IMG/VR virus record: IMGVR_UViG_3300035698_006061 | Span: 1-11,078 of that record | DNA from: a virus | Direction: 5' to 3' (one strand) | Length of the DNA: 11,078 bases | Shown: piece after piece, positions 1 to 11,078 of the stretch | How positions within the stretch are numbered: the stretch's first letter is position 1 | Layout of the letters: every line of letters begins with the position of its first letter | Position numbers and translations under genes: made by a program | Notes under the pieces: model-generated | What the model saw: only the letters and a program-made list of their open reading frames with translations | Databases searched by the model: none | What the model was told of the DNA's origin: nothing

Positions 1-127
1 ACTATAGCAGAAATTGTTCTTCCAATCCATCCACCTATAATACATGTTGGTTTGCATCCTCCAGCGTGTAGTGGAAGTCTATGGCAGTATTCGCATGGTT
101 TAGTTATTTCTTTCATTTTGTTTTTCA
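1..127. repeat. Terminal overlap, copy A: exact duplicate of 10952-11078, defining a 10,951-bp closed unit
   Basis: Base-by-base comparison of both ends: actatagcagaaattgttcttcc...ctttcattttgtttttca is present at both. 1-116 is therefore the same DNA as the 5' part of the 72-aa gene at 10849-11067, not a second gene. Confidence 0.95.
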
Positions 128-192
128 ATTCTGTCCATGTTCACCTCCCTTTTTTAATGTATCTTGGAAGTTTGATAATCTTCTAGCTTCTC
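119..192. repeat. 74-bp perfect direct repeat, copy A (partner 10814-10887)
   Basis: tgtttttcaattctgtccatgttcacctcccttttttaatgtatcttggaagtttgataatcttctagcttctc occurs at both sites; mismatches flank both ends (118 vs 10813, 193 vs 10888). On the minus strand it carries an SD (GGGAGGTGA), an ATG and 6 codons (MDRIEK). Confidence 0.95.
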
Positions 193-517
193 TCTGTTCC
201 TTGTTAAGTATAACATGGCAGTCGTGGCAGACAAAAACGAATTCATCAGTTAGCACGGGTTTCGTTATATGGTGGTGTTCTGTTGCTTTACAGCCACATT
301 TTACACATAATGCACCCTTGAATGGATATTTTTGCCTTGTTAGCCTCTTTATTATCCTCTCTTTTCTAGCTTCAGGTCGTTTTTCGCTTGCATAGTTGTT
401 TGCTTTTTGACTAGCTTGTGCCTGTGCAATACGTTCTTCCCGATGTGCCATGTAATATAATCTTCCATATATTCTTCTTCGTTCCTTTTGAGCTTCTGTT
501 ATTATTCTTTTATTCAT
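125..517 (-). CDS. HNH-family endonuclease (phage terminase-associated type)
   Basis: 130-aa ORF with CVKCGCKATEHHHI...VFVCHDCH, i.e. CxxC...HH...CxxCH, the zinc-coordinating HNH pattern. Basic N-terminus. SD GGAGGT lies 6 nt upstream, and ATGA overlaps the preceding stop. On the circle it sits just upstream of terL, as HNH genes do in HK97-like cos phages. Confidence 0.7.
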   Translation of the reverse strand: MNKRIITEAQKERRRIYGRLYYMAHREERIAQAQASQKANNYASEKRPEARKERIIKRLTRQKYPFKGALCVKCGCKATEHHHITKPVLTDEFVFVCHDCHVILNKEQREARRLSNFQDTLKKGGEHGQN

Positions 518-768
518 CTTATAACCTCCATTTTAAGTTCATTGATAAGGTCGCATATTTTCTTGCCTTTCTCTGTTAAGCATACATCTCTATGCCTTCC
601 TGCTCTGTTTGACTCTACTAAACCCATATCTTCTAAGCCTTCTACTAGCCTGTAGACTGTTGTATTGATTACTCCAATCTTTTTTGAAACTTTAATTAAA
701 GATAGCTCTGGAGTTTTCTTTATCTCGTTTAAGAGTCTTGCAATGTTTACATTAATTAGAGTTAGCAT
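514..768 (-). CDS. Winged helix-turn-helix transcription regulator (MarR/ArsR-like)
   Basis: 84-aa ORF. HTH plus wing pattern: LIKVSKKIGVINTTVYRLVEGLEDMGLVESNRAGRHRDVCLTEKG. Its start overlaps the end of the upstream RHH gene. Confidence 0.75.
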   Translation of the reverse strand: MLTLINVNIARLLNEIKKTPELSLIKVSKKIGVINTTVYRLVEGLEDMGLVESNRAGRHRDVCLTEKGKKICDLINELKMEVIR

Positions 769-1178
769 TCTTCTTCCTTGGCTTGTTTAATTAAATCTGT
801 GTAGTGTATTCCTGTCATCTTGCTCCAAACCTTAGCAGGGCCAATAACGTCTTTCTTTTCTTCAAGTAATCTTCTAAGTGCTATCATTGCTTTGAATGTA
901 TTTACTTTTAGACTCTCTTGTTCACTTACTTCGTTCTTCTCTGCAATTGCTAACATTTTTAACCAATGCTCTTCTTTAGCAGCTACTCTTTCTTTTTCGA
1001 TTTCGATTTCTTTTATCTTCATAGTAATCTTATCTACCTTCTGTTCTCCATCCTGCATGTCTGCATCTATAAGAGCTTGCTGTATAAACTTACTGAAGTT
1101 GAAACCTGCTATTGTAGTTTTTCTACTAGCGAGAATTTCTTCCACGTGTTCGTTTAATGTAATACTGTGTGTAACCAT
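762..1178 (-). CDS. Ribbon-helix-helix (CopG/Arc-like) DNA-binding protein with a coiled-coil C-terminal extension
   Basis: Start placed at internal Met43 of the 180-aa track ORF (MVTHSITLNEHVEEILASRKTT...FSKFIQQALID, a strand-helix-helix pattern). The 42 residues upstream translate AT-rich promoter DNA (IYILVYTKVCIFLLIYAY). A TATA-like box lies 21 nt upstream of this ATG. Confidence 0.6.
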   Translation of the reverse strand: MVTHSITLNEHVEEILASRKTTIAGFNFSKFIQQALIDADMQDGEQKVDKITMKIKEIEIEKERVAAKEEHWLKMLAIAEKNEVSEQESLKVNTFKAMIALRRLLEEKKDVIGPAKVWSKMTGIHYTDLIKQAKEEEC

Positions 1179-1199
1179 AATTAAACTAAAAGAAACTCC

Positions 1200-1206
1200 T
1201 TTATAA
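1200..1206 (-). promoter_or_regulatory. TATA/box-A-like element for the RHH-wHTH-HNH operon
   Basis: The minus strand reads ccTTATAAA-21 nt-ATG(1178). An AAGGAG lies 17 nt from the ATG, probably too far for an SD. The geometry fits an archaeal TATA about 25 nt upstream of a leaderless or short-leader start. Confidence 0.4.
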
Positions 1207-1434
1207 GGATATGCATAAATTAATAGAAATATACATACCTTTGTATATACTAGTATGTATATGCTTTCTAGTTTCAATTTGAACCTACCCTTTAACCCTA
1301 ACACTTACTAACCTGTGTATATATCTCTATATATAGGTATATCCTCATTTGAGTACATATGTATCTATATAAGTTACTATATACCTATATACTCCCTATT
1401 CTATTCTTTAAAGAATATGTATATCTCTTTTTTT

Positions 1435-1489
1435 TATATATATATATATAATATATATATATATTATAATAATAATAATAATAATAATA
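1435..1489. repeat. Compound microsatellite: (TA)8 then (AT)7 then (ATA)8
   Basis: Read directly: 1435-1450 TA repeats, 1451-1464 AT repeats with a phase shift, and 1466-1489 eight ATA units. Confidence 0.9.
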
Positions 1490-1579
1490 GTAAGTAGCCT
1501 CTCAGCTCGAAAACTCGCTGTTTAGTAACTCCTCTCTCAGAGTCATGTCTTTTCATTCCTAAAGGTGCGGGAAGTCGGG

Positions 1580-1614
1580 CTCTGCTTTAGCGAGTCTATG
1601 CGAGTATTGCAGAG
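1580..1614. repeat. Hairpin presenting a double GCGAG motif
   Basis: CTCTGC (1580-1585) pairs with GCAGAG (1609-1614). The 23-nt loop is TTTAGCGAGTCTATGCGAGTATT, containing GCGAG-N5-GCGAG. Confidence 0.6.
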
Positions 1615-1786
1615 ATTAGACTGACACGGTTGTCTTGGATTATATTAAAGGGTGGAAATATTATAAAAAATTTCTCTATGAGTCTTTTTTTTTATGAAAA
1701 ATTTCTTGGAGAGTCGAGATTTAACAAAACTAAATACCACTAATAACCGCTAAGAACTACAACTACATACATACATACTACTAAAT

Positions 1787-1808
1787 ATGGGCGACCAACA
1801 TAGCCCAT
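1787..1808. repeat. GC-stem hairpin, GGGC-N10-GCCC family member
   Basis: ATGGGC (1787-1792) pairs with GCCCAT (1803-1808), with the 10-nt loop GACCAACATA. Confidence 0.6.
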
Positions 1809-1888
1809 GTATACATATACATATAATCATACTACTATTACTAACTCCAAATCTCATACATTCAATCAATACTAATACATACACTATT

Positions 1889-1918
1889 AGCCCTCTAAGG
1901 GGCGAGTATGCGAGCCCC
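1889..1918. repeat. Iteron/hairpin unit 1: AGCCCTCTAAGGGGCGAGTATGCGAGCCCC
   Basis: GGGGC (1899-1903) pairs with GCCCC (1914-1918) around the 10-nt loop GAGTATGCGA. Alternatively, GCCC (1890-1893) can pair with GGGC (1900-1903). Contains GCGAG-TAT-GCGAG. Confidence 0.75.
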
Positions 1919-1960
1919 ATATATATTTACTTAACTAATTAATACTTTAAATAACTAATA

Positions 1961-1988
1961 AGCCTCTAAGGGCGAGTATGCGAGCCCT
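1961..1988. repeat. Iteron/hairpin unit 2: AGCCTCTAAGGGCGAGTATGCGAGCCCT
   Basis: Near-identical to unit 1 and 72 bp downstream. Each of the three C/G runs is one base shorter than in unit 1. The stem is AGGGC/GCCCT with the same 10-nt loop. Confidence 0.75.
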
Positions 1989-2160
1989 GTAGTACATTAT
2001 ACTAACTTTATTAATAAGATTGATTAGAGAGGCTCCTAGACCCCTTAGATATTCCTTTAGAGTAGAGGTGTATGGGAGTATGATATAAAGACTAAAGTAG
2101 AATTTCTATGAAATTCTAATATCAGGGGAATATATAAACACTGCTATATTTCTTTGTAAT

Positions 2161-2176
2161 AAAGGAAATATCCTTT
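2161..2176. promoter_or_regulatory. Perfect palindrome AAAGGA-AATA-TCCTTT (candidate operator)
   Basis: 6-bp arms and a 4-bp spacer, read directly. Related GGAAATAT / GGAATAT strings occur at about 1654 and 2126. Confidence 0.3.
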
Positions 2177-2302
2177 AATTTAATATTGTTAGTATTGTAC
2201 TATGGTAATAGAATTGGTTGGTGGTCAAAAGTGAGGAAAATTCAATCTAAACACTTACATAGTCATGTATATAGGTAAGGATATAAGTAATGATATAAGT
2301 AC

Positions 2303-2767
2303 TTAAGCAAAAGTAGCATCAAATATAATAGTGCCATCAAGTGTAGCTGTATCAATAGTATGATTAGTATAAGTAAGTACAAGTGTTTGTGTACCTTTGT
2401 CAGTAGTTACTGTTTGTTGAGTTATGTCTGTACCTGTATAAGTAATGGTAGATGTGGCAACTGAAACACCTTTTAATGACCATGTAATACTTTGCATGAA
2501 ACCACCTGAATATGTTGGTTCTGCCTTATCATATAAAGGTAAGTCAAATATTTCATTATTATTAGCATATTCTTTGTTAACTATGTCTTTATTTTTTGAT
2601 GGTTCTTCCTGTACTGTACCTTGTTTTATTGCAATAGAGTGGACAATATTCTTATCATCCATGTTATCAAAGTTACCTGCTCCTTGAGGTCTATGCATAC
2701 CATCTCGTTTCTTAGCATTGCTAGCTTTAAACATTGTCTTAAATGGGTCTTTAGGTGCTCGTGCCAT
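2303..2767 (-). CDS. Hypothetical beta-rich virion protein (candidate fibre/receptor-binding or tail-associated)
   Basis: Start placed at Met18 of the 171-aa track ORF (MARAPKDPFK...) because the upstream codons overlap the 57-aa gene. The C-terminal half is T/S/V/I-rich with alternating beta-like pattern (ITYTGTDITQQTVTTDKGTQTLVLTYTNHTIDTATLDGTIIFDATFA). Last gene of the structural block. Confidence 0.5.
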   Translation of the reverse strand: MARAPKDPFKTMFKASNAKKRDGMHRPQGAGNFDNMDDKNIVHSIAIKQGTVQEEPSKNKDIVNKEYANNNEIFDLPLYDKAEPTYSGGFMQSITWSLKGVSVATSTITYTGTDITQQTVTTDKGTQTLVLTYTNHTIDTATLDGTIIFDATFA

Positions 2768-2775
2768 AAGAATAA

Positions 2776-2949
2776 TTAAGCTGCAGAAGAAATTGTCTCG
2801 TAAGCTGAGCCAGTCCAAACTTTCAACTTGTTAGTTGTAGAATCATAGAAAACTGTACCTGTTTGAGGTGCTGCTGGTAAAGCTGTAGTAACCAATCTTG
2901 GTGCAACGAATGCGCTAGGCATTACAATATCACCGATAACTTCTGTCAT
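2776..2949 (-). CDS. 57-aa protein with a fibre-like motif (not in the supplied ORF track)
   Basis: Hand translation: MTEVIGDIVMPSAFVAPRLVTTALPAAPQTGTVFYDSTTNKLKVWTGSAYETISSAA. SD GGAGGT lies 6 nt upstream of the ATG at 2949; the TAA stop is at 2776-2778. Confidence 0.55.
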   Translation of the reverse strand: MTEVIGDIVMPSAFVAPRLVTTALPAAPQTGTVFYDSTTNKLKVWTGSAYETISSAA

Positions 2950-2988
2950 TATGCTACCTCCATTATAGCTTTAATTGTCTTAGAATTC

Positions 2989-2994
2989 AAAAAA
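2989..2994 (-). terminator. Oligo-T (T6) run immediately after the capsid gene stop
   Basis: The minus strand reads TAA-TGAGTAC-TTTTTT-GAATTC. Oligo-T tracts are the established archaeal intrinsic termination signal. There is no preceding hairpin, so it is not a bacterial rho-independent terminator. Confidence 0.35.
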
Positions 2995-3001
2995 GTACTC
3001 A

Positions 3002-3862
3002 TTATGCCTGAGTGTTCGTAATCTTGTAAATAGCTGCAGGGTCTGTAACCTGAACATGGCCAATTTCCCAAGAACGAACTGTGAAATTTATTCCTTTGTC
3101 TTCAACTACTGCACTTGTTAATGGTGTAGCTGCTCTCCATGTAGCTGCTCTTTGTCCAATAACTATTAATGCTTCATCTGCTGTTACACTTGTTGAGACA
3201 ATAATTGTTAATCCAGCAACTTGTCCAACTCTTCCGTTAGAAACAACATCTGCTGTCTTAAAACTTGGATTGTTGATAACTTTGCTGTTCATCATTAAAT
3301 TTCTGTAATCTTTTGGGCTTAATAAAAGGTATCCGTTCATTAAAGCATCGTAATTGCTCTCGAATAATGTTTGTTCACCTGTTAGAATGTCTCTGATAGG
3401 GTCTCTATCTGTTGCTGTTGCATCATCCCAGTTTGCTACTGCTGCTGCAGTTGAAATACCGTCAGCTCCTGATAATGTTGTATAAATATATGAATCTACT
3501 TGGCTAGCAATACTTCTTGCTACTCTTAAGATTGTTCTTGCTTGTACATCGATAGCATCTGTAAGCTTATCTTCTAAGAAAATAGTACCTTCTGCTGCGA
3601 ACTTAATGTTTTGTCCTTGTACTTTAGTCCAACTTGGGTCTACGTGTGGAAATGCAGCTCCTCTTGCTACTCCTTGTACACTAACTCCTTCACCTGTTGC
3701 AGATAATTCAGTTGCTGTTTCTCTGTAATAAGTTTCTGTCCATTTAGAACTAGATTGATTAAGCAATACTTGCTTCATTTTGAATTGTTTTAAAGCAAAT
3801 CCTTTAACTGCTCTTTCAACATTTTCTCCTCGAATATCTACCATTCCATTACTATCAGCCAT
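3002..3862 (-). CDS. Major capsid protein (HK97-fold type, no delta domain)
   Basis: 286-aa ORF directly after the scaffold-like and decoration-like genes. A/T/V/G-rich and Cys-free. SD-like GAGGGTGA upstream. Assigned from position, size and composition, not from a named motif. Confidence 0.7.
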   Translation of the reverse strand: MADSNGMVDIRGENVERAVKGFALKQFKMKQVLLNQSSSKWTETYYRETATELSATGEGVSVQGVARGAAFPHVDPSWTKVQGQNIKFAAEGTIFLEDKLTDAIDVQARTILRVARSIASQVDSYIYTTLSGADGISTAAAVANWDDATATDRDPIRDILTGEQTLFESNYDALMNGYLLLSPKDYRNLMMNSKVINNPSFKTADVVSNGRVGQVAGLTIIVSTSVTADEALIVIGQRAATWRAATPLTSAVVEDKGINFTVRSWEIGHVQVTDPAAIYKITNTQA

Positions 3863-3863
3863 C

Positions 3864-4259
3864 TTAACACTTCACCCTCACTAATATTGACTCACTGGTT
3901 GTTCCAGATTGTCTAGCGTATCCTACTACTTCTTTTAATCCTGCTGCTGTAGCGTCATCTGCTAATGTTACTGTGTTAACTCCAGAAATTTTAAGTGGGT
4001 CACCTGCTGTAACTGTAGCACTTACTACCATCTCGTAAATTCCATCGTTAGAATAAGTTAATTTTGTAGAATCATCAGCACTGTCTTTTTCCATTGTAGC
4101 AATTCCTAGTGGTATTTCACCATCTGCAGAACTAGCTGAACCTGTGTTAGGGTCTGTTAATTGTAAAAGAGTTCCTTTAGCAATTGTAACTCCTGCTGCT
4201 ACTGTACATTCTGGAAATCTGTCTTGTAGCTGAGTACTTAATGTTGCTTCGTTTGCCAT
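3864..4259 (-). CDS. Head decoration / capsid cement protein (DUF2190-like)
   Basis: 131 aa. Pattern AAGVTIAKGTLLQL...GIATME...GIYEMVV...VTAGDPLKISG...VVGYARQ...ILVRV matches the small beta-barrel DUF2190 pattern as I recall it. Sits immediately upstream of the MCP. Confidence 0.55.
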   Translation of the reverse strand: MANEATLSTQLQDRFPECTVAAGVTIAKGTLLQLTDPNTGSASSADGEIPLGIATMEKDSADDSTKLTYSNDGIYEMVVSATVTAGDPLKISGVNTVTLADDATAAGLKEVVGYARQSGTTSESILVRVKC

Positions 4260-4283
4260 TATAATTAAATTAAATAAAAATAG

Positions 4284-4290
4284 TTTATAA
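4284..4290 (-). promoter_or_regulatory. TATA/box-A-like element for the decoration-MCP unit
   Basis: The minus strand reads ccTTATAAA-24 nt-ATG(4259). No SD precedes the ATG. It has the same ccTTATAAA core as the site at 1200-1206. Confidence 0.4.
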
Positions 4291-4302
4291 GGATTGCTAT
4301 AA

Positions 4303-4467
4303 CTAATCCTCTTTTTCTTCTGTTTCGGGCTCTTCAGGGCACTTTTCTAGTGCTTTCTCAAAAGCTGCGATAACAATCTCGTGAATTGCAATACCTTCAG
4401 TGTGTGCTAAAAGTGCTGCTTTAGATGCTTCAAGTTCCCTTAGAATTGATGTTCTAGATAAATCCAT
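4303..4467 (-). CDS. 54-aa acidic helical protein (not in the supplied ORF track)
   Basis: Hand translation: MDLSRTSILRELEASKAALLAHTEGIAIHEIVIAAFEKALEKCPEEPETEEKED. Its ATG overlaps the end of the scaffold-like ORF by 14 nt. It fills an otherwise empty 190-nt gap. Confidence 0.45.
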   Translation of the reverse strand: MDLSRTSILRELEASKAALLAHTEGIAIHEIVIAAFEKALEKCPEEPETEEKED

Positions 4468-4783
4468 CTGCTGCTAATGGGTTTACTTCACCTAACATTA
4501 GTTTCTCTGCAAATTCTTCATCAGTTAAAGGTCTGTCTTCTTCTTTATTCATGCCTGCTTCTGCTCTACCACCTAGAATGTTTCTTGCTTGGAGTGCTTC
4601 TGTTCTATCGTTCTGTATTCTTAGTGCCTCTGAGGCTTTCTCAATCCTTTCAGCTGCATCGTTTGCGGCTTCAAGCACAGGAGTTGTCTGCTGCTGAATC
4701 CTTTCATTGCTATTTTCAACTGCTCTTTCTGCTGGTTGTTCAGTTTTTTGTGTTTCATTTTCTTCCATTTGTACTACCTCCAT
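4454..4783 (-). CDS. Scaffolding-like protein
   Basis: 109 aa, highly charged and predicted helical (E/Q/A/R-rich). Sits upstream of the decoration and MCP genes. Strong SD GGAGGT 7 nt upstream. No protease gene is present, consistent with a separate scaffold. Confidence 0.5.
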   Translation of the reverse strand: MEVVQMEENETQKTEQPAERAVENSNERIQQQTTPVLEAANDAAERIEKASEALRIQNDRTEALQARNILGGRAEAGMNKEEDRPLTDEEFAEKLMLGEVNPLAADGFI

Positions 4784-4800
4784 TATATTACTAATAAGTT

Positions 4801-6036
4801 TTAGAATAAGCCAAAGTTCAAAGCACTCTTACCGTATTCTTCTTGCTTTACTATCTTTGTATCCAGTCCATATTTAATTAATATTGCTAGTTCCTCTGGT
4901 GTTAGAATATTACCTGCGTTTCTCTTTCGGATTGCTTCAAATAATAATGTTCTTTCTTGGAACTCAGTATCATCTTCTGCATCACTTCTCTCTTGTCCAG
5001 ATTTGAAAGCCTCATCTCTAGCAGTTTGTTTCTCTGCGAAGGCTTGGTCTCTAGTATTACTTTCTTCTCTCAACCTATCAAACTTACTTGCTGTTGTTTC
5101 CTGTGATTCTGATACTAACCTCATGTTCTCGTTAGCTGTTACTAAATTGTTTTCCACTGTGCTTCTGAATTGTTTACCAAATGGCCATAGTGCTGGGTTA
5201 ACTATTGTGTTAATCTTTGTGAATTTAAGTGCTCCTTCAATAATCTGTATCTGTCCTTGCATTTGCTCTATAGCATCTGCTCTTGTTATCTCGTTGTTAT
5301 CAAATCTATCTAATATCTTAGATGTATAGAAGCTTGCTGCTGATGCACCATTGTCTGCTGCTAACCATTGTGTTAATGTACTACCACCAACATATGTACC
5401 TATTGCTACTGTAAGTTGTTTCTTTGTTAATCCAATGAATGTTTTCTTTGTTGCGATGATTGCTAGGTCTTTAGCTGCTTGTTGAATTGCTATTTTGTTT
5501 ACTTCTGCCTGTAAGTATGATGGGTTAATTCCTAACTTAGCTGCTTCTGCTGCTACTTTACTTGAACTTGCTGCTCCACCAGTTGTTATTAAACCTTTGA
5601 TTGCTGTAATTCCTGCACTTGTTGCTAATACTGCTGTAGCTGCTACTGCTGTACTTATTAGTGTTGTACCTATTACTTTTCTTGCTTCATCTGTATCACC
5701 TCCTCTAATATTTGCTCTACTCTCTGATACTGCATCTGCTCCAGCTCTTATTCCTTCTGTAAATGTAGTTTTTGGTTGGCTTAATGGTGCTGATAGTATA
5801 TCTAATGCTCTAGCTCCACCTCTCTTTAACTTATCTCCGAATGTTGGTGCCTCTGTAGTACTGATTGGTTGCTTAGATGCTCTAGATACAGCTGAACTTG
5901 GACTTCCACTAACGCTACCTGGACTGATTGCACTGCCTGCTTTAGGTGTACTAGTTGTAGTTGTCTTCTTTGCTCCTGGCATTTCTCCTCTTATAAATCT
6001 CTTTCCTATACTCTTAAGTTTACTTAAAATTCCCAT
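4801..6036 (-). CDS. 411-aa virion-associated protein (candidate internal/ejection or tape-measure-like protein)
   Basis: Start placed at Met21 (MGILSKLKS...), whose ATG overlaps the stop of the 50-aa gene (TAATG). It has an S/T/P-rich N-terminal third, a central A/T/G/I hydrophobic stretch (VIGTTLISTAVAATAVLATSAGITAIKGLITTGGAA) and a charged helical C-terminus. Confidence 0.55.
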   Translation of the reverse strand: MGILSKLKSIGKRFIRGEMPGAKKTTTTSTPKAGSAISPGSVSGSPSSAVSRASKQPISTTEAPTFGDKLKRGGARALDILSAPLSQPKTTFTEGIRAGADAVSESRANIRGGDTDEARKVIGTTLISTAVAATAVLATSAGITAIKGLITTGGAASSSKVAAEAAKLGINPSYLQAEVNKIAIQQAAKDLAIIATKKTFIGLTKKQLTVAIGTYVGGSTLTQWLAADNGASAASFYTSKILDRFDNNEITRADAIEQMQGQIQIIEGALKFTKINTIVNPALWPFGKQFRSTVENNLVTANENMRLVSESQETTASKFDRLREESNTRDQAFAEKQTARDEAFKSGQERSDAEDDTEFQERTLLFEAIRKRNAGNILTPEELAILIKYGLDTKIVKQEEYGKSALNFGLF

Positions 6037-6188
6037 TATAATAATATTCCCGCAATTATTGCTAGTGTTATTGTGATTGCTGTTGTACACATCCACCTGT
6101 TAAGTTTAACTTTACCATTAGTCTGTATTACATGTTTTTCTATTTCACATATCTTATCATAGATTTCTCTGTTTGTTACTGTTACCAT
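6036..6188 (-). CDS. 50-aa C-terminally membrane-anchored protein (not in the supplied ORF track)
   Basis: Hand translation: MVTVTNREIYDKICEIEKHVIQTNGKVKLNRWMCTTAITITLAIIAGILL. TAATG overlaps occur at both ends (with the portal stop and with the start of the 411-aa gene). Confidence 0.5.
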   Translation of the reverse strand: MVTVTNREIYDKICEIEKHVIQTNGKVKLNRWMCTTAITITLAIIAGILL

Positions 6189-7279
6189 TATTGTCCAACT
6201 CCTGCTTGTGTATCATTAGGCTGTGCTGCCTTCGTTGGTCCATCTTTAGCATTGTCGCTTAATAGTTCGTTTTCTAAACTTGCTGGGAATACTAAATCAA
6301 TATCCATACCTAGTTGTATACCAACTTGTTCCTCAATGAATGTTTGGTCTTCTTCTACACTCTGTTGGAATGCAAGATAAACTATCTTAGCACTTGCTTC
6401 TGTAAAGTTCTTTGAGTTTCCTACTATAATCTTTGGTGTTGCACATGCCTCGTAGAAAGAATCGTTAAGTGAATCAATCCATGTTAGTGGGTTTAATGTA
6501 CTATTAGGGCTTACGCTTAATTGTTCTGGAACTACTGCTCCCTTTGGTACATATAAGTTTTCATTTAACTTGTAAGCTTTATCCATCTTTGTTTTGAATG
6601 CTGTAATCTTAGCTGGTACATCTGTATCTAAGTGGAATATCATTCTTGGATATACATTTCTATGCATTACTATCTTGTAATCTGCTATTGCTTCATTTCT
6701 TGCTAAAATTATATCTTCTAGTTTTTCAACCACACTTACTCCATGAATCTCATCTGCTACTCTGTTACGACTTAAGTGAAATATTTCCTCTTGTTGGAAT
6801 GTTTTAGTACCACCATTTTTTGTTTTACTAACTTGTTCGTATTTCTGAATTATCCCTTTGTTGTTTGCCACAATCAGTATAGCTCCTGTATCAAGCACCT
6901 TTAGATTTATTAAATTGCCTTCTTCGTCTCTGATGATTTCTGCATAAGAATCTCCTCCAATCCACATAGTTCTAATCATATTTTCTATAATTGTATTAAA
7001 TGTATCTCTACCATAGCCTTTAATCTGGTCTATAACAAGTTGTGTATCTGTATCTGTTTCAATTCCTTTACCTATTGTCCATGTAGCTCTAGCATCAATT
7101 GTACTGTTTAGCTCTGGTATTTGTTTGTAGTATCCGAAATATTTTGACCAATTTGATTGTTGCCACCTTGTTTCTTTTTCCCCAGTTGCTGCATCTGTGT
7201 TCATTATAGATACACTGTAATCTGTCATCTGATTTGTTAAATCACTTATTACTGTATTTCCTATATCGTTATCTGCCAT
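6188..7279 (-). CDS. Portal protein (HK97/SPP1-type family)
   Basis: 363-aa ORF. Its size, the central segment EEIFHLSRNRVADEIHGVSVVEKLEDIILARNEA and the polar/acidic C-terminal tail are typical of phage portals. It lies in the head module with terL and the MCP. Confidence 0.8.
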   Translation of the reverse strand: MADNDIGNTVISDLTNQMTDYSVSIMNTDAATGEKETRWQQSNWSKYFGYYKQIPELNSTIDARATWTIGKGIETDTDTQLVIDQIKGYGRDTFNTIIENMIRTMWIGGDSYAEIIRDEEGNLINLKVLDTGAILIVANNKGIIQKYEQVSKTKNGGTKTFQQEEIFHLSRNRVADEIHGVSVVEKLEDIILARNEAIADYKIVMHRNVYPRMIFHLDTDVPAKITAFKTKMDKAYKLNENLYVPKGAVVPEQLSVSPNSTLNPLTWIDSLNDSFYEACATPKIIVGNSKNFTEASAKIVYLAFQQSVEEDQTFIEEQVGIQLGMDIDLVFPASLENELLSDNAKDGPTKAAQPNDTQAGVGQ

Positions 7280-7497
7280 TAATCAAACATATCCTTTATG
7301 TCTTGTAACATTCTTTCTGTCTCTGGTATGTGAGCTGTTACTGCCAAATTTAATTGTCTTACTTTGTATGCGCTTAATTCTTGCTCTGTTTTGATATACA
7401 TAGTCTTATCCTCAATCCTTAATCCAAGGTTACCTACACCTGCTTCATAAATTAATTGTGCTAAGTTCACTGTTGTTAAGTCGTATTTGTATTCCAT
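7279..7497 (-). CDS. Hypothetical 72-aa protein
   Basis: ORF with SD AGGAG about 10 nt upstream and TAATG junctions at both ends. No recognisable motif. Confidence 0.55.
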   Translation of the reverse strand: MEYKYDLTTVNLAQLIYEAGVGNLGLRIEDKTMYIKTEQELSAYKVRQLNLAVTAHIPETERMLQDIKDMFD

Positions 7498-7787
7498 TAT
7501 AATTGTACTCCTGTTAGTCTTGTTACTGCTGGCATTTGACTTGTTTTAATTTTAAAATCTGTAATATTTTTTATTTCATTATCTATACTATTTTTAACTT
7601 TTAAAAGTATTTCTGTATTATCCATATCTGATGGGAATGAAAATCCATATACTTTGTCTTTAATTATATTTTCTGTTTTATCTAAACCAAAAATAATTGT
7701 ATCTACAAAAGTATCTCCAGTGTTTGTTAGCCTAACTGATACTTTTCTTCTCATACTTTCATCTTTGTCTTCTATTATTGTTATCAT
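7497..7787 (-). CDS. Hypothetical 96-aa protein
   Basis: ORF with SD-like GGTGGAG upstream and TAATG junctions at both ends. No recognisable motif. Confidence 0.55.
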   Translation of the reverse strand: MITIIEDKDESMRRKVSVRLTNTGDTFVDTIIFGLDKTENIIKDKVYGFSFPSDMDNTEILLKVKNSIDNEIKNITDFKIKTSQMPAVTRLTGVQL

Positions 7788-8362
7788 TAGTTAAACTCCA
7801 CCACTGTAAACCATACTGTAGTCTCATCATCGTGTACATTAACTGTTACTGTATCAGCTGCTGATAAAAATGCATTATAACTAGATGATTGTGTAAATGT
7901 ACTTGATTCATCTGGTGAGGTAGCTCCTTGAACAAAACACATTGCTTTACTTGTATCAACTGTAGTTATTGTATAGTCTCCATCATTTAATAAATGTCCA
8001 AGTTGTTTTGAACTTACAACTCCAGCTATATATTCTATAACCATATAACTTACATTACAAGTATTATAATCATTAATTCTTGAAGCTGTTACTGTTGTTT
8101 CATCTGTTAACGTAAGTTTGCATAATGTATCAGCTGGTCTTGAAGCACCATGAGTATTACCATTGAAAACTACAACTGAATTCTCTGTAACTACTGCATC
8201 TATTGTTGCTGTATTTGAAGTACTACTTACCGCAATTACTCCGTGCTGTATTGATTGTATAATTGTATCACTTGCTGCTTTAGGTGTACTAGTTGTGTTT
8301 AATGAGTTTGTTTCCCTTACATCATCTTGGCCGAATAATCCACCTGGTATACTTAGAACCAT
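7787..8362 (-). CDS. 191-aa beta-rich protein with internal tandem duplication (candidate tail/receptor-binding protein)
   Basis: Two homologous halves: SIQHG...ATIDAV...VVVFNG...TVTASR...NVSYMVIEY and SKQLG...TITTVD...MCFVQG...TVTVNV...TVWFTVVEF. SD-like GGTGA lies 3 nt upstream. Confidence 0.6.
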   Translation of the reverse strand: MVLSIPGGLFGQDDVRETNSLNTTSTPKAASDTIIQSIQHGVIAVSSTSNTATIDAVVTENSVVVFNGNTHGASRPADTLCKLTLTDETTVTASRINDYNTCNVSYMVIEYIAGVVSSKQLGHLLNDGDYTITTVDTSKAMCFVQGATSPDESSTFTQSSSYNAFLSAADTVTVNVHDDETTVWFTVVEFN

Positions 8363-8802
8363 TTTTTCACCGCCAATTCTTTATTTAAAATAGGAAGTAA
8401 TCCTTCACGTCTTTGTCCAAATGGACTTGCTTGTCCTGCTCTTACACTTGCATCGTTCATATTTATACCTTGACTTATAATTTCTCCAATTAATCTACCA
8501 AATTTACCTACTCTGTTATCTGGGTCAATACCTACTTCTATAGTTTCTCCTTCAATTTGATTTCTTAGCCAATCTCCTGAATCTTTTCCACCTTCACTTA
8601 ATTCTTTAGCATCTATTCTAGCAAATCTAATAGGGAAGTTAAATTCTCTAAAGTTTGTACTTACTGTAATTGTATCTCCATCATGAACCTTCTCTACTCT
8701 TGCTTCAAAGTTCCCTACTATCTGTTTATGTGGGCTTTCGAAGTAGAATTCATTCATTTGAGCATTAGTTAGCTCAGGAAACGCTTTAAAATCATGCTCC
8801 AT
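8353..8802 (-). CDS. Staphylococcal-nuclease-like (thermonuclease/SNase fold) nuclease
   Basis: 149 aa. VHDGDTITV...IRFARIDAKE...GKFGRLIGEI...MNDASVRAGQA mirrors the SNase signature (DGDT...R-L-x-G-I-D-A-P-E...Y-G-R-x-L-A...N-x-x-L-V-x-x-G-x-A). Confidence 0.8.
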   Translation of the reverse strand: MEHDFKAFPELTNAQMNEFYFESPHKQIVGNFEARVEKVHDGDTITVSTNFREFNFPIRFARIDAKELSEGGKDSGDWLRNQIEGETIEVGIDPDNRVGKFGRLIGEIISQGINMNDASVRAGQASPFGQRREGLLPILNKELAVKKWF

Positions 8803-9157
8803 TTATGAAGTCCTGTTGTCGTTTATCTCTTAGCAAGCTAAGTCCTCTTAAAGAACTGTCTCTTAATACATTAATCATGTCTTCTGCCTCAATACGTGAG
8901 TTATATCCAGTCATATCGTACTGAATTACGTAAATTGCTGCTAAATCACTAGCTATTTGGGTCAAAATCTGCCTTACATCTGTGTTTAATGTAGTATATG
9001 CATCACTAAAATTAAATCTACAAACTGCATTGATTGTACTCTCTGCTTGACCTACAAAATCGTTAATAAAAGCCTCTGTATTAGACACCACGCTAGCTCC
9101 TGCACCTACTTTTTGCTGTACTTGTGCTGTTGTTGCGAATATTCCTGTGTCTGCCAT
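8792..9157 (-). CDS. Head-tail connector/adaptor-like protein (gp6-like), tentative
   Basis: 121 aa. An N-terminal helical pattern (TEAFINDFVGQAESTINAVCRFNF) resembles HK97 gp6-like connectors. First gene after terL. Assignment is by weak pattern and context only. Confidence 0.4.
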   Translation of the reverse strand: MADTGIFATTAQVQQKVGAGASVVSNTEAFINDFVGQAESTINAVCRFNFSDAYTTLNTDVRQILTQIASDLAAIYVIQYDMTGYNSRIEAEDMINVLRDSSLRGLSLLRDKRQQDFINGA

Positions 9158-9178
9158 TGTGAAATTTGGCCTTTAAAG

Positions 9179-9186
9179 TATATAAA
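9179..9186 (-). promoter_or_regulatory. Box-A/TATA element TTTATATA upstream of the connector-to-scaffold gene block
   Basis: The minus strand reads TTTATATA-21 nt-ATG(9157), with no SD before the ATG. TTTATATA fits the published methanogen box-A consensus TTTAWATA. Confidence 0.4.
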
Positions 9187-9197
9187 GACTGCTATAA

Positions 9198-10478
9198 TTA
9201 GTACACATATATGTTTAATGTCTGGTCTTTGACGCACCAAGCGCCTCTGACGATACCATCTGCAATATGCATATAATTACCAAAGTATTTAGTTCCCATA
9301 TTTGATTTCTCGTACTGCACTGACTTGAGCGACATGAAGATTTCTGGGTCATCAAGTAGTTTTATTTCACCACGTTCCATCAATGCTAGTAAGTTATTGT
9401 AGATGTCTTCCTTTAGTACTCTCTTTTTTCTCTTTTCATCGTAAGTTAGTGGTCTATTCATGTTATTTATAGCTACTGTCTTTCGTTTTGTCTCATCTGT
9501 AGTAAGTAATTGGTCTAGAACTCCGACTCCCATTCCACCATCATCAATGAATATTTGTCTAAAGTCATATGCTTTGTCTAAATTGATAATATGTCTTGTA
9601 GTTTCTGTAGTTAGAGTTTGTTTTGTAATTTGATTCTCTACTTGTTCTATAGCTTTTGGGTTTGTACGGTCAAATACTTCAAAAGTACTTTCATCTTTTC
9701 CCATTCTTGCTATGTCCACTCCTAAGTAGTAACGCTTTCCTTGTTGTATATAACCTCTACGCTTCAAACACATACATCTTTTGATTAAATCATCTGGGAA
9801 AACTTGTCTTAATGAATCTATAAAGGCTCCTTCATATTCTTGAGCATACTGAGTTACTGTCATTCTTCCTCTTTCTCTAGCTAAATGCTCTAATGCCTTC
9901 TCTTTCTGTAATTGTGTCCAACTATCTGTGATTTCTCTCTCATTTATCACTGTTTCACTACTTATTTGGAAGTTAGTAAAGTTTGTATCGTGAAATGCTC
10001 TGTGAAAGAAGCCTGAATTTCCATGTGGGGTTGATAATAGTACAATATCTCCACCTGTTGTAAGTAACATTGGTGTAATTGCTTCCCATACTAGTTCTGG
10101 TACAAAGGCTGCCTCATCTGCATATAGTCTACTTACTGTGAAACCTCTGATACCATGGCCATCTAAGCCCGTAGGAAGGCATCTAATGACACTTTTGTTG
10201 TTTAACTTGACCTTTGATAGTGTTGGTTTGTCTTTTCCTTTCATTATGTATGATTTATAGTTGTCTTGTAAGTACCACATAGTCTTTTGGAATAACTCTT
10301 GTGCTTGTCTTTCTACAGAAGCTATGATTAAAATGCTGGAACCTGGGTTCAAGGCGGCATAATCAGCTGCATCTTTCGCTATTACAGTTGACTTGCCTAC
10401 CTGTCGCCCTGAGCAAAGAACAATATTGCCTTTTGTTTCTAGGACTTTCTCTTGCCATTTATCTAATTTGATTTTCAT
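9198..10478 (-). CDS. terL: Terminase large subunit (packaging ATPase + nuclease)
   Basis: 426 aa. Deviant Walker A LCSGRQVGKST (compare T4 gp17 SRQLGKT). Walker B with catalytic Glu: RLYADEAAF. C-terminal RNase-H-like acidic motifs: YLGVDIARMGKDES and IFIDDGGMGVG. Confidence 0.92.
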   Translation of the reverse strand: MKIKLDKWQEKVLETKGNIVLCSGRQVGKSTVIAKDAADYAALNPGSSILIIASVERQAQELFQKTMWYLQDNYKSYIMKGKDKPTLSKVKLNNKSVIRCLPTGLDGHGIRGFTVSRLYADEAAFVPELVWEAITPMLLTTGGDIVLLSTPHGNSGFFHRAFHDTNFTNFQISSETVINEREITDSWTQLQKEKALEHLARERGRMTVTQYAQEYEGAFIDSLRQVFPDDLIKRCMCLKRRGYIQQGKRYYLGVDIARMGKDESTFEVFDRTNPKAIEQVENQITKQTLTTETTRHIINLDKAYDFRQIFIDDGGMGVGVLDQLLTTDETKRKTVAINNMNRPLTYDEKRKKRVLKEDIYNNLLALMERGEIKLLDDPEIFMSLKSVQYEKSNMGTKYFGNYMHIADGIVRGAWCVKDQTLNIYVY

Positions 10479-10487
10479 GAGTATGAA

Positions 10488-10505
10488 GTCCCCTTCAATG
10501 GGGAC
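10488..10505. repeat. Hairpin repeat H2: GTCCCC-TTCAAT-GGGGAC
   Basis: 6-bp GC-rich stem. The 17-nt string tatgaagtccccttcaa (10482-10498) is identical to 10651-10667. Confidence 0.85.
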
Positions 10506-10532
10506 AAATTGATTTAGTAGACTTCTCTACAA

Positions 10533-10597
10533 TACACACGGCAGGATTCGAACCTGCAATAGTCCTACGGGAATGACCCGTCCAGTTCCTCGTGTGT
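10533..10597 (-). ncRNA. tRNA-like element: perfect acceptor stem and T-arm, truncated core
   Basis: Minus strand: ACACACG-N33-GCAGG-TTCGAAT-CCTGC-CGTGTGT-A. It has a 7-bp acceptor stem, a canonical 5-bp T-stem and a GTTCGAATC T-loop. Only 33 nt lie where positions 8-48 need about 41. The core folds either as ACGGG-TCATT-CCCGT (CAT centred in a too-small loop) or as GGAA-N12-TTCC (D-arm-like), not both. No encoded CCA. Confidence 0.5.
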
Positions 10598-10656
10598 AAT
10601 CAATGAGGGCTTTAAGCTTCCATTTACGGAAGTCCCACACCCTCGATGACTATGAA

Positions 10657-10679
10657 GTCCCCTTCAAAAAAATGGGGAC
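10657..10679 (-). terminator. Hairpin repeat H1 with an internal T7 run: GTCCCC-ATTTTTTTGAA-GGGGAC (minus strand)
   Basis: Begins 8 nt after the stop of the 48-aa gene. T7 is a strong archaeal-type oligo-T terminator. The T-run lies in the loop, not after the stem, so it is atypical for a bacterial intrinsic terminator. Confidence 0.4.
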
Positions 10680-10686
10680 GATTAAT

Positions 10687-10833
10687 TTAATCTGTTTTGT
10701 TTGTGTACTTGTGCACTAGTTCTTTTGCAATAGCATATCTCTTTAAAGAGTCGTTTAATCCTACTTCAAAGAATTTTACTGTCACAAGTATCTCTTTTAC
10801 AGTTGTTCTAAGCTGTTTTTCAATTCTGTCCAT
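10687..10833 (-). CDS. 48-aa hypothetical protein (not in the supplied ORF track)
   Basis: Hand translation: MDRIEKQLRTTVKEILVTVKFFEVGLNDSLKRYAIAKELVHKYTNKTD. A strong SD GGGAGGTGA lies immediately upstream of the ATG at 10833. Its RBS and first 6 codons lie inside the 74-bp repeat. Confidence 0.5.
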   Translation of the reverse strand: MDRIEKQLRTTVKEILVTVKFFEVGLNDSLKRYAIAKELVHKYTNKTD

Positions 10834-10887
10834 GTTCACCTCCCTTTTTTAATGTATCTTGGAAGTTTGATAATCTTCTAGCTTCTC
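10814..10887. repeat. 74-bp perfect direct repeat, copy B
   Basis: Identical to 119-192. The two copies lie 256 bp apart on the circle and bracket the 72-aa gene. Confidence 0.95.
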
Positions 10888-11067
10888 CTTCTTTAATTTA
10901 TTAAGTGATTCGCTTAATGTTTTCATAGCATCTAGACTATGTTCTAACATTACTATAGCAGAAATTGTTCTTCCAATCCATCCACCTATAATACATGTTG
11001 GTTTGCATCCTCCAGCGTGTAGTGGAAGTCTATGGCAGTATTCGCATGGTTTAGTTATTTCTTTCAT
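10849..11067 (-). CDS. 72-aa Cys-rich protein (CxxC...CxxxC) with a hydrophobic segment and a helical tail
   Basis: MKEITKPCEYCHRLPLHAGGCKPTCIIGGWIGRTISAIVML...KLKKEKLEDYQTSKIH. It has no SD of its own. Its ATG lies inside a 12-codon uORF that starts at the repeat-borne ATG (position 138, copy A). The last 13 codons are encoded by repeat copy B. Confidence 0.55.
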   Translation of the reverse strand: MKEITKPCEYCHRLPLHAGGCKPTCIIGGWIGRTISAIVMLEHSLDAMKTLSESLNKLKKEKLEDYQTSKIH

Positions 11068-11078
11068 TTTGTTTTTCA
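10952..11078. repeat. Terminal overlap, copy B (identical to 1-127)
   Basis: Offset of 10951 between the copies. The 127-bp length matches a common de Bruijn k-mer, so it signals circular closure of the assembly rather than proving a physical terminal repeat. Confidence 0.95.

Follow-up and report, generated by a model that had tools for sequence, protein, structure and literature searches.

Capsid-forming PICIs (cf-PICIs) are elements of 10 to 15 kb with genes for a capsid protein, portal, adaptor, and terminase and none for a tail, and the satellite P4 has a small T=4 head without a capsid gene of its own. These cf-PICIs and P4 are bacterial integrated islands or plasmids with an integrase, regulators, and primase or replication genes. 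The smallest cultured tailed phages are Mycoplasma phage P1 (~11.7 kb) and the phi29-like Picovirinae/Salasmaviridae (16 to 20 kb); their genomes are linear and bear terminal proteins, and they rely on a protein-primed family-B polymerase and a packaging ATPase of the phi29 type (PMC11476376). Archaeal tailed viruses span 19 to 140 kb or more (Asgard verdandiviruses, ~19 to 20 kb) and possess full tails and replication modules. A 2025 preprint counted 536 capsid-bearing complete genomes of <11.6 kb in IMG/VR and focused on a temperate human-gut clade (mean, 8.9 kb) with integrase and RepA but without terminase, portal, or connector (Aguilar et al., 10.1101/2025.06.18.659913).

The stretch of DNA analyzed here (the window; 11,078 nucleotides, IMG/VR record IMGVR_UViG_3300035698_006061) resembles the "Twilight-zone" mini HK97-fold genomes of that preprint in being complete, terminally overlapping, metagenomic, shorter than 11.6 kb, and equipped with an HK97-fold capsid protein. 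With a probability of roughly 0.68, we interpret it as the complete genome, 10,951 bp on a circular map, of a small dsDNA virus belonging to the HK97-capsid/portal/terminase type (realm Duplodnaviria), autonomous and reduced to capsid and fibers, replicated by host machinery, most likely in archaea, and probably housed in a T=3 head. Unlike the gut clade, its family is marine, carries terminase, portal, adaptor, and fibers, lacks integrase and Rep, and has a capsid profile that retrieves podovirus capsids rather than encapsulins from the PDB. In contrast to cf-PICIs and P4, it shows neither integrase nor integrated copies and has its own fibers and archaeal-type promoters. With P1 and the phi29-like phages it shares a minimal genome, an HK97-fold head (predicted to be small, T=3-type), a portal, and a short appendage, whereas its T4/gp17-type TerL with a nuclease domain, lack of a polymerase, and circular assembly map set it apart. 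T7-like podoviruses (Autographiviridae) provide the nearest solved capsid protein by profile (cyanopodovirus P-SCSP1u, E = 1.3e-4), a similar gene order (portal, scaffold-like protein, capsid protein, fiber), and, in the internal ejected proteins of T7, a possible analogy for g10. This likeness is at the detection limit, however, and the window has no RNA polymerase, DNA polymerase, or tail-tube gp11/gp12 homolog, a TerL of T4 type, and a genome about four times smaller. Archaeal tailed viruses have archaeal-type regulation in common with the window and include the best cultured match to its TerL, the haloarchaeal virus HGTV-1 (Halogranum tailed virus 1; 27.8% identity over 94% of the protein), but are unlike it in size, tails, and replication modules.

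Table 1. Features of the window, ordered by descending position on the analyzed strand
Feature	Positions	Strand	Description
g01	10849-11067	-	72 aa, Cys-rich (CxxC...C...C); crosses the junction
g02	10687-10833	-	~48 aa; GGGAGGTGA precedes ATG; not conserved among relatives
tRNA-like element	10533-10597	-	7-bp acceptor stem, canonical T-arm (GGTTCGAATCC), short anticodon-like CAT hairpin, no D-arm
TerL	9198-10478	-	426 aa, T4/gp17 type, ATPase and nuclease halves
TATA box TTTATATA	9179-9186	-	29 nt before g04 ATG; leaderless archaeal-type promoter
g04, head-to-tail adaptor	8792-9157	-	121 aa, Mu gp36/HK97 gp6-like helical fold; core gene
g05, SNase	8353-8802	-	149 aa, staphylococcal-nuclease-like Ca-dependent nuclease
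g06, g07, g08	7279-8362	-	191 aa, Ser/Thr-rich, beta-type composition; 96 aa; 72 aa; slot between adaptor and portal
Portal protein	6188-7279	-	363 aa; PF04860 8.7e-11, phrog_12 1.2e-14; core gene
g09b	6036-6188	-	50 aa, hydrophobic helix at C-terminus
g10	4801-6036	-	411 aa from ATG at 6036; all-alpha, fast-evolving
g11 and g12	4303-4783	-	109 aa, acidic, and 54 aa; core genes
TATA-like box TTATAAAC	4283-4290	-	31 nt before g13 ATG; cement-capsid operon promoter
g13, cement/decoration protein	3864-4259	-	131 aa; PF09956, phrog_673
Major capsid protein	3002-3862	-	286 aa, HK97 fold without delta domain; PF25209 1.5e-12, phrog_1650 8e-22
g15	2776-2949	-	57 aa; phrog_21412 tail fiber 9e-6
g16	2303-2767	-	154 aa from ATG at 2767
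AT-rich ORF-free region	1305-2302		30% G+C
g18	762-1178	-	138 aa from ATG at 1178 (180 aa from GTG at 1304); coiled-coil-like C-terminal half
g19, winged-helix (wHTH) regulator	514-768	-	84 aa, archaeal type
g20	125-517	-	130 aa, HNH-type zinc-finger nuclease (weak call)
Terminal overlap	1-127		Exact 127-nt match to 10952-11078; relatives' overlaps are of assembler-k size

The credible open reading frames, all on the minus strand, make up ~20 genes that cover ~86% of the unit (35% G+C). The original prediction of a head module (terL, portal, decoration, and capsid) was borne out by profile searches, which identified TerL, portal, cement, and capsid proteins (Table 1). TerL matched Pfam Terminase_6N (2.6e-11) and phrog_2 (7e-44, spanning residues 3 to 407), with PDB matches to T4/RB49 gp17 and P74-26 TerL, and a Walker A motif (GRQVGKS) was read from its sequence. 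The cement protein g13 matched PF09956 at 2e-5 (25.4 bits; cutoff, 24), and relatives carry one to three cement paralogs. The family profile of the capsid protein also matched PDB entry 9jwb (2.5e-4), and some family members show weak encapsulin (PF04454) matches. What had been called a connector was resolved as a Mu gp36-like adaptor: the AF2 model of g04 (pLDDT 88) matched the Mu neck subunit gp36 in Foldseek (TM, 0.53 to 0.57) as well as BFVD entries annotated as a head-to-tail adaptor or as Mu gp36 (best E, 2e-4; TMq, 0.72). The predicted SNase likewise matched phrog_452 (2.9e-11) and a thermonuclease in the PDB (8e-6), with its DGDT, R..D..E, and GR residues aligned. The proposed regulator/HNH block fared unevenly. 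The regulator g19 was confirmed as a wHTH protein by Pfam matches to DUF6293_C, HTH_IclR, TrmB, HVO_A0261_N, HVO_A0114, and ArnR1-like profiles (6e-6 to 7e-3), whereas g20 is only a probable HNH-type nuclease, resting on a phrog_2340 endonuclease match (7e-4) and a motif read by eye (CVKCGC..EHHH..CHDCH, i.e., CxxC...HHH...CxxCH); HNH genes are present in other relatives.

Several remaining genes could be assigned roles, most of them putative. The g15-g16 pair (2303-2949) is the fiber/receptor-binding pair. Its g15 member matched phrog_21412 tail fiber (Table 1), and the homolog in relative L017 gave weak PTL_trimer and faint Collar matches. Across the g16 family the N-terminus (..DIVNKxYVD..) is conserved, and the C-termini, of 170 to 870 aa, diversify among relatives; family members matched Collar (4e-6), YadA_head, Phage_depo_C, BclA_C, and GLEYA. 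Small proteins g11 and g12 are candidate scaffolding proteins, a role inferred solely from position, composition, and conserved C-termini; that of g11 (...EYAEALxRGEVNPLKEDGFI) is strongly conserved across the family, and in relatives this region has Shine-Dalgarno sequences (GGAGG/GGGGT) at -16 to -8. On similar grounds (position, composition, and a conserved C-terminus, ...SALNFGLF), g10 is a candidate internal, ejection, or scaffold-like protein. It has a hydrophobic segment near residues 120 to 150 and only eight homologs, although hhalign linked it to its positional equivalents with a probability of 93%; its AF2 model (pLDDT 58; confident long helices at 220 to 390) found no fold match in a structure search. 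The positional homolog of g09b in L017 matches Pfam YvrJ. Profile searches with g06, g07, and g08 were empty, and no homologs occurred in the related loci; this adaptor-portal slot is variable, its positional equivalents in relatives being unrelated proteins of ~200 to 290 aa. The SNase gene occurs in 39 loci, ~40% of the relatives having that region. For g01, profile searches gave no family matches, and the gene is not conserved among relatives.

Noncoding elements were also detected. The tRNA-like element scored 25.7 bits against the Rfam tRNA model, below the gathering score of 29, and ARAGORN found no tRNA in the window; similar elements occur in seven relatives, one of which exceeds the gathering score (38.5 bits). 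Direct repeats of ~30 nt flank the element (about 10646-10680 and 10477-10505). The AT-rich region contains (TA)n/(ATT)n repeats (1435-1493) and three GGGCGAGTATGCGAGCCC-like 18-mers (1789-1806, 1900-1917, and 1970-1987). As RNA, it folds no better than shuffled sequence, and it has the simple repeat alone in common with relatives. It is a candidate origin and control region, supported by composition and repeats only.

We compared the window with 166 related loci, whose contig sizes peak at 10 to 12 kb with a ceiling of ~13.3 kb; several are IMG/VR entries of the <11.6-kb class. The conserved order is TerL-adaptor-(SNase)-x-portal-x-g11-g12-cement-capsid-g15-g16, with TerL, adaptor, portal, scaffold-like proteins, cement, capsid protein, and fiber forming the family core. 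Homologs of g04 (n = 954) lie without exception on contigs of ≤13.5 kb, and those of the capsid protein (n = 576) form 319 clusters at 50% identity. An integrase, replicase, tail tube, or lysin is not seen in any family member, and the window and 55 near-complete relatives have no recognizable polymerase, primase, helicase, Rep, integrase, tail tube, or lysin. The accessory genes of the relatives likewise yielded no replication or integration genes in profile searches; adhesin-type accessory domains (Laminin_G_3, beta-helix, galactose-binding, and Fn3_arc) were found among them. A search of 185,579 species genomes returned only two matches, both whole small contigs, and no integrated copy; none of the related loci is embedded in a host chromosome or extends past one unit into other DNA, and a "Heimdallarchaeota" MAG contig is simply one whole 12.1-kb genome.

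These data bear on the main alternative, a cf-PICI-like satellite that would build its own small heads and package itself while a larger virus of the same host supplies the tail and perhaps replication and lysis. We consider this unlikely without dismissing it. In size (10 to 13 kb) and in having capsid, portal, adaptor, and terminase genes without a tail tube, replicase, or lysin, the family does resemble capsid-forming PICIs, and an adaptor of the gp36/gp6 type serves as the docking piece for a tail produced elsewhere. However, integrase and excisionase are absent from the window and the 55 near-complete relatives, integrated copies and contigs running into other DNA are lacking as described above, the core includes the family's own fast-diversifying fiber/receptor-binding genes, which a tail-stealing element would not need, and helper-interference or helper-sensing genes were not recognized. 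The original analogy to P4 and SaPI satellites is unsupported, because there is neither an integrase nor an integrated copy. Autonomy is nevertheless not proven, since the window has no recognized tail tube, nozzle or knob, maturation protease, small terminase, or lysis gene. A tape-measure protein was not found either, the tail parts being limited to an adaptor and fibers.

Promoter geometry bears on the host. The family consensus combines a purine-rich GAAA (-35 to -32) with a following TTTAAATA, together spanning -35 to -22. Of 129 distinct regions upstream of cement genes, 64% have TTTAAATA (at most one mismatch) starting at -33 to -26 relative to the start codon (mode, -29), as do 48% of the 63 regions upstream of adaptor genes; 1.6% would be expected from background. 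The same boxes precede g04, g13, g18 (TTATAAAG, 28 nt upstream of the ATG), and g19 in the window. In 16 relatives, a gene of 86 to 88 aa directly upstream of TerL matches archaeal Hjc resolvases (Pyrococcus furiosus 1gef, 2e-4; Sulfolobus 4tkk and 1hh1). Archaea are thus the most likely hosts because of the combination of BRE/TATA elements at -29 before leaderless starts, Hjc-type resolvases, and an archaeal-type wHTH protein, and the best cultured TerL match, to HGTV-1, points the same way; the inference draws on promoter geometry plus a few archaeal-type proteins, without CRISPR spacers. Counting against it, binning placed one relative in a Spirochaetales MAG, and the nearest solved relatives of the capsid profile come from bacterial podoviruses, the closest being from a cyanopodovirus. 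A miniature bacterial phage, infecting perhaps marine or sediment bacteria with small genomes, could account for these observations, for the likeness of TerL to those of Thermus and T4-like phages, and for the GGAGG/GGTGA ribosome-binding sites at internal genes, which bacteria use too. We nonetheless regard such a phage as improbable: TTTAAATA fixed at -29 from leaderless start codons, with a purine-rich element ahead of it, fits archaeal TBP/TFB geometry rather than sigma-70 -35/-10 spacing, sigma-70-like sites are at chance level (40 observed versus 39.9 ± 7.2 expected), and relatives have Hjc-type resolvases and an Fn3_arc domain while the window has TrmB/HVO-type wHTH matches. Other binned relatives fall in Woesearchaeota, Heimdallarchaeota, and Nitrosopumilus bins, although MAG binning of contigs this small carries little weight either way.

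The original prediction had also inferred one whole, self-closing replicon from the window's end overlap, to be refuted if the sequence proved to be a piece of a larger prophage or contig. Sequence comparison confirmed the exact overlap, which closes a 10,951-bp unit, and the relatives support the whole-replicon reading through their size ceiling, the absence of embedded copies or continuation into other DNA, 16 self-overlapping locus entries (15 distinct contigs; units of 10.0 to 13.1 kb), and a circularly permuted gene order, with the capsid gene at every possible offset within contigs. The two longest relatives (13.3 and 15.8 kb) run more than one unit round the circle, as seen in L017 and L167. 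The idea of an assembly artifact, or of a piece of some larger virus or provirus bounded by repeats, is hardly tenable: 127 nt is a usual assembler k-mer and any repeat of that length could yield the overlap, but dozens of independent assemblies from different samples show one gene set at 10 to 13 kb and none longer, in permuted order, with two contigs passing a full unit back into their own genes. Because 127 is a common largest k-mer and exact overlaps in relatives measure 25 to 141 nt, a circular assembly path is established and the physical ends are not; the molecule could be circular, terminally redundant and permuted, or bounded by short direct terminal repeats. Topology and particle form are only inferred, in the absence of virion, host, or read data.

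For the autonomous archaeal virus that we favor, the following cycle can be proposed. Host TBP, TFB, and RNA polymerase would transcribe leaderless operons from BRE/TATA promoters, and host proteins would copy the genome, starting in the ~1-kb AT-rich repeat region; a replication initiator could hide among the genes, about half of the total, for which no function was detected. Branched or concatemeric DNA might be trimmed by the HNH nuclease, or by the Hjc resolvase in relatives, and the SNase may break down host DNA for nucleotides, a role inferred only from position and composition. A procapsid would assemble on the portal with the acidic g11/g12 as scaffold, and TerL would pump in one genome length. 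The adaptor would then cap and seal the portal and bear the g15/g16 fibers, with a very short tail at most, while g10 might ride inside the head and aid passage of DNA across the envelope. Volume estimates give an outer capsid diameter of ~40 to 42 nm (about 41 nm in the proposed particle), and T=3 is the better guess on this modeling alone because such a shell would hold 9.6 to 12.1 kb, compared with 16 to 20 kb for T=4.

At 10,951 bp, the unit falls below both P4 (about 11.6 kb) and Mycoplasma phage P1 (about 11.7 kb). The claim that it lies at the size floor thus stands against those two, with the qualification that the 536 capsid-bearing genomes of <11.6 kb had already been counted (10.1101/2025.06.18.659913). 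The suspicion that the lineage is undescribed gained support: the capsid protein had no tblastn match in 50,697 deposited phage genomes, including archaeal virus records, and we found no paper describing the family. The window therefore appears to represent a large, uncultivated, marine, and apparently undescribed family that carries a full packaging and capsid toolkit (terminase, portal, adaptor, capsid, and fibers) at the lower size limit known for such viruses.

Profile searches of the window confirmed the TerL, portal, decoration-like, capsid, and SNase genes named in the original prediction (see table). TerL contains both an ATPase and a nuclease domain, with gp17 and P74-26 TerL as its PDB matches, and the profile-based criterion for an HK97-fold major capsid protein is met by the predicted capsid product. 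The "connector" call for g04, a 121-aa protein whose gene adjoins TerL, was also right. The g04 profile had no match among PDB sequences. Its AlphaFold model is confident (pLDDT 88), with the Mu neck subunit gp36 as best PDB match (TM 0.53 to 0.57), and its BFVD matches include proteins named as Mu Gp36 and as head-to-tail adaptors (best E 2e-4, TMq 0.72). This model identifies g04 as the head-to-tail adaptor. Within the putative regulator/HNH block, the winged-helix regulator was confirmed, whereas the HNH assignment is only weakly supported. Directly after the portal gene, positions 6036 to 6188 encode a protein of 50 aa whose C-terminal helix is transmembrane-like; many relatives have a similarly sized gene at the equivalent position, and the copy in one of them (contig L017) matches Pfam YvrJ. 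This small protein may act at the membrane or in egress.

Features located in the window and tRNA-like elements in related loci
Feature	Position	Strand	Evidence or description
HNH-type nuclease (weak call)	125-517	-	phrog_2340 7e-4 and Cys/His motif
Winged-helix regulator	514-768	-	Mostly archaeal families: TrmB, HVO_A0261, HVO_A0114, ArnR1-like
ORF-free stretch, ~1 kb, 30% G+C	1305-2302	.	(TA)n/(ATT)n tracts and three 18-mer copies
Capsid protein, 286 aa	3002-3862	-	PF25209 1.5e-12; phrog_1650 8e-22
Cement/decoration protein	3864-4259	-	PF09956, above cut-off
GAAA + TTTAAATA motif	4283-4290 and 9179-9186	-	Family promoter motif
Portal	6188-7279	-	PF04860 8.7e-11 (above cut-off); phrog_12 1.2e-14
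Staphylococcal-type nuclease (SNase)	8353-8802	-	Catalytic residues align with thermonuclease
Large terminase (TerL), T4/gp17 type	9198-10478	-	Terminase_6N 2.6e-11; phrog_2 7e-44, residues 3-407
tRNA-like element	10533-10597	-	Acceptor stem and canonical T-arm
tRNA-like minihelices in relatives	L009 ~3665-3729; L015 9050-9113; L024 1965-2029; L089 ~10680-10755
tRNA-like minihelices in relatives	L131 7704-7786; L140 ~510-583; L152 5228-5293

A tblastn search of 50,697 deposited genomes of phages and archaeal viruses gave no match for the capsid protein. Homologues were found in a metagenomic protein collection (576 for the capsid protein, 954 for the adaptor), and a profile search of 1.84 billion cluster representatives returned 319 capsid clusters at 50% identity (E ≤ 1e-3; 102 at E ≤ 1e-30), nearly all of 280 to 300 aa. 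TerL, the adaptor, the portal, g11 and g12 (109 and 54 aa), the cement protein, the capsid protein, and g15 and g16 (57 and 154 aa) constitute the core of this family. One to three paralogues of the cement protein occur across it; the gene stands in two or three tandem paralogues in L082, L090, L100, L117, L122, L125, L126, and L159. Members of the g16 family keep their N terminus, including a ..DIVNKxYVD.. motif, and vary at the C terminus, with lengths from 170 to 870 aa and domains such as Phage Tail Collar, YadA-head, depolymerase-C, BclA-C, and GLEYA. Accessory proteins of relatives carry Laminin_G_3, beta-helix/pectinesterase, galactose-binding, and Fn3_arc domains, as well as matches to PHROG tail fibers. 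This adhesin-type domain set together with the variable g16 C termini is the signature of receptor-binding proteins, and the 57- and 154-aa proteins encoded after the capsid gene behave as a fiber. The g16 profile had no match among PDB sequences, and g15 family members had none in Pfam.

Among 92 accessory proteins from 55 near-complete relatives, we detected no integrase, Rep, polymerase, primase, helicase, tail tube, sheath, tape measure, or lysin. Recognisable replication and integration genes are lacking across the family. Profile searches of the window likewise found no tail tube, nozzle/knob, tape measure, or sheath family, although divergent tail proteins could be present among the unknown ORFs. 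What can be seen of the "tail" amounts to the adaptor and fibers. The only enzyme-type accessory genes detected were a DNA methyltransferase in one relative (phrog_954, 3e-63) and HNH endonucleases in several. The most widespread gene of the variable module, found at about 25 loci (e.g., L015 8423-8878 and L004 236-655) and not present in the window, encodes a protein of about 150 aa (cluster c1) whose N-terminal half looks OB-fold-like by eye (..GK.GKPY.R.vF.v.GK.YStFD..). It had no match among PDB sequences and only noise in Pfam, and is a candidate DNA-binding or replication factor.

In all but a recognisable tail, the window has the defining features of the terminase-portal-HK97 lineage (Duplodnaviria/Caudoviricetes type). 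The main rival reading is a capsid-forming satellite that borrows its tail, and perhaps its replication, from a larger helper virus. It is favored by the lack of a tail tube and replicase and by the presence of a tail-docking adaptor. Capsid-forming PICIs have head and packaging genes of their own but no tail genes; here, head and packaging genes are present and no tail tube was found, yet the fiber/receptor-binding genes are core and diversifying. Neither an integrase nor an integrated copy was found in the window or its relatives. We regard a satellite as a serious but unlikely alternative. Having no integrase, no integrated state, and fibers of its own, the family also differs from P4- and PICI-like elements. 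Nor does the family resemble minimal podoviruses such as phi29 and Mycoplasma P1: instead of a phi29-type packaging ATPase it has a T4/gp17-type TerL that includes a nuclease half; moreover, Pfam and PHROGs searches of the window gave no polymerase, and the family lacks the protein-primed polymerase of phi29 and P1. Encapsulin systems combine an HK97-fold shell with cargo and have no portal or terminase, whereas the window has both. A relationship to encapsulins was not supported by the PDB search, in which the best matches of the capsid profile are phage capsids, with no encapsulin among them; the nearest solved relatives by profile, at borderline significance, are T7-like cyanopodovirus capsids. 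Charybdis elements (4.6 kb) and haloarchaeal satellites are different entities, as are the ANME-1 chaacviruses, which have a double jelly-roll capsid and a protein-primed polymerase. A 2025 preprint that surveyed IMG/VR found 536 capsid-bearing complete genomes below 11.6 kb in which tail genes are rare, and the clade it characterised is from the gut, temperate, and without portal or terminase (10.1101/2025.06.18.659913). Our full-text literature search found no description of the present family; coverage was incomplete, and this is absence of evidence only.

Three proteins encoded between the portal and cement genes are candidates for scaffold or internal roles. The largest unknown protein, g10 (411 aa, from an ATG at 6036; gene at 4801-6036), has a hydrophobic segment and an all-alpha AF2 model that is half disordered. 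A Foldseek search with this model returned only generic helical bundles and no known fold, and on these grounds g10 was rejected as a tail or nozzle protein. Relatives nearly always encode a protein of 300 to 445 aa in the post-portal slot. This protein evolves so fast that the link between g10 and the commonest variant is visible only by profile-profile comparison (93% probability). L100, L113, and L122 have no post-portal protein of this size at all. The extreme C terminus of g11 (4454-4783) is strongly conserved (...GEVNPLKEDGFI; pattern ...EYAEALxRGEVNPLKEDGFI), and a subset of g10-type proteins ends in ...S-x-LNFGL[FLI], with ...SALNFGLF in the window; the remainder of both families is fast-evolving and helical. 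These C termini recall the scaffold or cargo-targeting peptides that attach to the inner face of HK97-fold shells, and conserved tails on variable helical proteins would be expected of scaffold or internal proteins docking on the shell. No capsid maturation protease was matched in the window. By position, composition, and conserved C termini only, g11 and g12, and possibly g10, are scaffold candidates.

The promoter regions of the family bear on the host domain. Across approximately 190 distinct upstream sequences of cement and adaptor genes, GAAA followed by TTTAAATA is sharply placed between positions -35 and -22 relative to the start codon. The TTTAAATA box (≤1 mismatch) begins 33 to 26 nt before the ATG (mode, -29) in 64% of 129 distinct cement-gene upstream regions and in 48% of 63 adaptor-gene regions, against a background expectation of 1.6% (30- to 40-fold enrichment), and the purine-rich GAAA precedes it at -35 to -32. 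Because a position-weight-matrix scan of the window was too blurred, we relied on direct inspection and these family statistics; matching boxes precede g04, the cement gene g13, the minus-strand gene g18, and the winged-helix gene g19. Archaeal promoters place BRE/TATA elements about 26 to 27 nt from the transcription start, and first genes are leaderless. The family upstream regions meet this architecture: with transcription starts inferred, their geometry is that of an archaeal BRE/TATA promoter giving a leaderless mRNA. Internal genes (g11 and capsid) instead have GGAGG/GGTGA ribosome-binding sites, and sigma-70-like sites occur at chance frequency (40 found versus 39.9 ± 7.2 expected). The motif also offers a ready-made promoter model for the family.

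Three further lines of evidence agree with the promoter geometry. In 16 relatives, an 86- to 88-aa gene lies immediately upstream of TerL (e.g., L017 6625-6891, L003 10084-10344, L006 866-1129), and the only PDB matches of its profile are archaeal Hjc Holliday-junction resolvases (Pyrococcus furiosus 1gef, 2e-4; Sulfolobus 4tkk and 1hh1). This gene is absent from the window, in which the HNH-like gene occupies that module. The best cultured match of TerL is the haloarchaeal virus HGTV-1, and the MAG bins containing family contigs are mostly archaeal (Woesearchaeota, Heimdallarchaeota, and Nitrosopumilus). We consider it likely that the hosts are archaeal, with the reservations that neither CRISPR spacers nor a provirus provide a link and that one bin is bacterial (Spirochaetales). 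Bacterial hosts, to which that single bin would point, are improbable given the promoter geometry.

The ORF-free stretch was treated as non-coding because all six frames are full of stops and low complexity; with all three stop codons present throughout, an alternative genetic code was rejected. A structured RNA was also rejected, as folding was no better than that of shuffled sequences (z = +0.7 and +0.3) and there was no Rfam match. Long (TA)n and (ATT)n tracts at 1435-1493 are accompanied by three copies of an 18-mer resembling GGGCGAGTATGCGAGCCC (1789-1806, 1900-1917, and 1970-1987; two are identical, with a spacing of 70 nt). This layout resembles iterons with an unwinding element, but the sequence is not conserved among relatives, in which the (TA)n tract was the sole match.

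ARAGORN found no tRNA in the window, and no Rfam family reached threshold. The element upstream of TerL was accordingly rejected as a true tRNA gene (its Rfam score is below the gathering threshold) and is kept as a tRNA-like element of unknown role. A hand-written descriptor gave 19 matches versus 2 to 8 in shuffled sequences, about 8 of them convincing; a covariance model was dropped because the seven-sequence alignment was too poor in its 5' half. Each minihelix, in the window and the relatives alike, pairs a canonical T-arm (GGTTCGAATCC) with an acceptor stem of 6 to 7 bp; the anticodon arm is degenerate or truncated, and CAT occurs in three of the elements. All of them lie between genes on the coding strand, within the variable module that precedes TerL, and in many cases right after the conserved gene of about 150 aa. 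The L015 copy scores 38.5 bits as an Rfam tRNA, above the gathering score, yet has a 1-nt "anticodon loop." In the window, a direct repeat of about 30 nt, gtCCCCATT(TTTTT)GAAGGGGACTTCATA(G/C)TCAT, brackets the element (~10646-10680 and ~10477-10505, minus strand), its second copy extending into the TerL start codon. The arrangement suggests a duplication or an insertion footprint.

The first and last 127 nt of the window are identical, giving a nonredundant unit of 10,951 bp (35% G+C) in which the minus strand carries all credible ORFs and twenty genes cover about 86%. This exact match and the existence of a family of same-sized genomes uphold the earlier claim that the overlapping ends delimit a whole genome. 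A typical largest assembler k-mer is also 127, and end overlaps in related contigs range from 25 to 141 nt, so the circular assembly path is proven and the physical end structure is not. In 166 related loci drawn from IMG/VR, JGI/TARA/WGS metagenomes, and GTDB genomes, lengths peak at 10 to 12 kb and none exceeds 13.3 kb save L167; exact end overlaps in 16 locus entries (15 distinct contigs) define units of 10.0 to 13.1 kb. In the two longest contigs, L017 (13.3 kb; 13,297 bp) and L167 (15.8 kb; 15,808 bp), the contig's own first genes recur at the far end, so each represents more than one turn of a unit of about 11.3 or 11.9 kb, respectively. The capsid gene was found at every possible contig offset, as expected of randomly opened circles. 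A search of 185,579 species-representative genomes gave two matches, both whole small MAG-binned contigs, and a homologue labelled "encapsulin [Heimdallarchaeota]" at NCBI derives from a 12.1-kb contig that constitutes a complete genome of the same type. The length ceiling, the circularly permuted gene order, and the contigs exceeding one turn exclude an artefact or a fragment of a larger genome, leaving it only a negligible chance. The window is a single complete genome from a deep and diverse family, and the original prediction was essentially right to place it at the size floor for terminase-portal-HK97 viruses. Separately, the repeated stretch of about 2 kb in L017 is just 89% identical to its first copy, which indicates that the assembler crossed between strain variants and thus that microdiverse populations co-exist.

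At the usual packing density, a volume estimate for 10,951 bp gives an inner diameter of about 35 nm and an outer diameter of 40 to 42 nm. HK97-fold shells hold 9.6 to 12.1 kb at T=3 versus 16 to 20 kb at T=4; on this estimate a T=3 shell would be the better match, and the family range of 10.0 to 13.1 kb fits the same shell. The window is shown to encode a full set of head-assembly and packaging proteins together with an adaptor and fibers, without recognisable replication or integration genes. We propose that host RNA polymerase would transcribe a few leaderless operons and that host replication proteins would copy the DNA, perhaps starting in the ORF-free stretch. Processing of the replication products would fall to the TerL nuclease together with the HNH nuclease, or with Hjc in relatives. 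A small shell, scaffolded by g11/g12 and cemented by g13, would assemble on the portal and be filled by TerL, after which the adaptor would close the portal and anchor the g15/g16 fibers. The g10 protein would travel inside the head, and SNase may recycle host DNA.

Together, these results add to the original prediction hundreds of relatives and, probably, archaeal hosts. We assign a probability of about 0.5 to the joint reading that this deep, diverse, and global family or higher taxon comprises the smallest complete terminase-portal-HK97 viruses known, infecting marine archaea with a T=3 head, an adaptor and fibers, no conventional tail, and replication provided wholly by the host, some members additionally carrying a tRNA-like minihelix of unknown role. 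It is an open question how far a terminase-portal-HK97 virus can shrink and which parts are dispensable, and the answer bears on capsid geometry, the origin of encapsulins and satellites, and minimal virus design. Here, about 20 genes still hold the whole packaging machine, the adaptor, and fibers, without recognisable replication, integration, tail-tube, or lysis genes. Many pipelines discard contigs that are shorter than 10 kb or called incomplete, and small viruses of this kind are therefore probably undercounted; public marine and sediment data contain enough of the family to support comparative work. If the joint reading is true, the family would mark how small the duplodnavirus body plan can be in practice. 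If the hosts are archaeal, it would represent a new small-genome lineage in a sparsely known virome and a compact, promoter-defined system for archaeal virus assembly.

Follow-up and report, generated by a model that had tools for sequence, protein, structure and literature searches.

The window (the whole stretch of DNA analyzed, 11,078 nt, IMG/VR record IMGVR_UViG_3300035698_006061) is very probably the complete genome of a very small virus that encodes an HK97-type capsid, portal, and terminase, infects an archaeon, and expresses its first cistrons from TATA-driven leaderless transcripts. We observed directly the sequence elements behind this reading, how exactly they are phased, and that they are conserved in the family, and from them we infer an archaeal host, where transcription starts and ends, and that translation is leaderless. 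In the proposed mechanism, host TBP and TFB would bind TATA boxes ending 21 to 24 nt before the ATGs of genes g4, g14, and g18, with an A-rich BRE upstream in the relatives. Given this spacing, archaeal RNA polymerase would start at the start codon or within 3 nt of it, yielding leaderless mRNAs. The first cistron would be translated from a 5′-terminal AUG and downstream cistrons via GGAGGT or GGTGA Shine–Dalgarno (SD) sites or stop–start overlap (TAATG), and oligo-T tracts past the MCP gene and past g2 would probably terminate or attenuate transcription.

Genome organization and relatives

Positions 1 to 127 of the window are identical to positions 10952 to 11078. This 127-nt terminal direct repeat implies a unit genome of 10,951 bp (a circular, circularly permuted, or DTR assembly). 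About 20 genes are present, all on the minus strand (Table 1). Profile searches identified three hallmark genes, for the MCP, the portal protein, and the large terminase subunit (TerL), the HK97-type assignment of the MCP being one made from its sequence profile only. GAGGGTGA precedes the MCP gene, whose start lies 1 nt past the g14 stop.

Table 1. Features of the window, in window coordinates.
Feature	Position	Strand	Remarks
g20, Cys/His-rich HNH-like protein	517-125	-	
g19, wHTH protein	768-514	-	Pfam: DUF6293_C, IclR, TrmB, HVO_A0261_N, ArnR1-like
g18, 138 aa	762..1178	-	predicted leaderless first cistron of regulatory block
AT-rich non-coding region, 1.1 kb	1179..2302	.	(TA)n and (AAT)n runs, short repeats; upstream of g18 promoter
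MCP, HK97-type	3002..3862	-	internal cistron; PF25209 Phage_capsid_4, E 1.5e-12
g14, cement/scaffold-like	3864..4259	-	predicted leaderless first cistron of capsid block; PF09956, E 2e-5; phrog_673 head scaffolding, E 3e-6; no SD
Portal protein	6188..7279	-	internal cistron; PF04860, E 8.7e-11; start overlaps preceding stop (TAATG)
g4, conserved helical protein, 121 aa	8792..9157	-	predicted leaderless first cistron; no SD
TerL	9198..10478	-	PF03237, E 2.6e-11
TATA-like box CTTATAAA (ccTTATAAA)	1200..1207	-	predicted promoter of block g18-g19-g20
TATA-like box CTTATAAA (ccTTATAAA)	4284..4291	-	predicted promoter of block g14-MCP
TATA box TTTATATA	9179..9186	-	predicted promoter of block g4 to g13 (neck-like protein, nuclease, portal, others)
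SD GGAGGT, g20 (ATG 517)	524..529	-	internal gene
SD GGAGGT, g16 (ATG 2949)	2956..2961	-	
SD GGAGGT, g12	4776..4781	-	orthologues: aaGGAGGT, then 7-8 nt, then ATGGAT
SD GGGAGGTG, g2 (ATG 10833)	10837..10844	-	
T6 run	2989..2994	-	candidate archaeal oligo-T terminator or attenuator; 8 nt past MCP stop
T7 run	10666..10672	-	candidate terminator; past g2, in loop of hairpin GTCCCC/GGGGAC

The MCP had no tblastn match among 50,697 phage and archaeal-virus records. Its homologues nonetheless form 576 clusters, and those of g4 form 954; the hundreds of relatives are uncharacterized and come from marine and sediment metagenomes. For comparison we used 83 relatives with MCPs 42–80% identical to that of the window, nearly all 10–13 kb in length; one of 15.8 kb is a concatemer with an underlying genome of ~11.9 kb. 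Accessory genes in a few relatives match CcdA and RusA, families better known from bacteria, and the MCPs of some give weak encapsulin (Linocin_M18) matches.

The earlier note had described a head-tail-type virus. The portal and TerL are indeed encoded, and no tail protein was identified, profile searches of the window ORFs giving no match to tail tube or fiber families. The predicted structure of g4 (pLDDT 86.5) has as its top PDB fold match the Mu neck subunit 5ydn, which is weak (probability 0.87, E 0.4, TM 0.52–0.57), and a profile search of g4 against PDB sequences found nothing. g4 may be a head-to-tail (neck) adaptor; of a tail there is only a hint.

Replication, protease, tail, and lysis genes were not recognized in the window by Pfam and PHROG profile searches (no ORF matched a capsid maturation protease), nor was TerS. 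These absences, together with a genome under the 11.6-kb minimum known for tailed phages, would suit an element that is not autonomous, satellite-like or GTA-like, encoding a capsid and relying for its replication and its tail on the host or a helper virus. We give that account hardly any credence: the window encodes its own MCP, portal, and TerL, as well as a scaffold-like and a neck-like protein; hundreds of relatives of the same size, with terminal repeats or as concatemers, occur among virome-derived IMG/VR contigs; a provirus search of 185,579 species genomes (GTDB) found no integrated copy; and replication genes are commonly absent from small archaeal viruses (10.64898/2026.08.12.739948).

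The non-coding region upstream of g18, possibly a replication origin, had no Rfam match. Its TATA-like words include a copy of TTTATATA at 2138-2131. RHH and small wHTH regulators had been cited as typical of archaeal viruses. The matches of g19 do include families of archaeal type (TrmB, HVO_A0261_N, and ArnR1-like), a weak argument; an RHH protein is at most putative, g18 having no Pfam match.

TATA boxes in the window

The ATGs at 1178, 4259, and 9157 follow the ends of TATA-like boxes by 21, 24, and 21 nt, positions that agree with those given in the earlier note. No SD lies within 15 nt upstream of these three starts, all of which are ATG. The transcript of the g4-to-g13 block is predicted to start at or beside ATG 9157, and that of g14 and the MCP gene 0 to 3 nt upstream of ATG 4259.

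Across the genome, boxes with at most one mismatch to TTTAWAWA have a rate of 0.0067 per position, which rises to 0.020 in the AT-rich spacer. For the window alone, the probability that at least three of five spacer-preceded starts carry a box at a distance (d) of 21–24 nt is ~2e-4 to 4e-3. When sites were scored with a BRE+TATA PWM derived from the family, the box at 9186-9179 gave the top score on the gene strand, 9.2 bits, whereas shuffled sequences reached 11.7 bits, so that the window by itself is not compelling. The g14 box scored 6.5 bits, and neither CTTATAAA box exceeded that value. At the BRE position the three sites read agcagtc, agcaatc, and gcatatc, a poor fit to the family logo. 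T is found at −1 for g18 only; g14 has a T-A step at −4/−3. The promoter signal is thus modest in the window alone and becomes overwhelming only with the relatives.

Promoter architecture across the family

Among the 83 relatives there are 256 exact TTTAWATA boxes on the gene strand, and the first ATG follows at 21 nt in 89 and at 22 nt in 19 (108 of 256), compared with 7 of 158 at 21–22 nt for boxes on the opposite strand. For ninety of the 108 phased ATGs, the ORF that follows is 50 aa or longer. Anchoring the count on 1064 ORF starts gave 178 boxes at these two distances (d = 21, 143; d = 22, 35), against ~10 at each other offset, distances being counted from the ATG rather than from mapped transcript starts.

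A logo of 83 unique sites has A, G/C, A, A, A at −36 to −32, TTTAAATA at −29 to −22, TT at −20/−19, T at −11/−10, and a pyrimidine at −1 (74 of 83), with A(+1) being the A of the ATG. This fits the archaeal BRE/TATA/PPE/Inr layout as described in PMC5316973. At the other starts in the relatives, SD 5-mers peak 6–9 nt upstream. Box and SD occur together at 5 starts where 37 were expected; TATA and SD are mutually exclusive at starts across the family. The same usage, with SDs on internal genes and leaderless starts on single genes and on the genes that open operons, has been reported before (PMC5316973).

Profiles of three low-GC bacterial phages (P1, HTVC010P, and phi29) were flat, without a TATA–ATG peak. 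In the SSV1 record, by comparison, the ATG lies 1 nt past the start of the mapped transcripts T3, T4, and T9 and 22–25 nt past the end of box A; in 55 of 55 thaumarchaeal amoA contigs there is a TATA box, mostly 22–24 nt before the ATG. The phasing, the logo, the TATA/SD exclusion, the flat phage controls, and the SSV1 and amoA matches uphold the archaeal expression architecture that the earlier note had proposed.

Conservation of the window's own sites differs. The region upstream of orthologous g4 genes has a box at d = 21/22 in 15 of 46 cases, and that upstream of orthologous g14 genes has TTTAWATA (at most one mismatch) at d = 21/22 in 35 of 56. There are no g18 orthologues among the 83 relatives, which leaves the g18 promoter without comparative support. 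Conceivably, then, the host is archaeal and only some of the boxes function, for example only that at 9186-9179, the CTTATAAA boxes being decayed or due to chance and the g14 and g18 blocks being expressed by read-through, the template being circular or concatemeric, or from a promoter in the 1.1-kb spacer that went unrecognized. The low scores of the CTTATAAA boxes, their lack of a clear BRE, the absence of g18 orthologues, the 24-nt spacing at g14, outside the 21–22 nt of the family, and the TATA-like words in the spacer all fit this picture, as do some relatives (L069-L073) in which almost the whole genome is run from one or two promoters with long leaders. We consider it unlikely, since the two CTTATAAA regions are 70% identical over 57 nt, with ATCCTTATAAA the same in both, and each box lies in the one sizeable SD-less gap ahead of its gene. 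Moreover, the g14 site is the orthologous promoter position in those 35 of 56 relatives, and SSV1 T9 uses a similar box, CTTTATAA, at 25-nt spacing. We retain the reading in which all three boxes direct leaderless first cistrons.

Internal genes and oligo-T tracts

GGAGGT-type SDs had been claimed before internal genes at 517, 2949, 4783, and 10833. Three of these stand. The fourth SD overlaps ATG 4783 and so would serve ATG 4768 instead, which the orthologous sites make the most likely true start of g12. Stop–start overlaps of the TAATG/ATGA type, likewise anticipated, occur at five sites (7787, 7497, 7279, 6188, and 6036). The T6 and T7 runs proposed as stops are present where they had been located, and all three T runs of at least 6 on the gene strand of the window are intergenic; a T-run 3′ of the MCP gene, however, is kept in only 2 of 81 relatives and is not conserved.

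Bacterial signals and the host

A bacterial host (low-GC Firmicutes or Mollicutes, CPR, or Bacteroidota), with boxes that are −10-like or chance AT-rich words and with short SD-less leaders, is very unlikely in our estimation. Sigma-70-like sites (−35/−10 hexamers at 16–18 nt spacing) number 40 in the window against 39.9 ± 7.2 in shuffles, with none before the three blocks, and intrinsic-terminator-like sites (GC hairpin plus U-tract) number 3 against 4.5 ± 2.5 expected. Neither is enriched. The family box is locked at −29 to −22 from the ATG and is accompanied by an adjoining A-rich BRE and Y(−1)A(+1), with no −35 element; its consensus TTTAAATA makes a poor TATAAT, and the three low-GC bacterial phages lack the peak. 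The strong GGAGG-type SDs of the window, the CcdA and RusA matches among relatives, and window PWM scores that do not rise above shuffles are points in favor of a bacterial host.

MAG labels are mixed. The only four hits of the GTDB search were free-standing virus contigs in MAGs labeled Paceibacterota, Woesearchaeota, Bacteroidota, and Methanosarcinales, so that two of four bins are bacterial; other relatives carry the labels Heimdallarchaeota and Nitrosopumilus, giving four archaeal and two bacterial labels overall. Because these contigs are whole virus genomes, binning is uninformative on the host. Bacteroidota largely do without SDs, a habit with which the use of GGTGA SDs in one relative (L006) conflicts. 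The best cultured match of TerL is the archaeal Halogranum tailed virus 1 (27.8% identity).

The transcription and translation architecture points to an archaeal host and thus to an unusually small HK97-type archaeal virus, a reading that the evidence from the family supports. Nothing points specifically to methanogens, to which the box had been linked. With its consensus TTTAAATA and predominantly leaderless starts, the family is closer to Sulfolobus/TACK-type or haloarchaeal usage than to that of SD-led methanogens, a comparison that draws in part on PMC5316973.

Comparison with known systems

The promoters of SSV1 (T3, T4, T9, and Tind), Sulfolobus, and haloarchaea share with the family an 8-bp A/T box centered ~26 nt before the start point with an A-rich element directly ahead of it, as well as an A/T element near −10 and a pyrimidine–purine step at −1/+1. 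Transcripts start at or 1 nt before the ATG in SSV1, where they are mapped, as they are predicted to do here from sequence. In contrast to SSV1 and cellular archaeal promoters, the window boxes have no clear BRE and two are off consensus. The family phasing of 21–22 nt is tighter than that of SSV1 (22–25 nt, from the hexamer).

This promoter biology was already known; what stands out is a widespread family of very small archaeal HK97 viruses, apparently undescribed. We find it equally easy to believe and to doubt a broader proposal, that a globally distributed order- or family-level lineage so far undescribed, comprises the smallest HK97 viruses known with portal and terminase (10–13 kb, under the 11.6-kb floor of tailed phages), infects uncultured marine or sediment archaea (such as Nitrososphaeria, DPANN, or Asgard), and is organized almost entirely into leaderless operons with one-nucleotide-precise TATA-to-AUG phasing. 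If true, this phasing could be used to assign metagenomic viruses to archaeal hosts from sequence alone.

Archaeal tailed viruses (Caudoviricetes: haloarchaeal arTVs, verdandiviruses, and NMV2 of an Asgard archaeon) have an HK97-type MCP, portal, and TerL in common with the window, and verdandiviruses and NMV2 also lack replication genes of their own. At 10.95 kb (10–13 kb in the family), the genome is smaller than those of NMV2 (15.7 kbp), Verda V2 (19.5 kb), and haloarchaeal isolates (35–105 kbp). The HK97 'twilight zone' below 11.6 kb (Aguilar et al. 2025 preprint) shares with the family DTR-type assembly and weak encapsulin (Linocin_M18) matches. In that preprint the main clade is temperate, was found in the human gut, and has neither portal nor terminase, whereas the window's family encodes both, has archaeal promoters, and occurs in marine or sedimentary settings. 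The window lies at or below the lower size bound set by the smallest tailed phages (Mycoplasma phage P1, 11.66 kb); P1 differs from this family in having a protein-primed polymerase and no TATA phasing.

TATA boxes and Shine–Dalgarno sequences in the window

The earlier note had proposed an archaeal style of expression for this genome, with TATA boxes ahead of first genes that lack a Shine–Dalgarno (SD) sequence, internal genes that are SD-led or overlap the previous stop, and oligo-T stops. Each of the listed elements, namely the TATA-like boxes with their spacings, the SD-less ATGs, the SDs, the overlaps, and the T6 and T7 runs, was found in place. No SD was found before the ATGs at 1178, 4259, and 9157, which open the three gene blocks headed by g18, g14, and g4. 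GGAGGT-type SDs lie upstream of the ATGs at 517, 2949, 4768, and 10833, and five window genes have stop-overlapping starts. One gene start was revised. The SD of g12 is present (GGAGGT at 4781–4776), but the ATG at 4783 overlaps it and is probably not the g12 start; the likely start is ATG 4768 rather than the ORF caller's ATG 4783, lying 7 nt past the SD in agreement with the orthologs (aaGGAGGT-N7-8-ATGGAT).

Features of the window
Feature	Position	Strand	Description
TerL (large terminase subunit)	10478–9198	minus	PF03237, E 2.6e-11
g5, SNase-like nuclease	8802–8353	minus	phrog_452
Portal	7279–6188	minus	PF04860, E 8.7e-11
g14, cement/scaffold-like	4259–3864	minus	PF09956; phrog_673
HK97-type MCP (major capsid protein)	3862–3002	minus	PF25209, E 1.5e-12
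g19, small wHTH	768–514	minus	matches include TrmB, HVO_A0261_N, ArnR1-like
TATA box TTTATATA	9186–9179	minus	end 21 nt before ATG 9157
TATA-like box CTTATAAA	4291–4284	minus	end 24 nt before ATG 4259
TATA-like box CTTATAAA	1207–1200	minus	end 21 nt before ATG 1178
T7	10672–10666	minus	after g2
T6	2994–2989	minus	after MCP gene
tRNA-like element	10597–10533	minus	in g2–TerL spacer (10477–10680)
Non-coding stretch	1179–2302		ahead of g18
Terminal direct repeat, 127 nt	1–127 = 10952–11078		
Exact direct repeat, 74 nt	119–192 and 10814–10887		

Taken alone, the window gives modest statistics. Sequences at most one mismatch from TTTAWAWA occupy 0.7% of window positions and 2% of positions in AT-rich spacer, and for three of the five spacer-preceded starts P is ~2e-4 to 4e-3. 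When the window was scored with a BRE plus TATA matrix derived from the family (BRE, PPE, and Inr being archaeal promoter elements), the box ahead of g4 was the top gene-strand match (9.2 bits), and shuffled sequences gave up to 11.7 bits; none of the window boxes has a recognizable BRE. Because these scores do not rise above those of shuffles, the claim cannot rest on the window by itself. Bacterial signals in the window occurred at chance frequency, with 40 sigma-70-type matches versus 39.9 ± 7.2 in shuffles and 3 intrinsic terminators versus 4.5 ± 2.5, and none of either kind lies before the three blocks.

The g4 promoter of many relatives (aaagTTTAAATA) sits within the last codons of TerL (…KDKSLNIYIY-stop). 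The homologous TerL codons of the window form no box (9158–9200), and a separate TTTATATA lies in the 40-nt spacer past the TerL stop; the g4 promoter has thus been relocated in this genome.

TATA-to-ATG phasing across the virus family

We fetched 83 related loci with MCP identities of 42 to 80%. On their gene strands, exact TTTAWATA occurs 256 times, with the first ATG 21 nt on in 89 cases and 22 nt on in 19, and 90 of the ATGs at these two distances begin an ORF of 50 aa or more. The opposite strand has an ATG at 21 or 22 nt past TTTAWATA in 7 of 158 cases. When 1064 ORF starts served as the anchor, 143 of them had a box ending 21 nt upstream and 35 had one ending at 22 nt, other offsets having approximately 10 each. 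SD 5-mers peak 6 to 9 nt upstream of the remaining ORF starts, and a TATA box and an SD occur together at only 5 starts versus 37 expected. In orthologous upstream regions, the box at 21 or 22 nt recurs in 35 of 56 distinct sequences for g14 and in 15 of 46 for g4.

The logo of 83 unique sites shows A, G/C, A, A, A at −36 to −32, TTTAAATA at −29 to −22, TT at −20/−19, T at −11/−10, and a pyrimidine at −1, followed by A(+1)TG. According to PMC5316973, the TATA box of archaeal promoters spans ~8 bp with its center near −27, the BRE lies around −33 and the PPE around −10, and position −1 is a pyrimidine; leaderless mRNAs arise mainly from single genes and the first genes of operons. The family logo reproduces this BRE/TATA/PPE/Inr layout, which would make the A of the ATG the start point.

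From the positions and conservation of these elements, we infer the transcription start sites, the mode of translation, and termination. TBP and TFB would occupy the TATA box, and RNA polymerase would initiate at, or at most 3 nt from, the ATGs of g4, g14, and g18. The first cistron would then be leaderless and translated from its 5′ AUG, and internal cistrons would rely on an SD or on stop–start coupling. The oligo-T stops are a weaker part of the finding. Both runs are present and intergenic, as are all three gene-strand T runs of at least 6 in the window, and among the relatives T runs of at least 5, unlike A runs, reach a density 2.6-fold higher between genes than in coding DNA; however, the run past the MCP gene is kept in only 2 of 81 relatives, and we rejected it as a family feature.

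One subclade (L069–L073, also L023) has no TATA-21/22-ATG starts, and its genes are almost all SD-led. Its genomes have between zero and two strong BRE/TATA matches each (e.g., cgaaacaTTTATATAgtag); those of L069–L073 are intergenic on the gene strand and are followed by non-coding leaders of 55 to 500 nt and SD-led genes. This is a different expression strategy within one virus family, and perhaps the host group differs as well.

Most of the conserved gene starts, including 9157, 4259, 7279, 3862, and 2767 in the window, have GCA or GCT (Ala) as second codon. ATGGC(A/T) is found at ~57 to 71 of the 83 leaderless sites and likewise at the SD-led MCP and portal starts.

Control genomes

Offset profiles of three low-GC bacterial phages, Mycoplasma P1, Pelagibacter HTVC010P, and Bacillus phi29, were flat, with no peak. 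In the record of SSV1, for which starts are mapped, transcripts T3, T4, and T9 begin 1 nt before the ATG, and the box A hexamer ends 22 to 25 nt before it; the T9 box CTTTATAA is close to the CTTATAAA of the window. Thaumarchaeal contigs retrieved via the amoA start sequence (L085–L164) have a TATA box (TTTATATA, TTAATATA, or similar) upstream of the amoA ATG in 55 of 55 cases, mostly at 22 to 24 nt, the range being 21 to 25 nt when amoX-like genes are included. SD-like 5-mers are rare before the ORFs of these contigs, and amoA of ammonia-oxidizing archaea looks leaderless or nearly so. Given that these loci are orthologs of one another and seldom have SDs, amoA serves as a positive control for the architecture and not as host evidence, and we rejected these contigs as a test of host lineage.

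Host of the family

The archaeal reading is supported, decisively by the TATA phasing, the logo, and the SD exclusion of the relatives rather than by the window itself; promoter architecture thus argues for Archaea as the host domain. The earlier note had likened the box to the methanogen box-A consensus; no evidence specific to methanogens was found. In its TTTAAATA consensus and its predominance of leaderless starts, the family resembles Sulfolobus/TACK-type or haloarchaeal usage. The leaderless fractions in PMC5316973 are a further point of comparison.

Host and provirus matches had been proposed as a check, and searching 185,579 GTDB species genomes with an MCP profile gave only four matches, all of them free whole-virus contigs with mixed labels, in MAGs assigned to Paceibacterota, Woesearchaeota, Bacteroidota, and Methanosarcinales. 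Cluster names add the MAG labels Heimdallarchaeota and Nitrosopumilus. The family contigs are probably in MAGs through mis-binning or contamination, and the labels say little because whole virus genomes would have been binned by chance. ARAGORN found no tRNA in the window or the 83 relatives that could serve as a host clue. Accessory genes of the relatives are almost all unannotatable; 138 cluster representatives gave nine single matches to Pfam and no archaeal replication hallmark.

Whole family genomes of ~11 to 12 kb have been deposited as MAG contigs (L004, L005, L006, L007, L003, and L084), and in the Heimdallarchaeota-labeled contig the MCP is annotated "encapsulin." The wHTH gene g19 was considered as a host-derived gene and set aside, being without any homolog in 5.8 billion proteins.

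The promoter biology itself is already textbook. Of interest here is a widespread, apparently undescribed lineage of very small archaeal HK97 viruses, together with a sharp host marker that requires sequence only. If the assignment is true, hundreds of public ~11-kb contigs, several now in bacterial or archaeal MAGs or without a host label, are archaeal viruses, and they contaminate MAGs with at least six phylum labels. TATA-21/22-ATG phasing, exclusive of SDs, would then be a domain-level host marker usable without CRISPR or provirus evidence. Their genomes would be smaller than those of all archaeal head-tail viruses described so far, and than that of the smallest tailed phage in culture, which bears on the "missing" small tailed viruses and on the minimal gene set of a portal/terminase virus.

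Genome size and gene content

Because of the terminal direct repeat, the unit genome is 10,951 bp; its G+C content is ~35%, and the minus strand carries all ~20 ORFs, whose identities come from profile searches. The description as exceptionally small stands: 10.95 kb falls short of the 11.6-kb lower bound applied to tailed phages, and the smallest archaeal head-tail genomes that the literature search turned up are larger (NMV2, 15.7 kbp; Verda V2, 19.5 kb; haloarchaeal isolates, 35–105 kbp). The description as head-tail-type stands in part. Portal and TerL are present, which implies packaging through a portal vertex, but no protease, tail tube, or tail fiber family was recognized among the window ORFs by profile searches. 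A model of the possible neck adaptor g4, built from an alignment of database homologs (pLDDT 86.5), has as its best PDB fold match a phage Mu neck subunit, weakly (prob 0.87, E 0.4).

Homolog clusters in the 5.8-billion-protein collection (576 for MCP, 954 for g4) have longest contigs that are almost all 10 to 13.5 kb, a single 15.8-kb contig being a concatemer; they come from TARA Oceans, Loki's Castle sediment, and numerous JGI and ENA metagenomes, among others. MCP, portal, g14, TerL, g4, and g12 form the core common to the relatives. Among cultured viruses, no MCP relative was detectable, and TerL is closest to its counterpart in the archaeal Halogranum tailed virus 1 (27.8% identity). A look-up of the exact window portal sequence gave no record. 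A literature search found no published description of the family; papers on the Aguilar/Luque "twilight" clade, Charybdis elements, and ANME-1, Asgard, and DPANN viruses concern other elements.

The staphylococcal-nuclease-like endonuclease g5 is conserved across the family. The g20 product (125–517) is Cys/His-rich (CVKCGC…HHH…CHDCH) and resembles an HNH endonuclease, although a Pfam search gave no match; on the circular map g20 lies two small genes upstream of TerL, comparable to the HNH–terminase pairing of cos phages.

Repeats and non-coding regions

The two copies of the 74-nt repeat, 256 nt apart on the circular map, span the end of a gene, the SD GGGAGGTGA, and an ATG from which MDRIEKQ is read. 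At 119–192, the copy makes a 12-codon mini-ORF overlapping the g1 start (ATG 116 = 11067), and the repeat may reflect a recent duplication or translational coupling of g1.

The 1.1-kb AT-rich stretch ahead of g18 is without ORFs. It contains (TA)n and (AAT)n at ~1437–1490, many GTATAT/ATATAC words, two copies of AGCC(C)TCTAAGGG(G)CGAGTATGCGAGCCC (1892–1918 and 1962–1988), and a TTTATATA box at 2138–2131. There was no Rfam match, and similarity to relatives was confined to low-complexity sequence; the stretch may be a replication origin or encode a non-coding RNA.

In the tRNA-like element, the 7-bp acceptor stem (ACACACG/CGTGTGT plus A) and the T-arm (GCAGG-TTCGAAT-CCTGC) both pair perfectly, and there is a short anticodon-like hairpin. 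Its Rfam tRNA score is 25.7 bits, under the gathering threshold of 29. An origin as a host tRNA-derived att site was judged unlikely, given the A1 start, the absent D-arm, the sub-threshold score, and the lack of an integrase. The element lies between two copies of a GTCCCC/GGGGAC hairpin repeat, and the 212-nt g2–TerL spacer gave a folding z of −4.9. One relative (L047, 7690–7800) has the same T-arm with a different, mostly compensated acceptor pairing; the element is possibly an RNA-processing signal.

Follow-up and report, generated by a model that had tools for sequence, protein, structure and literature searches.

How is the genome of a tailed virus of about 11 kb copied and packaged when no replication gene can be recognized in it? 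The window, that is, the whole 11,078-nt stretch of DNA analyzed here, represents a circular-mapping tailed-virus genome of ~10.95 kb. Pfam and other searches recognized no replication protein or integrase in any of its ORFs, no virus-encoded primase or polymerase was detected among them, and its largest proteins (431, 426, and 363 aa) are not polymerase-like; a small terminase subunit was likewise not recognizable. The virus family has circular maps of 10.5–12.5 kb, which is the size of the smallest tailed phages in culture or less, and the answer to how such a genome is copied and packaged must be held by its 1.1-kb noncoding region. In the window, this region, described by the first-pass annotation as a stretch of about 1 kb without a credible ORF, was confirmed to span positions 1182–2302 and is the sole long ORF-free region of the genome. 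The genes are all antisense to its plus strand, which serves the early genes as template, and the GC skew of the window is dominated by one-strand coding. Scans for tRNAs and for promoters and terminators returned nothing in the noncoding region, and the Rfam 15 covariance models gave no family in 1182–2302 at E ≤ 1.

The family had no match in the phage-genome collection searched. The closest cultured-virus match for TerL is a haloarchaeal virus (28%), while the same kind of search gave no match for the capsid protein. A first genome scan for the host found nothing, and the host labels of MAGs disagree (Heimdallarchaeota, Nitrosopumilus, Woesearchaeota, and Spirochaetales), all of these being stand-alone ~11-kb contigs. 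Our literature search found no paper describing this virus group or hairpin-type pac sites.

Hairpin units in the noncoding region

The features of the region are as follows.

1428–1489, no strand: A/T-only simple-sequence tract (T8, (TA)n, (TAA)n) of 62 nt, the longest G/C-free run in the genome
1496–1502, plus: AGCCTCT box, followed by an inverted hairpin at 1503–1520, minus, reading cagc-GAGTTTTCGA-gctg on the minus strand (cagc-GA-GTTTTC-GA-gctg)
1580–1614, plus: hairpin CTCTGC/GCAGAG, enclosing GCGAGTCTATGCGAG at 1590–1604
1661–1684 and 1692–1715, plus: A/T-rich box with GAGTC in two copies, TTATRAAAAATTTCT-N3-4-GAGTC, a direct repeat
1742–1754, plus: conserved box AATAACCGCTAAG, ~25 nt after GAGTC, within a G-poor, C/A-rich stretch (1716–1888)
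1787–1808, plus: hairpin ATGGGC-GACCAACATA-GCCCAT with a 6-bp stem and a loop beginning with GA; DNA fold −5.3 kcal/mol, z −2.6
1889–1918, plus: Unit 1, AGCCCTCTAAGGGGCGAGTATGCGAGCCCC, AGCCC-TCTAA-GGGGC-GA-GTATGC-GA-GCCCC; main hairpin 1899–1918; model R1 24.0 bits, E 0.0011
1961–1988, plus: Unit 2, AGCCTCTAAGGGCGAGTATGCGAGCCCT, AGCC-TCTA-AGGGC-GA-GTATGC-GA-GCCCT; main hairpin 1969–1988; model R1 21.9 bits, E 0.005
2027–2049, minus: inverted flanking boxes, minus strand TCTAAGGGG-TCTAGG-AGCCTCT (AGAGGCT at 2028–2034, CCCCTTAGA at 2041–2049)

The first-pass annotation had picked out Units 1 and 2 as near-identical, with C/G runs of CCC/GGGG/CCCC in the former and CC/GGG/CCC in the latter, together with a third hairpin of GGGC-10 nt-GCCC geometry (1787–1808), a fourth displaying GCGAG-N5-GCGAG in its loop (1580–1614), and related strings at 1496–1520 and, inverted, at 2027–2049. 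All of these are present at those coordinates, and the starts of the two units lie 72 nt apart. The string at 1496–1520 moreover contains a fifth hairpin of the same type in inverted orientation, while 2027–2049 carries the AGAGGCT and CCCCTTAGA boxes with no GA-type hairpin and no significant fold. The units are all built alike: within an outer stem of GC pairs come a C-G closing pair, tandem G·A pairs, a short inner stem, and a small loop. The inner stem (1–2 bp) and the loop (3–4 nt) lie within the two G·A mismatches of each copy. The hairpin at 1787–1808 was not picked up by model R1 at E ≤ 1, and the inner motif of 1580–1614 is flanked only by a C-G pair plus a G·T pair, its outer stem scoring one Watson-Crick pair in the motif-only search described below. 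TAGCGA strings occur at 1588–1593 of the window and in the related locus L006, with no systematic pattern.

The GC-rich repeats are enriched beyond chance. An 18-mer, GGGCGAGTATGCGAGCCC, is shared by positions 1900 and 1970, giving two matches at ≤3 mismatches where 0 of 200 shuffles gave any. Six of the seven plus-strand GCGAG copies in the 11-kb window fall within 1590–1984 (0.35 expected), and GAGTC is similarly concentrated, with four of its six copies in 1540–1715. Nearest-neighbor folding gave the units modest energies that are individually non-significant (−4 to −6 kcal/mol; z −0.9 to −2.6), and global RNA or DNA folding gave no significant z-score on either strand, so that it is the comparison of genomes, and not energy, that makes the case for structure.

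Conservation of the stem-loop among relatives

The relatives have a capsid protein 42–80% identical to that of the window, and the comparison set comprised 116 non-redundant loci (847 kb). The exact 18-mer had 0 matches in IMG/VR, and a blastn search of 1182–2302 against the 115 related loci returned only (TA)n matches. Because the collections hold no close relatives, covariation was measured at the level of the motif.

The stem-loop design recurs in the syntenic region of relatives, where at least 15 different outer stems surround a conserved loop core, C-GA-GC-GNA-GC-GA-G. GA-type hairpins were found in 15 of 45 near-complete relatives, the remainder having G-runs or other GC hairpins. By our tally, loop tips in the relatives are mostly GNA triloops closed by C-G (GAA, GGA, and GTA), plus one GNNA, and the tip heptamers and octamers are GCGAAGC, GCGGAGC, GCGTAGC, GCGATAGC, and CCGAAGG.

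Orientation is constant relative to the early-gene/terminase block. Model R1 produced 29 matches at E ≤ 1, of which 27 share one orientation; the two exceptions both lie in L082, where the block of early genes and TerL is inverted and the hairpins and their upstream box are inverted with it. Hairpins with a GC stem and GA...GA mismatches numbered 23 on the hairpin strand vs 1 on the other across the 847 kb, and the sole minus-strand case among these 24 is 1503–1520, so that the opposite-strand copy is seen in the window only. The motif was also searched alone (CGAG-N1-8-[GC]CGAG, stem not required) in the 116 loci. At least four Watson-Crick flanking pairs were present at 15 of the 35 sites on the hairpin strand and at 0 of the 18 on the gene strand; the calculated chance rate is ~1/64 per site.

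The first-pass annotation had proposed a covariation check across homologous genomes. Run at the motif level on an alignment of 23 rows selected by motif alone, this check shows that the stems covary: 79% of cells pair vs 24–42% with slid partners, and the covariation score is 0.41, reached by 0 of 500 shuffles, vs 0.17 in the shuffles. Wobble pairs (G·U/G·T) are rare in the stems. Recurrence of the same stem-loop with varied stems, a conserved core, and a fixed strand thus supports the earlier suggestion that selection acts on structure. The correlated indels from which that suggestion had been drawn can equally be read as a compensatory G-C to A-T change in the fifth main-hairpin pair (GGGGC/GCCCC vs AGGGC/GCCCT), with a single further change in the C-run upstream. 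The pair of mutually exclusive hairpins envisaged at each unit is visible in the window and in the related locus L007 but is not conserved across relatives; in Unit 1 the upstream alternative pairing GCCC/GGGC is possible, and folding prefers the GGGGC/GCCCC hairpin instead.

Flanking A/T tract and promoter-like box

The A/T-only tract at 1428–1489 lies 412 nt from the hairpins, and in 14 of the 21 relatives with A/T-only runs the longest run lies within ~700 nt of the hairpins. The tract is a candidate DNA-unwinding element. The A/T box at 1661–1715, read leftward, looks like an archaeal BRE+TATA promoter, and an AAAATTT-N8-GAGTYC element is also present in L001, L004, L009, L011, L014, L056, L065, L082, and other loci. 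The box AATAAYCGCWWA keeps the same strand and the same spacing in at least 12 relatives. Upstream of the hairpins lie this promoter-like box, which is conserved, and a G-poor stretch.

A possible signal for initiation on single-stranded DNA

Our preferred reading, to which we assign a probability of only about 35%, is that the units are single-stranded-DNA initiation signals of a host-dependent origin. In a virus without a replication protein of its own, the noncoding region would serve as the origin of replication, and the stem-loop copies would act while the plus strand is single-stranded DNA. The A/T tract would open, or be opened by transcription; the hairpins would then fold on the exposed strand and withstand coating by single-strand-binding protein, and host primase or polymerase would begin DNA synthesis at these landmarks. 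An origin role for the 1.1-kb region is plausible on circumstantial grounds: the genome has no other long noncoding region, its longest A/T-only tract falls here, and no replication protein is recognizable in it. The orientation specificity expected of single-strand initiation signals is seen in 27/29 R1 matches and in 23/24 GC-stem GA hairpins. The core may be described as a mini-hairpin of the d(GCGNAGC) type, lengthened by tandem G·A pairs in pyrimidine-GA-purine context, a context that stabilizes tandem G·A pairs in DNA.

DNA mini-hairpins of the d(GCGNAGC)/d(GCGNNAGC) type melt at ~76 °C, RNA versions being far weaker, and are located at the complementary-strand origins of G4, St-1, and alpha3, at ssiA of RSF1010 (CCGAAGG), and at the promoters of N4, whose hairpin has a 5-bp stem and a GGA or GAA triloop (2026 review, PMC13037366). 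The hairpin described here resembles these ultra-stable structures at phage and plasmid priming sites and would therefore probably mark where host enzymes start replication. As at the G4, St-1, and alpha3 origins, tips in the relatives have a C-GNA-G triloop on two G-C pairs, and the hairpins are strand-specific, noncoding, and present in several copies; resistance to SSB and marking of a start site are proposed in both cases. Those origins differ in belonging to single-stranded-DNA phages primed by DnaG, whereas the present virus is a double-stranded tailed virus in which tandem G·A pairs and an outer stem that varies surround the mini-hairpin.

Several points count against the initiation reading. 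GA-type hairpins are present in only about a third of the near-complete relatives, and the inverted copy is restricted to the window. The window's own tips are GTATGC, GTTTTC, and GTCTATGC, not canonical GCGNAGC, so that the heptamer/octamer present at tips in relatives is absent from the window's own units, whose main copies have G-TATG-C tips. The predicted energies are unremarkable. Nearest-neighbor models do not capture the extraordinary thermal and nuclease stability of DNA mini-hairpins, which far exceeds that of RNA versions. Finally, if rolling-circle synthesis ran in the direction of the genes, the strand displaced would be the minus strand and thus not the one with the hairpins.

Other systems offer partial parallels. 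In oriV of RSF1010, hairpins on opposite strands (ssiA and ssiB, used by the RepB' primase) face each other beside an A/T-rich segment, much as the minus-strand hairpin at 1503–1520 faces four plus-strand hairpins (1580–1988) in the window, and CCGAAGG of ssiA is also a hairpin tip in the relative L137 (7641–7663). RSF1010 encodes its own primase, helicase, and initiator and carries iterons, however, none of which is detectable in the window genome, and here the opposite-strand copy is restricted to the window. N4 has several early promoters close to the start of its genome, placed on the template strand and upstream of its early genes, and the present hairpins share with them the GGA/GAA triloops, the template strand, the position upstream of early genes, and the copy number. 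N4-type promoters need a virion polymerase of 3,500 aa; the 10.95-kb genome has no polymerase-like ORF, its largest proteins being those given above. The sso of rolling-circle plasmids and the minus-strand origin of M13 are structured noncoding elements that act in one orientation and are read by host enzymes when exposed on a displaced single strand. The hairpins are alike in orientation specificity, structure, and noncoding location, but the window has no rolling-circle Rep or double-strand origin.

A proposed wider class of signal

The 15-mer GCGAGCGNAGCGAGC often lies 50–260 nt upstream of TerL in other viral contigs, including phages with sigma-70 promoters on contigs up to 49 kb. That this 15-nt core also turns up beside the terminase genes of unrelated viral contigs suggests a signal of a general kind, overlooked by annotation pipelines. 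We advance, with low expectation that it holds, the proposal that a "GA-zipper" mini-hairpin (outer stem with a C-GA-GC-GNA-GC-GA-G core) is an unrecognized, widespread class of structure-specific cis-signal in tailed viruses, marking host initiation on single-stranded viral DNA, usually just upstream of the terminase/early block. If so, it would let tailed viruses below the 11.6-kb limit of cultured phages dispense with replication genes. The candidate is concrete and can be synthesized: a structure-conserved, one-strand hairpin that obeys the rules of ultra-stable DNA mini-hairpins. In the other contigs with the 15-mer upstream of TerL, packaging is no less natural an explanation than an origin.

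Alternative explanations

For the window, we consider it unlikely, on present evidence, that the hairpin cluster is a packaging-initiation or genome-end signal at which terminase starts cutting and packaging concatemers, with packaging running towards the terminase gene. The hairpins are always upstream of, and oriented with, the early-gene/TerL block, even where this is inverted relative to the capsid genes (L082), and the proteins conserved along with every occurrence of the hairpin are TerL, portal, and capsid rather than the early ones. Among the matches listed, the motif lies 50–2000 nt upstream of the TerL start in 13 of 24 other IMG/VR loci with GCGAGCGNAGCGAGC and a TerL-like ORF, and in L144, L153, L161, L179, and L210 it lies 51–260 nt before TerL, leaving no space for another gene. 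C-run/G-run strings in the relatives also recall herpesvirus pac1. By tally, 14 of 23 family contigs end <1 kb from the hairpins (~4 expected), a clustering equally explained by assembly breaks at GC-rich hairpins and G-runs (L082 begins with 38 G). Terminase acts on duplex DNA, from which stems of 4–7 bp would be too short to extrude, and the pac/cos sites known to us consist of duplex sequence to which small terminase binds, none of them being a short hairpin confined to one strand. As the sequence of the outer stems is not conserved, a duplex-reading protein would have little to recognize beyond ~13 nt. The HNH-TerL arrangement of the window further suggests the gap at 10479–10686 as an alternative cos location.

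It is comparably doubtful that the hairpins are RNA structures in a plus-strand noncoding transcript, made from a divergent promoter in the conserved A/T box and having a regulatory or decoy function or acting as primer/R-loop RNA. The order of elements would suit such a transcript, with a conserved TATA-like box at fixed spacing, then a G-poor leader, then a structured GC-rich body. In L011, L013, and L034 this region has protein genes on the hairpin strand, which shows that the family does have rightward transcription, and the G-runs on this strand in many relatives would favor R-loops. The A/T box, on the other hand, reads best as a leftward BRE+TATA towards the early genes, and the window carries one copy on the opposite strand. 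T5+ runs are scarce downstream of the box (4 in ~6 kb vs ~9 expected by calculation), but A5+ runs are depleted as much, both ~2–3-fold; the depletion is therefore not strand-specific, and we discarded it as a test of the transcribed strand. Besides the negative Rfam result, RNA fold z-scores ranged from −1.4 to +0.6 on either strand. The C-G-closed GNA triloops follow the DNA mini-hairpin rule rather than GNRA or UNCG, and the rarity of wobble pairs also speaks against RNA. Versions of the mini-hairpin made of RNA are reported to be much less stable (PMC13037366).

That the hairpin is selfish or generic and plays no part at an origin or in packaging, being either a small mobile palindrome or a general-purpose insulator/terminator hairpin spreading among viral genomes, is quite unlikely. 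Such an element would account for the occurrence of GCGAGCGNAGCGAGC in at least 120 IMG/VR stretches, including contigs labeled as giant-virus bins, with multiple intergenic copies in both orientations; by count, ~45% of the matches listed lie in contigs of <45% GC, and L158 has 8 copies in 14.6 kb at 35% GC (~5e-6 expected by calculation). Within the family, unlike scattered mobile repeats, the position, strand, and upstream box are fixed. The flanks are not conserved, so no transposed unit is apparent, and no U/T tract follows the hairpins.

The first-pass annotation had considered binding of the repeats by the viral RHH and wHTH proteins, and a duplex-DNA iteron or operator function of this kind, with GCGAG-N3-5-GCGAG as tandem half-sites about one helical turn apart, is in our judgment highly unlikely. 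The wHTH gene does lie beside the noncoding region, GCGAG pairs occur 8–10 bp apart at four sites (one inverted), and AGCCTCT boxes are found in three direct copies and one inverted. The early proteins are, however, almost without homologues in hairpin-bearing relatives, which leaves the protein-iteron idea unsupported: in a tblastn search of the 115 related loci, the HNH, wHTH, 72-aa, and 50-aa early proteins of the window gave no homologue, and the motif is present in at least 17 relatives where neither the wHTH nor the HNH nor the small ORFs have a counterpart. The putative RHH, a 138-aa protein with no Pfam match even at E 0.1, has one weak homologue (32%), in L001, which has no GA-type hairpin. 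The hairpins are thus independent of the early proteins. Iterons and cos/pac sites, like the present units, are repeated motifs beside an A/T-rich tract and upstream of a terminase gene; they are duplex sequence motifs with a cognate protein. Here, the conserved features are pairing and a non-palindromic core, a behavior unlike that of duplex iterons; the flanking stems covary, which duplex binding does not require, the 23:1 strand bias is unexpected for duplex sites, and no cognate protein co-occurs. The units do not fit the pattern of iterons with a cognate initiator, near-identical units being only two and a Rep gene absent.

A K-turn bound by L7Ae was rejected for lack of a 3-nt bulge, the G·A pairs forming a symmetric 2x2 internal loop, and a CsrA-type sponge with GGA loops because GGA tips occur in only some relatives. 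That Units 1 and 2 and their 42-nt interval form a virus-borne mini-CRISPR array or solitary repeat units, as repeats of 28–30 nt with a 72-nt period and hairpin-forming potential might suggest, is extremely improbable and was rejected: the repeats differ by three indels, the almost pure A/T interval has no protospacer-like match in 258 loci (just low-complexity matches of 12–18 nt), and in relatives the copies of this loop come with other stems and are irregularly spaced, unlike a repeat-spacer organization.

Conserved structure and strand of the hairpins

All hairpin units described in the first-pass annotation were recovered at their positions in the window (1580-1614, 1787-1808, and units 1 and 2 at 1889-1918 and 1961-1988). 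The 18-mer GGGCGAGTATGCGAGCCC occurs twice in the window, with a match in 0 of 200 shuffles when three mismatches were allowed, and GCGAG is enriched 17-fold on the plus strand (the hairpin strand) at 1590-1984. The string at 1496-1520, annotated only as related, has the same hairpin design on the opposite strand (cagc-GAGTTTTCGA-gctg at 1503-1520). The run-length differences between units 1 and 2 are real, but correlated indels are not the only way to read them: in the main hairpin, replacement of G-C by A-T at the fifth pair, together with one change in the upstream C-run, fits equally. Folding energy models did not single out the window hairpins.

All copies compared share a 4-7 bp outer stem, a near-invariant closing C-G pair and GA on each side and, within these, an inner stem topped by a small loop (L numbers below denote related or further viral contigs). 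The core in relatives is C-GA-GC-GNA-GC-GA-G, and in a second subtype the inner stem is swapped to CC/GG (GA-CC-GAA-GG-GA in L137, GA-CC-GTA-GG-GA in L007). L004 carries a series of GCGA units flanking a central GAA, GCGAGCGAGCGAAGCGAGCGAGCGA, which would self-pair, with G-C pairs and tandem G·A mismatches in alternation.

To avoid choosing sites by their stems, the loop motif alone (CGAG-N1-8-[GC]CGAG) was searched in 847 kb of sequence from 116 non-redundant loci. On the strand that corresponds to the window plus strand, at least four Watson-Crick flanking pairs were found at 15 of 35 sites, each with a different stem, whereas four such pairs were found at 0 of 18 sites on the gene strand. 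In an alignment of 23 rows, with sites picked by motif, 79% of cells were paired versus 24-42% with slid partners, 42 cells were changed on both sides versus 17 in shuffles, and the covariation score was 0.41 versus 0.17 in shuffles, a value reached by 0 of 500. The covariance model built from this alignment gave 29 matches at E<=1 in 712 kb, with 18 genomes at E<0.01. Orientation was the same in 27 of the 29, and both exceptions lie in L082 (1-300 and 9078-11636), in which the terminase and early genes are flipped with respect to the portal-capsid block, together with the hairpins and the box upstream of them; this ties hairpin orientation to the early/terminase block. The proposed selection on structure is thus borne out by varied stems that pair, covariation above shuffles and one-strand bias, and the hairpin is a genuine cis-element, conserved in structure and specific to one strand.

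Genome and sequence surroundings

A 127-bp direct terminal repeat at the window ends, whose length matches a common assembler k-mer size, indicates a circularly assembled genome of ~10.95 kb. Every credible gene lies on the minus strand:

125-517, minus: HNH-like ORF
514-768, minus: winged-helix protein (wHTH)
762-1178, minus: supposed RHH protein, 138 aa, no Pfam support
3002-3862, minus: HK97-type capsid protein
6188-7279, minus: portal
9198-10478, minus: T4-type large terminase (TerL)
minus: cement protein

No replication protein or integrase was recognisable in the window. The sole long ORF-free stretch, 1182-2302, lies between the late-gene end and the early-gene start, and most relatives have an ORF-free region of 1-1.5 kb at the same place. 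Relatives are abundant in metagenomes, with largest contigs of 10.5-12.5 kb; this ceiling matches or undercuts the 11.6 kb given for the smallest tailed phages in culture (bioRxiv 10.1101/2025.06.18.659913). Between window and relatives, identity of the structural genes is 40-80%, and the early block 125-1181 (HNH-like, wHTH, 138-aa putative RHH, 72-aa and 50-aa ORFs) is hypervariable. Among deposited phage genomes the capsid protein had no match and the best terminase match was a haloarchaeal virus (28%); MAG labels of relatives conflict as to host domain. Bacterial-style gene-strand hairpin + T7-8 terminators were seen at the late-operon end of L014 (~4590-4620), L063 (~2700-2730), L009 (~4290-4320) and L007 (~7700-7725); by contrast, the first early gene looks leaderless, with a TATA box ~21-25 nt upstream.

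In many relatives the hairpin strand reads, in order, an AAAATTT A/T-rich box, ~8 nt, GAGTYC, ~25 nt of G-poor sequence, AATAAYCGCWWA, a C/A-rich stretch and a GC-rich part with hairpins, G-quadruplex-type G-runs and C-run/G-run/G-run strings. The window counterparts are:

1661-1715: A/T box, two copies
1742-1754: AATAAYCGCWWA element
1787 onward: hairpins of the ordered array

In L004, L011 and L034 the A/T box and a leaderless early gene are ~21 nt apart, and the box, read leftward, looks like an archaeal BRE+TATA. By inspection of the printed sequences, this box probably serves as the early promoter and may act in both directions, since L011, L013 and L034 have hairpin-strand genes. The longest A/T-only run of the genome spans 62 nt (1428-1489) and lies 412 nt away from the hairpins, and the corresponding run is co-located with hairpins in 14 of 21 relatives.

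Downstream of the box, the hairpin strand of relatives also bears G-quadruplex-type runs such as GGGTGGGTGGGTGGG and a recurring string in which a C-run is followed after 2-4 nt by a G-run and after another 2-5 nt by a second G-run (e.g. CCCCC-TA-GGGGGG-CA-GGGGGG). Such sequences could fold into alternative hairpins, triplexes or structures that stabilise R-loops:

L057 5900-5960, L009 4600-4650, L001 1100-1210, L014 4900-4930, L072 8660-8700, L056 5780-5810, minus: G-run and C-run/G-run strings

The L082 contig begins with 38 G, adjoining long G-runs.

Active form and function

Most loop tips, tallied by hand, are GNA triloops with a closing C-G pair (GAA, GGA, GTA) and one is GNNA, the same rule as in d(GCGNAGC)/d(GCGNNAGC) mini-hairpins. 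Such sequences melt at ~76 C as DNA and are far weaker as RNA, resist nucleases, bind single-strand-binding protein poorly, and are reported from phages G4, St-1 and alpha3 at the sites where primase starts, from RSF1010 ssiA as CCGAAGG and from N4 virion-polymerase promoters as GCGGAGC (2026 review, PMC13037366). Wobble pairs are scarce in the stems of the 23-row alignment, and tandem G·A flanked as C-GA-G is an arrangement that stabilises DNA. These sequence rules favour DNA as the active form, and since stems of this length would be too short for extrusion from a duplex, that form would be single-stranded. The window's own tips, G-TATG-C, differ from canonical mini-hairpins, which weakens the argument for the window genome itself, and an RNA structure is a less likely alternative.

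The most likely reading, at a probability of roughly 0.35, is a putative initiation signal on single-stranded DNA, at an origin that depends on the host. It rests on the mini-hairpin rules and the A/T tract, on hairpins that face each other in the window, and on the lack of recognisable replication genes.

A packaging signal is about as doubtful as an RNA structure. Of 23 family contigs that carry hairpins, 14 have a contig end <1 kb from them (L006, L129, L082, L114, L078, L126, L071, L123, L024, L099, L102, L124, L065, L199) versus ~4 expected for random breakpoints, and L006 terminates exactly in the hairpin GCCAAGC-GAA-GCTTGGC; these ends may be either real genome termini or assembly breaks at GC-rich structured DNA. 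Beyond the family, the 15-mer GCGAGCGNAGCGAGC occurs in at least 120 IMG/VR loci. Among the matches listed, 24 loci have a terminase-like ORF, and in 13 of these the start of that ORF is preceded by GCGAGCGNAGCGAGC at a distance of 50-2000 nt, mostly in antisense orientation, which keeps a packaging role in play.

Contigs of <45% GC, where chance matches are negligible, hold ~45% of the listed matches (hand count), and listed copies in unrelated viral contigs are intergenic, often multiple and in both orientations; L158 has eight in 14.6 kb at 35% GC, and contigs labelled giant-virus bins also bear the motif. A selfish or generic hairpin is unlikely, and duplex iterons bound by the RHH and wHTH proteins are slightly more unlikely still. 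Those proteins had been proposed as readers; by tblastn, however, the HNH, wHTH and small ORFs had no homologue in any of 115 related loci, and the putative RHH, an identity that Pfam does not support, had one, in L001, which lacks the GA hairpin. Window and relatives have terminase, portal, adaptor, cement and capsid proteins in common. This leaves as reader a host factor or one of the conserved packaging or structural proteins, unless the structure acts by itself. A mini-CRISPR is highly improbable.

L161 and L210, both among the 13 loci with GCGAGCGNAGCGAGC upstream of the terminase-like ORF, are phages in which small genes are repeatedly preceded by textbook sigma-70 promoters (TTGACA-17-TATAAT), so the motif is not archaea-specific. 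Dense clusters of C-GNA-G triloop and GCGA-zipper hairpins lie there 120-260 nt upstream of TerL, and a second hairpin cluster was seen on the far side of the small-gene cassette (L161, 11550-11760; L210, 1700-1900 and 520-590). GCGAGCGNAGCGAGC in L158, L165/L223/L257, L143, L242 and L217 (a giant-virus bin) sometimes adjoins GGGGAACCTAGGTTCCCC-type palindromes, and in L165 ~4.7 kb around the copies is free of ORFs >=80 aa.

A tRNA-like element upstream of TerL

The 210-nt gap before TerL holds a tRNA-like element with one copy of the hairpin GTCCCCATT(TTTTT)GAAGGGGAC-TTCATA on either side:

10533-10597, minus: tRNA-like element, 7-bp acceptor stem, perfect T-arm GCAGGUUCGAAUCCUGC
10650-10682 and 10480-10506: flanks of the element

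It scored 25.7 bits with the Rfam tRNA model, under the gathering score of 29, and ARAGORN called no tRNA at 10533-10597. The element may be what remains of an attachment site, a feature of a cos region or a mimic of tRNA. T-arm-like strings also occur in noncoding DNA of L009 and L063.

Follow-up and report, generated by a model that had tools for sequence, protein, structure and literature searches.

A mobile tRNA-mimic cassette ahead of terL in a small virus: a candidate element for mRNA processing

A structured block of 208 nt separates the small gene p50 from terL at positions 10479-10686 of the window, by which we mean the whole 11,078-nt stretch of DNA analysed. The block is best explained as a mobile tRNA-mimic cassette that would serve in the cutting and stabilisation of mRNA by RNase P and tRNase Z, a reading to which we give an even chance. 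Selection on the cassette acts at the RNA level. Cleavage by the two enzymes is suggested by the resemblance of the element to their substrates, and a role in the translation start of terL is compatible with the data.

Structure of the block between p50 and terL

All genes of the window, as well as the tRNA-like element, are read on the minus strand. In that direction the order is a hairpin (H1), a nested stem (P1), a 65-nt tRNA-like element, a further hairpin (H3), a second H1, a 9-nt spacer and the terL ATG. The features are as follows.

125-517: HNH-like ORF, upstream of the block.
10687-10839, minus strand: p50, a small ORF and the last gene ahead of the cassette, with its stop TAA (10687-10689) within the AT-rich flank TTAAATTAAT.
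10680-10691, minus strand: AT-rich left flank (GA)TTAAATTAATC, kept upstream of H1 across the family.
10657-10679, minus strand: H1 copy 1, GTCCCC-ATTTTTTTGAA-GGGGAC, conserved and covarying in relatives.
10650-10656, minus strand: linker TTCATAG, part of the junction motif TTYATANTCAT.
10600-10649, minus strand: P1 stem, 5′ strand TCATCGAGGG (10640-10649) and 3′ strand CCCTCATTGA (10600-10609).
10533-10597, minus strand: tRNA-like element, 65 nt, with acceptor stem and T arm and no D arm.
10591-10597 and 10534-10540, minus strand: acceptor stem, ACACACG with CGTGTGT.
10567-10581, minus strand: central hairpin ACGGG-TCATT-CCCGT, with a 5-nt 'anticodon' loop.
10541-10557, minus strand: T arm GCAGG-TTCGAAT-CCTGC.
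10533, minus strand: discriminator A (A73); no CCA is encoded.
10517-10530, minus strand: H3 hairpin GTAGA-GAAG-TCTAC, common to L019, L021, L031 and L032.
10506-10516, minus strand: left flank of H1 copy 2, TAAATCAATTT, where the 105-nt stretch identical to the L021-type phage also ends.
10488-10505, minus strand: H1 copy 2, GTCCCC-ATTGAA-GGGGAC.
10476-10487, minus strand: spacer TTCATACTC and terL ATG, with no Shine-Dalgarno (SD) sequence.
9198-10478, minus strand: terL, 426 aa.

An initial annotation of this DNA had pointed out two GTCCCC/GGGGAC hairpins. They are the only two matches to GTCCCC-N-GGGGAC in the window, far more than expected by chance (mean of 0.01 in shuffled sequences, with none of 200 shuffles reaching two), and stand 169 nt apart. 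The 17-nt repeat reported there, TATGAAGTCCCCTTCAA, was found at 10482-10498 and 10651-10667 and in 0 of 200 shuffles. Each stem has the six base pairs described, five G-C and one T-A, and within the hairpin the two copies differ, on the plus strand, by five extra A's in the loop. The repeat unit is longer than had been given, about 44 nt (TAAATYAAT..GTCCCC..GGGGACTTCATA[G/C]TCAT). Between the copies we also recovered the other elements listed by that annotation: the tRNA-like element, the nested stem-loop (P1), the third hairpin (GTAGAGAAGTCTAC at 10517-10530) and a partial repeat copy (GGGACTTC at 10629-10636). The terL-proximal hairpin does end 9 nt ahead of the SD-less ATG, which begins at 10478.

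The 231-nt region folded at -81.3 kcal/mol (z = -5.4), and none of 200 shuffled sequences was as stable. The P1 stem is interrupted by a 2x2 internal loop and capped by a variable apical hairpin (10610-10639), which holds the third GGGACTTC. The symmetry of the internal loop led us to reject a bulge-helix-bulge splice site in this stem. P1 directly abuts the acceptor stem of the tRNA-like element, leaving no unpaired leader, and the U at position -1 of the element can pair with A73.

The tRNA-like element scored 25.7 bits with the Rfam tRNA model (RF00005), below the gathering score of 29. ARAGORN found 0 tRNA genes and no tmRNA in the window, and no tRNA was called among members of the cassette family. 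The element has the 7-bp acceptor stem, the TTCRANT T-loop and the discriminator of a canonical tRNA gene, and lacks the canonical cloverleaf. Searches of the window and 23 loci with Rfam 15, at the gathering score and at E ≤ 1, gave nothing beyond sub-threshold tRNA matches in the window and in relatives: no tmRNA, no Y-RNA (YrlA) and no other family. The centre of the element ranges from 12 to 51 nt among members and could not be aligned. This lack of conservation indicates that selection acts on the RNA minihelix formed by the acceptor stem and T arm. An origin from an initiator tRNA (A1-U72, CAU-like loop, GGG/CCC stem) was discarded, as most members have G1-C72 and a centre that is not conserved.

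Three other interpretations of the repeats were considered and dropped. The copies do not form a CRISPR mini-array, since they differ by a 5-nt indel and about 146 nt of structured RNA lie between them. An archaeal promoter in TTAAATTAAT or TTTATAATC was left aside; its distance to the ATG changes with loop length. An antisense RNA like P4-CI or P1-C4 was rejected: the third GGGACTTC has the same sense as the repeats instead of being their complement, and only the window has it.

RNA-level selection

The initial annotation had proposed a search for covariation in homologous elements. The helices do covary. In the family alignment, which was trimmed by hand to the helices and so leans towards structure, 96.8% of cells were paired, and both-side changes were seen in 15 of 25 pairs. 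None of 500 shuffles reached the observed values, and slid controls paired at 28-51%. The H1 and T stems together had 13 G.U pairs versus 0 A.C pairs; such wobbles are valid on the sense strand only. For example, P1 variants include AAGG/CCTT and GAGA/TCTC, and in the acceptor stem A1-U72 is replaced by G1-C72, with GCAAGCG/CGCTTGC in L041. The H1 stem is flipped in L107 (GGGG/CCCC) and replaced in L109 (GGCGCT/AGCGTC), its loop varies from 5 to 11 nt, and about half of the members carry a run of 5-7 T's in the loop. The structure of the cassette is well supported.

In H1 (CCCC/GGGG stem, ATT..GAA loop) and in the acceptor stem, sequence conservation exceeds what the structure needs, which hints at a sequence-specific partner. 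H1, alone or with P1, might be a leader bound by a viral or host factor, a protein or the ribosome, that regulates late-operon read-through or translation, on the model of lambda boxB/nut, put RNAs or a translational operator, with the tRNA-like part as an accessory. The conserved stem and loop of H1, present in most members, would suit such a leader. So would the presence before first genes, in L073 as at terL of the window, of H1 followed by 9-11 nt of spacer and an ATG without SD; the AUG and the spacer can pair (UUCAU/AUGAA), and the T-run could pause or terminate an archaeal polymerase. Against it, the stem sequence is wholly replaced in L107 and L109, neither loop length nor the T-run is conserved, and we identified neither a boxA-like partner nor a candidate protein to bind it. 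The sense (minus) strand yielded no sigma-70 promoter and no intrinsic terminator, the two H1 copies included; the sole plus-strand terminator call is the antisense of H1 copy 2, on a strand free of genes. A binding leader would also leave the conserved acceptor/T-arm minihelix unexplained, and we consider it unlikely.

Insertion next to terL and spread among viruses

In the closest relative, L001 (TerL 69% identical), the gene collinear with p50, a 46-aa homologue, overlaps terL by ATGA. The overlap was read from the sequence; repeats and identities were compared by exact runs and affine alignment. With no intergenic space in L001, the whole 208-nt block of the window is evidently an insertion between p50 and terL.

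This bears on the proposal, put forward at first as a prime candidate, that the block is a packaging site (cos or pac), where terminase would bind and cut GC-rich inverted repeats. The block does adjoin terL with an HNH-like ORF upstream, H1 is a GC-rich inverted repeat in a genome of about 35% GC, and across the virus family the hairpin is kept at the head of the operon that contains terL. L001, however, has no such site at its overlapping genes. H1, P1 and the tRNA-like element recur in at least 12 related viral genomes of 10-13 kb; in at least 9 related genomes the cassette lies 1.3-2.4 kb upstream of terL, and terL itself is preceded directly by coding sequence with no hairpin. A window with two copies does not fit a single site, and the same cassette occurs in phages with unrelated TerL. 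The variable loops, the flipped or replaced stems and the sense-strand wobbles without any A.C also speak against a site recognised in DNA. A packaging site is thus very unlikely. The assembly is circular or terminally redundant, with a 127-nt overlap that is uninformative on the physical ends of the genome. The initial annotation held that its idea would fail if related genomes did not conserve the hairpins; they are conserved, but as RNA and away from terL. For annotators, GC-rich structured repeats beside terL should not be taken as cos or pac.

H1, with or without P1 and the tRNA-like element, was found in the relatives L044, L057, L070, L073, L088, L094, L104, L106, L108 and L109, in the fragments L027, L028 and L030, and in the non-related contigs L041 and L107. 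A viral scan with the window-specific hairpin gave 0 matches. A relaxed hairpin pattern gave 69, mostly chance matches in coding DNA, with about nine true homologues told by their flanks. L105 was a chance match. By blastn, the block had no match among 50,697 GenBank phage records, and an exact-product look-up of TerL returned no record. Pfam scans of the small proteins of relatives gave no pointer to the host domain.

The position of the cassette at the head of the operon is kept across genomes with TerL only 35-39% identical to that of the window. In relatives, TTTCATAATC-ATG or TTTATAATC-ATG stands ahead of the first ORF past the structured leader, and the operon's first gene again has in front of it a hairpin, an AU-rich spacer of 9-11 nt and an ATG without SD. 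A distance of 8 nt separates the tRNA-like element of L104 from the ORF that follows it; in L014, a bona fide tRNA-Met is 9 nt ahead of an SD-less ORF leading to terL. L073 and L104 have the hairpin and the downstream ORF in common, and P1 and the tRNA-like element are present in one and absent in the other. The cassette is missing from L073 and L001 and is therefore optional, so that either its function is accessory or the element is selfish.

Window positions 10504-10608 (105 nt) are 100% identical to L019, L021 and L031. The L021-type phage is unrelated and has an intein-bearing TerL, and there the element heads an array of Met, Thr and Pro tRNAs. Exact identity over this length indicates that the cassette moves between viruses. 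A 105-nt RNA module identical in unrelated viruses implies that regulatory RNA is exchanged, not genes alone.

The block might instead be selfish or neutral DNA, either a decayed tRNA gene or a tRNA-derived mobile element of MITE or SINE type that spreads among co-infecting viruses without benefit, the duplicated hairpin being a recombination scar. The presence or absence among close relatives, the identical 105 nt in an unrelated phage and the truncated tRNA-like elements in several other viral contigs would all be expected of such DNA. So would the direct repeats that flank the insert; the neighbouring gene p72b is also flanked by direct repeats (exact, 74 nt). Decay, however, is uneven: the acceptor stem, T arm, P1 and H1 keep their pairing by compensatory changes while the centre is free, and the operon-head position has been retained despite the divergence of TerL. 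We found no transposase, integrase or terminal inverted repeats, and mobility and function are not mutually exclusive. We regard purely selfish or neutral DNA as improbable.

A 24-mer spanning the T arm and 3′ acceptor strand occurs in the gut-phage contigs L020, L029, L034 and L035 and within a real phage tRNA-Val in L033. In a scan of genome contigs, it was found only in the tRNA-Arg(CCG) genes of two proteobacterial MAGs and in a fragment from one Eubacteriales MAG, and the scan gave no evidence of a host or an attB site. The tRNA-Arg matches would fit an attP-type integration site derived from the 3′ half of a host tRNA gene. The genome, though, encodes no integrase (Pfam, PHROGs). An att core would have no need of a 5′ acceptor strand, yet the element has one that covaries with its 3′ partner. 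The matching tRNAs differ in the 5′ strand, and matches occur in just 2 of 185,579 species genomes. We hold an attP site to be extremely unlikely.

The strong conservation of the acceptor/T-arm part, the sharing of the 24-mer by these contigs and by tRNA-Val, and the company of tRNA arrays in L021-type phages could also suit a tRNA mimic that works in trans once excised and given a CCA tail. It might inhibit, or be a decoy for, a host enzyme or a defence nuclease that recognises the acceptor and T arms of tRNAs, or it might be a charged minihelix or a Y-RNA-like adaptor. With no conserved anticodon arm, it could neither decode nor serve as a decoy for anticodon nucleases. The Rfam search revealed no Y-RNA, tmRNA or other family, and the topology, with open acceptor ends, is unlike that of YrlA. 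Such a trans-acting role is distinctly unlikely.

A putative role in mRNA processing and known systems

Of the three functions proposed initially, a processing cassette is thus the one we favour and a role in the terL start is compatible with the findings; packaging is the one left unsupported. In the mRNA-processing model, the core would be a tRNA mimic cut down to the part recognised by the enzymes, 7-8 bp of acceptor stacked on a T arm, with a dispensable centre and with the GC hairpin H1 and stem P1 as clamp helices upstream. The early transcript of the small genes would run on into the cassette. The tRNA-like element would be cleaved on its 5′ side by RNase P and, after the discriminator A, by tRNase Z or an equivalent. 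The upstream mRNA would then end in P1 and H1, which would shield its 3′ end, and the terL or late mRNA would start with H3 and the second H1, which would shield its 5′ end. H3 and the second H1 may also insulate an unstructured start region, making the SD-less AUG usable once translational coupling is lost. The abutment of P1 on the acceptor stem and the pairing of U-1 with A73 could hinder or shift the RNase P cut, and P1 may serve otherwise. Short junction motifs (TAAATYAAT..., TTYATANTCAT) would be the sites of the recombination that spreads the cassette horizontally, and the duplicated H1 module of about 44 nt would be the footprint, or a portable end, of the insertion.

If so, viruses of about 11 kb without their own transcription machinery would separate early and late messages by means of host tRNA-processing enzymes, and the model would also account for a translation start without a Shine-Dalgarno sequence. 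A broader proposal is possible, though we think it doubtful: H1, P1, the tRNA mimic and the hairpin-spacer-AUG may form a transferable 'expression insulator', swapped by unrelated viruses that share a host, in which host tRNA enzymes would cut the polycistronic transcript and leave the downstream gene with a 5′ end already stabilised and a start that does not depend on an SD. Such a viral RNA, acting in cis and with no Rfam family, would represent a class not yet catalogued. It would have a dual purpose if the released minihelix also worked in trans, as a decoy, say, for a host factor directed at tRNAs. The cassette is a candidate new RNA family with covariation behind it and a clear architecture that can be searched for in viromes.

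Phage tRNA clusters carry small stable RNAs such as RNAs C and D of T4. The cassette shares with phage tRNA genes the tRNA-type acceptor and T arm, the sequence found in the tRNA-Val of L033 and, in L021-type phages, a place at the head of the array. It is unlike them in escaping ARAGORN, in its sub-threshold score, in lacking a D arm, in its 5-nt loop and in its unconserved centre. In MALAT1/MEN-beta-mascRNA, a tRNA-like element stands right after a protective structure, and the RNase P cut yields a stabilised upstream 3′ end and frees a small RNA. These are eukaryotic nuclear lncRNAs with a triple helix, whereas P1 and H1 are plain helices abutting the acceptor. With cos (in HNH-associated cos phages) and pac sites, the cassette shares GC-rich symmetric sequence near terL and an upstream HNH-like gene in the window genome alone; it differs in its unconserved position relative to terL, its duplication, its occurrence in viruses with unrelated TerL and substitutions that fit RNA pairing of the sense strand.

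In Haloferax volcanii, tRNase Z cuts a tRNA-like structure before 5S rRNA (Hölzle et al. 2008, cited in PMC3296008). The tRNA mimic there is a processing signal that sets the 5′ end of the downstream RNA, as is proposed here, a parallel that is relevant if the host is archaeal; it is chromosomal, serves an rRNA, and is not known to be mobile or to have hairpin repeats on its flanks. The t-elements of plant mitochondria are tRNA-like structures that direct the formation of mRNA ends by RNase P and RNase Z (Forner et al. 2007, PMC1920247). Our cassette differs from them in belonging to a prokaryotic virus, in its clamp helices H1 and P1 and in its portable hairpin-spacer-AUG, and its cleavage is one that we infer. 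In both, a non-canonical cloverleaf keeps the acceptor stem and a conserved T arm (GGTTCRANYCC), and both lie between coding genes in a polycistronic setting, just upstream of an ORF, with dispersed and mobile copies. In the window, as in a t-element, a conserved acceptor/T-arm minihelix with a non-canonical remainder stands on the coding strand, here between p50 and terL.

Genome layout and the cassette upstream of terL

The window represents one complete genome of 10,951 bp, circular or terminally redundant, because its first 127 nt (1-127) are identical to its last 127 nt (10952-11078). The minus strand carries every long open reading frame (ORF):

125-517, minus, HNH-like ORF, weak
514-768, minus, winged-helix protein
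3002-3862, minus, HK97-type capsid
6188-7279, minus, portal
9198-10478, minus, terL
10687-10839, minus, small ORF p50
10849-11067, minus, small ORF p72b

The 208-nt cassette (10479-10686) must therefore be read along the minus strand, from the p50 stop to the terL ATG. Most genes of this genome lack a Shine-Dalgarno sequence (SD). With TerL, portal and HK97-type capsid encoded, the genome is smaller than the 11.6 kb that one preprint (bioRxiv 10.1101/2025.06.18.659913) quotes for the smallest tailed-phage isolates; its relatives measure 10.2-13 kb. A possible replication origin or control region lies at ~1300-2300: a 1-kb non-coding AT-rich tract (28-31% GC) that contains palindromes overlapping one another, runs of (TA)n and (TAA)n, and repeats of the TATAAGTAATGATATAAGT type.

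Three observations hint at an archaeal host. A conserved ATCCTTATAAA motif (minus strand, ~1154-1210 and ~4238-4294) lies 24-27 nt upstream of two ATGs, that of p131 (4259) and an internal one in a 180-aa ORF (~1178), a spacing compatible with an archaeal TATA box and leaderless mRNAs. The winged-helix protein also matches archaeal Pfam families, and among cultured viruses Halogranum virus HGTV-1 gives the best TerL match.

The features listed for the cassette in the initial annotation were all recovered. The window has exactly two copies of the GTCCCC/GGGGAC hairpin, H1 at 10657-10679 and the second copy, H1', at 10488-10505, and two matches were seen in none of 200 shuffles; the 17-mer said to be repeated also occurs twice. 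The H3 hairpin, GTAGAGAAGTCTAC, is at 10517-10530, and the third, partial copy, GGGACTTC, at 10629-10636. The tRNA-like element (10533-10597) scored 25.7 bits against the Rfam tRNA model, under the gathering score of 29, and was not accepted as a tRNA by ARAGORN. The hairpin repeat is longer than first described, about 44 nt, and takes in AT-rich sequence to its left and TTCATA[G/C]TCAT to its right.

The folding energy of a 231-nt stretch was -81.3 kcal/mol (z = -5.4). The predicted order is H1, the nested stem P1 with an apical hairpin, a three-way tRNA-like junction, H3, H1' and, 9 nt further on, the SD-less terL AUG. In the predicted junction, the acceptor stem has 7 bp, or 8 bp if U-1:A73 (the base before the stem and the discriminator) is added, the central hairpin has a 5-nt loop, and the T arm is canonical. 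P1 directly adjoins the acceptor stem; not a single unpaired nucleotide separates the two.

In L001, the closest relative found (TerL identity 69%), a collinear p50 homologue has the same SD context and ends in an ATGA overlap with the start of terL. The window carries the 208-nt block at exactly this junction, so the block is an insertion. Where L001 has translational coupling, the window genome has its second hairpin module 9 nt before an SD-less AUG.

Exact 74-nt direct repeats (119-192 and 10814-10887) flank p72b. Read in one frame, the repeat codes for the end (C-terminus) of the HNH-like protein; read in another, it codes for the p72b C-terminus followed by the p50 SD and start. This arrangement resembles the insertion or duplication of a gene by recombination, a parallel to the insertion of the cassette. 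Judged from these sequences, the region around p72b, p50 and the cassette has undergone recombinational insertions in the past.

Distribution and transfer of the cassette

Scanning viral and metagenome collections by pattern recovered family members that have the hairpin with its flanks; most of these matches also had P1 and a tRNA-like element. The hairpin was found in ten full-length contigs of 10-13 kb (L044, L057, L070, L073, L088, L094, L104, L106, L108 and L109) and in fragments (L027, L028 and L030). By TerL (34-39% identity) and portal (up to 65%), the full-length contigs are genuinely related to the window virus. Their cassette, at the head of a block of small genes, is 1.3-2.4 kb upstream of terL; in none of them is the hairpin directly before terL, which follows immediately on coding sequence. 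The hairpin and the downstream ORF are common to L073 and L104, which differ solely in the presence or absence of P1 and the tRNA-like element; the cassette is therefore optional. In nine members (L073, L104, L070, L088, L094, L108, L109, L027 and L028) the order hairpin, AU-rich spacer of 9-11 nt (TTYATANTC), ATG introduces the first ORF after the structured leader. A bona fide tRNA-Met takes a similar position in the contig L014, where it precedes an SD-less ORF leading to terL by 9 nt.

Additional conserved RNA-like modules lie 3' of the tRNA-like element in L057, L070, L094, L108 and L109, and also at L021 3660-3770, L027 ~930-1030 and L028 ~895-1000. One is a small hairpin, GACA-CTGG-GAAAGA-CTAG, with apparent covariation in its L021 form, CTCGG-CAAAGA-CCGAG. 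The other is a longer GTGGG...CCCAC stem ending in ATTTTATAATC-ATG. Neither matched an Rfam family.

The 105 nt at 10504-10608, comprising the P1 3' strand, the tRNA-like element, H3 and TAAATCAATTTGT, are 100% identical in the contigs L019, L021 and L031, and L028 has an 81-nt run identical to the window. The TerL of the L021-type phage contains an intein and is unrelated to the window TerL. There the element is just downstream of terL, directly upstream of a Met-Thr-Pro tRNA array, and the H1 hairpin is absent. H1-like hairpins with tRNA-like elements are also found in a 40-kb (L107) and a 22-kb (L041) contig, in still other contexts. The same acceptor and T-arm 24-mer is present in L020, L029, L034 and L035 as a shorter minihelix, and in a real tRNA-Val of L033. 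These identities indicate that the cassette moves between unrelated viruses. Such mobility would fit a selfish tRNA-derived element, a reading that leaves both the non-uniform conservation and the conserved operon-head position unexplained and that we consider unlikely.

L020, L029, L034 and L035 belong to a different phage lineage. They carry a 47-nt minihelix (L020 4437-4483, minus), ACACACG-CTTTGTGGAAAG-TTAA-T arm-CGTGTGT, with acceptor and T arm identical to the window's; the scaffold and capsid genes lie downstream of it. Another tRNA-like element, which ARAGORN did not call, follows ~190 nt past the minihelix. The L021-type TerL (L021 15-2174; 719 aa, partial) has an intein-like insert, and in another frame its gene contains an HNH endonuclease ORF (1442-1936). 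In L021, L019, L031 and L025, ~70 nt of the terL 3' end are repeated just before the cassette (L021 ~3425-3500), bordering a ~1.3-kb two-gene insert that L026 and L032 lack. An unrelated 40-kb viral contig, L037, carries a tRNA-like element (minus strand, ~6810-6875 of the reverse complement) with D arm, T arm and acceptor stem, no anticodon arm, and ATTG after it, as here. Viral genomes may contain truncated tRNA mimics more widely than the window's cassette family alone would suggest.

Conservation as a sense-strand RNA structure

Fifteen sequences were aligned over four helices, with variable loops replaced by GAAA and three bulged bases removed. In this hand-made alignment, which is biased towards structure, standard pairs filled 96.8% of cells, both sides had changed in 15 of 25 pairs, and no observed measure was reached in any of 500 shuffles. 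Sliding the partner by 1-3 columns reduced pairing to 28-51%. P1 occurs as GAGG/CCTC, AAGG/CCTT, GAGA/TCTC and GAGAG/CTCTC. In the acceptor stem, A1-U72 is replaced by G1-C72, and L041 has GCAAGCG/CGCTTGC. Such covariation in both acceptor strands argues against an attP-type integration site, as does a genome that encodes no integrase; we regard this as extremely improbable.

H1 and the T stem contain 13 G.U wobbles and no A.C, indicating sense-strand RNA pairing rather than a DNA palindrome or an antisense transcript. The initial annotation had named a packaging site (cos/pac) first among its candidates here. Against that reading, L001 has the same junction without the site. Moreover, the site is distant from terL in all other relatives, duplicated in the window, common to phages with unrelated terminase and variable in loop length, and its substitutions are RNA-specific. 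A packaging role is thus very unlikely. More distant relatives (L006 at ~2600-2800, L007, L003 and L009) have non-coding GC-rich tandem repeats or hairpins upstream of terL, for example three copies of ~44 nt each, CACCCCCCAACCCCCCTTCTGAGGGGGACGAATGATGAACACTT, in L006, and in several the motif AACCC..GACAAA-TTTTATAAA adjoins the terL ATG. Within this virus family, these are better candidates for packaging or replication sites than the window hairpins.

The H1 sequence is conserved beyond structural need, as might be expected of a leader that binds a factor. The stem is GCCCC/GGGG in L106 and L108, flipped to GGGG/CCCC in L107 and replaced by GGCGCT/AGCGTC in L109. L107 and L109 weaken the case, and for H1 such a leader is a possibility of low probability.

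The centre of the tRNA-like element varies from 12 to 51 nt and is not alignable; the acceptor/T-arm minihelix is therefore its conserved part. In tRNA maturation, RNase P, tRNase Z and the CCA-adding enzyme recognise this part of the molecule. That the element acts in trans as a tRNA mimic is quite improbable. The cassette is a conserved, mobile sense-strand RNA structure of clamp helices and a tRNA minihelix.

A candidate processing signal and its precedents

We propose that the cassette could be a punctuation signal processed by RNase P and tRNase Z, a reading that we hold to be evenly poised between right and wrong. RNase P would cut at the 5' side of the tRNA-like element, leaving an upstream mRNA that ends in P1/H1, and tRNase Z would cut after A73 (10533), so that the terL mRNA would start with H3/H1'. 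P1/H1 and H3/H1' would shield the new RNA ends and hold the AU-rich start region free of structure. P1 stacked on the acceptor stem might impede RNase P.

The initial annotation had also offered a processing cassette, and tRNA-like processing signals are already known as a kind. MALAT1-mascRNA is one precedent. Further precedents are the plant mitochondrial t-elements described in PMC1920247 and the tRNA-like structure before Haloferax 5S rRNA that is cut by tRNase Z, as cited in PMC3296008. The viral cassette matched no Rfam family and no GenBank phage. What appears to be new is the way in which H1, P1, the minihelix and a portable start module are put together, the repeated occurrence of the cassette in a family of HK97-type viruses of ~11 kb, and its exact transfer between unrelated viruses.

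Follow-up and report, generated by a model that had tools for sequence, protein, structure and literature searches.

So-called t-elements consist of an acceptor-like stem and a T arm with the motif GGTTCRANYCC, while the rest of the cloverleaf is non-canonical or missing (PMC1920247). In plant mitochondria the ends of mRNAs and rRNAs are set by cleavage of these elements, 5' by RNase P and 3' by RNase Z (PMC1920247). For Haloferax volcanii, PMC4326828 (with reference to Holzle et al. 2008 and 2012) likewise names RNase P and RNase Z as the enzymes cleaving t-elements, and a released t-element can gain non-templated C/A (PMC1920247; PMC4326828). The t-elements of plant mitochondria and Haloferax are the closest known kind to the viral element analyzed here. 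Both combine an acceptor stem with a T-arm motif, lie inside longer transcripts (predicted for the viral element) and stand beside gene ends. Structurally the viral element corresponds to a t-element: it contains GGTTCGAATCC and its structure is conserved. It differs in that it belongs to a prokaryotic virus, sits on a mobile accessory cassette and occurs in unrelated viruses, with cleavage being predicted. Furthermore its core is hypervariable (12–52 nt), while the acceptor sequence and the flanks are unusually conserved. In the literature we found no direct precedent for phage minihelix or tRNA-like elements.

Other systems share single traits with the locus. In animal mitochondria and in tRNA-mRNA operons of bacteria and phages, tRNA units between genes act as cleavage signals separating mRNAs (tRNA punctuation). 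One homologue of the viral element (contig L111) ends 9 nt before an AUG and resembles such a mitochondrial gene junction; however, punctuating tRNAs also decode, which the viral element cannot do. mascRNA (MALAT1/MEN-beta) and the tRNA-like RNAs of murine gammaherpesvirus 68 are excised by RNase P and RNase Z and CCA-tailed, but not aminoacylated. They are tRNA-like, non-decoding structures as well, but they are eukaryotic, have kept a cloverleaf-like fold and show no sequence relation to the viral element. tmRNA and YrlA also mimic the acceptor/T-arm elbow of a tRNA without an anticodon arm, YrlA being permuted around a long Ro-binding stem, unlike the viral element. Both were ruled out as its identity. 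For tmRNA, ARAGORN was negative, there is no tag ORF and merely 33 nt lie between the acceptor strands; YrlA (RF02553) reached 14.8 bits (E=4), far below its gathering score of 69. No Ro60 (rsr)/TROVE family match was obtained among the 20 window ORFs scanned. Contig L023, an unrelated one, has the 24-mer in front of an RtcB operon, and the idea of a Y RNA was dropped.

The window, i.e. the whole stretch of 11,078 nt that was analyzed, derives from a circular genome of 10.95 kb with 35% G+C. The first-pass annotation had claimed a perfect acceptor/T-arm minihelix in this DNA, and its coordinates, the 7/7 acceptor stem and the T arm were confirmed (Table 1). All seven acceptor pairs are of the Watson-Crick type, A1-U72 being the first as read from the sequence, and the T arm matches the GGTTCGAATCC consensus. 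The 3' trailer behind the discriminator reads UUG, so CCA is not encoded. With 33 nt compared to ~41 nt in a standard tRNA the core is 8 nt short, in line with the earlier judgement that it is too short for a cloverleaf. The hairpin ACGGG-TCATT-CCCGT, which had also been described, was found running from 10581 to 10567. RNAfold returned a fold of acceptor stem, T arm and central hairpin at -24.1 kcal/mol (z=-2.25).

Table 1. Coordinates of the putative t-element-like element, its parts and the surrounding features in the window.
Feature	Position	Strand	Basis
Whole element, putative t-element-like tRNA "top half"	10533..10597	minus	sequence reading; Rfam sub-threshold match; CM R1 79.9 bits
Acceptor stem 5' strand ACACACG (A1)	10591..10597	minus	7/7 pairing with 10534-10540
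Core, 33 nt, AGGAACTGGACGGGTCATTCCCGTAGGACTATT	10558..10590	minus	non-canonical; not conserved among homologues
Core hairpin ACGGG-UCAUU-CCCGU	10567-10581	minus	RNAfold fold
T arm GCAGG-UUCGAAU-CCUGC	10541..10557	minus	sequence reading; covaries across homologues
Acceptor stem 3' strand CGUGUGU (10534-10540) and discriminator A (10533)	10533..10540	minus	sequence reading
Hairpin H2: outer stem AGUCA/UGAUU up to element position -1, inner stem GAGGG/CCCUC, variable apex	10598..10651	minus	fold
Block start: stop-rich TTAAATTAAT, hairpin H1 and tail TTCATAGTCAT (left copy of duplicated module)	10646..10690	minus	
Hairpin H1 GTCCCC-ATTTTTTTGAA-GGGGAC	10657-10679	minus	sequence/fold
Hairpin H3 GUAGA-GAAG-UCUAC, directly 3' of the element	10517..10530	minus	fold; inside the 105-nt class A segment
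Right copy of duplicated module: H4, tail TTCATACTC and terL ATG (10476-10478)	10476..10505	minus	
Hairpin H4 GTCCCC-ATTGAA-GGGGAC	10488-10505	minus	
105-nt segment, 100% identical to class A contigs L001, L003, L031 and L032	10504..10608	minus	sequence match
Large terminase gene terL, directly downstream of the block	9198..10478	minus	phrog_2 7e-44; PF03237
Small ORF p50, directly upstream; stop codon inside TTAAATTAAT	10687..10839	minus	

ARAGORN called neither a tRNA nor a tmRNA in the window, and at gathering thresholds Rfam gave no match in the window or in eight homologous genomes. At a relaxed threshold the tRNA family RF00005 matched positions 10533-10597(-) with 25.7 bits against a gathering score of 29 (E=0.0043 in a 551-nt search); the alignment covers acceptor stem and T arm only and reaches the ends of the model. 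Of the characters of a canonical tRNA the element shows the 7-bp acceptor stem with A73 and a T arm in which both G53-C61 and the UUCRANY loop are present; it does not combine a D arm with an anticodon arm whose loop has 7 nt, and it stays below the detector thresholds. None of the homologous copies was called a tRNA by ARAGORN or by the Rfam tRNA model at its gathering score. We also searched dinucleotide-preserving shuffles of the window for a 7-bp Watson-Crick acceptor stem combined with a 5-bp Watson-Crick T stem, a TTCRANN loop and a core of 10–60 nt: no such element was contained in 2000 shuffles versus one observed, which bears out the earlier estimate that chance is a very unlikely source. 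The element is tRNA-derived, non-random and not a canonical tRNA; the latter had been proposed before and holds for the window copy as well as for the homologues. Apart from true tRNAs, relaxed Rfam searches of the flanks and of contigs L027, L030, L031, L002 and L017 returned nothing but the tRNA match below threshold. H1, H2 and the structured RNA downstream belong to no known Rfam family, including tmRNA, GOLLD, ROOL and ribozymes.

Homologous elements are present in the same noncoding block of at least 13 related or co-occurring virus contigs. These include relatives of 10–13 kb (L064, L077, L095, L101, L111, L140, L202, L217 and L232), whose family membership was confirmed by tblastn, as well as L199, L027, L028/L030 and L048. 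CM R1 also recovers copies outside its seed (L140 with 61.6 bits, L199 with 57.3 bits). The proteins of these genomes share just 25–63% identity with those of the window (terL, portal, MCP). A check for conserved pairing, suggested at the outset, came out positive: covariation was first analyzed on 7 rows and then on 10 distinct top halves, where 97.5% of the cells are paired and 9 of the 12 pairs have changed on both sides, counts which are biased towards this structure by hand-trimming of the alignment along it and which, several copies being 100% identical, represent few independent lineages (~10 distinct sequences). None of 500 shuffles equalled the observed pairing, and slid registers were paired to 31–51%. 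G53-C61 is invariant in 10 homologues and U54 and A58 are retained, too. G.U pairs appear only on the gene-sense strand (1-72 in L027, 50-64 in L064 and L140, 51-63 in L111). Acceptor 5' strands read GCACACG, GCAAGCG or CCCCCCU in homologues, each with a matching 3' strand, and the T stem occurs as GCAGG/CCUGC, UAGGG/CCCUA, UUAAG/CUUGA, GUGGG/CCUAC and GUAGG/CCUGC. The cores of 12–52 nt are unalignable; a D arm is still present in L064 and L095, and UCAU is found again within three of them (L064, L202 and L232). This comparative pattern indicates that selection acts on the acceptor/T-arm half and leaves the core free.

Most copies keep the acceptor sequence (G/A)CACACG together with the flanks UCAUUGAUU and AUUG, whereas in L232 and L048 the acceptor sequence is wholly replaced. 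The conservation of acceptor sequence and flanks goes beyond pairing and therefore hints at an extra constraint, be it a protein, tRNA identity or a DNA-level site. A resemblance to archaeal initiator tRNA, which the first-pass annotation had pointed out, did not hold. A1-U72 is restricted to the window-type copy, most homologues having G1-C72 (G1-C72 version: GCAGGTTCGAATCCTGCCGTGTGC), and the GGG/CCC hairpin with CAU is not conserved. Since both characters are lineage-specific, the likeness is coincidental. A search of viral contigs for the pattern GGGTCATTCCC..GGTTCGAATCC yielded chance matches only, located within tRNA arrays on large phage contigs or next to such arrays, so the core hairpin of the window is without wider conservation.

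The element shares its strand with p50 and terL and is positioned between the upstream operon, which ends in a stop cluster and H1, and the next gene start. Co-orientation with the immediate neighbors was seen in all homologues examined for flanking genes, and most homologous elements are also co-oriented with the structural genes, L111 being the exception. In relatives the element lies 1.2–2.3 kb upstream of terL, before small ORFs. In the closest relative the stop codon of the p50 ORF overlaps the terL ATG. An unusual degree of structure was found for the intergenic RNA (z=-5.4). Every homologous block contains an H2, which differs in its apex and shows compensatory changes (GAGG/CCUC, AAGG/CCUU, GAGA/UCUC); in L217, L202 and L140 H1, too, persists as a hairpin of different sequence. 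A scan for sigma-70-type promoters and intrinsic terminators gave signals at shuffle level and none between p50 and terL. The arrangement hairpin + UCAUANUC + AUG is a gene start typical of the family (2 matches versus 0 expected; also in relatives). Pattern searches with the H1 hairpin and with a 15-mer leader gave mostly chance matches and needed filtering. The block, which contains no ORF, is bounded by a direct repeat of 29–34 nt. Another cassette of the same genome is flanked by a 74-nt duplication.

PeSL cassettes of T4-type phages are promoter/stem-loop repeats that mediate modular shuffling. They resemble the present locus in that short noncoding gene-start modules flank a cassette, here 'hairpin + UCAUANUC + AUG' on both sides of the block; however, the payload is a tRNA-like RNA instead of an ORF and no promoter was identified in the module.

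With regard to its origin, in class A, an unrelated phage, the element stands first in a tRNA-Met/Thr/Pro array, and its acceptor stem and T arm are identical to those of a bona fide phage tRNA-Val from an array of eight tRNAs (L033). In relative L017 a true tRNA-Met is located upstream of terL. Judged from these sequences the element is a descendant of a phage tRNA gene, and we take its tRNA ancestry as shown. The true tRNAs of class A likewise encode no CCA; as CCA is encoded neither in these tRNAs nor in the element, the host is expected to possess a tRNase Z/CCA pathway. Among the closest relatives by terL (69–75% identity: L004/L228, L039, L040, L042) the element is absent, and the same applies to the closest portal relatives (58–70% identity, L226-L233) except for a divergent copy in L232. 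Because the closest relatives do without it, the element is accessory and dispensable and not a family-wide feature of the terL junction. Mosaic junctions coincide with its edges: the upstream side of the window is common to L028/L030, and 29 nt of its downstream side are common to class A. L026 joins the left flank of class A to the right flank of L028, though its assembly may be chimeric, joined at the shared repeat, and it has other rearrangements, too. L140 carries a partial 3' duplicate, CCTGCCGTGTGCATTGGGG. Contig comparison places the element in an accessory, mosaic cassette which is apparently exchanged among co-occurring viruses.

Outside these contigs, blastn against 50,697 isolate phage genomes gave no relevant match for the window block or for the version of L077. 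In 185,579 species genomes, scanned with the window version, we found no integrated copy and no plausible host tRNA; apart from one Y-RNA-like fragment, the 24-mer hit nothing but tRNA-Arg(CCG), in two proteobacterial MAGs. One of these MAGs belongs to the Nannocystaceae, a group of high G+C compared to the 35% of the viral genome. Pfam and PHROGs recognised no integrase, resolvase or recombinase among the 20 window ORFs, several of which are unannotated. As to the suggestion that a degenerated tRNA copy is used as an att site, the tRNA origin stands, but neither an integrase nor a host tRNA or integrated copy speaks for an att function. Like the tRNA-gene att sites of integrases the locus has a conserved tRNA 3' half in a mobile genome with mosaic junctions at the edges; it differs in that the 5' acceptor strand is present and covaries, and no plausible host attB was found. 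A simple attP/attB reading of the flanks (U_A/U_B/D_A/D_B) was discarded: the genome is circular, no integrase is recognised and the 'attL-like' L026 is possibly chimeric.

The reading that best fits these observations, which we favor tentatively and at somewhat less than an even chance, is that of a tRNA-derived "top-half" processing module in a polycistronic transcript upstream of terL, i.e. a viral counterpart of t-elements. It fits best because only the half recognised by the enzymes is conserved, and because the element is co-oriented with its neighbors, lies between operons and matches t-elements. Acceptor/T-arm minihelices serve as substrates for RNase P, for tRNase Z and for the CCA-adding enzyme alike. 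An ancestral phage tRNA would have lost its anticodon arm and usually its D arm, while the coaxial acceptor/T-arm minihelix was kept by selection. The cassette H1-H2-element-H3 may have been inserted between p50 and terL via recombination at the 'hairpin-UCAUANUC-AUG' module. The element would be transcribed from the minus strand within a polycistronic RNA running from the small upstream ORFs into terL. Host RNase P would then cut its 5' end between U10598 and A10597 and tRNase Z would cut 3' of the discriminator A10533, and the released RNA of ~65 nt may be tailed by the CCA-adding enzyme. The expected products are an upstream RNA with H2 at its end and a downstream terL mRNA opening with H3 and H4. 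Transcription, both cleavages and the effect on expression are predicted here by analogy to t-elements. An RNase P/RNase Z signal had been among the roles proposed initially and agrees best with the comparative pattern, but a general release of terL mRNA does not, given the position of the element far upstream of terL in relatives and its absence from the closest ones. Some points argue against processing: H2 is predicted to be paired up to position -1, which would be unfavorable for bacterial RNase P unless H2 breathes, and a cleavage signal needs structure alone, yet most copies also keep the acceptor sequence and the flanks.

An accessory, horizontally shared noncoding RNA cassette would fit an independent function as a decoy equally well as processing. 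A stable tRNA mimic of this kind, an excised and possibly CCA-tailed top-half RNA, would bind or titrate a host factor recognising tRNA ends or the elbow, with cutting of the mRNA being incidental. Candidate targets are a toxin or defence enzyme directed at the acceptor end or CCA, an aminoacyl-tRNA synthetase, the CCA-adding enzyme or a modification enzyme. We regard this as rather unlikely, albeit worth consideration. The element is accessory and 100% identical between unrelated viruses, a distribution typical of auxiliary or counter-defence genes; as the cassette has no ORF, the RNA would be its only payload. The conservation of the acceptor sequence beyond pairing in most copies points in the same direction, as do minihelices with 16-nt cores found independently in unrelated phage contigs of 35–45 kb. 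The replaced acceptor sequences of L232 and L048 speak against strict sequence identity, and the constant position at operon junctions is directly predicted by the processing model. A more specific version seems doubtful to us: the top half might be the payload of a mobile noncoding cassette, excised and CCA-tailed as an RNA-only counter-defence or hijacking decoy for a host acceptor-end factor. It would circulate within one community between unrelated viruses, namely ultra-small HK97-type viruses of 10–13 kb (possibly satellites) and a larger tRNA-carrying phage. The opposite view of a neutral relic, a decaying tRNA pseudogene in a spacer conserved by recent descent or transfer and not by selection, is distinctly unlikely. 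The element is indeed truncated and uncallable as a tRNA, several identical copies are consistent with very recent transfer, and the closest relatives dispense with it. However, under neutral decay the helices should erode at the rate of the core, whereas in genomes with highly diverged proteins the cores have changed in both sequence and length and the 12 top-half pairs have stayed paired and largely compensated, and the tRNA-specific invariants G53-C61, U54 and A58 persist.

A DNA-level role as an att-like or crossover site, or as a hot spot of homologous recombination for cassette exchange or tRNA-gene integration, has a small probability in our view. It would account for the mosaic junctions at the element edges in the window and L026, for the partial duplicate CCTGCCGTGTGCATTGGGG in L140, for the direct repeat around the block and for the 74-nt duplication around the other cassette. 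Yet no integrase or recombinase is recognised in the 10.95-kb genome, the scan of species genomes with the window version gave no integrated copy and, as tRNA matches, only the two proteobacterial tRNA-Arg(CCG) genes, and L026 could be an assembly chimera. An att core has no need of the 5' acceptor strand, and compensatory changes and strand-specific G.U pairs point to a constraint on RNA; besides, a recombination site is compatible with an RNA function and not its alternative. Close to refuted already is a functional aberrant tRNA without D arm that decodes AUG with a CAU anticodon, for which we see hardly any chance. The hairpin loop has CAU at its center, UCAU recurs in the three cores mentioned above and a real tRNA-Met precedes terL in L017. 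However, the loop comprises 5 nt, or 7 nt with G32 and U37 on opening one pair, the hairpin is missing or different in most homologues with cores down to 12 nt, and every copy is rejected by ARAGORN and by the Rfam tRNA model at its gathering score.

If the processing reading is true, t-element processing, documented so far in plant mitochondria and one haloarchaeon, would extend to prokaryotic viruses, and phage tRNA genes could shrink to the part recognised by the RNases and then be traded as a noncoding cassette. It would also offer a testable handle on expression from long transcripts in viruses of 10–13 kb (terL/portal/HK97 capsid). "Top-half-only" tRNA relics, overlooked by standard tRNA finders and Rfam, would be defined as a systematically searchable class. 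The 105-nt segment of 100% identity in unrelated viruses may serve to trace, within that community, recombination or the co-infection of one host. The independent minihelices with a 16-nt core in unrelated phage contigs of 35–45 kb, with one example measuring 48 nt, suggest that top-half relics are more widespread.

Read on the minus strand from 10597 to 10533, the element consists of ACACACG / AGGAACTGGACGGGTCATTCCCGTAGGACTATT / GCAGG-TTCGAAT-CCTGC / CGTGTGT / A, i.e. a perfect 7-bp acceptor stem (A1-U72), a core, a consensus T arm and a discriminator A, with CCA not encoded. The 33 nt core, which contains the hairpin ACGGG-UCAUU-CCCGU, is about 8 nt too short for a cloverleaf. ARAGORN detected 0 tRNA and 0 tmRNA in the whole window, and Rfam at gathering thresholds gave 0 matches. 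At a relaxed threshold the Rfam tRNA model reached 25.7 bits (gathering score 29) at exactly the coordinates of the element, with the alignment restricted to acceptor stem and T arm. Patterns of this type (7-bp Watson-Crick acceptor, 5-bp Watson-Crick T stem, TTCRANN loop, core of 10-60 nt) occurred 0 times in 2000 dinucleotide-preserving shuffles of the window. The sequence itself, the sub-threshold match and the shuffles bear out the element as the first-pass annotation had described it, and the proposed check by ARAGORN and Rfam called no canonical tRNA in the window or in any homologous copy tested. The resemblance to archaeal initiator tRNA suggested there is unsupported: A1-U72 and the GGG/CCC-CAU hairpin are specific to the lineage of the window.

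Coordinates of the element and associated features (L numbers denote other contigs compared)
Sequence	Feature	Position	Strand
Window	tRNA-like element	10533-10597	minus
Window	p50 ORF (50 aa), upstream of element	10687-10839	minus
Window	terL, downstream of element	9198-10478	minus
Window	exact terminal overlap, 127 nt	1-127 and 10952-11078	
Window	exact direct repeat, 74 nt	119-192 and 10814-10887	
Window	CxxC ORF (72 aa)	10849-11067	
Window	105 nt, 100% identical to class A phage contigs	10608..10504	
Window	gene-start module	10476-10505	
Window	AT-rich noncoding zone (26% G+C)	~1310-1500 and 2270-2300	
L229	gene-start module	126	
L230	gene-start module	2074	
L031	motif-AUGGAAA sites	6560-6680	
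L031	terminase large subunit (1081 aa)	1841-5086	
L140	second, partial element copy	~3137-3160	minus
L232	collapsed element remnant	3805-3845	
L002	48-nt minihelix	4432-4484	
L029	48-nt minihelix	3488-3540	
L023	T arm and 3' acceptor fragment	1090-1150	

Because its two ends are identical, the window represents a complete circular genome of ~10,951 bp. All genes lie on the minus strand; terL is followed by a SNase-like nuclease, portal, scaffold and HK97-type capsid protein, and no tail, replication or integrase genes were recognised among the window ORFs. The terL family comprises 2644 relatives at E<1e-60, whose longest contigs among the matches listed mostly measure ~1.5-13 kb, with a single one above 13.4 kb (16.8 kb). 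Since the best terL match is only 75% identical, the lineage is otherwise unsampled. The genome could belong to an ultra-small virus or a satellite. Its AT-rich zone, a candidate replication origin or regulatory region, contains TA/ATA microsatellites, overlapping palindromes and 12-nt tandem repeats. The 208 nt spacer between p50 and terL is predicted to be strongly structured (-81.3 kcal/mol, z=-5.4). It is made up of hairpin H1 (GTCCCC..GGGGAC) with the tail TTCATAGTCAT, hairpin H2, the element, hairpin H3 and hairpin H4, a second copy of H1 and tail which leads into the terL ATG. The H1/H4 module gave 2 matches in the window versus 0 expected.

Searching with patterns of the H1 motif and the leader 15-mer followed by filtering, we found the same noncoding block in 10-13 kb contigs (L064, L077, L095, L101, L111, L140, L202, L217), which by tblastn belong to the window's own virus family. 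The order is a stop cluster, H1, UCAUAGUCAU, H2, ..UCAUUGAUU, the element, AUUG.., more hairpins and UUUAUAAUC-AUG; no known RNA family in Rfam covers it. In these relatives the block lies 1.2-2.3 kb upstream of terL, ahead of small ORFs. A covariance model seeded with nine element copies matched L140 (61.6 bits) and L199 (57.3 bits) outside the seed. Weaker, divergent matches were obtained in L232, where the acceptor stem is swapped for CCCCCU/AGGGGG, and in L048 (GCAAGCG/CGCTTGC), immediately after an H1 hairpin. A further motif, GACACUGGGAAAGACUAG(R)AUGUGGG, a variable hairpin and CCCACAUUUUAUAAUC-AUGGAAA, is repeated ahead of successive small ORFs, some of which encode 23-aa hydrophobic peptides. 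Besides L031 it was seen downstream of the element in L064, L077, L101, L140, L202 and L217, with two copies each in L064, L140 and L202, and had no match in Rfam.

Acceptor stem and T arm were present in every copy found; the core was unalignable across copies and ranged from 12 nt (L111) to 52 nt (L202). Among 10 distinct top halves, standard pairs occupied 97.5% of cells and 9 of the 12 pairs showed changes on both sides, figures that carry a bias toward the structure by which the top halves were hand-trimmed and represent a modest number of independent lineages, as several copies are identical. None of five measures of this pairing was reached in 500 shuffles, pairing in slid registers fell to 31-51%, and the test was also made as a 7-row version. 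G53-C61, U54 and A58 were kept. G.U pairs occur at 1-72 (L027), 50-64 (L064 and L140) and 51-63 (L111); as the complementary strand would have A.C mismatches at these positions, it is the sense RNA that is constrained. D arms retained in some copies (L064, L095), the recurrence of UCAU in the cores of the window, L064, L202 and L232, and a true tRNA-Met upstream of terL in the relative L017 indicate that the element likely derives from a phage tRNA, possibly tRNA-Met.

A 24-mer comprising the T arm and 3' acceptor strand was used as query for exact matches. It was found in class A, contigs of an unrelated phage (L001, L003, L025, L031, L032) in which the element heads a tRNA-Met/Thr/Pro array. 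Their own genes encode an intein-containing terminase, a ParB-like protein and a C5 methylase, and no proteins are common to class A and the window. In L031 the intein splits the terminase large subunit, and the ParB-like gene and C5 cytosine methylase adjoin it. Further matches were located in L028/L030 and L027, in a genuine phage tRNA-Val of an 8-tRNA array (L033), in tRNA-Arg(CCG) of two proteobacterial MAGs, and in 35-45 kb phage contigs (L002, L029, L034, L035).

The closest relatives are without the element. In L004/L228 (terL 69%) the p50 homologue and terL overlap, the stop codon of the former with the ATG of the latter, and the complete 10.7-kb contig gave 0 covariance model matches and 0 tRNA; the element is also absent from L039, L040 and L042 (terL 75%). 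The family has a gene-start module of a GC-rich hairpin, U(C/U)AUA(N)UC and AUG, seen once or twice per genome in L229, L230 and others. Since the G-rich 3' arm of its hairpin may double as a ribosome-binding site, this structure could serve to regulate translation or to flag a site of processing. Two module copies (H1 and H4, each with tail) bracket the window block, an arrangement characteristic of an insertion or a duplication brought about by recombination at this module. The 72-aa CxxC ORF, flanked by the 74-nt repeat (3' end of an ORF, RBS, p50 ORF start), looks like a second cassette inserted or duplicated by recombination. The upstream flank of the window matches L028/L030 (84% over 164 nt), and 29 nt of the downstream flank are common to class A (100%). 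L026 joins a class A left flank to an L028/L030 right flank exactly at the element. Two segments of L031 are also missing from L026, which is either a genuine recombinant or a chimera that arose during assembly at the shared repeat. L140 carries a partial copy of the element's 3' end (CCUGCCGUGUGCAUUGGGG), and L232 a remnant (leader CCUUAUUGAUU, GCA..GUGC and AUU) ~80 nt downstream of its divergent full copy, both putative footprints of rearrangement at the element. Because a recombinase was not recognised and the 5' acceptor strand is present and covarying, we read the mosaic flanks as probable recombination at conserved noncoding sequence and not as integrase-mediated attachment. The latter is also disfavoured by a scan of 185,579 species genomes with the window 24-mer, which found no integrated copy or plausible host tRNA, and by the possible chimerism of L026.

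The selected part of the element coincides exactly with the acceptor-stem/T-arm portion of tRNA, which RNase P, tRNase Z and the CCA-adding enzyme require. So-called t-elements are defined by an acceptor stem and a T arm with GGTTCRANYCC, the remainder being non-canonical, and in plant mitochondria they are cut by RNase P and RNase Z, which sets mRNA and rRNA ends (PMC1920247); PMC4326828 describes likewise cut t-elements setting RNA ends in Haloferax. The viral element has the same architecture. In all copies whose flanking genes were compared it is co-oriented with its neighbours, at a putative operon junction, CCA is unencoded in it as in the adjacent true tRNAs of class A, and the L111 copy ends 9 nt ahead of an AUG. 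These features favour a viral t-element transcribed and cut within the p50-to-terL RNA, a reading we find plausible and put forward tentatively. Cuts at 10598/10597 and after 10533 would yield two further RNAs, one from upstream that ends in H2 and a terL mRNA starting with H3/H4. Such processing is suggested by comparison.

Several points speak against a t-element: the predicted outer stem of H2 reaches position -1, a signal based on structure alone would not call for such strong conservation of the acceptor sequence and flanks, and the element is dispensable. The excess conservation and dispensability leave some room for an alternative in which the excised RNA is the actual product, acting as a decoy or mimic; this we consider unlikely. 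A neutral relic is improbable: decay would not spare twelve pairs while scrambling the sequence between them in genomes whose proteins are only 25-63% identical to those of the window. Slightly less probable still is a DNA recombination site as primary function, given the lack of a recognised recombinase, the covarying 5' strand and the genome scan, in which no integrated copy was found. An aberrant decoding tRNA is hardly credible, every tested copy having been rejected by ARAGORN and Rfam. The literature searched yielded no account of conserved tRNA relics reduced to the top half in prokaryotic viruses. t-elements and tRNA punctuation are known examples of this kind of element; a viral t-element would differ from them in occurring in a virus, in its hypervariable core and in behaving as a mobile cassette.

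In the unrelated phage contigs L002, L029, L034 and L035 the 24-mer belongs to a 48-nt minihelix with a core of just 16 nt, ACACACG-CUUUGUGGAAAGUUAA-T arm-CGUGUGU-A. It is situated in a ~460-nt spacer with other hairpins between co-oriented genes, the downstream product being a 210-aa protein, scaffold-like by eye. In L034 A3 is changed to G and pairing is kept as G.U. Top-half-only tRNA relics may thus be widespread in phages. A T arm and 3' acceptor fragment identical to the window 24-mer was also observed in a fecal Eubacteriales MAG (L023), upstream of an SPFH-domain gene and RtcB; this fragment probably represents a Y-RNA-like (YrlA-type) RNA that is part of an RNA-repair operon, and it has no relation to the viral element.
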